A stretch of DNA of 64,000 nt from an uncultured delta proteobacterium (GCA_963785235.1 CAWAUM010000010.1:96001-160000), one strand, 5' to 3'; shown: positions 1 through 64,000, counted from the first letter of the stretch. The notes: generated from the letters alone by a model not told the origin. Made by a program: numbers and translations.

Positions 1-819
1 GGAATTTATTGCCGATTTGGTGAAACTAAAGCCAAGGTCTTTATAGTAATCCTTGCAAGCTGAGGTGATTATACGCGCCAGTTCTTCCCCGTTACTATCA
101 GGCCGGGAGATCAGTTCACCTAAGATTCCCGTATAAGGATTGCCATAGATAGGGAAGAGAGCCTCAGAAAAGGTGATGTAGTCAGAGAGTCCCTTCAATT
201 CATATGCAACCTCATACATGCCCATGAGGCAGGCATCAAAATCGATAATGTCTAATTTTACCCCGCTGTCCTTCACTGCCTGGGCAAGATTTGGTAGTGA
301 CATTATGTAATTATCACCGGCAGAGGTTACATCCTTTATCATCCCCTTGTTCGACCCTTTCCACCCAAGGCCATGGCTCCACAGGATAATTGCATAGTGT
401 CTGGCAGGGTATTGTGTCGTTGCCCATTCAATGAACTCGGTGAGCGTGGCAGGATCGGTCATGTCGAGGTTTCCCATATCTTCGAGTGTGCTTGTGATCA
501 CGGTGTTATCGGTGTCCTTTACGATCCTGCCCCTGAGAGTGTTCCTGGGCAGTGACGAGGAGAACTCGGGGCTGAACTCCACCTGCACCACAACCTGGAC
601 ATCATTGGTGGAGCCGACCTCTTCCATATCGTTGATGTTGCGGAAAGCAGCCTGGGAAATGTCCGAGTCGCCGGCCATGAAGACCATAAGGGTCCATTGC
701 GACTCCGGGAGGGGGTCACTGTCCGTGACCACAGATCCGCCCCCGCACCCGGCGAGGAATAACAGCGCAACCATGGAGTATCTCAGAAATGCCATGAAAT
801 GTGGGATTACCTGGTACAT
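1..819 (-). CDS. Clostripain-related cysteine peptidase (family C11), lipoprotein; runs off the left edge
   Basis: Own translation (absent from the ORF track because it has no stop in the window): MYQVIPHFMAFLRYSMVALLFLAGC (lipobox), WTLMVFMAGDSD, YPARHYAIILWSHGLGW (catalytic His), LDIIDFDACLMGMYEVAYEL (catalytic Cys). Confidence 0.85.
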   Translation of the reverse strand, partial: MYQVIPHFMAFLRYSMVALLFLAGCGGGSVVTDSDPLPESQWTLMVFMAGDSDISQAAFRNINDMEEVGSTNDVQVVVQVEFSPEFSSSLPRNTLRGRIVKDTDNTVITSTLEDMGNLDMTDPATLTEFIEWATTQYPARHYAIILWSHGLGWKGSNKGMIKDVTSAGDNYIMSLPNLAQAVKDSGVKLDIIDFDACLMGMYEVAYELKGLSDYITFSEALFPIYGNPYTGILGELISRPDSNGEELARIITSACKDYYKDLGFSFTKSAINS

Positions 820-1094
820 GTCGTCTTATAAGATAACACATAATCATCCTCGGGATAAACATTTCCCCCATCAGGCACCTCGGACAATGCAGTGAATGCT
901 GAAAATAAATAAAAACCGCTTTCTTGACTATGCGTTATATTGACTTACTATTGTTAGTGTGAGATATTTCAATGCAGTATCAACCCAGATTGTATTGCAT
1001 CTTTGGATCTGCACTTCTCAGGGAAGTAGTCTTGCCGCATCTTTAACAGCAGCAAAATACGTAAACGAGTCTTGAGGATAAGCGAGGTATCCAA

Positions 1095-2166
1095 ATGGAC
1101 ATGAAACGCGACTACTTTGAGGATATTGAGCTCTTCAGCAGCGGTACCGTGCTCTTCTGGTCCGGGGTATTCCTGATTTTCCTCTTTACCCTTCCCCTGT
1201 ACATACCTTCTTATAACATCTATCTGTTCAATATCATCATGGTCCACGTTATCCTTGCCGTGGGGTTGAACATCCTGGTGGGATACACCGGCCAGATCTC
1301 TTTAGGCCATGCCGGGTTCTTCGCCATCGGTGCCTACGGTACGGCGCTCCTCATGATGCACCTTCATCTACCCTTCCTTGTGGCGCTGATCCTCGCCGGG
1401 CTCCTCGCCGCCTTCTTCGGCTTCATCATAGGCCTGCCGGCACTGCGGCTGGAAGGGCCGTACCTCGCCATCGCCACGCTTAGGCTTCGGGCTCACCATC
1501 ATGCACATCATCGGCAGGTGGGAGATCTTCGGCGGCCGCATGGGCATCAGCACGCCGCCGTTGGACCTGGGTCTTCCGGGGTCCGCATACAGCCTGGTCA
1601 TCGAGGGTGATGTGAAGATCTACTACCTCATCCTGACCATCACGGTGCTCATGGTTGTCGGCGCCCGCAACCTCATGAAGACGCGCGTCGGCAGGGCCTT
1701 CGTTGCCATACGCGACGACGACATCGCTGCCGAGGTCATGGGCGTGAACCTCACCATCTTCAAGACCATGTCCTTTGCGGTGAGCGCCTTCTATGCAGGC
1801 GTGGCAGGCGGCCTGTACGGCTTTGTGGTAAGCTTTTTCGATCCCTTCACCTTCAATCTCATCCTGTCCATCATCTTCCTGGTCATGGTAGTGGTGGGCG
1901 GGCTCGGATCGATCCTGGGCGCCGTCATGGGGGCCGCGCTTATCACCTACCTGCAGTACGATCTTTTGAAAAACGTGGAAGAGCTGCCTTACCTGGGCAA
2001 TCTCCTCGTCCTCATATCCAAGAAGTGGTTCACCGTGATCGGACTTGCAAATTTCGGCAGTATAGCGATGGGTCTCATCATGCTCGGCATCGTGATCTTC
2101 GAGCCGCTCGGCATGTTCGGGATCTGGATCAGGATCAAGAAGTACTGGAAGACCTGGCCCTTTTAG
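1095..2166 (+). CDS. livM: Branched-chain amino acid-type ABC transporter permease (LivM-like); apparent frameshift near 1480
   Basis: GYTGQISLGHAGFFAIGAY, LRLEGPYLAIATL and GRAFVAIRDD motifs split over ORFs 1095..1610 and 1501..2166. Confidence 0.85.
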
Positions 2167-2188
2167 GCCAAGAGGGGATGGATCTGAT

Positions 2189-3061
2189 ATGATCGAGCAG
2201 CTCATCATCGAAGGACTGGCCATCGGGGCATGCTACGGACTGTTCGGCGTTGCCGTGGCCATCATCTACAAGACCTCCGAGGTAGTGAACTTCGCCCAGG
2301 GCGAGATGGGCATGATAGCCACCTTCGTGGCATTTCATGTCCTCACCCTATACCATCTCCCCTTCTGGCTCGCCTTCATCATCACCATGGTCTTTGCCAT
2401 GCTGCTCGGCATGCTCATCGAGATCTGCTTCCTGCGGCCGGCCAAGGATCCCACCGTGCTGGGCCTCATCATCATTACTCTCGGTGTGGAGATGCTGCTC
2501 ATGGGCATGGCCGGCTGGAAGTGGGGGGCAGAGCAGAAGGACTTCCCCTTCCTGCTCTCGGTGCAGAAGTCCCATGAGATCATCCCCGGACTCTCCTTGA
2601 ACGAATGGTCCATCGGAGTCTTCGTTCTTACGGCGGTGATCATGGTGCTCCTGTTCCTCTTCTTCAGGTATTCAAGGTTGGGCATCGCCATGCGGGCGAC
2701 CCAGCAGAATGTAAACGCAGCAAAGATCATGGGCATCAAGGTGGAGCGGGTGTTTTCCATTACATGGGCCATGAGCTCTACCATCGGCGCCATAGCGGCC
2801 ATGTTCTTTGCTGCTCGGTCCGTACTCGATCCGAACTTCATGATGGAACCCTTCATGCGGGCCTTTGCCGCTGCCGTGCTGGGAGGGCTCACGAGCATCC
2901 CGGGCGTGGTGGTGGGGGGCCTCCTGCTGGGGATCATTGAAAACTTCTTCGGCTATGCCTGGCCCGAGTGGAAACCCATCGTGGCCTTTGTGGTGATTAT
3001 CATCATCATTACGGTCAGGCCGAGCGGACTCTTTGCAAAACATTACATCAAGAAGGTGTAG
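2189..3061 (+). CDS. livH: Branched-chain amino acid-type ABC transporter permease (LivH-like)
   Basis: VNFAQGE, GIAMRATQQN and AFAAAVLGGLTSIPG motifs; hydrophobic throughout. Confidence 0.9.
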   Translation: MIEQLIIEGLAIGACYGLFGVAVAIIYKTSEVVNFAQGEMGMIATFVAFHVLTLYHLPFWLAFIITMVFAMLLGMLIEICFLRPAKDPTVLGLIIITLGVEMLLMGMAGWKWGAEQKDFPFLLSVQKSHEIIPGLSLNEWSIGVFVLTAVIMVLLFLFFRYSRLGIAMRATQQNVNAAKIMGIKVERVFSITWAMSSTIGAIAAMFFAARSVLDPNFMMEPFMRAFAAAVLGGLTSIPGVVVGGLLLGIIENFFGYAWPEWKPIVAFVVIIIIITVRPSGLFAKHYIKKV

Positions 3062-3079
3062 GGACAGGACAGACAAAAG

Positions 3080-3532
3080 ATGAAAAAGACCATACTGATC
3101 ACAGCAGCGGTTATAGTCGCAGCCGGCATTGCAGCCCTTGCCCTGTGGGACGGGCCGAGGTACCGGCTCGAGCTGGCCCTCGAAAGGGATAATATCGAAC
3201 AGGTTGCGCGGGCGTACTTCAAGGCCGAGATGGCACGGGACTACAAAAAACTTTATGCATACCTGGCGCCTTCTTCCACCTACCGACGCACGCATACCTA
3301 CGAGCAGTTCCTCAAGGATGTGTCAGGCTCGCCGGTGGGCATCAGGACCTATCACATCGTGGACATCTACCGGCTCCGGGGCAACCACGACCCGGCCACC
3401 TACCCTGCGGTCAAACGCTTCGTCCAGGTGGAGGTGGATGTGGATGTGGGCTTTGCCGACACCGGCACCACGAGCACGTGTAACTACTGCTTCACCTTTC
3501 TGAAAGAGGGAGACCGCTGGTACAAAGGATAG
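3080..3532 (+). CDS. Hypothetical exported protein with N-terminal anchor and C-terminal CNYC motif (possibly NTF2-like)
   Basis: 150 aa ORF in operon position with signal-like N-terminus; ends FTFLKEGDRWY. Confidence 0.6.
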   Translation: MKKTILITAAVIVAAGIAALALWDGPRYRLELALERDNIEQVARAYFKAEMARDYKKLYAYLAPSSTYRRTHTYEQFLKDVSGSPVGIRTYHIVDIYRLRGNHDPATYPAVKRFVQVEVDVDVGFADTGTTSTCNYCFTFLKEGDRWYKG

Positions 3533-3607
3533 GGGTATTCTAAAATGAAAGAGGCCGCCGGAAAATAGGATCCGGTCAGAAAACAACAGAGAGCAAAAGG
3601 AGGTTCC

Positions 3608-4796
3608 ATGAGAAAAATGTTGTCTGGTATATTCATAATCTGTGTCGTTTTCCTGCTGGCAGGCTCTGCTGATGCAGCCAGACCCGGGTTCGACGCCAAG
3701 GAGATCCGCATCGCCCAGTGGGGTCCTCAGACCGGGCCGGCTGCGCCGTGGGGGTCGGTGGCCAGGGGAAGCGACCTGATATTCAAGATGGTCAATGATG
3801 AAGGAGGCATCCACGGCCGGAAGATCAAGTACTTCATCCGTGACGACCAGTACAACCCGGCCCAGACCAAGGGGGTAGTCAAGGAACTCGTGGAGCGCGA
3901 GGGCATCTTCGCCTTTGTGGGCGGTGTGGGTGCGGCCTGTGGCATGGCAGTAAAAGACTATCTGGCCCAGAACAAGGTCATCTGGGTAGGGCCGTCCACG
4001 GCCATCGAGCGAATATGTGTTCCCGGTGAATCCGTACCTCTTTGCCGTGTACCCTCTCTATGACGACGAGGCAAGCATCCTCACCAAGTATGTGGTGGAA
4101 AAGATGAAGGCCACGAAGATTGCTTTCTTCTACCAGAACGACGCCTATGGCAAGACCGGGCTCGACGGGTGCAAGACCCGCATGGATGCCCTGAAGATGA
4201 AGCTTGTGGAGGAGATCTCGGTTGAGCCGGGAGAGAAGGACCTCTCGTCCCAGATGCTCAGGCTCAAGAACTCCGGCGCCGAGGTGGTCATCTGTGGGTG
4301 AATCCCACCAGCGCCGTCATTGCGCTCAAGACCTGTCAGACCATCGGATACAAGCCCAAATGGGTATCTTCCAACACCCTGTCCGACTTCCCACTTATGC
4401 AGAAGATCAGCGGCGGCCTCTGGGAGGGTGTCATCACCGGCGGCTTCGGCATACCGCCCGACCTCCGATGACACGCGCATCGTCAAATACCGTGAGGCTG
4501 CCAAAAAGTATGCTCCCGAGGAACGCTTCGGCACCTTCTACCTGGCGGGCGTCCTGTGGGCCGAACCGCTCATCGAGGCACTCAAGAAGACCGGGCCCAA
4601 GCTGAGCACCGAGGCCTGCCTGAAGCAGCTCAACTCCATAAAGAATTTCCAGGGCATCGGACCCAAGATCACATGGTCGCCCCAGGTGCATCAGGGGTCC
4701 GACTCGGTCTTTATCCAGCAGTGCGGACCGAACTCCAGCTATATCATCCTCCAGGACTGGATGGTCAACGACCTGGCCAAGTGGAAGAAGAAATAA
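3608..4796 (+). CDS. ABC transporter substrate-binding protein (Liv/PBP1 family), copy 1; apparent frameshifts near 4010, 4290 and 4440-4460
   Basis: Fragments 3608..4063, 4017..4301 and 4320..4796 align collinearly with the intact paralogue at 4888..6084. Confidence 0.85.
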
Positions 4797-4806
4797 CATG
4801 GAACTT

Positions 4807-4826
4807 GGGGGCGGAAACCCCGCCCC
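4807..4826 (+). terminator. GC-rich hairpin after binding-protein gene 1
   Basis: gggggcgg-aaac-cccgcccc just after the stop codon. Confidence 0.55.
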
Positions 4827-4887
4827 TTCTTGATAACTGACAGGAAACACACACCCGGGTCTGATATCCCGGGATTTAAAGGAGGAT

Positions 4888-6084
4888 ATGATGATCAAGA
4901 GGCACATGTTTATTACCGGAATATGCTTTCTTATCATGCTTCTCCTGCCTGTAACGGGAAGCGCAGCACGACCAGGTTTTGACGACAAGGAGATCAGGAT
5001 CGGGCAGTGGGGACCTCAGACAGGTCCTGCAGCACCATGGGGATCCGTGGCCAGGGGCAGCGGCCTGCTGTTCAATGTGATCAACGAGCAGGGCGGCATA
5101 CACGGCAGGAAGATCAAGTACTTCATCCGGGATGACCAGTACAACCCGGCCCAGACCAAGGGCGTGGTCAAGGAACTCGTGGAGCGTGAAGGCGTCTTCG
5201 CCTTCGTGGGAGGCGTGGGAGGTGCCTGCGGCCTGGCGGTCATGGACTATCTCAATGAAAAAAAGGTTATCTGGGTTGGTCCGTCGGCTGCCATTACCGA
5301 ATTCGTCTTCCCGGTGAAGCCTTACGTGTTTGCCGTGTATCCGCTGTATGAAGACGAGGGGAGCATCCTTGCAAAATACGTTGTTGAAAAGCTCAAGGCC
5401 AAGAAGATAGGGTTCTTCTACCAGAACGATGCCTATGGCAAGGATGGGCTTGACGGTGCCAAGAAGAGGCTCGCTACATACAAGATGAGCTTCGTGGAGG
5501 AAATCCCCGTGGAGCCCGGCGAGAAAGACCTCTCCTCCCAGATGCTGAAGTTCAAAAACTCCGGTGCGGAAGTGGTCATGATGTTTGTCAACCCAACGGT
5601 GGCCACAATTGCCCTGAAGACCTGCGCCACCGTCGACTTCAAGCCCCAGTGGGTATCCTCCAACACCCTGTCGGACTACGGGCTCATGCTCAAGATCACG
5701 GGCGGTCTCTGGGAGGGTGTCATCACCGGCGCCTTCGGCATGACGCCCACAGCTGACCACCCCCTCATGAACATGTATCGTGAGGCGGGAAAGAAGTATT
5801 CACCTGAAGAGCGGTGGGGTACTTTCTATCTCGCAGGCATCGTCTTTGCCGACCCCCTTGTGGAGGCACTCAAGCGCGTTGGACCGAAGCTGAGTACGGA
5901 GGCCTGTGTGAAGGCGCTGAACTCCATCAAGGACTATCAGACCATCGGTCCCAAGGTCAACTGGTCGCCGCAGATCCACCAGGGCACAGACTCCGTCCAG
6001 ATCCAGAAATGCGGACCGGGCGGTTCGTACATCCTGCTCCAGGACTGGACGCCCAACGACCTGGCAACGTGGAAAAAAAAGTAG
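4888..6084 (+). CDS. ABC transporter substrate-binding protein (Liv/PBP1 family), copy 2
   Basis: Signal peptide; EIRIGQWGPQTGPAA and GGIHGRKIKYFIRDDQYNP motifs. Confidence 0.9.
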   Translation: MMIKRHMFITGICFLIMLLLPVTGSAARPGFDDKEIRIGQWGPQTGPAAPWGSVARGSGLLFNVINEQGGIHGRKIKYFIRDDQYNPAQTKGVVKELVEREGVFAFVGGVGGACGLAVMDYLNEKKVIWVGPSAAITEFVFPVKPYVFAVYPLYEDEGSILAKYVVEKLKAKKIGFFYQNDAYGKDGLDGAKKRLATYKMSFVEEIPVEPGEKDLSSQMLKFKNSGAEVVMMFVNPTVATIALKTCATVDFKPQWVSSNTLSDYGLMLKITGGLWEGVITGAFGMTPTADHPLMNMYREAGKKYSPEERWGTFYLAGIVFADPLVEALKRVGPKLSTEACVKALNSIKDYQTIGPKVNWSPQIHQGTDSVQIQKCGPGGSYILLQDWTPNDLATWKKK

Positions 6085-6092
6085 CGTGAACA

Positions 6093-6120
6093 GCAGGGGC
6101 GGGAAGAATTCCGCCCCTGC
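6093..6120 (+). terminator. Intercistronic hairpin after binding-protein gene 2
   Basis: gcaggggcgg...ccgcccctgc, 10-bp stem. Confidence 0.55.
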
Positions 6121-6193
6121 AGACACCCTCTTAGAAGGAACCGGCCGGGAGCAGGTACATATCGTCCCGGACACGAGGAAAAGGTGCTTGAAC

Positions 6194-6967
6194 ATGACGC
6201 ACTTCAAGGTAGAGAATCTGGGCATCAGTTTCGGCGGTATCAGGGCCGTGGACTCTGCGAGCTTCGAGGTGGAAAAGAACTCCATCTTCTCCATCATCGG
6301 GCCCAACGGCAGTGGGAAGACCACCATTTTCAACATGATCAGCGGGATCTACAAGCCCGACTCCGGACACGTCATCCTTGATGATGAAGACATGGTAGGG
6401 CACAGACCCGACAAGATAGCCCGCAGGGGCATCGCCAGGACCTTCCAGAACATCCAGCTCTTCGGCAATGCATCCGTTATGGACAACATCATGCTGGGCA
6501 GACACATCCATATGAAAACAGGTATCATAAGCGGGGCCTTCATGTGGGGCAGGCACTCCAGAACCGCCAAAGAGGAAGTGAAGAACCGGGAGATCGTGGA
6601 GCGTATCATCGATTTCCTTGAGCTCCAGTCCGTACGGAACCAGTTCGTAAACGCCCTGCCCTACGGCAAGCGAAAGCTCATAGAGCTGGGCCGCGCACTG
6701 GCGCTGGAGCCCAAGGTGCTGCTCCTGGATGAGCCTTCTGCAGGCATGAACACCGAGGAGAAAGACGATCTTAGAATCTGGATCAAGGACATCCAGGAGG
6801 ATTACCAGGTGACCATCCTGCTCATCGAGCATGACATGAACATGGTCATGGGGATCTCGGATCGGATCCTGGCCATCAGCCAAGGGGTAAAGATCACCGA
6901 GGGCATCCCCTCCGAAGTCCAGAAGCACCCGGACGTCATTGCAGCCTACCTGGGCGAGGAGGAATGA
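6194..6967 (+). CDS. livG: ABC transporter ATP-binding protein (LivG-like)
   Basis: Walker A GPNGSGKTT, LPYG signature, LLLDEPSAG, IEHDM. Confidence 0.9.
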   Translation: MTHFKVENLGISFGGIRAVDSASFEVEKNSIFSIIGPNGSGKTTIFNMISGIYKPDSGHVILDDEDMVGHRPDKIARRGIARTFQNIQLFGNASVMDNIMLGRHIHMKTGIISGAFMWGRHSRTAKEEVKNREIVERIIDFLELQSVRNQFVNALPYGKRKLIELGRALALEPKVLLLDEPSAGMNTEEKDDLRIWIKDIQEDYQVTILLIEHDMNMVMGISDRILAISQGVKITEGIPSEVQKHPDVIAAYLGEEE

Positions 6968-7737
6968 TGCTCGCGGTCAAGAACATCGAGACATGGTACG
7001 ACCTGATTCGGGCCCTTCACGGCATCTCCTTCGAGATCCAGCAGGGCTCTATCGTAGCCCTTCTGGGCAGCAACGGCGCGGGAAAGAGCACAACACTGAA
7101 AACCATTATGCGCCTCTTAGACGACGACCAGCCGGAAAAAGGCTCCATCGAGTTCATGGGCAAACGCATCGACCGCATGGACACCGAGGAGATCGTGCGC
7201 CTGGGCATCAGCTATGTCCCCGAGGGACGCGAGGTGTTCCCGGAGCTCACGGTCATGGAGAACATCCTTATGGGTGCCTATACCCGTAAAGACCGCAGGG
7301 GCGTCTCAGAAGACATCGATGCCATGCTCAAGCTGTTCCCTATCCTGAGCCAGCGCAGGAACCAGCAGGCAGGCCACCTGAGTGGCGGCGAACAGCAGAT
7401 GCTCGCCATCGCCCGAGCGCTCATGAGCCGCCCCAAGCTCCTCATGCTCGACGAGCCTTCGCTGGGGCTGTCCCCCCTGCTCACCAAGGAGATCTTCACC
7501 ATTATCCAGAACATCAACAAGCAGGGCGTTACGATCTTGCTCGTGGAGCAGAACGTGAACATGGCGCTGAAGTATTCGACCTTCGCCTTCCTCATGGAGA
7601 ACGGACGCATTGTTCGAGCAGACAAGCCGGAGGTGCTCAGGGAGGATGAGGACGTGAAAGAGTTCTATCTGGGCATTGCCACCGATCAGTCGGTGAAGGG
7701 TTACAAGCGATACCGCAGGAAGGTGAGGTTCAGGTAG
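6964..7737 (+). CDS. livF: ABC transporter ATP-binding protein (LivF-like)
   Basis: GSNGAGKST, LSGGEQQMLA, LDEPSLGL, VEQN. Confidence 0.9.
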   Translation: MMLAVKNIETWYDLIRALHGISFEIQQGSIVALLGSNGAGKSTTLKTIMRLLDDDQPEKGSIEFMGKRIDRMDTEEIVRLGISYVPEGREVFPELTVMENILMGAYTRKDRRGVSEDIDAMLKLFPILSQRRNQQAGHLSGGEQQMLAIARALMSRPKLLMLDEPSLGLSPLLTKEIFTIIQNINKQGVTILLVEQNVNMALKYSTFAFLMENGRIVRADKPEVLREDEDVKEFYLGIATDQSVKGYKRYRRKVRFR

Positions 7738-7770
7738 ATCAAGAGCAGCAGAGTGCGTGAGGAGCTGAAC

Positions 7771-9582
7771 ATGAATGAGATCAGAACCCTGCCCCAGGCC
7801 TTGAGGGATATCGTGAAGCGTCAGCCCGGCCGCATCGCCATGCGGATGAAGGACTATGGCATCTGGCACGACATCACCTGGGAGCAATACTACGCCAACG
7901 TGAAGAAGGTGGCCATGGGCCTGCACGCCCTGGGCGTGAAGCGGGGCGACCACGTGGCCATCGTGGGCGAGAACAAGCCCGAGTGGCTCTTCTCGGCCCT
8001 TGGGGTCATGTCCCTGGGAGCCACCTTCGTTGGGGTCTATACCACCAATCCCACCGCTGAATGCGAGTATGTTGTCGGACATTCCGAATCCGTGGTCTTC
8101 TTCTGCGAAGACGAAGAGCAGTTCGACAAGGCGCTTGAGTGCCGTCCCAGAACGCCCAAGCTCCGCAAGGCGGTTGTGTGGGACATGGAAGGGCTCAGGC
8201 ACTTCAAAGACCCCATGCTCATGAGCTTTGACGATCTGTTAGAGCTGGGCGCCATGACGGATAAGGAAAACCCCGACCTGTTCGAGCTCTTAATAGACGA
8301 TGGCGATACCAAGGAGATCGCCTCAATCATATACACCTCGGGTACCACCGGCCCGCCAAAAGGTGCCATGATAGCCCACGAAAACTACTTATGGATAGCA
8401 CAGGCGAACGTGAAGATCACCAGGATGAGCGTGGATGACGAGACCATCTCGTTCCTTCCTCTGAACCACGTATACGAACAGATCTTTGACCTCATGATGC
8501 ACCTGAATGTCGGCCACATCGTGAACTTCACCGAGAACACGGACACGGTCATGAACGACCTCAGGGACGTCTCCCCCACTTTGTTCCACGCCGTGCCCAG
8601 GATCTGGGAGAAATACCACTCCAGCATCGTGCTCAAGATGGCCGATGCAACCTGGCTGAAAAGGAGCGTTTTTTATATCGCCTTCAAGACAGGCTCTGCC
8701 TACAATGCCTACAAGCTCGCCAAGAAACCGGTCCCCTTTTACCTGAACATTGCCTATGGCCTGGCCTACTTCTGCGTGTTCTGGAAACTGAAAGAGCGCC
8801 TGGGCTTTGACCGGGTGCGCCTGGGCTTTTCCGGTGCGGCGCCCATCTCGCACGAGATCCTCAAGTTCTTCCAGTCCATCGGTATCCCCATCCGCGAGGG
8901 CTACGGTCTCACCGAGACAACAGGCATCACCCACATCTCCGATGAGGAGCATTTCAAGCTGGGTACCGTTGGCAGGGCACTGCCGGGCTCCGAGGTGATG
9001 ATAGCGGATGACGGAGAGATACTCATCCGCCACGGCGGGGTGTTCAAGGGCTACTTCAAGGATGAGGAGACCACTGCCATGGCCCTGGAAGGCGGCTGGT
9101 TCCACACGGGTGACGTGGGTGTGATCGATTCGGAAGGCTACCTCAAGATCACGGACCGCAAGAAGGACCTCATCATCACTGCGGGAGGCAAGAACGTGGC
9201 GCCCCAGTATATCGAAAACCTGCTCAAGTTCTCGCCCTACATCAACGACGCCGTGGTCATCGGCGACCGGCGCAAGTTCATCAGCGCGCTCATCGTCATC
9301 GACGAGGAGAACGTGGTGAAATATGCCCAGGACCACAAGGTGCAGTACACCACCTTTGCCAGCCTCACCAGGACCGAGGAGGTGTTGAAGCTCATCGAGG
9401 ACGAGATAACCAAGGTGAACAAGCAGATCGCCCGGGTGGAGAACATCCGCAAATTCCGGCTGCTGGACAAGAAGCTCTACACTGAGGACGGCGAGGTGAC
9501 GCCGACCATGAAGGTCAAACGTGCGTCGATTGCCAAGCAGTACAAGGACGTCATCGAGGAGATGTACCGGGATGGAGAATAA
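7771..9582 (+). CDS. Long-chain fatty acid--CoA ligase (AMP-dependent synthetase)
   Basis: YTSGTTGPPKG, EGYGLTE, GWFHTGD, DRKKDLIITAGGKN, TPTMKVKR. Confidence 0.9.
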   Translation: MNEIRTLPQALRDIVKRQPGRIAMRMKDYGIWHDITWEQYYANVKKVAMGLHALGVKRGDHVAIVGENKPEWLFSALGVMSLGATFVGVYTTNPTAECEYVVGHSESVVFFCEDEEQFDKALECRPRTPKLRKAVVWDMEGLRHFKDPMLMSFDDLLELGAMTDKENPDLFELLIDDGDTKEIASIIYTSGTTGPPKGAMIAHENYLWIAQANVKITRMSVDDETISFLPLNHVYEQIFDLMMHLNVGHIVNFTENTDTVMNDLRDVSPTLFHAVPRIWEKYHSSIVLKMADATWLKRSVFYIAFKTGSAYNAYKLAKKPVPFYLNIAYGLAYFCVFWKLKERLGFDRVRLGFSGAAPISHEILKFFQSIGIPIREGYGLTETTGITHISDEEHFKLGTVGRALPGSEVMIADDGEILIRHGGVFKGYFKDEETTAMALEGGWFHTGDVGVIDSEGYLKITDRKKDLIITAGGKNVAPQYIENLLKFSPYINDAVVIGDRRKFISALIVIDEENVVKYAQDHKVQYTTFASLTRTEEVLKLIEDEITKVNKQIARVENIRKFRLLDKKLYTEDGEVTPTMKVKRASIAKQYKDVIEEMYRDGE

Positions 9583-9874
9583 GTGAATCGGGTTAAAAAC
9601 TGTAATCCCCTTCCGTTTCGTGGAAAGTTTTTTCTCATATTTTCAGCATGTTCTCTGTATTGTAACTGATAACCTATTGATTATTCTCATAGCCGGTTAT
9701 TGCATACTTATTGCTTAAAGGTTATTCACAAGACTGTATGGCATAGTTCACAAAAAACAGGGGATGCCATAAATTCATGTCCTCGCACACGGTGTTTGTA
9801 TACAATGATAAGGAGCTGATAATTAGTCTTTCAATGTACTCCCTGCAATGCATCTGGAGGAAGGGGAAACGTTC

Positions 9875-11296
9875 ATGAGAAGTAAATGGCTCTCGATAGG
9901 CATCTTTCCCTTGCTGTTTTGCCTCTTTTTATCAGGCGCATGCAGCAAGCACCATACAGGCCACAAAGTGTCTGCCGAAGAGGCCTTTTCCGCACATATC
10001 ATCGCACCAGCGGATAATGTGACCGTTACTGAAGGACAGCCGGTTAACTTTGAAGGGACTGCAGTCAACGGCACAGGGCCTTACACCTATCAATGGACCT
10101 TTGACGGAGGTGCATCGGATTCAATAGAGCAGAACCCCGGATTAGTCACCTTTACTATGCGCGGGACCTATACGATCACCTTGGTCGTCAAAGATTCAAA
10201 AAAAGCCACAGCGAGTGAAACAAGGGTTGTAAGCGTGCGTTCCCCCGGGGCAAAGAATCTGCTCCTCGTAAGCGCCAGCACGAATCATTCCCTTGCGATC
10301 AAACCTGACGGGACACTCTGGTCATGGGGATTTAATTTTCATGGCCAACTCGGTGATGGAACCTGGACAAATAGAACTTCGCCCATCAAGGTAGGAAACG
10401 ACCAAGACTGGGTTGCGGTAAGCGCCGGTGATGGTTTCTCGCTTGCGCTCAAGTCGGATGGGACACTCTGGGCATGGGGAAGCAGTGCAGCTATCGGAAC
10501 TGGATCCTTTGGTGACAGCAATATCCCAATGCAGATCGCTTCCACGACGGACTGGGTTGCCATGAGTGCGGGAGGCGGCTTTTCGCTGGCTCTCAAGACC
10601 GACGGGTCTCTCTGGGCATGGGGAAATAATTCTTCCGGTCAGCTCGGTGATGGATCACAGAAAAGTGAATGGATCCCAGCACCGATCGGGACCGACAAAA
10701 ATTGGACTTCCGTGAGTGCAGGTATGGATCACAGTGCCGCGCTCAAATCCGACGGTACACTCTGGGAATGGGGAAGTAAATATAACCCTCCCGCCGGTTA
10801 CTACCAATGGTTATACGATACCGTACCGGTTCAGGTAGGAACCGATCCGGATTGGCTTGGGGTGAGTACCAGCGGGGATCATACGCTTGCCATCAAGTCC
10901 GACGGATCCCTCTGGTCATGGGGCAACAATGAATTCGGCCAGCTCGGATACAGTAGCTACATCTCAAGAGATACCCCCGCCCTGGTTATCACCCCCGGCA
11001 CATGGGTTGCGGTATGTGCCTCTGCTGACTACAGCCTTGCCGTTAAAAACGATGGAACCCTCTGGGCATGGGGAAATAACTATTATGGTCAGCTCGGAGA
11101 TGGAACAAACGTTGACAAAAGAATACCTACCCAGGTGGGGTCCGACAATGACTGGGTGATGGCACGATCCTTCTACCACCATACCATAGCCTATAAAACA
11201 GACGGTTCCATCTGGACCTGGGGCGCTAATTGGGCAGGCCAGCTCGGGAATGGGTCGTACGCTGATATGAATGTCCCCGGGAAGATCAACTTCTGA
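9875..11296 (+). CDS. Lipoprotein with PKD domain and RCC1/BLIP-II-like beta-propeller repeats
   Basis: Lipobox LSGAC; PKD-like YTYQWTFDGG...GTYTITLVVKD; repeated SLALKSDGTLWAWGxNxxGQLGDG. Confidence 0.85.
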   Translation: MRSKWLSIGIFPLLFCLFLSGACSKHHTGHKVSAEEAFSAHIIAPADNVTVTEGQPVNFEGTAVNGTGPYTYQWTFDGGASDSIEQNPGLVTFTMRGTYTITLVVKDSKKATASETRVVSVRSPGAKNLLLVSASTNHSLAIKPDGTLWSWGFNFHGQLGDGTWTNRTSPIKVGNDQDWVAVSAGDGFSLALKSDGTLWAWGSSAAIGTGSFGDSNIPMQIASTTDWVAMSAGGGFSLALKTDGSLWAWGNNSSGQLGDGSQKSEWIPAPIGTDKNWTSVSAGMDHSAALKSDGTLWEWGSKYNPPAGYYQWLYDTVPVQVGTDPDWLGVSTSGDHTLAIKSDGSLWSWGNNEFGQLGYSSYISRDTPALVITPGTWVAVCASADYSLAVKNDGTLWAWGNNYYGQLGDGTNVDKRIPTQVGSDNDWVMARSFYHHTIAYKTDGSIWTWGANWAGQLGNGSYADMNVPGKINF

Positions 11297-11300
11297 TTGC

Positions 11301-14300
11301 TTATTGCTGATCTAAAATATCCCTGATCTTCTTGGAGAATTCGGCCATGCTGAATGGTTTCTGGATAAAGCCTTTGCATCCGTTTTTCATGATTTCCTTT
11401 GCCTGACCATCAAGACTGTAGCCGCTTGAAAGCAGCACCTTTACATCGGGGTTGACGCGGCGCAGGGTGTCGAAGGTTTCTTTCCCGCCGAAATCGGGCA
11501 TGATAATGTCAAGGATCACAAGATCAATCTTACCCCGGGCCTGTTCATAAATCAGTAGACCTTGTCTTCCTCCTGATGCGCTCAACACCTTATAGCCGAG
11601 ACCTTCGAGCATTTTTGAACCGATATCCAGGATCATCTCTTCATCGTCAATGAGGAGTATCGTCTCACGACCTCTCATGATCTCGCCATTTGTCTTTTGC
11701 TCGCCTGAAACATCTTTATCCGAGGCCGGGAGATAGATCATGAAGGATGTGCCGAGGTCCTTTTCGCTCTCTACATTAACGAATCCGCCGTGATTCTTGA
11801 TGATACCATACACAGATGCCAAACCCAGGCCGGTTCCGCGGCCACGCTCCTTGGTGGTGAAAAACGGCTCGAAGATCCTTATTTTTACAGACTCGTCCAT
11901 TCCGATACCTGTATCCGTAACAGTCACCTTTACAAATCTGCCGGGCATGATTTCATAAGGACTCACCTCAACCTCATCCAGATTGATATTTTCTACCGAG
12001 ATGAACAGGTCACCGCCGCCCGGCATGGCCTGCCAGGCATTCACGAACAGATTGAGCATTACCTGTTCCATCTGCCCCCGGTCCACATCAACGGCCCAGA
12101 GTCCCTGGGCGATCTTGTTATGGATCCGGATCTCTTTCTTAGTCCGGCCGAACATCTCGGAACTCTTCTGAATGAATTCTCCAAGATGGGTAGGTTTAAC
12201 CTCATACTTTCCCCCCCTCGCAAATCCGAGCAGCTGCTTTGTAAGGTCGGAGCCACGCTGTACATATTCCTCAACACTCTTGAGGCGATCAAAGAATGGA
12301 TGCGACTCATCAAAGTGCATGAGTATGAGGGATACATTGCCCAGGATACCCATGAGCAAATTGTTGAAGTCATGGGCAATACCGCCTGCAAGCGTTCCCA
12401 CTGCCTCCATCTTCTGTGCACGGGTCAGCTGCTGCTCAAGGTTCTTCTTCTCGGTCATGTCGATGAGAAAGCCCCTCAATCCGGCAGGCTTGTCGTCATG
12501 GTAGACACAGGTGGTATGCACCAGTGCAGGGAAGGTTGTCCCGTCCTTTCTCCGGGCCACATATTCATTCAGACCAATCTTCTCCCCTCGCATGACCCTC
12601 TTATAGTTCTCCATCATCCGTTCATGGTCTTCCGGGGCCACCACATCCAGGACACTTATGCCCTGGTTCATCTCTTCGGTGGTGAACCCGAACCGTTCGA
12701 AGGAACTCTGGTTCACAAAGGTTAAGAAACCTTTTTCATTCGTTTCAAACACCGTCTCGGGCATGAGGCTGGCCAGATCACGGAATCGCTCCTCGCTCTC
12801 GCGCAAAGCCTTTTCGGCATTCTTCCGGTCAGTGATGTCCATGAGTGAGGCGACACTTACCTTGCTGCCTGGTATGAGGGCTATGCTCAGAAAGATGTCC
12901 CTTGACTCACCTGAACGGTTTAAGAATCTGAATTCATAGGATCTGGGGACGGATTCGATCCCCTCCCGGCGCTCTTCATGGTAACGCTTCATCCTCTCCA
13001 GGTCTTCAGGAGAAACGAACGTAGTCCAGCTCATCTTGCCCTCGACCTCTTGGCGCAAGTAGCCCGAGAGCTTTTCGAAATTGGAGTTTACCAGCAGGAC
13101 CGTCCTGTCCTCCCCGAGCAGCATTGAGGCATTCCCAGTGTTCTCAAAGATGGTGCGGTACTGCTCCTCGCTATCCCTGATTGCCTCCTCGATCTGTTTC
13201 CTCTCGGTGATGTCGGTCTGCGTCCCGATGATGCGGGCAGGGTTGCCGTCTTCAGACCATTGGAAGACCTTGCCCCGGTCAAGGACCCACTTGTAACTCC
13301 CGTCCTTGCATTTCACCCGGTGCTCACTGGTATAGACCGGCAGCTCTCCGCGCAGATGACGCTCCAGAATATTGTCCGACTGCTGCCTGTCCTCGGGATG
13401 GATCAACCTCGACCAGGCCTTAGGACTGTCGTCGATTTCGTTGTCCGTGTAACCGAGCATCTCCTTCCAGCGTCTGGAACGGTACACCTTTTTATTTATC
13501 AGATCATAGTCCCATACACCATCGCCTGCACCCTCCAGGGCGAATTGCCACCTCGCTTCGCTCTCCCGGAGTGCCTTCTCGGACCGGTTGCGCTCCGTAA
13601 TGTCAATCATGGATGATACACTCTCTTTTGTGCCCGGGATCAAGGCGACACTCATGAAAAGATCCCTTATCTCTCCTTTGCGGTCCTTAAAACGGAACTC
13701 ATAGGAGTTCGCTGCCGAGCCCGGATCATTGCGGCGCATCACGTGGTATCTCTTCATCCTCTCCAGGTCTTCGGCCACAACGAAACCGGTCCAGCTCATC
13801 TTACCTTCCAGTTCTTCTCCCGAGTATCCCGACATCTTCTCAAAATTTGAGTTGGCAAGGAGGATCGTGGTATCTTCGGCTATGATGATGTTCGCCGTTG
13901 CAGTGCTCTCGAAGGTTGTCCGGTAGAGCTCTTCGCTTTTCCGTATGACCTCATCGGCCTTCCTGCGCTCTGTGATGTCCCGGGTGATACCCAGAATACC
14001 CGTGGGATTACCGGCTTCATCATACAGGATATTAATCTTCACCTCTGTCCATACCGTGGATCCATCTTTGCGGATCATCTCGAGTTCGATGTTTTTCGTC
14101 CACGCTTTGCCGTGCATCTGCCCGCCGAGTTCCAGCAAACGTTCCCGAGCAAAGAGATCGGCTATTCTCTGGTAGGATTCGGGCGTGAGGGATTGATCTA
14201 TGGAATGCTTCATGACTTCTTCAGGGGTATATCCCCTGAGCTCCATAACAGAAGGGCTCACATAGACATAGTGCAAGTCGGTGTCGAGAACCCAGATAAC

Positions 14301-17084
14301 ATCCCGCAGGTTCTCGGCGAGCAGCCGGTAACGGCTCTCGCTCTCCTTGAGGGCCTGCTCGGCCTGGATCCTTTCCGTGATGTCTCTCCCTACGCCCCTG
14401 AACCCGGCAGGCTCACCCGATGTGTCTCGAATCAGCGATACTGACATCTCGATGACCCTTTTTGATCCATCCTTCCTGATGAGCTCATGATCGACCAGGG
14501 TTTTTGGTTTGCCTATTCTATAAACATCGTTGAAGACCTGGAATAACTTCGTTGAGGTCTCTGAAGTGGAAATGGACCTGTAGTTCATACCGCAGAGTTC
14601 TTCACGGGTATAGCCGAGAACTTTGCTTAAGGAATCATTGAAAAAGGTGAAGTTGCCACTGAGGTCTGATTCGAGGTATGCCTCTTCCATGCTCTCGAGG
14701 ATAGATCGGTACTTCTCCTCACTTACACGCAGCGCATCCTCAGCCTGTTTACGGCTGGTGATATCCCTTACAACGCCACTGAACCCGATCGGTGCTCCAT
14801 TGGCATCCCGCCTCAAGGATACAGAAGCGTCGACGTAAATCTTGTGGCCATTCTTTTCATTTAATTCCCATTCGACGCTGCTGATAGGCTCCCCATCGAG
14901 AAAGACCTTATGGAATGCATTGAAAACCTTCTTGGTATTCTTATCATCGATATACTGGCGATAGTTAACCCCCATGAGCTCATCATGTGCATAGCCAAGC
15001 CGTTGTGCAGGCCTGGGATTGAAAAAAGTGAAGTTGCCCTTGAGGTCCACCTCATAGTATGCCTCTTCCATGTTGTCGAGGATGCTTCGATAACGCTCCT
15101 CGCTTTCCCGAAGGGCCTTCTCGGACCGTTTGCGCACGGTAACATCACGCACCAGCGTATTGAACCCTATGGGCTGCCCCGATGCATCTCTCATGAGCCA
15201 GACAGACAACTCATTGTCATGAAGAGAGCCGTCCTTGTGGTTGACCTGGTAGTCCACCAGCAACTCGGGTTTCCCTGTCTTGAAAACCCTGTTAAAGGAC
15301 TCGAACATGAGCTTGGCTGTTTCAGGCGGGGCGTATGTGCGATAATTCATCCCGAGCAGTTCTTCCGGGCTGTATCCGGACATCCTGACGGCTGCATTGT
15401 TGAAGAAGGTGAAGTTACCGGCAAAATCCACCTCGAAATATGATTCCTCCATGCTTTCCAGGATTCTTCTGTACTTGTCCTCGCTGATACGCAAGGCCTC
15501 CTCGGCCTGTTTGCGCTCGGTGATATCGATATGATTGGAAATACTTTCATTGGTCCCGGGTATGAGGGTAACCAGGGCAAGGATATCCCTGACCTCTCCT
15601 GTCCGGGTGATAAACCTGAACTCGTAAGATTCCGGCGCAGAGCCCGGCTTTTCCCGTCGCATTCTGTGATAGTTTTTCAGCCGTTCAAGGTCATCCTCGG
15701 AAATAAAGGATTCCCAGGTCATCTTGCCCTCGATCTCGTGGCGGGAGTAGCCCGAAAGCCCTTCGAAATTGGAGTTCGCAAGCAGGATTGTCTTGTCCTC
15801 TCCTATGATGATGGCGGCGTTGCCCGTATTCTCGAATATGGCCCGGTAGCGCCCCTCACTCTTTTTCAGGGCATCTTCAACCATTTTCCGCTCGGTCACA
15901 TCCCTTTCCACGCCGCGAAAACCCTTTGGCTGCCCTGAAGGGTCCAGCAAGAGAGCGGCAGTCATCTCATGAACCCGGACAGACCCATCCTTTTGAATTA
16001 CTTCATAATCAACCGTATATTCAGGGTTTCTGGTTTTATAAATCCGGCTGTATACTTCAAGCATCTGTTTTGCCGTCTCAGGGGTCATGTACTTGCGGTA
16101 ATTCAATCCATGGATTTCATCCTGAGAATATCCCAGTCCTCTGCAGCTGGCCTCGTTATTGAACGTGAAGTTGCCCTTGAGATCGAGTTCGAAATACCCT
16201 TCTTCGATATTTTCAAGGATTCCCCTGTACCTTTCTTCACTCAGGCGCAAAGCCTCTTCCGCCTGTCTACGATCATTGATATCCATGCATGACGCCACAC
16301 TCTCGTTGGTGCCGGGTATCATGGCTATGGTCAGGAAGATGTAACGGAGTTCTCCGTAGCGATTCTTAAAACGGAACTCATAAGAACCAGGTGCCGATTC
16401 AGGGTTTTCCCTGCGCTGTGCATGGTAGCGCCTCATCTTCTCAATGTCTTCATCTGCGATGAAGACAGTCCAGCTCATCTTTCCTTCCAGCTCTTCCTTG
16501 GAATATCCCGAGAGCCTTTCAAAATTCGAGTTCGCAAGGAGGATCGTTGTATCTTCTCCGATACAGATGGATGCGTTACCCGTATTCTCGAAGATGGTGC
16601 GATAGCGCTCTGAGCTTTTTTTCAACTGTTCCTGGGCTTTCTTCCATGCAGTTATGTCACGGGCGATTCCCTGGATGGCATAGGGCTCTCCTGAACGATA
16701 AATGACAGAGGCCCTTGACTCCAGCCAGACAAAACTCCCGTCTTTGTGTCTGACCATATATTCTTCGGATTCCCTCTGTGTCCCTGTCTCCTTCAATTCC
16801 TGTATGGTTCTGAACACCTTGGGGATCTGCTCGTCTGCAAGAAGCGTAGTCAATGTGATATTTTTCAGCTCTTCTCTGGAGTATCCGAGCAGATTGAACC
16901 CGGCATTACTGGCATCAAGAAACCTGCCTTCAAAGTCGAGGATATAGACCACGTCAAAAGATCGCTCAAACAGGGCCTTGTAGCGCTCTTCACTCTCCCT
17001 GGCAGCCTCTATTGCCAGGCTGTGTTCCTGCTCAAGGTCCTTGAGCCTCTTTTCCAAGTCCTCATAGCTGGGTTTCTCAAACAT
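11301..17084 (-). CDS. Cytoplasmic hybrid sensor histidine kinase: 12 PAS domains, HisKA, HATPase and receiver domain
   Basis: Twelve 'ExxYRxxxE...DITERK' modules, [17 protein letters not shown]...GTGLGL, ILLIDDE...DIIMP. Confidence 0.95.
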
Positions 17085-17261
17085 CAGCTTCTCCTCCCGG
17101 AGGATAGAGCGGCATCTTTTCCTGTGCCTTGTTACGCAAGATATACGGGTATCTCATGCAGATACTTTATCGGCATTCTACCCTGGGGAAACTTAGCGTC
17201 ACATGATGATTTTGCGATATTATTATTCCGGATGTTGCATGTAAGCGGTGTAAAAACCTGA

Positions 17262-17347
17262 TCCGTTAAAAACCTCAATCTTGCAGCCTTTGTGGAACGC
17301 TGATTATATCGGACTTTCATGGCTGCAAGATTGAGGTTTTTAACGGA
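17262..17347. repeat. Perfect 27-bp inverted repeat with 32-nt spacer (MITE-like)
   Basis: tccgttaaaaacctcaatcttgcagcc (17262-17288) and its exact reverse complement (17321-17347). Confidence 0.8.
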
Positions 17348-17483
17348 CCTATAAAAAACAATTTCACGGCACCAATTTCACGGACTATGAGTTTTATGCT
17401 TAAGGCCTCCGTACTCTGATAGAGCATGTAAGCTTGCATCAAACGCAGAGTCCGGGGTTTTTTAAGGGCAGCTTATGGTAAAA

Positions 17484-19322
17484 TCATTTATTCCACAGGA
17501 GACTGTTTAGTCCCGAACTGCGCTGGGTTCGCCTGGCGATCGAAGAAGAGAAGATGTCTTCGAGGGCCCAGATCTCGATAGCGTCCCTGGCCCTGGTTAT
17601 GCCCGTATAGACGAGCTCCCTGGTGAGCACAGGAGAGTCGCGCTCCGGTAGTATGAGCAGAACCCGGTCGAACTCGGACCCCTGGCTCTTGTGGATTGTC
17701 ATGGCAAAGGCCGTTTCGTGTGCGGGCAGCCTTAAGGGCGAAATCTTCCTGACAGACCCGTCTTTGTCCATAAAGCAGGCGCGCAGGTCATCCCCCTCGC
17801 TCACGATGAGCCCGATGTCGCCGTTCATGAGCCTCAGGGTATAGTCGTTTTCCGTGACAAGCACGGGCCTGCCGTGGTAGTGCAGCCTGCCGGGTTCAAT
17901 GAGGCCCGCGCCCTGCAGGATCTCTTCCACCTTGCGGTTCAGGGCCGCTACACCATAAGGACCCTCGCGGACAGGGCTCAGGATGCGCAACGTATCGAAG
18001 AGGCGGAAGCGTTCATAAATATCCTCTGAGGCGAGAAAACCTCCATACCCCCTGGTAACAATCTCTTTCAGCGCCCTGTTCAATTCTCCCGGTAAAGGCA
18101 GGTCCTGCCAGCAAAGCTCTGCTCTGTGGTCTGAGTGGAGGATCTCAAGGGACCGGCCGATATCTCCCGAATTGACTGCCTCGCCCAGGGCGAAGATGGC
18201 GCTGTCTTTACTGAAACGGAAGGTCCGGGTGAGTTCCACAAGCGAATCCTGCATGCCGCCTTCGCCGCCTGAGGGCACCGTGCACCCTGCTGTCCTTTTC
18301 ACAAGTCCGGCAAAGTCAGGCGAATAGGCATGGGAGGCGCCCACATCGCAGATATCCCCGAGCACGTAGCCTGCCTGAACGGAAGCGAGCTGGTTCTTGT
18401 CGCCAAGCAGGATAAGGCGGGCCGTGTCCTTGAGGGCACGGACCAGGTTTGACATGAGGGCCAGGTCTGCCATTGACGCCTCGTCTATGGCGATAACATC
18501 GGCACTCAACGGATTTGCTGCGCCGTGCCTCGGCTGAGTTGACCCGGGAGAGAAGCCCAGGAGCCTGTGGATGGTGGTGGCCTCGCACGGGATCATGGCC
18601 TTTACCTCAGGTGCGCAGTCCATGAGTTCAAGACTGCGCCGGATGGACTCTTCGATCCTCCGGGCCGCCTTGCCGGTGGGGGCCGCCAGGGCGATCTTCA
18701 GGTGAGGCTCCTGCTCAAGGAGCAGGGCCATTATCCTGCAGACAAGCGTGGTCTTGCCCGTGCCCGGCCCGCCCGTGATCACGCATAGACCTCTTGAAAC
18801 GGCAGCCGCAGCCGCGGCTTTGTGCAGGTCATGCCCGTCGGTCCCGTCCGGGGGAAACATTCGCGAGAGGCCCCTGGTGAATAGGGTCTCGTCAAAAGGC
18901 ATGACCCGTGCGTTCAAACGCAGCAGAACCTCGGCCAATCTCCGCTCGTTCTCACAGGAGCGGTGGAGATAAAGCCTGCCCGCCTCGTCAAGGATGAGGG
19001 GGCGGTAATCGCCCGGGCCGCCCACGACCGTACAGGTCTTCAGGGCAGATATCCAGGCCTCAGGTGAAGGCAGTTCCAGTACAGCGGCCCCGAACTCTTT
19101 GCCCATCAGCCCTGCCCTGATATCGTTCAGATTCAGGCAGGTGTGCCCTTCCCTGCTGAGCCTGCTCACAAGGGCGGCAGCAAGGATGAGCTCCTTGCTG
19201 CCGGATTCTGAGAGCTGCACCATGAACCGGGCGAAATGCATATCAATGGGCTCGAAATAATCTTCTGCTGGCATCAGACCCTGTTCAACACTTTTCCTGG
19301 AATCAACGGCATCATGCGCCAT
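17484..19322 (-). CDS. recD: Exodeoxyribonuclease V alpha subunit RecD
   Basis: TGGPGTGKTT, AAPTGKAA, IDEASM, LGDKNQLASV, AMTIHKSQGSEF, YTGITRA. Confidence 0.95.
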   Translation of the reverse strand: MAHDAVDSRKSVEQGLMPAEDYFEPIDMHFARFMVQLSESGSKELILAAALVSRLSREGHTCLNLNDIRAGLMGKEFGAAVLELPSPEAWISALKTCTVVGGPGDYRPLILDEAGRLYLHRSCENERRLAEVLLRLNARVMPFDETLFTRGLSRMFPPDGTDGHDLHKAAAAAAVSRGLCVITGGPGTGKTTLVCRIMALLLEQEPHLKIALAAPTGKAARRIEESIRRSLELMDCAPEVKAMIPCEATTIHRLLGFSPGSTQPRHGAANPLSADVIAIDEASMADLALMSNLVRALKDTARLILLGDKNQLASVQAGYVLGDICDVGASHAYSPDFAGLVKRTAGCTVPSGGEGGMQDSLVELTRTFRFSKDSAIFALGEAVNSGDIGRSLEILHSDHRAELCWQDLPLPGELNRALKEIVTRGYGGFLASEDIYERFRLFDTLRILSPVREGPYGVAALNRKVEEILQGAGLIEPGRLHYHGRPVLVTENDYTLRLMNGDIGLIVSEGDDLRACFMDKDGSVRKISPLRLPAHETAFAMTIHKSQGSEFDRVLLILPERDSPVLTRELVYTGITRARDAIEIWALEDIFSSSIARRTQRSSGLNSLLWNK

Positions 19323-19336
19323 TCGTTTTTTACCCT

Positions 19337-22300
19337 CTACTTGTCCTTGTTCATCAGCACTTCGCTCAACTTTACCAGGTTCTCTTCATCCGGACGGGCG
19401 CGGAAGATGCCGTACTCCGGCCCCCTGCCAGGATCAACACCCCGCAGGTACACGTAGAAGACCCCTCCGAAGTGCTCGTCATAGTTATATCCCTGCAGCC
19501 GCTGTTTCAGGTATTGATCCAGCGCCACGCAGTAGAGGTGATACTGGAGGATGTAGTTGTCCCTGATCATGGATTTCAGGAGTGCATCCTGGCTGTAGTC
19601 CTCCACTGTGTCACCCAGATGGTTGGACTTCCAGTCGATGAGATAGTACTTCCCCTCGTGCATGAAGACCAGGTCCATGAAGCCCCGAAGGAAACCTTTA
19701 ACCGGTTCAAAGGTGAAGCGGGGGGTATTTGCCGGCATCCAGAGCCCCCTCTCCCTGTCCCTCTCCCGCAAGGGGAGAGGGGACCTTCATTGAGGGCATG
19801 CAGTGAGTAATGGCTTGCTCCAGGATACCGGGTGTGAGCTGATTCAAAGGGAACAGGAACTCCAGCTCGGTGAGCCGTTCTGCCTTAGTAACCAGGTTGA
19901 GACTTGTCACCCCCAGGTCGACGGTGAGAACCTACGCACCATACCGGTCACGGTCCCGGCCCAGGTCCTTTCGAAACCATGGCTGTGCGAGCATTTCCTC
20001 CACCACGGCCCGGATCGCTTCATTGTCCGCAGTGAATTCGATCTTCTCGAAGACCTCGTGAAGAAGCGTGCCTGCCCGGGCCCCTTTGGGGAAGGAGAAG
20101 ATGTCTTTAACCCTCTCCCCTTTTTCTCCTGACCCATTTTTCATACCCTGCCACAGGGTGTCCCGGTCAGCTGCTTCACTGCCTTTGTGCAGGCCGTGGA
20201 TGAACGCGGTGTAGCTGGCGATTCCCCAGGTGCGGTCAATGGCTCCTGGGAAGACCCGTGCTGCAGGTTCTTCCGAAGATAAGGCAGGCCGCGCCGCAGG
20301 TTCGGGCCGGCCATGGGGGATGTCCAGGACCCGGGCATGACCCGTTCTTGCGCCAAGGAATTCCTCCAGGCTACGCCGCAGGTCTGCTGCATCCGCGCCC
20401 TTCATGAGATGGGCCATGGCCGATCTCTCGGCCCCCTTCACCCTGCCCCAGGCCACATAGCACCGGTTCTTTGCCCGGGTGAGAGCCACATAGAAGAGCC
20501 TCACGTTCTCGGCCAGGGTCTCTTCCAGGGCCTTCCCCCGATGGCTTTCCTGCTCTGGTGAGCCCATGTCCAGCACAGCAGTATGGGCATCATCGTGGAA
20601 CAGCACCCCCTCCCCCTTGTCCGGCTTTGCAGCGCCCCAGGCAAAGGGGCAGAACACCACCGGGAATTCGAGGCCCTTGCTCTTGTGCACGGTCATGACC
20701 CTAACCGCGTCGTCGTCGCTCTCGAGCCTGAGCTGGTACTCGTCGCTGCCGGGCATGCCCGGGTCCCTGCGCTCGGCAAGCCATTTCCTCAGGCCCTGCA
20801 TGCCCAGCTTCTCAGGCCGCCTCCGCCTTGCCCAGGAGCTCGGCGATGTGGAGAATATTGGTGAGCGCCCGCTCGCCCGCAGACCATGCTCAGCAGGCGC
20901 GAGCGCACCCCCTGGCCGTCCAGGAGCCTCTTGATCATGGGCGTGAAGCCGGAGCGGGCCCAGAGCTCGTGCCAGTCCCGGAACTGCTCGATCCAGTTCT
21001 CCCATGCCGCTTCGTCAATACTGAGCGCATCCACGGCCGCAGGGTTCAGGGCAAAGATGCGGGTCATGAGTGCGGTGCGCACGAGCCCCTCGCGATACGG
21101 CTCGGCCAGGGCTGCAAGGAGCACCTCCATCTCGAAGGCCTCGCTCGAGAGAAACACGTTCTCGTCGCTGTAGAGCACGCAAGGGATGCCTGCTGCGTGC
21201 AGGCTGTCGCGGACCATGCGCGCCTGGGTGTTGGTGCGTACGAGCACAGCCATGTCCGAGGGCTTGAGTCCATCGTTACCGAGCTTCACAGCGCCATTGC
21301 TTGAGAGGTTCAGGAGCCGGGAGATCTCGAAAGCTACGGCCCTGCACACGGCCCTGCCCGCCTGCTCCACCGTGAGCTCGCGTGCCTCGCCTGCGTCCAG
21401 GTACCAGACCTGCAGCGGCCCTTCATCGAGCCCGGTGAGCGTCTTCCGGTCGGTCTTTGGCGCGGGCTCGGCCGCATCGAAGCGGATCCAGTCGAAGACA
21501 AAGGGATACTCCGCCTGTGCGAACACCGCGTTCACCGCTTCTATCAGGCCGGGATCGCTCCGCCAGTTGTGGATCAGGGTGTGCTTGTGTGCCTCAACCA
21601 CGCTGTGGGCGGCCCGGGCATAGGTGAACACGTCCGCGCCCCGGAAGCTGTAGACGGCCTGCTTGGGGTCGCCGATGAAGAACAGGCATGATCCGGCAAA
21701 ACACCGCGTGAAGATCTCGTACTGCAAGGGGTCCGTGTCCTGGAACTCGTCGATCAGGGCCGCCTTGAACCTTCCCGCTACCGCTCCGGCCAGCGCGCCA
21801 CCACCCCGGGACCGCAGGGCCTGGTGCATCCTCAGGAGCAGGTCGTCGTAGTGCACGAGCCCCAGCTTCTCCTTGCGCCGCGCCAGCGCCGTATCCAGGA
21901 TATGCGAAGAACTCGACCTTCAGCGAGGTGATCTCGTCCTCAAAGGCAGCGCTCAATGTATCGCCTGCCTCCTGCAAAGCCCCGCACAGGGCAAAGACCG
22001 GGTGTTCCGGCATGGTGGCGCCCTTTTTCGTGGCCTTCTTAATGGCGGTCGGCGTGAACTTTGCCAGGCACGAGGCCGCGGGCAGCGCCACGCACCCCAT
22101 GGCCAGGTAGCGCTCCATGTCCGCCAGGTATCCCGGGACTTTTGGTGACCTTGTGGGTGCTCTGGTTGATGGTGTCCGTATCGCACATGAGCCGCTCCAC
22201 CTCGCCCAGCGCGGTAGGCCATGCTGCGGCAAGTGCGGCAAAGGCCTGCCGGTACTCAGCCAGCAGCGGATCCAGCGCACCCTGACCGTCGGGTCCATCA

Positions 22301-22899
22301 CGTGTGGGAATGATCTGTGATGCCAGGTTCCTCTGGCGCGCCAGGCCCATGAACCATTCCGGGCTCACCTTGCGGCCGCGGCAAAAGGCGATGAACTCAG
22401 GCACGGCCGCTGCCGTGATGCGCATGCGGTAGAAGTCGTCCGCCACACAGGCAATCATGTCTGCCTGGTCCGTGACCAGCTCGGTCTCGAAGGGGCTGAG
22501 CGTCTCGAAGGCCAGTTCCTTGAGCATGCGCTGGCAGAAGCCGTGGATGGTGGAGATGGCGGTCTCGTCGAACCTTGCCAGGGCGTCGTCCAGGATGCCG
22601 AGCGCCTGTGCCCGGTTTTCCACCTTCTCCAGGAGCCAGGCTATGAAGGGATCGTCGGAGGCACCGCGCGCAAACGCATCACGGGCCTGGCGCACCTTGT
22701 CCCTGATGCGGGTCTTGAGCTCGTCGGTGGCCGGGACGGTGTAGGTGACCACGAGGATCGACTCCACGGGCATGTGCTGCTCCAGGAGGAGCCGCAGGAA
22801 GAGCGATGCAATGGTGTAGGTCTTGCCCGTGCCCGCGCTCGCCTCGATGAGGTGCGTGCCGGAAAGGCCTAAGCCGGTGAGGTCCAGGGGCTCTACCAT
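19337..22899 (-). CDS. recB: Exodeoxyribonuclease V beta subunit RecB; several apparent frameshifts
   Basis: LIEASAGTGKT, LIDEFQDTD, IGDPKQA, MTVHKSKGLEF, YVALTRA and nuclease motif GFMDLVF...IDWKSN across successive fragments. Confidence 0.9.
19745..19783. repeat. REP-like palindromic element inside recB (encodes PSPLAGEGQGEG)
   Basis: ccccctctccctgtccctctcccgcaaggggagagggga; hairpin ccctctccc/gggagaggg. Confidence 0.75.
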
Positions 22900-25800
22900 T
22901 TTCCGTTCTCCAGCCTTTCCAGGAGCGGGCCGTACACAATCATGGCCAGCTCACGAAAATCGTCATCGAAGGGGTCAGCGCCTGCAAAGCAGATCCGCAT
23001 GGCCGCATCCTCGCCTTCGCCGCTATTGTTCCAGCCTCCGGTCCATTCCTTACCCGCCGCCTGCATGGCCCGCTCCACATTGCCGGTCTTCTTCATGTGC
23101 TCTGCATAGGCATACGAGCTTTTGGGGAAGAAAGGCAGCGGCCGGCACAGGCCCTGCCAGTACACGTCCAGGAGCCCCTTCAGCACGGCAGAAGGCTCCT
23201 CCCCGGAGCTGATGCAGGCCTGCCCTGCCTTGTGGATGTGCATGCCCGCCACCTGCGCACCCGGGCTCACGGCCTTGAGCAGGAGCACGCTGACCCAGGC
23301 CCGCATGAGGTCGCCCGGTTTCAGGTCCGCATAGCGGAACGAGAGGAACCCGCCGCGGCCAAGACAGTCCACGGCCCCGGTGATGGTGAAGGCGTCCACG
23401 GCCACGCTCACCTCTTTCCTGACCATCTCATAGCCCGCCATGGCCCGCCTGATGAGCGGGAGGAAGGCATCGATCTCACTGGCAATGCCTGCAAGCGCCA
23501 GCTCTCCGGGCACGCCGTGGGGCAGCACCCCTTCGGCCCTGAGCCGCGCCACGTCCGTCTCAACTCCCTTGCCTGCCAGCCTCTCAGCCAGGATCCGCTG
23601 CTGCAGGCCGTATTGATCGAGGCCCGTTATGGCAAAGGGCTCCCGGTCGAGGAGTGCATCTTCCTCCCGGGGCAGCACTGCGCCCAGGCGGTGCCGCAGG
23701 AAGAACCGGGCCGGGTTCCGGAAGAACTCCAGGAGACGCTCCATGTCCACGCTCCGCAATTCTTCCTCGGGTTCGGAGATGCCTTACCGCCTTCCCCGGC
23801 CCTGCCTGTGATCCCGTGCGCAGCGCCCTGGCAGCGTCCGCATTGTCCCTGGAATAGCTGAACAGGCCCGTGCCTGCTGTGAAGTATTTGGGGTTGAAGG
23901 CCTGGAGGCAGTGGCGCTTCACCACGCACTGTGCTCACCGGGCCCTCCGGGCACGTAAAGGCCCTGTCCAGGTACTCCAGCAGGCTGCTCACCACCACCG
24001 AAGGCGGGATAGCGGCATTGTCCTGGATGCCCTGGCCCACATGGCTGATGAGAGCACGTTCCGGGCCGAGAGCAGGGCCTCGAGGAAGAGGTAGAGGTCG
24101 TCTTCGCGCCTGGACCGGTCGCCCTTGCGCGCCTGCATGGCCATGAGGTCGAGCCCGCTTGCGTAGTCCCTGCGGGGGAAGGATTCATGGTTCATGCCCA
24201 TGAGGCAGATCACCTTGAACGGGATGCTCCGCATGGGCAGCATGGAGCAGAAGGTGACCCCGCGCTCCAGGAACCCGGCCCCTTCCGCAGCACTGCCGAA
24301 GGCGTTGCCCAGATGGTGCCGCACCACGTCGACAGCTCACCGCGCCGGTGAACCCGGCATCCCGCGCGATCTTCTCCAGGTCCCGCACCGCGGATTTCAG
24401 CCGCAGAAACTCACGAAGGGTCTCCTCATCCGCAGCAAACAGGTCGTCGATGATCTTGAGGAGCACCTGTGACCACTCGCCAAACCCCCGCTCCTGCCTG
24501 AGCTCGTCCACTGCCGCAAAGAGCCTCTCCACGAAGTCCACGAAGCTGCCCAGGAGTTCTGCCGAGGCAGGGTCCATGCCGGCAAGGGCGCGATGCCCTC
24601 GAACAGCTCATCTCCCCCGGCCATGGCATAGCCCAGCAGGAGCCTCTTCAGGCCGAAGCCCCAGGTGTTCTCCTCGAACCCGGGCAGGCCCATCTGCTTC
24701 TTTATCACGACCGTCCCTGCCCCACCTGATATTCGCGCCTGTAACCCAGGCATGGACCTTGCGCACATCCTCCTCGTCCATGCCGAACCGGGCCCGCACC
24801 GGCGCCTTGTCCAGCAGGTCCATGACCAGCGATGCCTCAAAGCGCTGTCCGGGCAGATCGAGCACAGCCATGAGCGCATCCGCCAGCTGGGAGCTCCGCC
24901 TGAACGACCGGTCCGAGATGCTGTAGGGGATGCGGCGCGAATCCCCCTGTCCATGTCGAACACAGCCCGGATAAAGGGCGCATAGGCCTCGATATCAGGC
25001 GCCATAACCAGCACGTCCCGAGGCTCCAGCCCCTCAATTGCCATCATGCCCTTCCTGTCGTCCCCGCGAAGGCGGGGACCCAGGGATTCTGATAAAACCT
25101 GGATTCCCGCTTCCGCGGGAATGACGGATAAAGACTCGGAGGACAGAGGAGAGGGGGAACTCTCGAAGAGCCCCAGCAAGGTATCCAGCAGCACCTCCAC
25201 CTCCCGCATAGGGCTGTGACAGGAGTGCACCTGAATGGAGCAGTCACCACGCCTCCACCTCTTCAGTCCCCTCATCGCCGGTAGTCCTCAGATTCAGGAT
25301 GTCGTCCTGGACCCTTTCCAGCATGGTGGAACGCCCGCCCCCCACAAACAGATCCGTCTCCTCAGGCTCCAGATCGATGACCATGTCCAGGAAGTTCCTG
25401 CCAAGCCTGCCCATGCTGGCCAGGAGGTCGTTGCGCGATTCCATGTGCAGATCCGCCTCCGGCACCCTGGCCGCGATCCTGGTGATGCGCCTTTCCGGCA
25501 TGATGTCCGCCCAGTATTCCCTGCAGGGGTTCAGGCAGTAGAGGCTGACATCCATCAAAGCGGAAAGCCCCTTGAGCACCTCCAGATGGAATGCAGGCAG
25601 ATACGAGATGCCGAAGATGGACACCCGCTCGGGCAGCTTCGACACATCCGGCCTGCGCAAGCCCGCGGCTGAAGAGCTGCTTGAGCCGGGCACGGTGGTT
25701 CGCCGCATCCCCTTCAACAATCTTGTTCCAGAGCACGGCCTGCCAGTTCTCCGGGTAGCCCGCAGGCGCACCGCCGCCCTCTTCCCACCCCAGCACGAGC

Positions 25801-26234
25801 TCGGGCCTGAATATGACATACTGGTCATAGATGTTCGCCATCATGGCGCTGAACTGGTAGAGCTTCATGCCCGCGGTGTCGCCCTGGAGGTAGTCCCTGA
25901 TCCGGCTGAAGCCGCCCAAGCCCAGGAGCCCGGGCAGACAGTCCATGATGCGCAGCGTCATGGCATCCTTTTCGAACAGGGCGGGCTGTGTGAACCCCGG
26001 CAGGATGCGCGAGAACATGTCCAGCACAAAGGCATTGGGAAACGGCCATTTGACGTTCGCGCACACGCCACTGCTGCGCGCCAACTCCATGGAGAGCCAG
26101 CGCTGCATGCCGCGGCTCTGCACCACGATGACCTCGGGGGCCAGAGGTGAGGAGAGCGGCTCGGATAGAGACGCAGCAAGGGCCTGTGAAAGGACCTCGA
26201 GCCGGTTGCTCTCAATGAGTCTCAGGCCTGACAA
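22893..26234 (-). CDS. recC: Exodeoxyribonuclease V gamma subunit RecC; several apparent frameshifts
   Basis: SNRLEVL, IVVQSRGMQRWLS, HSCHSPMREVEVL, VTFCSMLPMRSIPF and FFRNPARFFL across successive fragments. Confidence 0.9.
25057..25125. repeat. REP doublet (69 bp) inserted in frame in recC
   Basis: gtcgtccccgcgaaggcggggacccag ... ctggattcccgcttccgcgggaatgac; translates as VIPAEAGIQVLSESLGPRLRGDD. Confidence 0.85.
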
Positions 26235-26327
26235 CAGACGCCTCCCACCATAGAATTATAGTGTGAGTAGTATAGCATGGATGGGGGTTGTCGGGAGTGG
26301 GAAAATGTTGTGGATAATTCCTTGGAG

Positions 26328-26384
26328 TTAACTGGGAGTTAACTGGGTTTAACTGGGGTTTAACTGGGGACGGGTTCACATTTC
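26328..26384. repeat. Four tandem ttaactggg units running into a GGGGACGGGTTC motif
   Basis: ttaactgggag ttaactgggt ttaactggggt ttaactggggacgggttcacatttc. Confidence 0.8.
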
Positions 26385-26390
26385 CACAAA

Positions 26391-27518
26391 TTATGTCGAG
26401 GTGTTTCCATCCGGTTGTACGAGTTCTTCCACAAGAGGATCGGTCGTCACATATTCATCCGAAGCATCTTTGAGGAGATTCGGAGGGAAGACCTTGATGA
26501 TGGCCCTGCCCCTCCGGTAAGCCCTGGGTGTCGATCCGGTCCAGCGTCTGAACGCATGATTGAACGCGCTCTGCTCGGAAAAGCCCAGCAGGAAAGCCAT
26601 GTCGATGAACGACACTTCCGGGTCCTCCAGGAGTGCGTGCACCAAATCCTTCCTCGCCCGGTCGAGCAGCTCTGTGAAGGTCGTGCCCTCTTCCTTCAGC
26701 TTCTTCTGCAAACTCCTCACGCCCACGGCCAGCTCCTTTGCCACGGCATCGATGGTGGGGCGCCGGCCGTTCATCTTTGAGAGCGTCTTCATCACCCTAT
26801 CCGACCAGGTGTCCGGGAGGTACATGTCATGGATCAGGCCCTGCGCATACCCCTCCAGCGTCTTCAGCAGCCCGGGGTCGGCCGCACGCACGGGCCGGGC
26901 TAGGTCCTCCACGGCAAGGACCAGGGCGCTCTCCTTCTGGCTGAACCTGAGCGGCGCCCGGAAGATCCGCGCATGCTCGGACACGTCATCGGGCCGTCCA
27001 TACCCGAAACGCACCTCCACGGGCCTGCACGAATCTTCCGTGAGGCGTACGAACACGGAATTCAGGACGCACAAGAGCGCCTCATCGGCATGACGGCCGA
27101 ACCGCACGTCCTTCTGTGTGATCTCCCATCCCAGCAGTGCTTGGCCCTGCCCCGACACGATCCTCGGGCGCAAAGCGTCGTTCATGAGGTTGTGGTACCT
27201 GGCCAGCGCATCCAGCGCGCTGCCCACGGTGGGGCAGTTCATCACCACCACGAAGAGGATCTGGCTTGTCGTGACGTACTGCAGCTCTTCGGCAAAGTGC
27301 AGGCCGAAGTCCTTGTCCCCTGACAGGGAGGCGACCTCGTTCCATACCCTGTTGAATACATCCCCCCTTACCCTCGCCACGTGAACGTCCGGCAGGGATA
27401 CATCCAGCCCGGCCGCAGCGAAGACGGCCTGCGCGTCGATGCCCTTGCCGGATGCATAGGCGGACAGCATCCTGAGCAAGGTGCTTGATATGGTGGCGGT
27501 TCTTTCCTGGGCCTGCAT
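26391..27518 (-). CDS. AraC family transcriptional regulator (OruR/ArgR-like N-terminal domain)
   Basis: C-terminal HTH: RSLQKKLKEEGTTF...AFLLGFSEQSAFNHAFRRWTGSTP. Confidence 0.9.
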   Translation of the reverse strand: MQAQERTATISSTLLRMLSAYASGKGIDAQAVFAAAGLDVSLPDVHVARVRGDVFNRVWNEVASLSGDKDFGLHFAEELQYVTTSQILFVVVMNCPTVGSALDALARYHNLMNDALRPRIVSGQGQALLGWEITQKDVRFGRHADEALLCVLNSVFVRLTEDSCRPVEVRFGYGRPDDVSEHARIFRAPLRFSQKESALVLAVEDLARPVRAADPGLLKTLEGYAQGLIHDMYLPDTWSDRVMKTLSKMNGRRPTIDAVAKELAVGVRSLQKKLKEEGTTFTELLDRARKDLVHALLEDPEVSFIDMAFLLGFSEQSAFNHAFRRWTGSTPRAYRRGRAIIKVFPPNLLKDASDEYVTTDPLVEELVQPDGNTST

Positions 27519-27629
27519 AATTTCGTGGATTATCAATTAATTTTCGTCAAAAGACAAGAATACTCGGTTCCAGACCGGCTATAACGCCTTCTAGATATTT
27601 CCATACCAGTGACACGAAAGGAGAAAACC

Positions 27630-28136
27630 ATGAGCGAACGGAACATACCAGTGAACAGGAGAGTGCACTGCAACCACACCATAGAGATCGAGGCGCCTGC
27701 GGAGAAGATCTTCCCGCTGCTCTGCCCGGTGGCGGAGTACGACTGGATCGACGGCTGGGACTGCAGGCTCGTGTATACCGGAAGCGGAGTGAACGAGGAA
27801 GGCTCTATCTTCACTGAGGAAATCATGGGGCCCGTACTCGCAGGTTCGGCCGCGACCTCAACTTGGGTCACCAACCGCTATGACGTGGAGAACCACCGGA
27901 TATGGTTCGTCATCTTTATTACCGACCTGGCAGTGGTCAGGTACGATGTTGCACTCATCGAGAAGAAAAGCAGCCTGACACGCGTGGAGATGAACTTCGA
28001 GATCAGTGCCATGGACGAAAGGATCGGCGGCCTGGGCGATGAAGAAATCAGGACGCGCCTCATGACCATCGTGGCGTTTCTCTCGGCGGCACTCAAGCAC
28101 TACTGCGAGACCGGGGAGATGATGAAGGCGGCATGA
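27630..28136 (+). CDS. Hypothetical protein, SRPBCC/START-like
   Basis: IEIEAPAEKIFPLLCPVAEYDWIDGW N-terminus and C-terminal helix; RBS aaggag. Confidence 0.6.
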   Translation: MSERNIPVNRRVHCNHTIEIEAPAEKIFPLLCPVAEYDWIDGWDCRLVYTGSGVNEEGSIFTEEIMGPVLAGSAATSTWVTNRYDVENHRIWFVIFITDLAVVRYDVALIEKKSSLTRVEMNFEISAMDERIGGLGDEEIRTRLMTIVAFLSAALKHYCETGEMMKAA

Positions 28137-28165
28137 TTCAGTGCAGACAGGAAAAGGATAAGGCT

Positions 28166-28582
28166 ATGCAGACCAGGATCACGATCAAGGTGCGCGGGTA
28201 CCACGCCGACGCCTTCGGGCATGTGAACCATGCGCGGTACCTGGAGTTCCTCGAAGAGGCCAGGTGGTCGTACTGTGAAGAGAACGGCATCATTGAGCGC
28301 CTCTTCTCGGCGAAGCAACTATTCCACGCCACGGTGAGTATAACCGTCAACTACAGGAGGAGCGCCGTGCCGGGAGACTCCCTCCTGATCGTTACCAGCG
28401 TATCCCAAAGGGGCGAACGGAGCTATACCATGAGCCAGCGGATCTTCCTGGGAGAGACCGACACGCTCGTTACCGATGCCGAGGTGACGAGCGTGCTGCT
28501 GGACAGGGCCGGTGTTATTGTGCCGGTCGATGACGATGTCATGCGCATATGGCCGGACCTCTTGGACTGCCCGGGGCCATGA
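28166..28582 (+). CDS. Acyl-CoA thioesterase (YbgC/4HBT hotdog family)
   Basis: VRGYHADAFGHVNHARYLEFLEEAR motif. Confidence 0.85.
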   Translation: MQTRITIKVRGYHADAFGHVNHARYLEFLEEARWSYCEENGIIERLFSAKQLFHATVSITVNYRRSAVPGDSLLIVTSVSQRGERSYTMSQRIFLGETDTLVTDAEVTSVLLDRAGVIVPVDDDVMRIWPDLLDCPGP

Positions 28583-28831
28583 GGAATGAATACGGGGTCT
28601 ATTCATTCCGATCCGGTCCGAAGATCGTCCGATACTCTGATACAGTAGATGCGAGGAGTCTGATTTCTGACATCATCACAATCCTCCTGAGAAATACTAT
28701 TTCAGTATTTCTGAAACCGATGCAGCACAATTCAGGGTAATGCGCATCCCAGCCTTGGGCGCCAGGATCAATAAAGGGTCAGGTATTTTTTTCAAAGACA
28801 ATACTCTACCCCTTTTCTCTGGATTCTCTTG

Positions 28832-29050
28832 CTATGCCGCCGGCTTCCAGTTGAAACTCAGCCTGCGTCCGCTTGCTGCACAGTCCCTCAGGTACAGGTT
28901 GATCAGGGTCTGGTAGGGGATGCCGGATTCATCGGACAGATCCTTGAAATACTGGATCGTCATTTCATCCAGCCGTATAGTCACCTGCTTTTTCAATCGT
29001 TTGGCATACGGATTCCGCTTGGCATTTGAAAAGTCATATTCCTTTCTCAT
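28832..29050 (-). CDS. BrnA/CopG-like antitoxin
   Basis: MRKEYDFS...NPYAKRLKKQVTIRLD...GIPYQTLINLYL. Confidence 0.85.
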   Translation of the reverse strand: MRKEYDFSNAKRNPYAKRLKKQVTIRLDEMTIQYFKDLSDESGIPYQTLINLYLRDCAASGRRLSFNWKPAA

Positions 29051-29139
29051 ATTCTCCACCTCTTGATGTACCCGATACCATGCTTGTGTCTGTTCGCCCT
29101 GTTCTTGTTTTCATCCCACTCAATTCGTAATGCATTCAT
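29047..29139 (-). pseudogene. BrnT-like toxin remnant with internal deletion (30 aa)
   Basis: MNALRIEWDENKNRANRHKHGI followed directly by GYIKRWRI*; the stop overlaps the antitoxin ATG (ATGA). Confidence 0.75.
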
Positions 29140-29277
29140 ACATCATTTATAACTACATTGGCTTTACATTGCGAGTTTAACGACAAAAAGGGGACAGATT
29201 GATTTTTCTCGATTGGGCAATGGTTTGATCTGTTCTAATTGTCCCCCCCCTGTCAAGGACTGGCCCCCTTGCCTCTC

Positions 29278-30309
29278 TCAAGCCGGCCGATACCCGGTAA
29301 ATGCATAATATTTGTTGCCCGGTATAAGATCTGTCGCGCAATTGCGTTCAAAGCCAGCTTCTGACAACTGCTTCAGCATCTCATCCTTATCTGGAAGCCT
29401 CCCCCAGCCCTTGGTCGCTGCATGAATCAGATTCACAAGCTCAAACTCGATACTGCCGTTCCTGCATCCGGTGGTCAGAAGGATTCGGCCATTGGGCTTG
29501 AGAAGTTCCCGCAGATGTCTGAACAGCTCAATGCGCTCTTCGACCGGAAAATAGTATATATTGTTGTACAAGGTAACTATATCGAACAACCCAGGGTCAC
29601 GGAAATTTCTCACATCTTCAACCACTATTTTCACGCGGTCTTCCAAACCTTTTGTTTGAACATTGCTGCGGGCTATTTCTGCAACCTGCGAATCAAGCTC
29701 CAATCCGAGCGCATTGAGCCTGTTGTTCTTGTCCGCTGCATACATAACATAACCCGCATGCCCGCAACCCACTTCAAGCAATCGAGTATGTCCTGATATG
29801 GGAAAACTGCGATCGATCAGTTCAAACACAAAGGGCTCAAGGGTTCGACTTGACCGGGCGATGAGATCACCGTATTCGCTGTGCTGATAGGCAGGGTCCC
29901 AGACGAGCCCCTGTTCCAGTTTTCCAGGTGTTTGCAGAATATAGAGATGATGAAGGCCCGCAACTTCACGAACCAGGGCGCGTATCGCATCGTTTTCAGG
30001 GGCGGCCAGTTTTTTTGCCAGAAAACCCCGCAGAGAGTATCCCGCATCATCCTTTTTCAGCACACCCAGGCGGACACCCAGTCCGAGCCAGGCCTCGGTT
30101 GCATTGCAGAGAGATGGGTCTTTCGCGAATGCACCGGTGAGGCTGCCAAGCGGAACAGGACCACGGGATAACTTTCCAAGAATGACGCTGTCTGCCAATG
30201 AAGCAAAGAAACACAGACGGTAAAAAGAGGTAAACAGCATCTTGAACCGGAGCAACAGCAGCAATCTTCCGCCATTTATCAATGACGCAACTGTTCGTAA
30301 GTTCATCAT
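29278..30309 (-). CDS. Class I SAM-dependent methyltransferase
   Basis: LLEVGCGHAG motif I, FDIVTL, LKPNGRILL. Confidence 0.85.
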   Translation of the reverse strand: MMNLRTVASLINGGRLLLLLRFKMLFTSFYRLCFFASLADSVILGKLSRGPVPLGSLTGAFAKDPSLCNATEAWLGLGVRLGVLKKDDAGYSLRGFLAKKLAAPENDAIRALVREVAGLHHLYILQTPGKLEQGLVWDPAYQHSEYGDLIARSSRTLEPFVFELIDRSFPISGHTRLLEVGCGHAGYVMYAADKNNRLNALGLELDSQVAEIARSNVQTKGLEDRVKIVVEDVRNFRDPGLFDIVTLYNNIYYFPVEERIELFRHLRELLKPNGRILLTTGCRNGSIEFELVNLIHAATKGWGRLPDKDEMLKQLSEAGFERNCATDLIPGNKYYAFTGYRPA

Positions 30310-30441
30310 CCCTCCTTCATACAATGAACCCCGACCGCTTCTATGTATGCGGGGTTGGAGACAGTACCGTGCTGATGGACAGGAGCGGGAAGATCCCATT
30401 GAGGATTCCCCCGCCCTCATGTCCATACATGTCTTAGCAGC

Positions 30442-31092
30442 TCAGTAGGTCCAACCGGCGGCAAAGGCGATCAGGTTCATTATGATGGGCACTGAATAGA
30501 AAAAGACCAGGAGGCCGATCTTGGCCTTCATGGTCTTTCTCGTGATCACCCATATGGCTGCACAGAAGAAGTGGAAGTACCCGATGAGGAAGATCAGGGG
30601 GATGCCCTTGAGCGAGAGATACCAGTAGGGATACTCCCACACCAGGTGGCCGCCCATGTTCAGCAGGCACTCCACGAAGACGCAGAATACCGAATAGCCG
30701 ATGGCCCAGAACCACATCTCCGGGATACCCAGGATCTTCACCTTCTTGTTCTCGGTGAGGGTGTGGTAGAAGATGATGCCCACGATGGCGAACATGAACA
30801 TGATCTCGATGTTCCAGCCCACCATGGTGCGCAGGGCCGTATCACCCGGTGTGGTCCAGAATGCGCTGCGCTGGGTGAAGTGCAGCACCCAGCCGTTCCA
30901 GCTCTCGTTGAAGAAATCCACCCCGAAGATGGCGGCACCGGAAAATACCGCATTCCAGTTTCCGTTCTCCTTGGCCAGTTTGATCTCCTTGGTGTAGATG
31001 TAGATAACGATGGCCAGAAGCGGAATGATGTACCACTTGATCATGGTAAGGTCCCTGAGTCCGTTAAGTGCCTGCAGTGTAGCCTCGGTCAT
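30442..31092 (-). CDS. Hypothetical integral membrane protein
   Basis: 216 aa, about six hydrophobic segments, RBS agagggg, downstream of a TetR gene. Confidence 0.7.
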   Translation of the reverse strand: MTEATLQALNGLRDLTMIKWYIIPLLAIVIYIYTKEIKLAKENGNWNAVFSGAAIFGVDFFNESWNGWVLHFTQRSAFWTTPGDTALRTMVGWNIEIMFMFAIVGIIFYHTLTENKKVKILGIPEMWFWAIGYSVFCVFVECLLNMGGHLVWEYPYWYLSLKGIPLIFLIGYFHFFCAAIWVITRKTMKAKIGLLVFFYSVPIIMNLIAFAAGWTY

Positions 31093-31138
31093 GGATATAC
31101 CCCCTCTTTGTGTTTTTATTTCATGCCATCAATGGCAG

Positions 31139-31738
31139 TCATACCGGAAGATCCTGGGGTGTCCTGCATATACCCCGCAGGACTATCTTCATTCCCTCCT
31201 CGTACATGCGCGCAGCGGAGATCCCCTCCGACTTCACATACCGCTTGATGAGAAACATGATGTAGATGGAGAAGAAAAGTTCAGAGGTGTGGTCCACATC
31301 AACAGGCAGGAAGCGGCCCTCGGCGATGCCCTGGGCAATGATGTTCTTGATGAGCTGCATGGCTCCGAGGTTGATTTCGTAAAAGCGGTCTTCCCGGGGG
31401 GTCAGGGTGAAGATGCTGGGGTCTTTTATCAATACGGCGCGCAGGTCCTCATGGTCCACGAGGTATTCGAATGACAGCTTCGCCATGACCGAGAACTTCC
31501 CGACCACATCGTCCACACCGGCAACGGCTTCGGCTACCGTTTCGCGCCATTGCTGCAGGGCTAGGCTCACGGCCTTTTCGTAGAGGTCACGCTTGCCGGA
31601 CACGTAGAAGTAGATATTCCCCTTGGTCATACCCACTTCTGCAGCCACATCATCCATGGTGGTCTTCTGGTACCCGAAGCGGGCGAACAGCCTCAGTGAG
31701 GCTTGAAAGATCTCATTTTGCTTTTGGTGCTTGTCCAT
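31139..31738 (-). CDS. TetR/AcrR family transcriptional regulator
   Basis: LFARFGYQKTTMDDVAAEVGMTKGNIYFY HTH. Confidence 0.9.
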   Translation of the reverse strand: MDKHQKQNEIFQASLRLFARFGYQKTTMDDVAAEVGMTKGNIYFYVSGKRDLYEKAVSLALQQWRETVAEAVAGVDDVVGKFSVMAKLSFEYLVDHEDLRAVLIKDPSIFTLTPREDRFYEINLGAMQLIKNIIAQGIAEGRFLPVDVDHTSELFFSIYIMFLIKRYVKSEGISAARMYEEGMKIVLRGICRTPQDLPV

Positions 31739-31748
31739 GGGCACCTTC

Positions 31749-31785
31749 AATTAATTGACTAATTGACTCAATTAGTCAATTAATT
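31749..31785. promoter_or_regulatory. 37-bp palindrome, probable TetR operator
   Basis: aattaattgactaattga-c-tcaattagtcaattaatt: perfect 18-bp arms about 10 nt upstream of the tetR ATG. Confidence 0.7.
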
Positions 31786-31960
31786 CAAATTATCCCTCCT
31801 GTCAACCGATATCCAAATTCCTGGTCTTTTTTTCCAAGATTTTTTGAAGCTCTCCGGAAATCCAGAACGGGATCATGGATATCCGGCAGGGGTTTGGGGA
31901 TCAGGACTAGAAAGGGATGAACAATAAGAGGACAGAATTATTTTTCACAATGCCAAAAGA

Positions 31961-32167
31961 CTATTGATGCAATTCTATCCAGTAGAGGGCCTCATCAGGG
32001 GTATCAAATTCCTTTCCATTGATCTCTTCTTGTCCATCCTTTGCAATCGATGCCTTATATCTAATGCTTGCCAAACCTTTCACCTTGCGGATATGACCAA
32101 TGAACCTGTTATCATTATAAACCTGAAACAGTGAACCATCACCTTTTGAGGATTTCAGTCTGATCAT
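31961..32167 (-). CDS. Small hypothetical protein (68 aa)
   Basis: ORF with aagga RBS and a plausible globular composition. Confidence 0.5.
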   Translation of the reverse strand: MIRLKSSKGDGSLFQVYNDNRFIGHIRKVKGLASIRYKASIAKDGQEEINGKEFDTPDEALYWIELHQ

Positions 32168-32358
32168 TTTTATTCCTTCTATGCAGGAATCTATTCAGAC
32201 CATATTTCCATAAGAATATCAAGTCATTTGAACCAGGAAAGCCCCTTGGAACCTCGTACAGAAAGACCCCCTCTTGATTTCAGACCAAAAGGAATCAGAG
32301 AGGTTTTCACATACGCCGACACCGGGGGCGCATTCATCTCCATAACCCTATCTTCCGT

Positions 32359-33753
32359 TCACCTTCCTGCTAGCGCCCGGTATCGATAGTACTCCATCAT
32401 CCTCGCATACGCCCGCAGTGCCCTCTCCGGCGTCGGGTATACAGGGATTCCGTGTTCGTGCAGGGGCTTCAGCAGCTCGGCCTGGTCGATCTGGACGAAC
32501 CCGGGATAGGCAATGGCCATGATATGTTTCTCCGTTTGCCCCTTTGCCCGGATGAGCCCTTGTATATAGTCTGCGCTCATGTCGGTTGATGCCCCGCCTC
32601 CGAGCATGACCACGGCATCCACCCCCGGGTCAGCCAGGATAATTTCAAGTGCCTCCTGATAGAGCCTGAGGTCGAACGATGCGCTCAGCCCCACGTCGAT
32701 GGGGTTTGCCCATGATGTCCCGGTGGGCGGGAGCAGAGCTTTGAGCCTGTGGATGCTCTCGTTGCAAAGGTCCGCCATAACAAGGCCGTTCCTCTCCACA
32801 GCATCGGCTGCGGACACCGCAGGACCGCCCGGTCCGGAGACGATGGCCACCCTGCCCTCTCCGCCTGGGCCCATATGATAGAAGGCCATGGCAAGGTCGC
32901 ACATCTCCTCGATGTCGCACACATCCAGGATGTGAAACTGCCTGAAAAGGCTCCTCCACAACTCGCCCTGTCCGGTCAGCGCCCCGGTATGGGATGCGGC
33001 AGCCTTCGAACCGGCTTTTGTGAGCCCCACCTTCCACATGATCACGGGCTTTTCAGGTGTCGTTCGCCTTCAAGGCATCAAGCAGCCTGCCCATCTCGCG
33101 CACGCCCTCGCAGTAGGTGCAGATGACAGCGGTCTGCTCATCTTTGCCCATCCATGCCAGCAGGTCTGCCAGTTCGATGTCCGCACCGTTGCCGCTGCTT
33201 GCAACGTGGCTGAAGAAGAGCCCTTTGGCCGAACAGTAATTCACGAACAGGTTCACCAGTGAACCGCTCTGGCTGATAAACCCCAGCTTCCCCACAGTCC
33301 TGGGCATGCCCGGAAAAGGGGCGATCCGCGAACCGGGAGAGTATATGCCCATGCAGTTGGGCCCCAGGATGCAAAACCCCCCCTCGTGCGCAATGCGCCT
33401 CATGCGCGCCTCGTCGTCGCGACCCGCAGTCGTCTCCCAGCTCGGAAAACCCCGAGGTGTAGAGGATCACGGCCTTGACCTGTTTTCTTGCGCATTGTGC
33501 CAGCACATCAAAGACCGTCTCTTTCGGCGACATGATGATGACCAGGTCCACCGCACCTGGCACCTCATGGAGGTTGGGGTATGCCTTGTAGCCGTCGATC
33601 TCGGTTGCACTCGGGTGGATAAGGTATATGGGCCCGACTGAAGCCCTGGTCGAGAAGCCCCAGGAAGAAGACCTTGCCCGCTTTGAGTCCCCGGGGGATG
33701 CCGTAGAGCGCTATGGATTCCGGAGAAAAAAGGCTTTGAATCGTGTCATGCAT
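32359..33753 (-). CDS. Acyl-CoA synthetase (ADP-forming) alpha-type / CoA-binding protein; apparent frameshifts
   Basis: SLFSPESIA, ILGPNCMG, FISQSG, AAASHTGAL (phospho-His) and NPIDV across fragments. Confidence 0.8.
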
Positions 33754-33906
33754 AACAACCCCCCGTTCACAGGAACTGGAACAATCCTGTCTGCACATAT
33801 ATGCTCTAAAGGAACATGCATGCACATAGTATCACCAGATCAGATGTGCATCAATGCATGGACATGAAATGGTCAGGTTCTCTTCTCCGACAAAAAGGTG
33901 GCAGGT

Positions 33907-35214
33907 TTATTTTTCAGTCTTGGTCACCGGGAGTTTGAGCCTTCCCTTCAGAGAGAGCTGCCTTGCGCCATGCCGGTAGCTGATGTACTGGAAGGCCCAA
34001 CGGATGAGGATAATAAGCCTGTTCTCAAAATTGATGAGCAGGAGAAGGTGGATAAATAACCAGAGAAGCCATGCGAAATATCCTCCAAAATGCCATCTGC
34101 CGATAGCTGCAACGGCAGAGTTGCGCCCTATGACTGCAAGGGTGCCCTTGTCAAAATATCGAAACGGCCTGTGCCCGATCTTCCCAGCAAGACGGCCGAT
34201 GATGATCCCGGCCACATATCGTCCTTGCTGGGTCGCCACCGGGGCAAGGCCCGGCAGCGGCGTGCCGCTTTTACCTGTGCAATGCGCCAGGTCTCCTATG
34301 ACAAAGATCTCCGGATGAGCGGGCACGCTCAGGTCAGGGGCCACCATGACACGACCCGAAGGATCTAGCGTAGCCCCTGTCTTTTCCGCCAGGTTCCGGC
34401 CAAGGGGGGAGGCCTTCACCCCTGTTGCCCACAACAAGGTCCTGGCAGGTAGACGCCGGGTGCTGCCCTTTCTGTTCAAGGTGATCCCTTTTTCATCCAT
34501 ATCCACAACCCTGGCGCCGGTCATGGGTTTTACACCTATACTGATGAGGGATTCTTCAGCCTTTCTGGAGAGATCTGCCGGATAGCCCGGCAGTATCCGA
34601 TCAGCGGAATCGAGGATGATTATCTGCGACTCTTCCGGATGGATGGAGCGGAATTCATCCTTGAGGGTATTCTGTGCAATCTCGGCAATCATCCCTGAAA
34701 GCTCAATGCCGGTGGCTCCACCTCCTATGACAACAAAGGTGAGCCACTCTTTGCGTAGATCAGGGTCTGTTTCACGCTCTGCGACCTCGAAGGCATAGAA
34801 GATCCTGTTACGGATCTCGGCAGTGTCTTCAATAGTCTTCAGCCCAGGGGCAAACTGGGCCCATTCATCATTTCCGAAATAGTGGTTTTCCATGCCGGCG
34901 GCTACAATCAGGGTGTCATACTCCATGGCACCATCTGCCAGGATGACCCGTTTGCCTTCTGGATCAAAGTCCACAACCTCACCCAGGAGGACCTGGGTAT
35001 TCTTCTGCTTCCTGAGAATATGCCGTAATGGAGCCGTGATCTCCGACGGACAGAGCAGCCCTGTTGCAACCTGGTAGAGAAGGGGTTGGAAAAGATGGTA
35101 ATTCTGCTTGTCGATGATGGTTATTCTCCCAGGCAAATTACCCAGGGTACGCACTGCCGACAGGCCGCCGAACCCGCCGCCGATGATAACAACATGTTGT
35201 CCTGTGCATTCCAT
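33907..35214 (-). CDS. ndh: Type II NADH dehydrogenase (FAD-dependent)
   Basis: VVIIGGGFGG, HLFQPLLYQVATG, VIGGGATGIE, FVIGDLA, PGLAPVATQQG. Confidence 0.9.
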   Translation of the reverse strand: MECTGQHVVIIGGGFGGLSAVRTLGNLPGRITIIDKQNYHLFQPLLYQVATGLLCPSEITAPLRHILRKQKNTQVLLGEVVDFDPEGKRVILADGAMEYDTLIVAAGMENHYFGNDEWAQFAPGLKTIEDTAEIRNRIFYAFEVAERETDPDLRKEWLTFVVIGGGATGIELSGMIAEIAQNTLKDEFRSIHPEESQIIILDSADRILPGYPADLSRKAEESLISIGVKPMTGARVVDMDEKGITLNRKGSTRRLPARTLLWATGVKASPLGRNLAEKTGATLDPSGRVMVAPDLSVPAHPEIFVIGDLAHCTGKSGTPLPGLAPVATQQGRYVAGIIIGRLAGKIGHRPFRYFDKGTLAVIGRNSAVAAIGRWHFGGYFAWLLWLFIHLLLLINFENRLIILIRWAFQYISYRHGARQLSLKGRLKLPVTKTEK

Positions 35215-35253
35215 TGTCTTCTTCCTCCCCCTTTAGGCGAATGAAAATTGTGA

Positions 35254-35319
35254 AAATTGGGGACGGGTTCATATTTCAAGAGTTTGGGGATAAGTTTGTG
35301 GTGTGCCCGTCCCCAATTT
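35254..35319. repeat. Inverted pair of GGGGACGGG motifs (14-bp perfect arms)
   Basis: aaattggggacggg (35254-35267) and cccgtccccaattt (35306-35319); 35258-35277 matches 26365-26384 at 19 of 20 positions. Confidence 0.8.
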
Positions 35320-35353
35320 CCTCCAAGGGGTTTACCCCTGGAACCTCTCTTCA

Positions 35354-35524
35354 TTATTCAAGCAATGTTTCAACCTTGAATTTCAGGGCTTTTTCATTTT
35401 TCTCATTAAATTCCTTGCCCTTTTTTTTGCTCATTTCCCGGATCTGATCGATCATTTCCTTGTATGAATCAAAAACTACCGGGCCTTTGCTGTACTTATC
35501 ATCTTCCAGAATATAGCGCGCCAT
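35354..35524 (-). CDS. Small hypothetical protein (56 aa)
   Basis: ATG with aaggggg RBS; charged and helical. Confidence 0.5.
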   Translation of the reverse strand: MARYILEDDKYSKGPVVFDSYKEMIDQIREMSKKKGKEFNEKNEKALKFKVETLLE

Positions 35525-35911
35525 GTTTACACCCCCTTTCACTGTTTTACCTGTTCTCCCCCTTATCGCAGACTACTTTTTGTGTTCCTGCACTGTGTTC
35601 TTCCCAAACCGTTAACGAGCCTCATAGGAATGTATCTGAGTCTCAACTATATCGAAGTAATTATCTCTAAAGGTTGCAGGTCTTCTCTTTTTTCTCTCAA
35701 GGGAAGACCATCATGATGGTTGAGGGTTGCACACCAGTGCGTTCATAATACTATAAGCTGTTTCACTTCTAAATCAATATCATCACATATTCTTGTCCCA
35801 ACTCTTTAACAGAAAAAGGACAGTTTTTTTCGGCTTTTTCATATACTATGCCTCTATCTGCTTCTATCTTTTCCGGGCCTTCGGCATGGAATTAGACCTT
35901 TGCCCTGCCAT

Positions 35912-36145
35912 CTATTCGGTTTCAATAATAACGCCACATTCCTCACATTGATAGCGGGTCTTTTCATGATCTGCAGCCAGGACTTCCTCAAAGTCATCAC
36001 GCTTAATGCCGTGTACTTCAAAACATTCCGGGCAATACCTTCCCTGCAGCTCATCGGCGGTAATGGTCAGATGGCAATGCCGACAGCGCAACCTGTTTTT
36101 CTGTGGGGGTAGAAGGACCAGATGGAGATGTCTGCACGTTGTCAT
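35912..36145 (-). CDS. Small Cys-rich (zinc-ribbon-like) hypothetical protein
   Basis: CRHC, CPEC and CEEC motifs. Confidence 0.6.
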   Translation of the reverse strand: MTTCRHLHLVLLPPQKNRLRCRHCHLTITADELQGRYCPECFEVHGIKRDDFEEVLAADHEKTRYQCEECGVIIETE

Positions 36146-36378
36146 ACGACAAGCCTTTAAAGAATTAACCGCGGTGAAGCAAGTGTTCATTTATGAGGTA
36201 AGAGGGTGAAACAGAGTTCATATCCTGGTAATTGGGGGAACGGAGTCCTGGGGGACAGTAGCAAAGAATCAGGACAATGTTGAGTCCCCTCTTGAACCGA
36301 GCCTTCTGGCCGTTATTATTTCATCATGCTCGATTTGCCAATTTTATTGGCGCATAAACAGACTTTGAAGGAGGACCG

Positions 36379-36828
36379 ATGTTCTATTTTCAACTGCTGG
36401 ATCTAATAAAAGACAATGCGAATGAGTTGACGAGGCGCTTGTGCAAAGACATACTCAGCATGGAGGAGACCAAAGGATACCGCAAGTTCTCCTATGAGGT
36501 CATGTATGAACGTGTCTTCGATGTGTACAACAAGCTCAGTTCCTGGTTAGGCACGGATGATCACACCACCGGCGAGATCAGGAAGGTATATACCGAGCTT
36601 GGAAGAAAGCGGTACCGTGAGGGCCTTCCTCTTAATGAAGTGGTCCTGGCATTCATGCTTATTAAAAGGCATCTCTGGGTCTTCATGCAGGAGAAGCAGT
36701 TCTTTGAAACCACTTATGAGTTCAGCCAGGCCCTTGAACTCAATAACAAGGTCGTCCTTTTCTTTGACAGGGTGATTTACTTTGTAACCATGGGCTATGA
36801 AGAGGAGCTTCTCAAGAATAAGGGGTAG
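36379..36828 (+). CDS. Hypothetical all-alpha protein (RsbRD N-terminal/globin-like)
   Basis: YTELGRKRYREGLPLNEV...FFDRVIYFVTMGYE pattern; strong RBS aggagg. Confidence 0.6.
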   Translation: MFYFQLLDLIKDNANELTRRLCKDILSMEETKGYRKFSYEVMYERVFDVYNKLSSWLGTDDHTTGEIRKVYTELGRKRYREGLPLNEVVLAFMLIKRHLWVFMQEKQFFETTYEFSQALELNNKVVLFFDRVIYFVTMGYEEELLKNKG

Positions 36829-36906
36829 CAACAGGCGAAGGGAAACCGGGATCGGAGCCGATTATAATAAATCGACCCCGACCCTTTTTTTATACATTGA
36901 CACAAG

Positions 36907-38349
36907 ACCCGAAACCCATATCTTTGATACCATGGATAACTGCTCAACTGTGGACCCACATGCTCTCTGAGCTCCTCACTTATTTCACGACGCCCTGTCC
37001 GCGGTATGTCCGCCGTATGGGTTATCTCTATGAGGCCATCGCCATGCGCGAAAGGCATCGGCGCCGCCGTGCCGACTGGCAGCAGCACATTGCCAGCACC
37101 AGGCGATGCGTCCTTTCCGTGGCTCGCAGTTGCCGGAACAGGGAAAGGGCCGTTGTCCTCGGGGCGGGCCTTTTACTGGATGTACCGCTCAATGAGCTTG
37201 CATCGATGTTCCGCGAGGTCGTCCTTGCAGACATCGTGTTCTTACCGGAAATACGCAGGCTTATAAACAGCTATGGCAATGTCAAACTCCAGCAATGCGA
37301 TGTGACGGGTATTGCGGAACTGCTTTTTCAAAACGTACAATGCGGCCGACAGGCCCTCCCTTCAGATACCGCGCCCGTACTTCCTGCGGTCGAAGCCGGC
37401 ACGGGGTTGGTCGTTTCGCTGAACCTCCTCTCCCAGCTCTGTGTGATACCAGGCAGATTTGCTCTCAAACATATGCCCTTGCTCCATGAAAAATACCTCT
37501 CCGACTGGTGCGGACGGATTATGGCATTGCATTATGCAGCCATGGCATCGCTGCCGGGTGATGTATGCCTCATTGCTGATCATGCATTTGCCAAATATGA
37601 CAGGCAAGGGCACATCGCAGAAAGAGGTACCCGAAACCCATATCTTTGATACCATGGATAACTGCTCAACTGTGGACCCACATGCTCTCTGAGCTCCTCA
37701 CTTATTTCACGACGCCCTGTCCGCGGTATGTCCGCCGTATGGGTTATCTCTATGAGGCCATCGCCATGCGCGAAAGGCATCGGCGCCGCCGTGCGGACTG
37801 GCAGCAGCACATTGCCAGCACCAGGCGATGCGTCCTTTCCGTGGCTCGCAGTTGCCGGAACAGGGAAAGGGCCGTTGTCCTCGGGGCGGGCCTTTTACTG
37901 GATGTACCGCTCAATGAGCTTGCATCGATGTTCCGCGAGGTCGTCCTTGCAGACATCGTGTTCTTACCGGAAATACGCAGGCTTATAAACAGCTATGGCA
38001 ATGTCAAACTCCAGCAATGCGATGTGACGGGTATTGCGGAACTGCTTTTTCAAAACGTACAATGCGGCCGACAGGCCCTCCCTTCAGATACCGCGCCCGT
38101 ACTTCCTGCGGTCGAAGCCGGCACGGGGTTGGTCGTTTCGCTGAACCTCCTCTCCCAGCTCTGTGTGATACCAGGCAGATTTGCTCTCAAACATATGCCC
38201 TTGCTCCATGAAAAATACCTCTCCGACTGGTGCGGACGGATTACGGCATTGCATTATGCAGCCATGGCATCGCTGCCGGGTGATGTATGCCTCATTGCTG
38301 ATCATGCATTTGCCAAATATGACAGGCAAGGGCACATCGCAGAAAGAGG
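36907..38349. repeat. Tandem direct duplication with a 722-bp period
   Basis: 36907-37627 matches 37629-38349, apart from two substitutions seen (37073/37795 and 37522/38244). Confidence 0.95.
36960..37649 (+). pseudogene. 3'-truncated copy of the downstream hypothetical gene
   Basis: Near-identical to 37682..38482 up to HIAERG, then stops within the start of the second repeat. Confidence 0.75.
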
Positions 38350-38482
38350 ATCGACACTATACGGCCTGGACCTGCCGGAACCGGACGACTCCTGGACATG
38401 GATGGTTGCCCCTTTCGGAGAGGAATCGCAATACCTCTCCAAGGAACTTCATGTGGGTGCATGGTATATGCAAAGGGGATGA
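37682..38482 (+). CDS. Hypothetical protein with methyltransferase-like Rossmann motif
   Basis: AVVLGAGLLLDVP...VVLADI motif. Confidence 0.65.
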   Translation: MLSELLTYFTTPCPRYVRRMGYLYEAIAMRERHRRRRADWQQHIASTRRCVLSVARSCRNRERAVVLGAGLLLDVPLNELASMFREVVLADIVFLPEIRRLINSYGNVKLQQCDVTGIAELLFQNVQCGRQALPSDTAPVLPAVEAGTGLVVSLNLLSQLCVIPGRFALKHMPLLHEKYLSDWCGRITALHYAAMASLPGDVCLIADHAFAKYDRQGHIAERGSTLYGLDLPEPDDSWTWMVAPFGEESQYLSKELHVGAWYMQRG

Positions 38483-38579
38483 GGGGGTGCTTGCACAGTT
38501 CAAGACAAAGGGCTACAATCTTGTGCAGGCTTAAACGCAATGTCTTTTCATGGAGAAGATCCTACTTAAGGGGGGCGTC

Positions 38580-39806
38580 ATGAAGATAAAAACCATAGAA
38601 ATGTTTCATGTTTCCATCCCGCTGAAAGAAACCTTCTGGCCCACATGGATACCGGGCTATCCGCAGACGCACAACCGCTTTACCCTGATCAAGTTAACCA
38701 CGGACGACGGCATCACCGGTTATTCTGCCGGTACGGCCATGGGCCATGAGCGCGAAGGCCTGGGCGACCTCATCGGCAGCTACCTCATGGGCGCAGACCC
38801 CACGGATATTGACCGTGTCCAGGGGCTGCTCAAACAGGCAGGCTTCCTTGGCTGGAGAAACTTCTGGATCGAGCCCGCATGCTGGGACATCATGGGAAAG
38901 AGTCAGGGTAAGCCCGTCTATGAGCTGTTGGGCGGGAGGGCGCGAGCCATAGATGTCTACCTTTCCACCGGAGAGATGCACGACCCTCACAGAAGGGTTG
39001 ATGAACTCCTGGCCATGAAGGACCGTGGATTCAAGACCGCCAAGCTCAGGGTGAAGAATGTGAGCCTCCATGAGGACATCAGGCACATCGAGCTCGTGAG
39101 CAAAGGCCTCTCGGGCGCCATGAAGCTCGGGGTGGATGCGAACCAGGGCTGGCTCGTCACCATCGTGGACAAAATCCCTGCATGGGACCTTGCACGCGCC
39201 AAAAATTTCGCCGATGCATGCGCAGACTGCGGCATCGAATGGCTCGAAGAGCCCCTTGATTCCCGCGACTACGACGGCAATGCCGCGCTCAAAAAGATGT
39301 CGAAGGTGAAGATCTCGGGTGCCGAGATCAACTACGGGTGGGACGAGATCAAGATCATGTTGGAGAAGGACTGCTTTCACGTGTACCAGCCTGACGCCAC
39401 CTTTGCCGGAGGAATTGCGCAGGTGAAGAAGGTCCTCGACGCGTGCAAGCTGAAAGATCGTCTCTTCAGCCCCCATACCTGGACCAACGGCATCGGTTTT
39501 TACATAAACTGGAACATGGTGCTTGCGGACAGAGAGAATGCGCTACCCCTGGAATACCCGCTCGAAGAGCCTTCATGGATCCCGGAGTTCCGGGAGGGGA
39601 TCATCGAGCCCATCATCCCGGACAAGGAGGGCCGGCTGCAGCCCTTTACCAGGCCGGGACTCGGCTTTGAGATCAATGAGAGGCTCCTGAAGAAATACGG
39701 CCGGCGCTTTTTCAAGCTTACCGAAACCGGCCTCAAGTTCAAGGTGATCCGGGAAAAGGGCCTGAAGGCAGCGCTGAACCTCAAAAAGCGCAAGGAAGAG
39801 GGCTAA
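38580..39806 (+). CDS. Mandelate racemase/muconate lactonizing enzyme family protein
   Basis: ACWDIMGK, KxK (KTAKLR), VDANQ, WLEEP, GAE, QPD metal ligands. Confidence 0.9.
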   Translation: MKIKTIEMFHVSIPLKETFWPTWIPGYPQTHNRFTLIKLTTDDGITGYSAGTAMGHEREGLGDLIGSYLMGADPTDIDRVQGLLKQAGFLGWRNFWIEPACWDIMGKSQGKPVYELLGGRARAIDVYLSTGEMHDPHRRVDELLAMKDRGFKTAKLRVKNVSLHEDIRHIELVSKGLSGAMKLGVDANQGWLVTIVDKIPAWDLARAKNFADACADCGIEWLEEPLDSRDYDGNAALKKMSKVKISGAEINYGWDEIKIMLEKDCFHVYQPDATFAGGIAQVKKVLDACKLKDRLFSPHTWTNGIGFYINWNMVLADRENALPLEYPLEEPSWIPEFREGIIEPIIPDKEGRLQPFTRPGLGFEINERLLKKYGRRFFKLTETGLKFKVIREKGLKAALNLKKRKEEG

Positions 39807-40145
39807 AAATGGGATCAAGATGTTAGGGCAGATTGCGACCTGATCCAACTTTTGCCCATCGATACATAAAGAATGCAACAAAATCTGAACCGAAATCTCC
39901 CTTGAGAAATGCCCCTGCGCATTGACTTTCCTCAATATCCGATTATTTTATGCTGTGTATTTAATGTTTCTCTTGGATTCCCGTGTAATTCAATTTCACA
40001 CGTTATCGTTTGATATTTTTTGGGCTGGCGAGAAGGGCCTCCCTTCGCTTTTCACCAAGGTCACACCTGTGTGACGGCCTCAGAGAAAGGTGGTCCGGTC
40101 CCGGCATGCAATCCACAGTGGTACGCCGGGGAAAGGGGATTTACC

Positions 40146-41324
40146 ATGGGCGAACAGATAATGATGATCCACGGGATGTGGGGAGGACCATGGGTATGGA
40201 ACAACTACAAACAATTCTTCGAGTCAAAAGGGTATCGCTGCCTCACGCCCGCACTGCGGTTCCATGATAAGGAATCAACGGATTTCTCGTATGACCAATT
40301 GGGTGAAACGAGCCTGCTGGATTATGCCAAAGACCTTGAGCATGAGATATGTCAGCTCCATGAGAAACCAATACTCATGGGGCACTCCATGGGCGGCCTT
40401 CTCGCCCAGATACTCGGGAGCCGCGGCCTGGCAAAGGCCCTTGTGCTCCTGACGCCTGCATCACCGAGAGGGATCATGGCCCTGAAGCTATCCGTGATCA
40501 GGAGCTTCTGGAGCACCCTCACAAAACCGGGCTTCTGGAAAAAGCCCATGCTGCAGACCTTTGATGAGGCGGTCTACTCCATGCTGCAGATGATGCCTGG
40601 TGAAGATCGTAAAGCACTGTACGATAAATTCGTTCCGGAATCAGGCCGGGCAGGCTTTGAGATCGGGTTCTGGCTGCTGGATGGAAATCGCGCCACTGAG
40701 GTCAATGAGTCCAGAGTCACCTGCCCCTGTCTGATAATCTCAGGGAAACTCGACAAGATTACCCCACCTTCGGTTGTCCGGAGCATGGCACACAAATACC
40801 GGACAGTATCCACGCTCAAGGAATTTACACACCATGCCCACTGGGTTCATGACGAACCAGGCTGGATCGAGATCGCCGAGTACTGCGCTGAATGGCTGGA
40901 TCAGGTCCTCGTTACCATGTCCGAAAGACCCCTGCCAATCGCAATACCTCACGCAAGACCGGCGGACAGGGTAAAAAAGGCCGTATCGGGCTACACTCAG
41001 AAATGGAAACACACGAAGGGAGTGGAACACCGCACAGGCAGGAGGACAGAGATGAACCTGGTGGTCGATGCGAGCATCCCCTGCAGCGGTAATGCCCAGT
41101 ACTATGAGCTCGGATATACCATGAATATCTGCCAAGGCGGGATATACCTGGATACTGTCGCACCCCTGGAAGAAGGCATGTATGTGAATGCGAACCTGCA
41201 TACCGGGAAGGCAGAGAAACCCCTGTGGGTACAGGGCCGTGTGGTGAGAGCTGCAGGCAATGGCATGGCTATGGCATTTTCCCATGTGGAGCCCGAGAGA
41301 TTGAACCGGCTACTGCTCATATAG
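40146..41324 (+). CDS. Alpha/beta hydrolase fused to a C-terminal PilZ domain
   Basis: IHGMW, GHSMGG nucleophile elbow, DKIT, HAH; C-terminal RTGRR and NICQGG. Confidence 0.8.
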   Translation: MGEQIMMIHGMWGGPWVWNNYKQFFESKGYRCLTPALRFHDKESTDFSYDQLGETSLLDYAKDLEHEICQLHEKPILMGHSMGGLLAQILGSRGLAKALVLLTPASPRGIMALKLSVIRSFWSTLTKPGFWKKPMLQTFDEAVYSMLQMMPGEDRKALYDKFVPESGRAGFEIGFWLLDGNRATEVNESRVTCPCLIISGKLDKITPPSVVRSMAHKYRTVSTLKEFTHHAHWVHDEPGWIEIAEYCAEWLDQVLVTMSERPLPIAIPHARPADRVKKAVSGYTQKWKHTKGVEHRTGRRTEMNLVVDASIPCSGNAQYYELGYTMNICQGGIYLDTVAPLEEGMYVNANLHTGKAEKPLWVQGRVVRAAGNGMAMAFSHVEPERLNRLLLI

Positions 41325-41435
41325 CTCAAGGGTGAAAGGGGACATCTTCTTCGTGTAGAAATCCAATCTGCACCCTTTTCGGACTGAACAACCTCTTCGG
41401 TGGTCTCATGCAGGCATTCTTTTTTGTAGTTCCTG

Positions 41436-41771
41436 TTATTTCACCATCACGAGCAGCATCTTGAACCTGGATACGGCCTTCAGTGCATGCGGCTTATGGG
41501 CCGGCATGATTATCATCTCTCCTGCCTGGACTGTATGCGGTGTGCCTTCAATAGCGACCTCGGCCGTGCCTTCCAGGACATGAACCAGGGCGTCGAAGGG
41601 TGCAGTATGCTCACTGAGGCCTTCACCCTCGTCAAAGGCAAAGACCGTCACCGTGCCCGCAGCTTTCTTGATGATCTCCCTGCTCACAATGGATTGGACC
41701 TGGTATGCGGCAAGGTCTTTCAGGTTCATGGCCTTTGCCAGGAGCTCTTTCTTCACACCCTGTTCTTCCAT
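41436..41771 (-). CDS. Cupin domain protein
   Basis: FAFDEGEGLSEHTAPFDA...MPAHKPHAL. Confidence 0.9.
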   Translation of the reverse strand: MEEQGVKKELLAKAMNLKDLAAYQVQSIVSREIIKKAAGTVTVFAFDEGEGLSEHTAPFDALVHVLEGTAEVAIEGTPHTVQAGEMIIMPAHKPHALKAVSRFKMLLVMVK

Positions 41772-41792
41772 GTCGTTTCATCCTTTCTTGGT

Positions 41793-42329
41793 TCAATCTA
41801 GAGAAGCTGCCAGTAATGCTTCCAGATCCGCATGATCACCTGCAAACATGTTGCGGTGCTGGAAAATGAGTTCATTGCCGGGGCCCAGGACAAAGACTCC
41901 TCCCTGCTGCCAGAGATCGCCGTCCGTGCGTCCCTGTCGGAAACCATTTTTCATGGCCCGGATGCCTTGGATCAAGGATGCAGGGCCCAGTGTTTTCAAG
42001 AGACCGCGTTGAAGCCTGAAGGCCCTGTACGCACTGAGGTCCTGGTTCACATACATCTCGCCGGTAAAATGGAGCTTTTTGACGAAATGCACCGCACCAC
42101 CGGGACTGCCGCTCCCGATGGCTACCAATGCTATTCCGGCCCCCTCCAGTTTTCCCTTGATACCCATGAGGGCAGCAGCCTGCTGCCGTGCAAACATTCA
42201 GCCGAAATGGCGGAGGAAGGCAAGCACGATGCGCCTCTCCTCCCACAGTGACTCGAGGGCTACTTCCCTTTCCTTAAGAGACTGCACCGTTACACCTGCG
42301 ACAAGTGGCTTCAGTTCCTCATACGTCAT
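41793..42329 (-). CDS. Peroxiredoxin-like (AhpC/TSA_2, PRXL2/SelU-like) protein, probable selenoprotein (UGA at 42198-42200)
   Basis: RBS aggagg plus ATG at 42329; reads IVLAFLRHFG-UGA-MFARQQ in frame into ...QQGGVFVL; SECIS-like hairpin follows. Confidence 0.8.
42171..42187 (-). promoter_or_regulatory. Putative bacterial SECIS element
   Basis: mRNA GGCAGCAGGCUGCUGCC hairpin starting 10 nt after the in-frame UGA, with G-containing apical loop. Confidence 0.65.
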
Positions 42330-42519
42330 TTACCCCTCCTGTATCCCGTATATCTTATAAAGTGGATGTCTCCTTTTGCAAGCCACACCTGGCAATGCTC
42401 TTTAAATAAATGACACCGAAGTTGCTTTTTGCATATATCGCATTATTAATAAAGAATCCCAAAATATAATTCCTTGAAACTGCTCCTGAGACCAAGACCC
42501 AACCTGAGGAGGACAAAAG

Positions 42520-43035
42520 ATGAGAACAGTATGCCTGTCCCTAGCTTTGGCAATACTCATGACAGCCCAGACTCAGATTGTCTATTCCAGACCCTTGATG
42601 AGGTCAGCCAGCACAGCAGAGCTGATCATCTACCTGCAGCCGAATCTTGACCCGGAAATTGCCGCTATCCATGCAAAGTACATTGATAAATTTGCAAGCA
42701 AATGGAAGGTGGACCGGCTGAAGGTGATCAGCATAACCCACCAGGAATCGAAGTTCAGGCCCGATGCGCAAAGTTCCGTAGGCTGCATAGGCGCAATGCA
42801 GGTGAATCCGAGGGCTCACCAGGACAAATTGAAAAGGAGGGGAATTACCTGGCGTGACCTGTATTTCTTAAGGAACAACTATGATATCGGCTCGGAAATA
42901 TTGCATGACTGCCTGAAGTCATCACGAACCTTTGATGAGGCCCTGAAAAAATATAGCGGTGGGAGCAGGAAATACACAAAAGAGGTGAAAAAGATCTATG
43001 GAATGCTCTATCGATGCGGGCTCATGACAAGCTGA
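42520..43035 (+). CDS. Lytic transglycosylase (SLT domain) protein, exported
   Basis: Signal peptide; HQESKF catalytic Glu, GCIGAMQV, ALKKYSG. Confidence 0.8.
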   Translation: MRTVCLSLALAILMTAQTQIVYSRPLMRSASTAELIIYLQPNLDPEIAAIHAKYIDKFASKWKVDRLKVISITHQESKFRPDAQSSVGCIGAMQVNPRAHQDKLKRRGITWRDLYFLRNNYDIGSEILHDCLKSSRTFDEALKKYSGGSRKYTKEVKKIYGMLYRCGLMTS

Positions 43036-43200
43036 TGTCCCGGACAAAAAGGGGGGTCGTTTGAAATTTGTTCCTGCACCTGAACCATGTATATCTTTCA
43101 CCTCTATCATGCTGGGCATCCAGTCCGAATCGTTTGCAGGATTTTCTATGTAGCTGAACACTTTCCTTACAGGCGCTTTGATTTATTGAAATTAGTGCAG

Positions 43201-43218
43201 ACTTGACTCTAGTCAAGT
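43201..43218. promoter_or_regulatory. Crp/Fnr-family (HcpR/Dnr-like) binding site upstream of hcp
   Basis: acTTGACtctaGTCAAgt palindrome (TTGA-N6-TCAA) about 55 nt before the start codon. Confidence 0.6.
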
Positions 43219-43271
43219 ACAAACTACTTATATCACTGTTATCTGCAAGGTCATCATAAAAACCAAGGAGG

Positions 43272-44915
43272 ATGAACTCAATGTTCTGTTTTCAGTGCCA
43301 GGAAACGGCTAAAAATCAGGGATGCACCGTAAGGGGTGTATGTGGAAAAACCGAAGAAACTGCGAATCTCATGGACCTGCTTATCCATGTGCTCAAGGGG
43401 ATTTCGCTGTATGGTGAAAAGGCTGCAGCCAAAGGGTCGTTGGATCTTACCACCGGCAGGTTCCTCCTGGATGCCCTCTTTATTACGCTCACCAATACCA
43501 ACTTCGATCCCGCACGGATATCAGCCCTTATCCGTGAAGCGCTTAAAATCAGGGATGATCTGAAGGCCAAGGCCGGGGATGCCGCCAAGGACATCAAGCA
43601 TGACAGCGCACTGTGGCATGGCCGAAGTGACAGCGAGTTCCAGGCCAAGGCCAAGGACGTGGGTGTGCTCTCGACAACGAATGAGGATGTCAGGTCTCTG
43701 CGCGAACTGCTGATCTACGGGCTAAAAGGCATTGCAGCCTATGCCCACCATGCCCTGGTGCTGGGCTTCGAGGATGAGGACATCTACCTGTTCATCGTAG
43801 AGGCGCTGGCTGCCACGACCAAGGACAAGAGCGCCGACGAACTCGTCGGCCTGGTCATGAAGGCCGGAGAGATCGCGGTCAAGACCATGGCCCTTCTGGA
43901 CAAGGCCAATACAAGCGTCTATGGTTCACCCGAGATCACCAAGGTTAATCTAGGCGTCAAGGGTAATCCGGGCATTCTTATCTCCGGGCACGACCTGAAA
44001 GACCTAGAAGAGCTCATGGAACAGACCAAGGGTTCCGGTGTGGATGTGTATACGCACGGAGAGATGCTGCCGGCCCATTCCTATCCGTTCTTCAAGAAGT
44101 ATGACAACCTTGTTGGCAACTACGGCGGCTCTTGGTGGCACCAGCGTGAGGAGTTCGAGGCATTTGGCGGCCCCATCCTCATGACCACAAACTGCATCGT
44201 ATCGGTCAAGGAAACCTACCAGGACCGAATCTTCACCACCGGCACAGCAGGTTTCCCCGGCGTGAAGCACATAGCTGACCGCACAAACTCCAAGGCCAAG
44301 GACTTTTCAGAAATCATCAAACTCGCCAAGACAAGCCCGGCACCCAAGCAGATCGAGACCGGAGAGATAGTTGGCGGATTTGCCCATAATCAGGTATTGG
44401 CACTGGCAGACAAGGTAGTGGATGCAGTCAAGTCCGGCGCCATCAAACGTTTTGTTGTCATGGCAGGCTGTGACGGGCGTCACAAGGAACGGGATTATTT
44501 CACCAAGGTGGCTGAAAACCTGCCCAAGGATGCGGTGATCCTTACCGCCGGCTGCGCCAAATACCGCTACAACAAACTTGCATTGGGCGATATCGGAGGC
44601 ATCCCCAGGGTTCTCGATGCAGGCCAGTGCAACGACTCCTACTCCCTGGCAGTCATAGCGCTGAAGCTCAAAGAGGTTTTCGGCCTGGACGATATCAACA
44701 AGCTCCCCATATCCTTCGACATTGCATGGTACGAACAGAAGGCCGTAGCCGTTCTCCTTGCATTGCTCTCGCTCGGGGTAAAGGGTATCCGGCTTGGACC
44801 TACGCTCCCCGGATTCCTTTCGCCTAACGTAGTGAAGGTGCTGGTGGAGAAATTCAATATCAAACCCACTGCTGCACCCGAGCAGGACGTAGCGGCCATG
44901 ATGTCAGCCAATTAA
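43272..44915 (+). CDS. hcp: Hybrid cluster protein (hydroxylamine reductase)
   Basis: MFCFQCQET...[41 protein letters not shown]. Confidence 0.97.
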
Positions 44916-44924
44916 GATTATTTA

Positions 44925-44951
44925 AGGGCGGGCCCTGCCTGGGTCCGCCCT
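44925..44951 (+). terminator. Hairpin after hcp
   Basis: agggcgggccc-tgcct-gggtccgccct. Confidence 0.55.
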
Positions 44952-45034
44952 CCCCCGTCAATCAAGTGATACTTGACTTTGACTTTTTTGTCCTTATTAA
45001 CTAAGTCCGAATGATAACCGTAGGGAGGAGTATT

Positions 45035-45562
45035 ATGAAACAATCGATTATTCTTGGCGTAGTTATCCTTTTCTCTTTTACCCTGCAGGCACCTGTCCAT
45101 GCCGCTGCGAACAACTTCTATGCAGGTATTCAGCTGGGGCAGGAGTTCCTGACGGACAATGACGACAACAACCTGGATGATGCCTTTGCATTCGGTGTGT
45201 ATGGGGGCTACCGTTTTGACAGGCAGTTGGCCCTTGAGGCCAACCTCACCACGGCGAGCCATGACGGTGGCCACAATTCCGAGCTCAATGTCACCTCACT
45301 GCTCTTCGGGCCGCGCCTGACCGGGCAGATCAACCCGAATATGAATGTATATGGAGGTGTGGGGCTAGGGATCTATTTCCTTGATTACGAGTGGGGCCCC
45401 TATGATGACTCGGAAACCGAATCGGGAATGTATCTTGGAGGAGGCATGGAGTTCCCCTTGCAGAATAACATCAAGCTCGGCATTGATTTCAAGTACCACC
45501 TCATATTCAATGACGATATTGACACAGACCTCATGACATTGCTCTTTCGTGTGGGCTTCTGA
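45035..45562 (+). CDS. Outer membrane beta-barrel protein (OmpA-like transmembrane domain)
   Basis: Signal peptide, alternating aromatic beta-strands (GVYGGYRF, VYGGVGLG), C-terminal Phe. Confidence 0.85.
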   Translation: MKQSIILGVVILFSFTLQAPVHAAANNFYAGIQLGQEFLTDNDDNNLDDAFAFGVYGGYRFDRQLALEANLTTASHDGGHNSELNVTSLLFGPRLTGQINPNMNVYGGVGLGIYFLDYEWGPYDDSETESGMYLGGGMEFPLQNNIKLGIDFKYHLIFNDDIDTDLMTLLFRVGF

Positions 45563-45615
45563 TCGGTTCTATCATTCGGATAGACAAGATAACTCGACTT
45601 GATGATAACATGATT

Positions 45616-45654
45616 ACATGAGGGGGGCAAACCTGCAGGTTACCCCCCTCATGT
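45616..45654. terminator. Bidirectional terminator-like hairpin between convergent genes
   Basis: acatgagggggg ... cccccctcatgt, 12-bp stem. Confidence 0.65.
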
Positions 45655-45656
45655 GA

Positions 45657-46022
45657 CTATTTTTTTTCAACTGCCTTCCTGCTTATGGATATCATGAAAA
45701 ACGGCAAGTGCTCATTGATTATGTCCGAGTTGCCGGTCTCTTCACACCAGGAATAGGCATCCTCAATGGTAATAGACCTGATATATGATCCGCCGAACCA
45801 TGCCTCCACACCCGGCAGTTCATGGAACCCTGAGTTCAGGCCGCCCTCGTAGATAATGAAGTATTCCCCATTTTCATTAATGAAAAGTGTCTCTGAGTCG
45901 TTCCTCATGCTGCCCATATAATCTGCACTGTTCCACTGGGCCAGCTTGGTGGCTTTGTCCGGGTTCAGCTCCTTTTCGATAAGTCTCTGCTCGGCCTTTT
46001 CATAAAGGATATCTTTGATCAT
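45657..46022 (-). CDS. Hypothetical protein (121 aa)
   Basis: ORF starting 2 nt after the stop of the P-II-like gene, so probably the last gene of the RND operon. Confidence 0.6.
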   Translation of the reverse strand: MIKDILYEKAEQRLIEKELNPDKATKLAQWNSADYMGSMRNDSETLFINENGEYFIIYEGGLNSGFHELPGVEAWFGGSYIRSITIEDAYSWCEETGNSDIINEHLPFFMISISRKAVEKK

Positions 46023-46024
46023 GC

Positions 46025-46315
46025 TTATATGATCTCCTCCATGGGCATAATGAATGCCTTCACGCCCGCACGGGGGTGATCCAGCTTGAGTTCCCTGATG
46101 AGCTCTACAATGGCGGGCAGTTCATCTTCTTCCAGGGCCAGGAAGAGCACACAGTTCTCGCCGGGCCAGATGTGGGTATGGAGCTTGGGCTCGGTCTCTA
46201 CACCCTCGCCGCTGGCATTCTCCATCTTGGTATAGCCCTTGACACCTGCCTGTTTGATCGCAGCAATCACATCATAATCCGCTGCCTGAGAGTACACGAT
46301 AAATACCATTTTCAT
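46025..46315 (-). CDS. P-II-like transporter-associated protein (PG0541 family)
   Basis: MKMVFIVY...GYTK...GEG...PKLHTHIWPGEN...KAFIMPME, directly after the RND gene. Confidence 0.75.
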   Translation of the reverse strand: MKMVFIVYSQAADYDVIAAIKQAGVKGYTKMENASGEGVETEPKLHTHIWPGENCVLFLALEEDELPAIVELIRELKLDHPRAGVKAFIMPMEEII

Positions 46316-46359
46316 AGTGTTTCTCCCCTTTCATAACCCTCTTAAAGTCCTTCTGTGGG

Positions 46360-49300
46360 TTATGCTGCTTCCTTCCAGATCTTGCGTTTCAGCCTCTGCT
46401 TCCAGTCATCAAACAGGTCATAGGCCGCAGGCACCACGGCCAATGTCAGGAACAAAGAGGTCAGGAGACCTCCGATCACGATTACCCCCATGGGGGATCT
46501 GATATCCGAGCCCTCGCCGATACCCAGCGCAACCGGCAGCATGCCGAAGATCATGGCAAAGGTTGTCATGAGGATGGGGCGGAGCCTTACCGGTCCTGCC
46601 TGGAGGATGGCCTCGCGCCGAGACAGGCCTCTCTCTCGAAGGGTGTTCGTGTAGTCCACCAGCAGAATGGAATTTTTCTTGACCATGCCCATGAGCAGGA
46701 TGAGACCGATAAAGCTTACAATGCTGATAGTCTTCCCGGTAATGAGCAGTGCGCCGAAAGCCCCTATGAACGACAGCGGCATGGCCAGCAGAACCGTGAT
46801 GGGATGCAGGAAGCTCTCAAACTGAGATGCCAGGACCATGTAGGCCAGAATGATGCCCAGTATGAGGGCGATCACGAGGTATTTGAAGGATTCCGCCATG
46901 GTCTCGGCCTGACCGACATAGGCAGTATTGTAACCAGGAGGCAGGATCTTGGCCGAGATGGTGTCCAGAGTCCCCATGGCCTCGGCCAGGGGCTTGTTCT
47001 CCAGGTTTGCAAATACCCAGATGGAACGCTGACGGTTATAGCGGCTGATACTGGTTGGCCCTCCCCCTTCAACGATGCGCACGATTGTGGAGAGCTCCAC
47101 CATCTTGCCATCCTTTGCACGCACATAAATCCGGCCGAGGTCTTCAGGGTTTTTCCGGTCCCCGGGATTCAACCGCATCCTTACGTCATAGCGGCGCGAT
47201 CTGGTCTCGTCCTTGAATTTGGTAATCTCCACTTCTCCGCTTATGAGAAGGTTCACTGCCTCGGCTATTGTGGTTACGCTCACGCCCATATCTGCCGCCT
47301 TGTCGCGATCGATGTACACCTTCAATTCGGGCTTGCCCGATTCAAAGGATGTGTCCACGTCCACAATACCCGGTATCTTGGCAAGCTCTTTCATGACCTG
47401 TTTCGTATACTTCTGCAGATTTTCAAAGTCCCCGCTGCTGATGGTATACTGGATGGGCACTTCCCTGAGCCCGCCGCCCAACATGGAGACCATCTCGGTA
47501 GTCGCCTTCAGACCGGGGATGACAACCAGGCTCTTACGCAGCTCGGCCATAATCGCATGCTGTTTCTTGTCCCTTTGGTTCCTGGGCACCAGCCGGGTAA
47601 AGACTATGGCCTTGTTGACCTGGCCTGATCCGCCCTGTCCAAGCCCTTGCGCAAAAAAGGCCCCTATTACTTCAGGTCTTTCACGGACGATTTTATCAGC
47701 CTGCATGAACATGGCATTGGCCTGGCTGAAGGAATAATCAATGGGTGCTTCCAGCCTTACGATAAACTGTGCCTGGTCCTCGGGCGGCACGAATTCCTTG
47801 CCGATGAACTTGACCATGTACATGCTGAAGATGAACAGGATCAGTGTCCCGATAAGCACCAGCCCCCTATGATCGATGGAATAGGCCAGTATAGGCCGAT
47901 AAGCCGACTCTATCTTTTTATACCACCGCTCAAGGGCATCACCTATCCGTTTCAGAATCCCGTTCGTGTTTTTCTCATGCTCATGTTTCGGCTTGAGGAA
48001 GATGGAGGCGAGCATGGGTGTCAGGGTGAGTGATACCAGCAGGGACACCCCTACGGCGAAAACGACTGTCAGGGCGAACTGCATGAAGAACCTGCCGATG
48101 ATGCCTTTCATGAAGGCCACGGGCAGAAAGATGACTGCAATGGCAAGTGTCGTAGCCATAACGGCCAGGCCGATCTCCGCTGTGGCGAACGATGCGGCCT
48201 CCCGTGGCGCCATGCCATCTTCGATGTGGCGATAGATATTCTCGATGACTATGATGGCGTCATCGATGAGTATGCCGACGGACAGGGTGAGTGCCAGCAT
48301 GGTCAGGTTGTTGAAGGTGAAATTGAAGGCCCTGATCAGGGCGAAGGTTGCTATGATGGATACGGGTAATGCCACGGCACTGATGAGGGTGGTGCGTATA
48401 TTTCGCAAGAATATGAAGACCGCTATAACGGCAAGAATGGAGCCCATGATGAGGTGATGCTGCACCTGCCTCATGGAATCCTGGATGAATACGGACTGAT
48501 CGAATGCCGTATTGATCTTCATGCCCGGCGGCAGGGTCTTGTTGATGCGGTCAAGTTCCTTCTTTACCCGGTTGATGACCTCCACCGTATTGGTACCGGT
48601 CTGTTTGCGGATACCGATGCCCACCGAAGGCAGTCCATTGAACTGGGTGTAGGTGCGAAGCTCTTCAACCCCGTCTTCCGCGCGGCCGATGTCTCTGATC
48701 CTCACCGGGTTACCCTGAAAAGAAGTTACCACAAGGTCATTAAACTCTGAGGCGCTTTTGAGATTGCCCTTCACCTTGACTGAATATTCTTTTGTCTCAC
48801 TCTCAATCCGGCCGCCCGGTAACTCGATGTTCTCCATACCAAGGACTGCAGCAACCTCACCCGGGCCGATACTGTAGGCCCTGAGCTTGGCCAGGTCGAG
48901 CCAGATGCGTATCTGCCTTTTCTGCATGCCGCCAAGGGAGAGCGAACCTACACCATCGATGCGCTGGAGCTGCTCCTTGAGGATTTCATCCACATAGGTG
49001 GAAAGCTCCGGAATGGACTTTTCACCGGTGAGATTCAGCCACATGACGGGCACGGAATCCGGGTTCACCTTCTGGATCACCGGTTCGTCGATGTCTTTGG
49101 GCAGGTTTCTGCGTACCGCGGCGATCTGTTCCCTTACATCCTGGATTGCCAGGTCTATGTCACGCTCCAGCTTGAACTCCACAATGATGTTGGAGAACCC
49201 TTCCGAGCTTGTGGAGGTGATGGTCTTGACTCCATTGATGGTGTTGACCGCCTCTTCGATGCGGTCGGTTACGTCTATGTCAACGACCTCAGGGCTGGCG

Positions 49301-49458
49301 CCCTTCAGGACCGTGGAGACGCTCACAATGGGGAAGTCCACCTTGGGAAACAGATCGACGCCGATTTCCGGATAGCTAACTATACCAAAGACAACCAGTG
49401 CCATGATTACCATGGTCGCAAAGACAGGCCGCTTGATGGAGGTATCAGAAATCCACAT
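46360..49458 (-). CDS. RND efflux transporter permease subunit (AcrB/MdtC family)
   Basis: IKRPVFA, GILIDDAIIVIENI, KNSILLVD, RLRPILMTT. Confidence 0.95.
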   Translation of the reverse strand: MWISDTSIKRPVFATMVIMALVVFGIVSYPEIGVDLFPKVDFPIVSVSTVLKGASPEVVDIDVTDRIEEAVNTINGVKTITSTSSEGFSNIIVEFKLERDIDLAIQDVREQIAAVRRNLPKDIDEPVIQKVNPDSVPVMWLNLTGEKSIPELSTYVDEILKEQLQRIDGVGSLSLGGMQKRQIRIWLDLAKLRAYSIGPGEVAAVLGMENIELPGGRIESETKEYSVKVKGNLKSASEFNDLVVTSFQGNPVRIRDIGRAEDGVEELRTYTQFNGLPSVGIGIRKQTGTNTVEVINRVKKELDRINKTLPPGMKINTAFDQSVFIQDSMRQVQHHLIMGSILAVIAVFIFLRNIRTTLISAVALPVSIIATFALIRAFNFTFNNLTMLALTLSVGILIDDAIIVIENIYRHIEDGMAPREAASFATAEIGLAVMATTLAIAVIFLPVAFMKGIIGRFFMQFALTVVFAVGVSLLVSLTLTPMLASIFLKPKHEHEKNTNGILKRIGDALERWYKKIESAYRPILAYSIDHRGLVLIGTLILFIFSMYMVKFIGKEFVPPEDQAQFIVRLEAPIDYSFSQANAMFMQADKIVRERPEVIGAFFAQGLGQGGSGQVNKAIVFTRLVPRNQRDKKQHAIMAELRKSLVVIPGLKATTEMVSMLGGGLREVPIQYTISSGDFENLQKYTKQVMKELAKIPGIVDVDTSFESGKPELKVYIDRDKAADMGVSVTTIAEAVNLLISGEVEITKFKDETRSRRYDVRMRLNPGDRKNPEDLGRIYVRAKDGKMVELSTIVRIVEGGGPTSISRYNRQRSIWVFANLENKPLAEAMGTLDTISAKILPPGYNTAYVGQAETMAESFKYLVIALILGIILAYMVLASQFESFLHPITVLLAMPLSFIGAFGALLITGKTISIVSFIGLILLMGMVKKNSILLVDYTNTLRERGLSRREAILQAGPVRLRPILMTTFAMIFGMLPVALGIGEGSDIRSPMGVIVIGGLLTSLFLTLAVVPAAYDLFDDWKQRLKRKIWKEAA

Positions 49459-49506
49459 GCCTCTTCATCCTTTCAGTACATAAAAAATCATTCACTTTTA
49501 AATCCG

Positions 49507-50634
49507 TTATTTCACCACACGTACATTGACCCCGTCGGTCAGGGTGTTCTGCCCGATTACAACCAGCTGCTCGCCTGCCTGTAGGCCTTCCACTATTTCC
49601 ATCATCTCGCCGTACTTCTTGCCGAGTTTCAGATACCGCTCGCGGGCCTTGTTATCTTCACTCAGGAAGACCCTGGTCTTGGTGCCCTCATACAGAAGCG
49701 ATGTGATGGGGATGAGAAGCGCCTCTTTGGGCGCCCCTGTATATACCGTTACCCTGGCAAAAAGGCCGGGTTTGAGCTCCTGGGACTTGTTGGGTATGAG
49801 GGCCTCGACCTTGAGCATGCGGCTGTGTTCATCGACGTTCGGATAGATGATATCCACCTTTCCCTTGAACTCCCTGCCCGGAAAGGCATCAACAAAAAAC
49901 ACTACATCCTGGCCCGCCTTCAGCGAACCAATGTCCTTATCCGTCACACTGAAGGTGCAGAACAGCGGGTCGATCTGGATGAGGCTCATGATGGGGCTGC
50001 CGGTCTTGGCAAACATGCCCGTGGTAACGCCCTTCAACTTGACCCAGCCGTTCAGCGGTGAACGGATGGTGACCCTGCTGAGCCGTTCCTTGGCTAGCCC
50101 AAGACCTGCCCTGGCACGCTGGGCATCCTGGGTGGCCAGATCAAGACGCGTAGAGGCGTTGTCGAATTCCTGCTTTGACACCCCTGATTGTTTAAATAGG
50201 GCATCCATGCGGTCGAACATGACCTTTGCATTGCTTAAGTTTGCCTGAGCCTGCCCCAGTGCCGCCTCGGCTGTCAGTACGGCGAGACGGTAATCGATGT
50301 CATTGATCTTTGCGAGCATCATCCCCTTTGTTACGGGGAAACCCTCCTCTACGGGAATCTCCTGGAGAATCCCGTCCACCTCGGGGCTTATAATAGCCTC
50401 ATCCCAGGGTTGAAGGTTGCCTATGGCTTCGATATATGGCCGTACAGTCTTCTTCTGTGTGGTGATCACCTTGATGTTGATAATCTTCTCAGCCTTGGCC
50501 TCTTCTTTTTTCTTCGTGCATCCTGAGCCCAGCAAGGTGGTGCAACAAAAAATAATAACGATCAGGAGCAGGCCTAACCATGACCCCTTAGGGCTCTGTA
50601 CAGGAGTTGCCCCCTCTGATGCTTTTCTTGCCAT
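49507..50634 (-). CDS. RND efflux periplasmic adaptor (membrane fusion protein)
   Basis: Lipoyl and hairpin motifs (VEEGFPVTKG, IRSPLNG), LKPGLFA, GLQAGEQLV. Confidence 0.9.
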   Translation of the reverse strand: MARKASEGATPVQSPKGSWLGLLLIVIIFCCTTLLGSGCTKKKEEAKAEKIINIKVITTQKKTVRPYIEAIGNLQPWDEAIISPEVDGILQEIPVEEGFPVTKGMMLAKINDIDYRLAVLTAEAALGQAQANLSNAKVMFDRMDALFKQSGVSKQEFDNASTRLDLATQDAQRARAGLGLAKERLSRVTIRSPLNGWVKLKGVTTGMFAKTGSPIMSLIQIDPLFCTFSVTDKDIGSLKAGQDVVFFVDAFPGREFKGKVDIIYPNVDEHSRMLKVEALIPNKSQELKPGLFARVTVYTGAPKEALLIPITSLLYEGTKTRVFLSEDNKARERYLKLGKKYGEMMEIVEGLQAGEQLVVIGQNTLTDGVNVRVVK

Positions 50635-50687
50635 ATTCACTCAACTCCCCCTTTCGCAATACCCATGCCTGATTACGTGATAATTAA

Positions 50688-51281
50688 TTACTGTTTCACC
50701 CTCAACCCTGCAAAAAAGATCCTCACCATGCTCTTGATCCCATCCAGAATACGTTCGCGCTGGTCGTAAAAGGCAAAGGTCTGGTCGCATCCGAACATTG
50801 AGGCAACCATAATGAGGGAAACAAGCTCTATGTCATCAAGAGGCTTGATCTCACCCTTTTCTATGCCCTCCCTGAGGATCCTCTCGATAAGCTCCTTTTG
50901 GGACTGCAGGTAGCTCTCTCTTTCCGTTTCAAAAACACCTGCCAGGGACCTGAACTCATTTATTATTTCTTTGTTGGCCCGCAATGCCCTGCTTGAAATA
51001 AACCGGTACCTGGCCTCTGAAAGCGCAAACATCTTTTCTTCAGCCGTATCAACAGCATCTATTGCATGCCTTAGGATATCAAGGAGCTGTTCACGATCAT
51101 TTCTAATGATCTCCCGGATAATTTCATTCTTATCCTTGAAGTAGTAATACAGGGATGATTTTGCCATGCCTGCCCTGCGGGCAATGTCGTCAAGGTTTGT
51201 CTTGTGTGGGCCGAGTTCAAGCAGCACATCGGATGCCGCCTGCAACAGAGTTTTCCTCTTTTCATCCTTGGAAAGGCTCAT
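50688..51281 (-). CDS. TetR/AcrR family transcriptional regulator
   Basis: TNLDDIARRAGMAKSSLYYYFKDK. Confidence 0.9.
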   Translation of the reverse strand: MSLSKDEKRKTLLQAASDVLLELGPHKTNLDDIARRAGMAKSSLYYYFKDKNEIIREIIRNDREQLLDILRHAIDAVDTAEEKMFALSEARYRFISSRALRANKEIINEFRSLAGVFETERESYLQSQKELIERILREGIEKGEIKPLDDIELVSLIMVASMFGCDQTFAFYDQRERILDGIKSMVRIFFAGLRVKQ

Positions 51282-51848
51282 GGGATCCTTCAAACTTTGG
51301 AACAATATATTTGAATATTCTATGCATATCTACTTTTTGCAAGTCAAATGAAATGTTGATCAACAGACCAATCATACTTTTCAATTGAATGGATGCGATA
51401 AGATATAATTTTTCCCGACAGACATTTGAAAGAATAACACTACATCTCATGCTAAAGTTGTCATGGACCTAATCTATATGCTCAATCCATTGGTTAACCA
51501 GCACTTTTCGTACACATGATTACAATTATTACCAGTTCCCTGACTAGTAAACCTCATAACATACTGATAATACATTGTCATATTTACTGGCATAGAGGTT
51601 GTAAGTTGTTTGGCTATGGTCAAACTGCTCAAAATTCTTCTGGCAAAATGTGATCCGCTTCATGATACGGCTTGCAGCATAATCAATACTTCCAGACTAA
51701 ATTCAGCACAATATCTCCTCCCTGGACCATATCCACCCTGAATTAAATTTTAACCGGGATTGAGGTATTCCGGACTCATAAGACATGGATTAAAGGGTTC
51801 CTATCATTAATAAAGCAAAAGCATTGATCCGCGAAGGAGTTAGAATTC

Positions 51849-52688
51849 ATGAAGAAATTATTGTCATGCTTTATGCCTATCATCCTGATGTGCTTATTTA
51901 TGAGCAGTTTGGCATTCGCAGACAAAAACCTTGTAATTGCAGTCAATGCAAACTGGCCGCCCATGCAGATGAAAGACAGCAAAGGGAATATCAACGGCTA
52001 TGAGGTTGACCTGTTGAAGGCCATTGCTGAAGAAGCCGGCTTTAATGTCAAGATGGTGATTGTTCCCTGGAGAAACATTTTCAATGGTCTTAAGGCAGGA
52101 AAGTACGATGCGGTCATGGCATCCGTGAGCATGACTGATGCCAGAAAAGAGAACTTCGACTTCTCCAAACCCTATTTTACTGCCGAACAAATCCTCCTGG
52201 TTCCGAAAGCGAAGGCTAATGCGCAGCTTGCAGGCAAAACTATGGCGGTATTCAAACTGACCACAGGTGCAGAAGCAGTCAGGAGTACCCAGGGCTGTAA
52301 CATCACATATTATACGGTTGAAGAAACAGATCAGGCATTCAAGGACTTGTCCAGAGGATTTGTCGACGGTGTTCTCTGCGACTCGCCGGTTGCCTACAAC
52401 TATGCTGCCAAGTACAACGGTAAACTTGTCCTGAAAGGCGATGCATGTGCCCTTGCTAAAAAATCAACCAATGAGGAGTATGGAATTGCTGTCAGAAAGG
52501 GGGATTCTCAAACTCTCGGCCTTATCAATAAAGGTCTTAAGGCATTGAAAGACAACGGCATTGAGGCAAAGATCAAGGACAAGTGGTTTAAGAATATCCT
52601 TCTTGCTTCGGGTGCAAAGAAACAAGACTCCATACTGGTATCCGAGATTATGGCAGGCGCCCAGAACTCTCCTGCCTCGGATAAATAA
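51849..52688 (+). CDS. Polar amino acid ABC transporter substrate-binding protein (family 3), orphan
   Basis: NWPPM, GYEVDL, GKYDAV, TDARKENFDFSKPY, EYGIAVRKG. Confidence 0.85.
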   Translation: MKKLLSCFMPIILMCLFMSSLAFADKNLVIAVNANWPPMQMKDSKGNINGYEVDLLKAIAEEAGFNVKMVIVPWRNIFNGLKAGKYDAVMASVSMTDARKENFDFSKPYFTAEQILLVPKAKANAQLAGKTMAVFKLTTGAEAVRSTQGCNITYYTVEETDQAFKDLSRGFVDGVLCDSPVAYNYAAKYNGKLVLKGDACALAKKSTNEEYGIAVRKGDSQTLGLINKGLKALKDNGIEAKIKDKWFKNILLASGAKKQDSILVSEIMAGAQNSPASDK

Positions 52689-52937
52689 TTTGCTCATGTA
52701 TTGACACTGAAATTAATCATAAAGAGTATCTCGAGGTGTCCTCTCATATATCTAAGTCCTCAGTATGACGCATTTACTACTCTTTGAAGCGAAAAAGGAT
52801 TTGTGCTTACATCCCCATATATCTCCCAGTCTCGACAAGGCAGTATTGTTTTTGCATAAAATCTCTGTTGCCACCGGGTTCAAAGCACGTTAACTTTACC
52901 GGCAACTGCAACTAAACAGATCAGGAGGTTTACAAGA

Positions 52938-53366
52938 ATGAAGCTATCCGGCAAAATTGTAGCGTTAATTGTTTTGGTTGTGTTTCTTGCTGCCCCTGCC
53001 TTTGCCGCACAAGATGCAAAGAAGACAGTGACTACCGCATCCGGTCTCAAATATGTCGATGTCGTTATTGGCAAGGGTGCCTCACCAACTACCGGTAAGC
53101 AGGTCAAGGTACATTACACCGGGACACTTGAAAACGGTAAAAAGTTTGACAGTTCTGTTGACCGCAAAGAGCCGTTCTCGTTCGTAATCGGTATCGGCCA
53201 GGTTATCCCAGGATGGGATGAGGGTGTCATGTCTATGAAAGTCGGCGGCAAGCGCAAGCTGATTATCCCTCCCAATCTCGGCTATGGCGCACAGGGAGCA
53301 GGCGGAGTTATTCCCCCGAATGCCACCCTGCTGTTTGATGTTGAACTGCTCGACGTCGCAAAGTAA
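52938..53366 (+). CDS. FKBP-type peptidyl-prolyl cis-trans isomerase
   Basis: VHYTGTL, KFDSS, QVIPGWDEG, IPPNATLLFDVELL. Confidence 0.95.
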   Translation: MKLSGKIVALIVLVVFLAAPAFAAQDAKKTVTTASGLKYVDVVIGKGASPTTGKQVKVHYTGTLENGKKFDSSVDRKEPFSFVIGIGQVIPGWDEGVMSMKVGGKRKLIIPPNLGYGAQGAGGVIPPNATLLFDVELLDVAK

Positions 53367-53443
53367 TCACTGCTCATATCGCGTTACTATCTGATAGTCT
53401 GCAGGCTCGGGCGGCTTTTTTCAAGACTTTTTGGAGTTGGTCA

Positions 53444-53914
53444 ATGACGAATCTGATCTCTGCTGAAGGCTTGATAAAACTGCAAAATGAATATAACCAC
53501 CTCTGGAAAGTGGAACGCCCTAAGGTTGTGCAGGGGGTTGCTGACGCCGCTGCTGAGGGTGACCGTTCGGAGAATGCAGAATACATCTATGGTAAAAAGA
53601 GGCTGCACGAGATTGACCGCAAATTGAGACACCTGGGTTCTCGCCTCAAGGTGCTGAAAGTGGCCGTTCCTCCTTCAAAACCAACAATGGTTTCATTCGG
53701 ATGTTGGGTCACGTACACAGAGGAGACAGGAGATGAACGCTGTTATCAACTGGTCGGCCCTGAGGAGATAGATGTCAGCATCGGCAGGATCAGTATCGAT
53801 TCACCTATTGGCCAGGCGCTGTTGCACAAAAAGCTTGATGATGAAGTAATTTTTCATAAGCCTAACGGCAAGATAACGGTTTATATTACCGGGATATACT
53901 CTACCAGGCCGTAA
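53444..53914 (+). CDS. greB: Transcription elongation factor GreB
   Basis: GDRSENAEYIYGKKRLHEIDR, ISIDSPIG. Confidence 0.9.
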   Translation: MTNLISAEGLIKLQNEYNHLWKVERPKVVQGVADAAAEGDRSENAEYIYGKKRLHEIDRKLRHLGSRLKVLKVAVPPSKPTMVSFGCWVTYTEETGDERCYQLVGPEEIDVSIGRISIDSPIGQALLHKKLDDEVIFHKPNGKITVYITGIYSTRP

Positions 53915-53994
53915 TTGTTCATCTCCTCATGACGTTTATTGAGGGAGACTATCACCTTTGTTCGGGCAGGCTTTCGAAATAAACAGGGTATGTC

Positions 53995-54255
53995 TTAGAC
54001 CCAATATGCCTTTACTCCCTTGGCAATCATTTCATTAAAAATCCCCTGGGCCTCAAGCCTTTCATAGATCTTTCCCGGGTCACTCAATGTCAGATAATGA
54101 TCGCAGTCCTCGTTGGGGCAGCCTGCCCTTACCCATTTGAATACCCTTGCTGCCCTGTGCACGGAGGGGCGTATGTCCGACCAGAAGATATCGCTCTTGC
54201 ATTTCTCGCACTTGAAGTAATAAACAGCGTTTTCATTTTCTTTGCATTTCTTCAT
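53995..54255 (-). CDS. Small Cys-rich hypothetical protein
   Basis: CEKC and CPNEDC motifs. Confidence 0.55.
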   Translation of the reverse strand: MKKCKENENAVYYFKCEKCKSDIFWSDIRPSVHRAARVFKWVRAGCPNEDCDHYLTLSDPGKIYERLEAQGIFNEMIAKGVKAYWV

Positions 54256-54370
54256 TCGAACTCATCAAAACCTCCATATGCCAACTTATTGAAAACTATA
54301 CTACCATCATAATCACGACATCAGCTCGGTCAATAGCTTTGCTGATAAAGATCCAATCACAAGTCTGAGG

Positions 54371-54811
54371 TTAAGATGTTTGTCTTTCTGATTCTTGCTT
54401 TTCAAACTCTGCCCCGCACTTCCTGCACTTGGCTATGTCAGGGTAGTTGAGGCTTCCACAGTCCGAGCAGACATAGATGGTTCCGGTGCCGCTGCCGGAA
54501 ATGGTCCCGGTATAGGGAAGACCGTTAGCGGCCTTCAGGAGTCTGATGATCTCGGACAGGGCGCCAAAGATGACAAAGAGGATGAGGCCGGCCATTAAAA
54601 TGGCTATGCCGACTGCCAGCAGGGAGAGCTTGCCAATGGCAAGGCCCGCGATGATGCACGCCAGGACACCGACAATGCCGGACACAAGGCACAGGCGGGA
54701 TAACACGCTCAAGCCGGCCTCTTTGCCCTGTATGTCTTTATATTCCTGCCGGAGGATCCTGGCCTTTGGGACAGGGGCTTCATTGGAAACGGTATTATCT
54801 TCAGGACTCAT
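54371..54811 (-). CDS. Hypothetical membrane protein with C-terminal zinc ribbon
   Basis: Two TM helices followed by CSDC...CRKC. Confidence 0.65.
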   Translation of the reverse strand: MSPEDNTVSNEAPVPKARILRQEYKDIQGKEAGLSVLSRLCLVSGIVGVLACIIAGLAIGKLSLLAVGIAILMAGLILFVIFGALSEIIRLLKAANGLPYTGTISGSGTGTIYVCSDCGSLNYPDIAKCRKCGAEFEKQESERQTS

Positions 54812-54856
54812 ATTTCTCACCTCTTAGGACTGTCCGCAGTACGTTAAAGACAGATG

Positions 54857-56138
54857 CTACTCCCGCTCATCCACCACCATGGAGCTGCCTTTGAATGCCG
54901 AAGAAGGGACGATCCTCACGCCTATACGCACGCTGGTGCCCGTATGGAGCGCCTTTTCGAGATTCTCCATAAAGGCCTTCTGCGCCCTCATTTCATCGAA
55001 GAACAGCTTCTCTCCCACCTCAAGCAGGACATCGGCCCGCTCAAAAGGGCCTTCCCGGTATATGCGGACCTGGCTCCTGGTCTCCACCCCTTCGGCCTTG
55101 AGGATCTGGAGGATCCGCCCGGGAGATACGCTGACACCCTTGATCTTGATGGTGTCATCCAGCCTGCCGTAAAAGTCCTCGAGCCTCATATGGGTTCTGC
55201 CGCAGGGGCACACCCCTTGTTTTATCATGGTGATGTCGCCGGTGCGGTAGCGGATCAGGGGGAAGGCCTCGCGCATGAGGGTTGTTATCACGAGCTCGCC
55301 TTTTTTGTCCGGGCCCAGCACCTCGCCGGTATCCGGGTCTACGACCTCGGCAATGAAGAAGTCCTCATACACGTGCATGCCCGTCATGCGCGCTGCACTC
55401 ACCTGCTATGCCCGGCCCCATGACCACGCTGGACCCATAGCTGTTGAACACCTCCACGCCAAGGCCCTGCTCGATCTTGGCCCTCACCGCCGGGCTCAAC
55501 CGGTCAGCGCCCAGGATGGCCCGCCTGAGGCGGAGTGTCTTGGGGTTGATGTTCATCTGGTTGATCCTGTCCAGCAGGATAAGCGCATAACCCGGGGTAC
55601 AGGCTATGACGGTGGTGAGATAGTCGTGCATGATCATGACCTGCTCTGCGGTATTGCCGATGTCGGCGGGGATGACGGATGCGCCGATAAGCTCGGCTGC
55701 GGCGTGGAAGCCGAACCCGCCGGTCATGAGGCCGTAGCGGAAGGCGATCTGGATCACGTCGTCCTTTGAGATGCCCGCCCCCACCAGGAACCTGGCCATG
55801 AGCCTGGCCCATGCCCTCAGGTCGCCTGCCGTATAGCCGGTGACGATGGGCTTGCGCGCCTGGCCGGAAGAGGTATGGATGCGCACTACCTCGCGCAGCG
55901 GCACGGCGAACATATCATAGGGATAGCCCTTCTCGATATCGGCCCTGGTGGTAAAGGGCAGGTTCTTGATGTCGGAAAGCGACTTCACGGCATCAGGCAG
56001 GATGCCTGCAGCATCAAGGGCCCTGCGGTAGTGGGCGACATTCAGATATGCCCTGTTCAGCGTGGACTGGAGTCGTTCGAGCTGAAAGACCTCCAGCTCG
56101 CTGCGCGGCATAGTCTCGTAGAGCGTTTCATGCATCAT
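54857..56138 (-). CDS. Phenylacetate--CoA ligase-like protein (divergent paralogue); apparent frameshift near 55400
   Basis: [32 protein letters not shown]; collinear with PaaK at 60999..62301. Confidence 0.8.
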
Positions 56139-56900
56139 ACTATCTCCCCTCCCAGATAGGCTTCCAAGACCCTGGGGTCTTTCCGGATCTCGCCCGGAAG
56201 CACCCGAGCAGAGCACCCGGCCTTCAGTCATGACCACAATGCGGTCGCAGATGTCCATGATGAGGTTCATGTCATGCTCGATGATTACAACAGTCAGGTC
56301 CAGCTCACCTTTAAGCCTCACGATGAGCTCGGAGATTTCCTGGGTCTCCTTGGGGTTCATGCCGGCCGCAGGTTCATCCAGGAATATGATGGCGGGCCTG
56401 GCGGCCAGGGCCCTGGCAATCTCCACCCTGCGCTGATTGCCGTAGGACAGGCTCACTGCGGCTTCATGGGCCAGATCCGCTATGCCGAGCCGGTCAAGCA
56501 GTGCGAGCGATTCTTCCATGAGCGTCTTCTCTTCTTTCCGCTTTCCCCATGTGCAGAGCATGCTGCGCCAGTAGCCTGCCTTGAGTGTGCTGTGCCCCCC
56601 CACCATGACATTTTCCAGCACGCTCATGTCACGGAATATCTCAAGGTTCTGAAAGGTCCTGGCCATGCCGAGCCTGACCCTGCGGTGAGGCATGAGCCTT
56701 GTGATGGCATGGCCGCTGAACTCTATGCGCCCGGTATCCGCATCAAACAGCCCGGTGAGCACGTTGAACAGGGTGGTCTTGCCCGCCCCGTTGGGACCGA
56801 TGACACCGAGGATCTCGCCCTTGACCACATCAATGGACACATCGCTCAAGGCATGGATGCCCATGAAGCTCTTGGAGAGCGAGACCGCCTTGAGGATCAT
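56135..56900 (-). CDS. livG: ABC ATP-binding protein (LivG-like); apparent frameshift near 56200
   Basis: GPNGAGKTT, LSYG, LDEPAAG, IEHDM. Confidence 0.85.
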
Positions 56901-57627
56901 TCCCATACCTCCTGGTAGCCCTTGCCGAGGTATGCCCTCTGGATCTCATTGCTCTGGCCCAGTTCGTCGGATTGACCTTCCATGACGATACGGCCGGTCT
57001 CAATGACATATCCGCGGTGAGCCAGGTTCAGTGCCAGCCTGGCGTTCTGCTCCACAAGCAGGATGCTCATGCCTTCCTTGGTGTTCAAATGCCTGATCTG
57101 TTCATAGATCTGGCTCGTGACAATGGGGGCGAGCCCCATGGAAGGCTCATCCAGGAGCAGCACCTTGGGCCTGGCCATGAGCGCCCTGGCAATGGCCAGC
57201 ATCTGCTGTTCGCCGCCCGAGAGTGTCCCTGCGAGCTGGCCTTCTCCTCTGCCCGAGGATGGGGAACAGGCGTTCCATATCCTCGATGTCGCTTTTTATC
57301 TTTGCCTTGTCCCTGCGGGTGTATGCGCCCAGCATCATGTTGTCCCGCACGCTCAGGCCCCTGAAAAGCCTCCTGCCCTCGGGCACATGCCCGATACCGT
57401 TTTTCAGGATGCGCTCCGGGCTCAACGATGTGATCTGCTCCCCTTCGAGGAGGATATCGCCGGATTGCTGCCTTCACGATCCCTGAAACGGCCCGCAGGA
57501 TGGTGCTCTTGCCCGCGCCGTTGCCGCCTATGAGCGCCACGATCTCACCTGGCATCACATGCAGCGACACGCCCTTTACCGCGTGGATGTGTCCATAGTA
57601 GGTGTGCAGGTTCCTGAGCTGGAGCAC
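56897..57627 (-). CDS. livF: ABC ATP-binding protein (LivF-like); apparent frameshifts
   Basis: GGNGAGKST, VPEGRR, LDEPSMGL, VEQN. Confidence 0.85.
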
Positions 57628-58493
57628 TATTTCTTCCTCCCGAACATCTCGGTGATCTTGACCCTGCCCATGATGCCCTGGGGCCTGAAGACCATCATGA
57701 CCACGAGCAGCGCCCCGTAGAAGATGTCCTGGTAATCGGCCAGGGGCCTAAGATTTCAGGCAGCAGAATAAGCAGCGTAGCCCCCAGAAGCGATCCGGTG
57801 ATGCTCCCGATGCCGCCCAGGACCACCATGGAAAGGATCATGATGGAGGTATGCATGCCGAACGTCTGCGGGTTTATATAGGCCGTGTAATGGGCATACA
57901 GGCTTCCTGCAAGGCCCGCCCAGAAGGAGCTGGTGATGAAGGCCAGCGCCTTGTAATAAGAGATATTGATGCCCATGAACATGGCCACGACATCGTTATC
58001 CCGGATGGCGGCCCAGGCCCTGCCGATCTTGGACTGTTTGAGCGTGTAATGCTGACAGGATCATCACAACAAGGATAGCCGTTGTAAGGCCCAGGAACGC
58101 CGACTTGGAGTAGACCGGCTTGCCCCACAAGGTCACCGGCGGTATCCCCACCAGGCCGTCGGGCCCGCCGGTGATATCGAGGTTCATGAAGACCAGGCTG
58201 ATGATGATGCCGAACCCGAGGGTGACAATGGCCAGGTAGTCGTCCTTTACCCGCAGCGCAGGCAGGGCAAGGCAAAGACCCAGAACGGAAGTAATGATGC
58301 CTGCGAGAAAAAACGCGCTCACAAAGCCGAGCCCCTTTATCATGAGAAGGCCGCTTACATATGCGCCGATGCCGAAGAATGCCGCATGCCCCAGCGACAC
58401 AAGCCCGGCAAAGCCTACGATGATATTCAGGCTCAAGGCCAGGATCGCGTAGATGGCCACCATGATGAGCACATGAAGGATGTAGATGCTCAT
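57627..58493 (-). CDS. livM: ABC permease (LivM-like); apparent frameshifts
   Basis: GLVSLGHAAFFGIGAY, DYLAIVTLGF, SMVVLGGIGS. Confidence 0.8.
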
Positions 58494-59351
58494 TTGCGCG
58501 ACCCCATGATGCCCCGCGGCCGGATGATGAGCACGAGCACGAGCGCGATAAAGGCAAAGGCATCCTTGAAGTTCGACGAGATGTATGCAGCCCCGAGGTT
58601 CTCGGCAATGCCCAGCACGAGGCCGCCGATGATGGCCCCGGGGATGGACCCGACCCCGCCCAGGATCGCCGCGGAAAAGGCCTTCAGCCCGGGCAGCAGC
58701 CCCATGCTGGGCGAGGTGGCATTGTAGTAGACCGCCATGAGGATGCCCGCCACCCCGCTCAAGGCCGAGCCGAGGAGAAAGGTGATCACATAGGCACTGT
58801 TCACATTGATGCCGGAAAGCCTTGCCGCATCGCTGTCCATGGCAACGGCCATGATGGCCTTGCCGTGTTTGGTCATGTTGACGAAGAGCGACAGCATCAC
58901 CATGAGACCGAAGGAGACGCCCGATGATGATGAGCTGCAGATCCGGTAATCTCGGCAGCGCCGAAAATGGTGTAGCTTGCCGGATTGAATTCATGGGGAA
59001 AGGACCGGTCATCGGGACCGAAGAGGAGCCGGGCCAGCGAGCTCAAAATATGGATGCGCCGATGGCGCTGATGAGCGGTATCAGGGGGTGCATGCCGCGC
59101 AGCGGCCTGAACGCGATCCGCTCCAGGAGAAACCCCACCAGGCATGCCGTGCCGATGCCCGCCAGCATCGCCAGGCCCAGGTCTCCGGTTGCAGCAAGAG
59201 TGAGTACGGCGCCGAAGGCGCCGAACATGTAGATCTCACCCTGGGCAAAATTGATGATGCCCAGGATGCCGAAAATCATGGTGTAGCCCAGGGCGACCAG
59301 CGCATACACGCTGCCCGCCACAAGGCCGTTTACAAGCTGCTGAATCAGCAC
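58490..59351 (-). CDS. livH: ABC permease (LivH-like); apparent frameshifts
   Basis: QQLVNGL...INFAQGE, KAFSAAILGGVGSIPG. Confidence 0.85.
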
Positions 59352-59352
59352 A

Positions 59353-60478
59353 TTACTGGACCTTTACGTATTTCCCGTTCACCACCTTGAAGAGATACAC
59401 GCCCTGCTTGACCACATCGCCGTTCTTGTCGAAGCTGAGCTTTCCGGTAACGCCGTCAAAGTCCTTCACGCGTGTCCAGATAGCCCTTGATGCCGTCAGG
59501 GTATTGCCCTTTCTCGGCAATGGCCTTGGCCACCATCCTGGTCATGTCATAGGTGATGGCGGCAAACATGATGTTGTTGGTCTCTTGGCGGTTGGCCTTT
59601 ACGATCTTGTAGTATTCGGCCTTGAACTTCTTGTTGGTAGGGGTGTTGTAGTCCTCGTTGTATTCGCTGGCATTCACATGGCCTTCTGCAGCCTTGCCTG
59701 CGAGCTCGATATATTTGGGGGCCATGTCGCCGTACACGCCCATGGAAACGGCATTGATGCCCATCTTGCGGGCCTGGGAAATGGCAGGCGCGGTCTCCTG
59801 GAGATAGCCGGGGATGAAGATGAGGTCAAACTGGTTCTGCTTGATCTTGGTGAGCTGGGCGGAAAAATCGCGGTCGCCGACCATGAAGCTCTCGGCAATG
59901 ACAACAGGGATGCCCAGATCGCCGAAGAACTTGGTGAACAGATCGTTGCAGCCCTTGCCGTAGGGCTCATTGCTGTACAGGATGGCAACCTTTGTTGTCT
60001 TCATGTACGTCTTTGGCATATTTGGTCAAGGCCTCGGCCTGCTTGTCGATCCTGGTGCAGCCGCGGTAGAATATCGCCCGCATCGGAGATCTTCGGCGAT
60101 GTGCCGTTGGGCGTGATGACAACGATCTTGTCTCGCTGCGGCAATGGGCGCCACGGCCAGGACCTCGCCGCTCATCATGGGGCCGATGACCACCTGGACC
60201 TTGTCCATGGAGATGAGCTTCTGGAATGCGCTCACCGAGGCCTGGGGGGAATCCTTGCTGTCTTCATAGATGACTATCAGGGGCTTGCCCTTGATGCCGC
60301 CTGCAGCATTGATCTCTTTGACGGCGATCTCGATGCCGCGCTTTGCCGGTAGGCCGTCGGATGCGCCGATGGAAAGCCGCAGGATGGCCCCGATCTTGAT
60401 GTCCTCTGCCTCTGCCTCAGAGATACCCATGCACAGAACACACATGCACAATGCCCACACCAACAAAAACTTCTTCAT
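59353..60478 (-). CDS. Branched-chain amino acid-type ABC substrate-binding protein; apparent frameshifts
   Basis: Signal peptide, EINAAGGIKGK, DFSAQLTKIK, GVTGKLSFD. Confidence 0.8.
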
Positions 60479-60552
60479 CTTCTTCCTCCTTCTTTTAACT
60501 AGCAAAGTTATCCGTAAGAACCCAATAAATAATTCATGGGTGTTCTTATGTA

Positions 60553-60984
60553 TTAAAGGTTGTAGACCTGCTCGCCCTTCAACACGGTGAACCCTGCCTT
60601 CAGCAGGGCCTCGATGGCCTGGTCGATGTTGTCGAACCGGAAGATGATTACCGCATTCTCGCCGCTGCGCTCGACAAAGGCATACATGTATTCAACATTG
60701 ATGCCCTCCCTGGTGAGAAGGTCGAGGATGCTGTGAAGCCCGCCCGGCTTGTCCGGCACCTCTACGGCGATCACATGGGTCCGGCCCACGGCGAAACCGT
60801 TCTCGTTGAGCACCTTCTTGGCCTTGTTCACATCGTCCACGATGAGCCTCAAGATCCCGAAGTCGCTCGTGTCCGCCAGGGAGAGCGCCCGGATATTGAT
60901 GCCCGCGTCCTTGAGCACCTTCGTTACGCCCGAGAGCCCGCCGGGTTTATTCTCCAAAAAGATCGATATCTGTTCCACCTTCAT
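60553..60984 (-). CDS. ACT domain-containing protein (tandem ACT)
   Basis: [38 protein letters not shown]. Confidence 0.9.
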
Positions 60985-60998
60985 GACGAGACCTCCCC

Positions 60999-62301
60999 TT
61001 ACATGGTTCTCTTGTCAATCACCCGCTGGGCCTTGCCTTCGAACCGCTGCAGAGATTTCGGCTCCACAAGCTTTACCTTGGCCGAGATACCGATATAATC
61101 CTTGATGTCCTTCGCGATGCGCCGCTCAAGATTCTGCAGCTGCCTTATCTCATCCGAAAAGATCTTTTCGCTCACCTCAACCTGGATCTCCAGGGTGTCC
61201 AGCGACCCTTCCCTGTCCAGGATGAGCTGATAGTGAGGCTCCAGACCTTCTATCTCCATGATTACACTCTCGATCTGGGACGGGAAAACATTCACCCCCC
61301 GGATGATGAACATGTCGTCGCTCCGGCCCGATACCCGCTCCATGCGCACAAAGGTCCTTCCGCAGCGGCATACCTCGGGCATGAGCCTTGAGATGTCCTT
61401 GGTCCGGTACCTGATTAACGGGAAGGCCTCTTTGGTAAGCGTGGTGAACACGATCTCGCCTTTCTGGCCATAGGGAAGGACCTCACCGGTTGACGGGTCG
61501 ATGACCTCCACAATGAAGTTATCCTCAAAGATATGCAGACCGTTGCGGCCTTCGATACACTCCATGGCAACGCCCGGACCCATGATCTCGGACAGGCCGT
61601 AGATGTCGAGCGCCGTGATGTCGAGCCTGCCCTCTATCTCGCCGCGCATGCGCTCGCTCCAGGGCTCTGCGCCAAGGACCCCCACCCGGAGCCGCAGCGA
61701 CTTCATGTCCACGCCCATCTCCTCGCCGGTCTCGGCAAGGAACAGAAGGTACGATGGCGTGCAGCATATGGCAGTGGGGCCGAAGTCCTGCAGGATCATG
61801 ATCTGCTTCTTGGTGTTGCCGCCCGACATGGGAATGACGCTGGCGCCTAGCTTCTCGGCGCCGTAGTGCGCCCCAAGGCCGCCGGTGAACAGTCCGTAGC
61901 CATAGGCATTATGGATGATGTCGTTTTTCGTGAGACCTGCCGCTGCAAAGGAACGGGCCATGAGCTCGGCCCAGGTCTCGATGTCGCGCTTGGTGTAGGC
62001 GACGACAGTAGGCTTTCCCGTGGTGCCGGATGAGGCATGCAGCCTCACGATGTTGGTCATGGGCACGCTGAAGAGCCCGAAGGGATAGTTATCGCGCAGG
62101 TCCTGCTTATTGGAGAACGGCAGGCGGTTCAGGTCGGTCGAGGGTCCTGATGTCTTCCGGGGTGACGCCCGCCTCATCGAACTTCCTGCGGTAAAATCCC
62201 ACGGTGTGGTAGACGCGCTCCACCACGTTCTTGAGGCGTTTCAACTGCAAAGAGTCCAGCACCTCCCGGGGCAATGTCTCGAATTCCTCATTGTAGATCA
62301 T
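60999..62301 (-). CDS. paaK: Phenylacetate--CoA ligase; apparent frameshift near 62140
   Basis: [48 protein letters not shown]. Confidence 0.9.
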
Positions 62302-62330
62302 TCCTTAAAACCTCCTGGTAAGAAGATAAT

Positions 62331-62901
62331 TCACTGGACTTTCAATAGCCTTCCCTGCTTGAAGCCTTCTATATTCTTAAGCCTGATCTTCTCGGGGAGC
62401 ATATCGGTCAGGGTTTCTATCCAGAGCGACTCAGCAGGCTCGAGTAACGTTGAAAGCACACCCAGCAGGATAACGTTCACACCTCTGGCGTTGCCCAGCT
62501 CAGCCGCCAGGGCGCTGCCTTCAACGATACGGATATCACGAGCCTTTTCTTTCAGGATCGGGGTGATGTCCGGATATGGCTCCTTTCCAACAATGACCGT
62601 AGGCGGAGAGAGCCGGAACCTGTTGATGATCACGGTGGTATCAGATTTGATATACGGTCATATATCGTGCTGTCTCCAGCTCCTCAAATGACAGCAGGAT
62701 GTCGCAGCTGCCATAGGGGATAAGGGGCGATGCAACATGCTTGGCAAATCGCACATGAGACATGACGCTCCCGCCTCGCTGGGCCATGCCGTGTATCTCG
62801 GACTTCTTCACATCCAGGCCATGGCGCATCATCACTTCGGTCAGTACATCAGAGGCAAGGATGATGCCCTGTCCTCCGACTCCGGTCATGAGCACATTCA
62901 T
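62331..62901 (-). CDS. iorB: Indolepyruvate:ferredoxin oxidoreductase beta subunit; apparent frameshift near 62650
   Basis: GVGGQG, SEIHGMAQRGGSV, NVILLG. Confidence 0.9.
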
Positions 62902-64000
62902 TTTCCACCTCCGATGGCACTTACGCTGCAGAGGTCTGCGCATACATTACAACCCACACAAGCCTCGTTAATATGCGCCTTCTCGTCTTTGAATTCAAGA
63001 GCCGGACAACCCAGCGTAATGCACACCTTGCAGCCCGTGCACTTGCCGGCATCCACGTATAAAGGTATGCCCGGAACCCCCTTTGCCTTGAGCAGGACAC
63101 ACGGGGCCTTTGAGATGATGACCGAGGGACCGCTCGGAGGCCAGGGCCTCTTTTACGGTCTGCCTCGCCCCTTTGACATCGTAGGGGTTGATGGTCTTTA
63201 CCCACTCGATACCGAGCGCCTTCACCAGGCCTTCAAGGTCTATCGTGGTGTTTTTCTGCCCCTCAATGGTGACGCCTGTACCCGGGTGGTTCTGTGCCCC
63301 GGTCATGGCCGTGGTCCGGTTGTCCAGGATCACGATCAATGCCGCGCCCCGGTTATACGCGAGGTTTAATAGACCCGTGATGCCGGAATGGTAGAAGGTG
63401 GAATCGCCTATGACCGCAGTGAGCTTTTCCTTGCCCGGTCCGAACACCTTTGACATGCCGTGGGCGTGGTTGATGCCTGCGCCCATGCACAGGCACGTGT
63501 CAATGGCATCCAGCGGCGGTAAAAAGCCCAGGGTGTAGCAGCCGATATCACCGGCGATGAATGTTTTATTCCGCCGCAGTGCCCATAACATGCTGCGGTG
63601 AGGGCAACCCGGGCACATGGAAGGCGGCCTTCCGGGCAGCGCTGGTTGGGCGGGCTTCACCACAGGCTCGCCTGAGATGGCGGCCTTGATGATGTCCGGG
63701 TTCAGCTCCCCGCACATGGATATACGGTCTTTGCCATGACAGGAAAGACCTAAGGCCTTTACCTGATCTTCCATAAAAGGATCCAGCTCTTCCACGACCC
63801 ACAACTCTTTCACCTTGGAAGCGAAATCCTTAACCATCTCATCCGGGAAGGGGTACGGCATGCCGAGCTTCAGATAGGAGGCCTTGGGGAAGGCCTCTTT
63901 TGCATATTGATACGCCACCCCTGATGAGATGATTCCCAGCCCTGTGTCGGCAATCTCCATACGGTTCATGTCAGAGGTGTTGGACAGTTTCTTCAGGGCA
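62898..64000 (-). CDS. iorA: Indolepyruvate:ferredoxin oxidoreductase alpha subunit (3' part; starts beyond the window); apparent frameshifts
   Basis: RPPSMCPGCPHR, GDIGCY, IGDSTF, LDNRTTAMTG, C-terminal ferredoxin Cys motifs. Confidence 0.9.

Follow-up and report, generated by a model that had tools for sequence, protein, structure and literature searches.

The window analysed here is a 64,000-nucleotide stretch of contig C10 from the genome of an uncultured delta proteobacterium (G000). Its first 26.2 kb were found to be collinear in four relatives (G008, G014, G002 and G003). The relatives' homology was lost at ~26.23-26.31 kb, just past recC, which is the end of genus-wide synteny, and the gene modules past ~26.3 kb were reordered among relatives. 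An earlier note on this DNA had called the stretch from 26.3 to 43 kb a patchwork, and it is genuinely variable among relatives. The same note had placed one family of palindromic motifs at about ten of the junctions. The sequences that it listed were found at the positions given, and its two near-identical pairs were reproduced (29181-29208 and 33888-33915 agree at 24 of 28 positions; 26365-26384 and 35258-35277 at 19 of 20), but as a single family the list did not hold together: of its 11 sites only 5 were members, 1 was borderline and 5 were non-members. A clear copy at 31919-31946 and a weak one at 35807-35834 had been missed.

The members fall into two types of unit, T1 (GAAATYGGGGACGGGTTCAYATTTC) and T2 (ACAAAAAGGGGACAGATTTATTTTTC), which are related: the T2 core is identical to T1 at 15 of 19 positions. 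Scanning the window with PWMs of both types, at a threshold of 12 bits (a level with a background of 343 genome matches against 157 in a shuffle), located six clear copies within 26.3-35.3 kb, all on the + strand. The copies and their associated features are given below; the T2 scores are high partly by construction, because some window copies were used to train the T2 matrix.

26328..26363, + strand: stutter array, ~3.9 copies of TTAACTGGGGT (TRF period 11, score 63), running into the T1 5' end
26364..26384, + strand: solo T1 unit, CTGGGGACGGGTTCACATTTC, 31.6 bits, with the araC stop codon 7 nt away
28766..28793, + strand: T2 unit, GATCAATAAAGGGTCAGGTATTTTTTTC, 27.9 bits, 39 nt beyond the brnA stop codon
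29181..29208, + strand: T2 unit, CGACAAAAAGGGGACAGATTGATTTTTC, 36.4 bits, 70 nt beyond the methyltransferase stop codon
31919..31946, + strand: T2 unit, GAACAATAAGAGGACAGAATTATTTTTC, 33.4 bits, 15 nt beyond the stop codon of a 68-aa ORF
33888..33915, + strand: T2 unit, CGACAAAAAGGTGGCAGGTTTATTTTTC, 34.4 bits, overlapping the ndh stop codon
35257..35316: inverted, REPIN-like T1 doublet of 35257-35277 (+ strand, 31.3 bits) and a decayed 35296-35316 (- strand, 12.7 bits)
35807..35834, + strand: weak T2-like copy, TAACAGAAAAAGGACAGTTTTTTTCGGC, 17.2 bits, near background and left out of the count

The doublet forms a long hairpin (fold z = -3.26; equal stability in 2 of 200 shuffles) and is directly preceded by two copies of TGAAAATTG (TRF). 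Orthologues in the closest relative, G011, scored 33.0 bits for 29181-29208, 32.0 bits for 33888-33915, 30.4 bits for the T1 unit at 35257-35277 and 20.4 bits for the weak copy at 35807-35834, with an N-gap at the place corresponding to 31919-31946. The copies at 29181, 33888 and 35257 are old, being present in both G000 and G011. Outside 26-36 kb, the scan at 12 bits or above returned only 43042, at background level, and weak matches at 7777 and 24173, both in coding sequence. This agrees with the earlier statement that the motif was not found by eye in the liv, recBCD, RND and ior/paa operons.

The remaining listed sites are ordinary hairpins or terminator-like sequences, and their resemblance to the units is limited to a generic look of A-run, G-rich stem and T-run. 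Apart from the borderline site, none gave a match of 12 bits or more with either matrix.

28583-28609: non-member
36231-36292: non-member
36848..36890, + strand: non-member, a stem then a U-run after a 149-aa ORF, terminator-like (z = -1.45, not significant)
39805-39853: non-member
41335..41379: non-member, a hairpin where the ABhydrolase-PilZ and cupin genes converge
43042-43069: borderline, T2-like, 13.1 bits, which is background level

Genome-wide, both types were above chance in the PWM scan of G000, with 25 T1 matches of at least 18 bits (2 in the shuffle) and 10 T2 matches (0 in the shuffle). By crude gene calls, 24 of 27 T1 matches at 17 bits or above and 12 of 19 T2 matches at 18 bits or above were intergenic. 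Together the types occupy ~26 loci, a low number for a REP family, the majority as solos and the others as local clusters or as inverted doublets that fold into hairpins; further doublets lie at C3 242408/242445 and C6 2202/2229, and also in G003 and G004. The palindrome within a single unit is weak: pairing was limited to a 3-bp AAT/ATT stem, present in 43-45 of the 56 copies and showing no compensatory changes. Because of this weak palindrome, the lack of covariation and the absence of a GTAG tag from the consensus, the units are not textbook REPs. Short tandem stutter arrays were found at the 5' edge of 9 of 22 T1 copies in G000, compared with 10 of 2000 random intergenic controls. Searching relatives for the T2 consensus pattern with up to 3 mismatches gave 19 copies in G002, 12 in G003, 11 in G018 and 6 each in G011 and G000, counts that give support independent of the window-trained matrix. 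The T1 pattern occurred 25 times in G018, 16 in G000 and 8 in G003, and not at all in 22 of 31 genomes; reversed-pattern controls for both types gave 0-1 per genome. The spread of the units among relatives is patchy.

The earlier note had suspected a REP-associated Y1/HUH tyrosine transposase behind the motifs, and had advised looking elsewhere for a RAYT gene with the same motif on its flanks. Such genes were found. Pfam Y1_Tnp (PF01797) matched G000 at C1:221771-222109 (47.4 bits) and once more on C11. The protein encoded on C1 (P0001, 241 aa) scores 85.9 bits against the NCBIfam equivalog NF047646, 'REP-associated tyrosine transposase', above the cut-off of 80. When P0001 was aligned with its homologues from G002 and G018 and with the paralogue on C11, both the HUH motif (NHFHL) and the tyrosine motif (RYIEMNPVRA) proved to be conserved; a phmmer search (E <= 0.01) returned no solved structure for P0001. 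Its gene, the only cognate one in G000 (C1:221429-222154), lies between T1 units that face inwards, one at 221410(+) overlapping the 3' end of the gene and two at 222248(-) and 222273(-), 94-119 nt ahead of its start. Sister RAYTs of G002 and G018 (44-47% identity) are adjoined by T2 units. In G002 these face inwards on both sides of the gene (C10:9597-10292(+), units at 9512(+) and 10284(-)), and in G018 they lie at the 3' end (gene C3:61446-62141(-), units at 61383(+) and 61426(+)), with an outer T2 at 64031(-), 1.9 kb beyond the gene, and small ORFs between. No T2-flanked transposase was found in G000, though T2 copies are present, and these would therefore be relics or cross-mobilised.

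About half of the flagged motifs are thus scattered end-repeats of a small "domesticated" transposase gene elsewhere in the genome, a known kind of repeat. We put at roughly 0.8 the probability that the genuine members are copies, dispersed through the genome, of the terminal inverted repeats that belong to a RAYT-type transposase (REP-associated, IS200/IS605-like Y1 HUH). Such an enzyme would nick and rejoin one DNA strand at the units, and new unit copies could in this way enter intergenic DNA, in most cases shortly after a stop codon; flexible DNA may tolerate these units and perhaps recombine at them. The six copies within 26.3-35.3 kb would then reflect the flexible, recently rearranged nature of this stretch. 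No transposition event was seen.

Two segments next to units differ between G000 and G011.

26326..28692: G000-only block of stutter, T1, araC (-), SRPBCC (+) and 4HBT thioesterase (+), absent here in G011
28767..29164: segment with brnA (-) (Pfam BrnA_antitoxin) and a short brnT start, the brnT remnant being read by eye from the sequence

The alternative closest to the earlier note is that the units capture genes: two units on one strand would play the part of an IS200/IS605 element's left and right ends, and the transposase would excise the intervening genes as a single-stranded circle and insert them beside another unit, cassette by cassette. The six window copies share one orientation, the geometry that a Y1 transposase needs, although lagging-strand targeting by this transposase family is also expected to give a same-strand bias. 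The araC block begins exactly at the T1 stutter, so that the T1 unit at 26364..26384 forms its left edge, but its right end (~28692) has no unit by PWM scan. Metagenome contigs (~96-97%) carry the block with a left neighbour that changes at 26504, inside araC and away from the unit; these public data are assembled contigs, which cannot show excision. Among 51 other family genomes the block had no close DNA match, only araC at 72% in G060. T2 units flank the brnA segment, G011 homology stopping exactly at the 5' edge of the unit at 28766 and restarting ~16-20 nt 5' of that at 29181, and G011 holds ~2.8 kb of other DNA there (the rest of an XRE gene, another T2-like unit and a 551-aa ORF). Against a clean insertion, the left junction truncates this XRE-type antitoxin gene to a 66-bp remnant (28701-28766), which is deletion-like. 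Overall, 3 of 6 junction ends against G011 lay within 50 nt of a unit, those three at 0-20 nt from its 5' side, as did 4 of 8 non-collinear block ends in a second region (G000:C1 versus G002:C10). This closeness exceeds the prediction from passive colonisation alone, although both regions had been picked for holding units, and it is partly expected because units lie just past stop codons. The outer unit in G018, with its enclosed small ORFs, would also suit capture. Set against it, the PWM scan placed no unit at the variable junctions of 36-43 kb, no segment with matching unit-to-unit borders was found elsewhere, and relatives with neither unit type (G012, G014) or nearly none (G008, G009) are equally reshuffled. 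Gene capture is accordingly an unlikely explanation. In partial support of the earlier note, some strain-level junctions do lie at unit edges.

Integron attC arrays are similar in having a repeat after co-oriented genes (here at 28.8-35.2 kb) and content between two repeats that differs between close relatives. They differ in their integrase and their R''/R' GTTRRRY boxes, neither of which the earlier note had seen here: tyrosine recombinase PF00589 has 5 matches in the genome and 0 on C10, and GTTRRRY is absent from both strands of the T1 and T2 consensus. The segments between units here also hold 1-3 genes, including their own regulators, or gene fragments. With no recombinase on the contig, a junction that cuts a gene and relatives reshuffled equally without units, the proposed integron-like stacking of cassettes is not supported; there is no good evidence for such gene assembly by the units.

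If the units were instead transcription terminators or cis-regulatory sites under selection, their likeness would have arisen by convergence or through a binding protein that they share. Each of the four clear T2 copies of the window is found -8 to 70 nt from a stop codon and the T2 reverse strand finishes in CCCCTTTTTGT, and REPs are mostly downstream of coding regions in the part of the TIR literature consulted (PMC3733652). A terminator scan, however, picked out none of the T1 or T2 copies, T2-context folds were no stabler than shuffles (z = -1.83, -0.62, -0.37 and +0.69), and orientation was not fixed, units being opposite to the upstream gene in the window and in the same sense at C1:796767 and at G002 5465, 13265 and 26818; T1 and T2 thus lack the scan match, fold excess and fixed orientation of Rho-independent terminators. 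Units also bracket transposase genes, and the orthologous G000 and G011 copies differ at 5 of 28 and 3 of 28 positions, more than the ~6-8% divergence of the DNA overall. Terminators or regulatory sites are thus a highly improbable account. Least probable of all, to the point of being negligible, is a chance likeness, with no family behind it, among intergenic sequences that are AT-rich or carry G-runs. Five of the 11 listed sites do fail both matrices, with one more at background, and the genome holds AAAGGGGWC 83 times where ~60 would be expected (a uniform-composition estimate), but the excess over shuffles, the near-empty reversed-pattern controls and the unit-flanked transposase genes of three genomes argue otherwise. 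Chance resemblance is refuted for the T1 and T2 copies and holds only for the five non-member sites.

The transposase end-repeat reading can be set beside known systems. IS200/IS605 single-strand transposons have the Y1 HUH catalytic fold and same-strand end recognition; the fold (PF01797) is found here and the co-oriented window units match such recognition, whereas here the gene is single-copy, the short units are what is mobile, and no TnpB partner was seen beside the C1 RAYT gene. A closer likeness is to the TIRtron/TIRYT elements, which in the sections of Di Nocera et al. (2013, PMC3733652) drawn on here are RAYT-like genes flanked by non-palindromic TIRs unrelated to GTAG REPs, some TIR groups having a common GGGGWSAS motif and the families being moderately abundant (tens of copies) as solo, dimer and clustered repeats. 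Here too a Y1 HUH RAYT-like gene is bracketed by inverted repeats without a REP stem-loop, the repeats are moderately abundant as singles, dimers and clusters, and the T2 core GGGGACAG fits GGGGWSAS exactly, with T1 (GGGGACGG) one letter off. Compared with what those sections describe, the present units are in a different lineage, with two related types common to several genera, G000 T2 units that lack a T2-flanked gene, and stutter arrays at the T1 5' edge. Like REPIN-RAYT systems as far as they are covered in the portion of Bertels and Rainey (2011, PMC3116915) used here, there is one transposase gene per lineage flanked by its repeats, with inverted-doublet hairpins (35257-35316) and extragenic copies that are patchy among relatives; unlike them, the single unit is non-palindromic, has no GTAG and is found at ~26 loci, mostly as solos. 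In the tandem arrays of that portion of the work, the repeated element is an entire REP or REPIN together with its flanks (PMC3116915), whereas here it is an 8-13-nt piece of the unit 5' end.

A Pfam Y1_Tnp search of the source genome (G000; 3.91 Mb in 13 contigs, the window being C10:96001-160000) found two genes, one of which (C1:221429-222154, minus strand) was bracketed by inward-facing copies of a short repeat unit, T1, that also occurs in the window. The earlier note had guessed at a REP-associated Y1/HUH transposase and proposed looking for such a gene flanked by its motif, and this check proved positive. The 241-aa product, P0001, passed the NCBI equivalog model for REP-associated tyrosine transposases (RAYTs; 85.9 bits, cut-off 80) and retains both the HUH (NHFHL) and the tyrosine (RYIEMNPVRA) motifs; no solved structure matched its sequence at E <= 0.01. 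Its closest homologues, in two relatives (G002:C10:9597-10292, 44% identity; G018:C3:61446-62141, 47%), are both adjoined by a second, related unit type, T2.

Repeat units at the RAYT-type transposase genes
G000 C1:221410, + strand, T1 unit overlapping the 3' end of the transposase gene
G000 C1:222248 and 222273, - strand, T1 units 94-119 nt before the start of the gene
G002 C10:9512 (+) and 10284 (-), T2 units by the transposase gene
G018 C3:61383 (+) and 61426 (+), T2 units by the transposase gene
G018 C3:64031 (-), further T2 unit

At the G018 locus (C3:58000-67000) the outer T2 lies 1.9 kb beyond the transposase gene start with several small ORFs between, and the inverted units may enclose passenger DNA. 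The second, shorter Y1 gene of G000 (C11:76085-76612) encodes a 175-aa product, 36% identical to P0001, which scored 72.8 bits on the RAYT model, under its cut-off of 80. This gene has orthologue-like matches in most relatives, and no T1 or T2 was seen by eye in its flanks.

The sequence GGGGACGGGTTCA, the core of the window copies at 26365 and 35258, occurs seven times in the G000 genome, in similar contexts at all seven places. With a position-weight matrix built from 12 seed copies, 25 T1 matches of at least 18 bits were found in the genome versus 2 in a locally shuffled genome, and the high-scoring matches were all intergenic by crude gene calls. The consensus of 56 copies from five genomes is (g)AAAT[C/T]GGGGACGGGTTCA[C/T]ATTT(c). 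The search for T1 covered 31 genomes and showed a patchy distribution: 22 had no copy, and G000, G018 and G003 had 16, 25 and 8, respectively. A hairpin formed by the single unit (GAAAT...ATTTC) was considered and dropped, as pairing was limited to three A/T pairs (AAT/ATT) in 43-45 of the 56 copies, and no compensatory change in this stem was seen across the 56. A single unit is no real palindrome.

At nine of 22 T1 copies in G000 the 5' edge of the unit directly follows a short tandem array (period 7-14 nt), here termed a stutter, in which the 8-13 letters with which the unit begins, as far as the G-run, are repeated in the version particular to that locus. Arrays were scored with TRF, a gapless periodicity score having been discarded as too crude for array units that vary in length. 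At matching positions, arrays turned up in 10 out of 2000 intergenic control sites picked at random; the 34 T1 copies from four relatives (G002, G003, G004 and G018) included 2 with an array.

Stutter arrays in G000
26328-26363 of the window, TTAACTGGGGT x3.9
C10:206195-206255, GAAAAATTCGG x5.2 at C10:206255
C1:812166-812215, further stutter
C1:221387-221410, further stutter
C5:285946-285990, further stutter
C6:2170-2260, further stutter

In one metagenome contig GAGAAATC is repeated ahead of a T1 unit that lies where the window has position 33846. Tandem arrays of REPINs, as described in the accessible part of PMC3116915, repeat whole units with their flanks and are a different thing from stutters, which repeat the first letters of a unit only; the parts of PMC3733652 and PMC3116915 consulted hold no description of stutters. 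Either cleavage and rejoining at the unit's 5' edge, as a side effect, or replication slippage may have given rise to these arrays, which are of interest for RAYT function in being almost confined to the genome with the matching transposase.

Repeat finding over 26-43.5 kb of the window put copies at 29181, 31919 and 33888 into one family, and a T2 matrix trained on these three and one copy on contig C1 gave 10 genome matches versus none in the shuffle (at least 18 bits), bringing in 28766 as a further window copy. The T2 unit is ACAAAAAGGGGACAGATTTATTTTTC, and its core is identical to T1 at 15 of 19 positions. Allowing up to three mismatches, the T2 consensus pattern was found 19 times in G002, 12 in G003, 11 in G018, and 6 times each in G000 and its closest relative, G011. 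As the unit is found in relatives, where a reversed-pattern control gave 0-1 matches per genome, and also lies beside the G002 and G018 transposase homologues, T2 is no artefact of training on the window. In G002 the 22 kb surrounding the transposase gene (C10:5000-27000) carry about 14 T2 units, 10 of them on the + and 4 on the - strand, lying in many of the gaps between genes; the G000 counterpart of this stretch (C1:793-806 kb) holds just one T2 and one T1. Folds of T2 contexts showed no unusual structure. T2 has no fixed orientation to the upstream gene: the two run in opposite senses in the window, but at C1:796767 and in G002 they run in one sense, which argues against a terminator role. 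Unit copies common to G000 and G011 are old, and orthologous copies differ at 5/28 and 3/28 positions, more than their surroundings, arguing against strong selection on them.

Together T1, T2 and P0001 form a RAYT/TIRYT repeat system. The closest known kind, as far as the consulted portion of Di Nocera et al. (PMC3733652) describes it, is the TIRtron, a RAYT-like gene (its transposase termed a TIRYT) flanked by terminal inverted repeats and not by GTAG-tagged REP stem-loops. According to the same portion, some TIRtron repeats carry GGGGWSAS and make up families of moderate abundance, whose copies occur singly, as dimers or in clusters; this motif is matched by GGGGACAG of T2, whereas GGGGACGG of T1 differs from it by one letter. 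Compared with the REPIN-RAYT system, in the part of PMC3116915 available, the likeness lies in the doublets and the single-copy gene and the difference in the structure of the unit. This little-studied class of GGGGWSAS repeats is thereby extended to a poorly studied uncultured lineage.

Scanning the window with both matrices at a threshold of at least 12 bits sorted the 11 junctions that the earlier note had ascribed to one motif family.

T1/T2 sites in the window
26364, 28766, 29181, 33888 and the doublet 35257/35296, members (5 of 11 listed sites)
43042, 13.1 bits, background level (1 of 11)
28583, 36231, 36848, 39805 and 41335, non-members (5 of 11)
31919 (33.4 bits) and the weak 35807 (17.2 bits), copies absent from the earlier list

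A single family thus stood for the five member sites; it failed for the five non-members, with one site at background level. The inverted doublet (35257-35316) was the sole folded site stabler than its shuffles (z = -3.26). The non-member sites are ordinary hairpins, that at 36848-36890 being followed by a U-run, and for these alone a terminator reading was retained; for T1 and T2 it was dropped, as neither the terminator scan, which matched no T1/T2 unit, nor the folds were in its favour.

The first 26.2 kb of the window (liv genes, a large gene and recBCD) is collinear in four relatives (G008:C2, G014:C12, G002:C1 and G003:C4), and homology to relatives ends at ~26.23-26.31 kb. Past ~26.3 kb, gene modules (a CoA-ligase-like pair, AhpC_TSA2, cupin, SLT, MR_MLE racemase, TetR with a 216-aa ORF, and a 149-aa ORF) recur in relatives in differing orders and combinations, so that the accessory patchwork proposed from the sequence is real. 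To the right, G011 is collinear over 36-64 kb, and the Hcp/RND and ior/paa blocks are located elsewhere in more distant relatives. Six of the ~26 T1/T2 loci of G000 lie within 9 kb at 26.3-35.3 kb, all on the + strand; as our Poisson estimate for a random 9-kb stretch is ~0.06 loci, this cluster is not chance. The repeat system has settled in a flexible part of the chromosome, which it perhaps helps to rearrange.

Over aligned blocks G011 is 88-96% identical to the window at the DNA level. Apparent differences at 31830-32020 and 43036-43198 are 100-N scaffold gaps in G011 and therefore uninformative on unit presence; with these discounted, three real differences were found.

Differences between the window and G011
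26326-28692, stutter, T1, araC, SRPBCC and 4HBT, missing from G011
28767-29164, brnA and a short brnT remnant, in place of ~2.8 kb of other DNA in G011
29499-30314, inside the methyltransferase gene, missing from G011, no unit nearby

On its left the first block begins at the T1 stutter; no unit marks its right border. The block had no close DNA match among 51 other genomes of the family, making gain in the line of G000 the simpler reading; metagenome contigs (~96-97%) carry the araC block with another left neighbour, starting inside araC at 26504. The second block begins at the 5' edge of the T2 at 28766, cutting an XRE antitoxin gene, and ends ~16-20 nt before the T2 at 29181. At 28701-28766 lies the 66-bp 3' remnant of this XRE/HigA-type gene, intact in G011, and upstream of brnA a short truncated frame (29060-29164) has a BrnT toxin-like start, as read by eye.

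Three of the six junction ends against G011 lay within 20 nt of the 5' side of a unit, and between G000:C1:793-806 kb and G002:C10 four of eight non-collinear block ends were no more than 50 nt from a unit of either genome. This association is weakened by the choice of both regions for holding units and by the location of units shortly after stop codons, at which point homology blocks often end anyway; it is suggestive, not proven. Units at several strain-level indel borders are nonetheless of interest for RAYT function.

The earlier note had gone further, proposing an integron-like array that stacks gene cassettes at the units, and this proposal is unsupported. Contig C10 carries no tyrosine recombinase, and the units lack attC boxes. 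Between units lie segments of one to three genes, among them gene fragments and a TetR regulator with an operator-like palindrome, and one junction cuts through a gene. Units are missing from the variable junctions of 36-43 kb, and the same reshuffling is seen in relatives with no units (G012 and G014) or a single copy elsewhere (G008 and G009). The araC-brnA segment was not found in another unit-bounded context in the genomes of the family. Public sequencing runs were represented by Logan contigs (best word share 0.38), which are incapable of showing circles; two long skips in them (30471>35101 and 33026>35645) were set aside for a short side of 21-22 letters. A long shot, to which we give odds of about one in eight, is that the RAYT-type transposase uses T1 and T2 as working ends, so that genes between two same-strand units would be excised and re-inserted, the recC-adjacent patchwork would stem partly from integrase-free, single-strand 'cassette' exchange, and the 8-13-nt stutters 5' of T1 would have been left by repeated cutting and rejoining at that edge. 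If such transposases were able to mobilise flanking genes, gene shuffling would gain a new route. What had been a speculative array is now a testable system with a named transposase gene, two unit types and their census.

Other features of the region were also recorded. The recBCD stretch (18000-26000) has 61-66% G+C, compared with 50-54% for the contigs of the genome, and crude gene calls are fragmented there. Straddling the start of the minus-strand TetR gene (31139-31750) and the DNA just upstream is a near-perfect 21-nt inverted repeat (31746-31788) with arms 95% complementary and 1 nt apart; it is kept in G011 and is likely the TetR operator. The CoA-ligase-like gene at 32359-33403 is broken into two ORFs, 32359-33045 and 33053-33403, that are not in frame with each other. 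Their G008 counterparts share one frame and lie 9 nt apart; a frameshift in G000 is possible. Two neighbouring ORFs (250 and 278 aa, neither with a Pfam match) are spanned by a 300-nt direct repeat (36907-37206 and 37629-37928; 100% identical, 722 nt spacing), a recent tandem duplication; G011 contigs break here.
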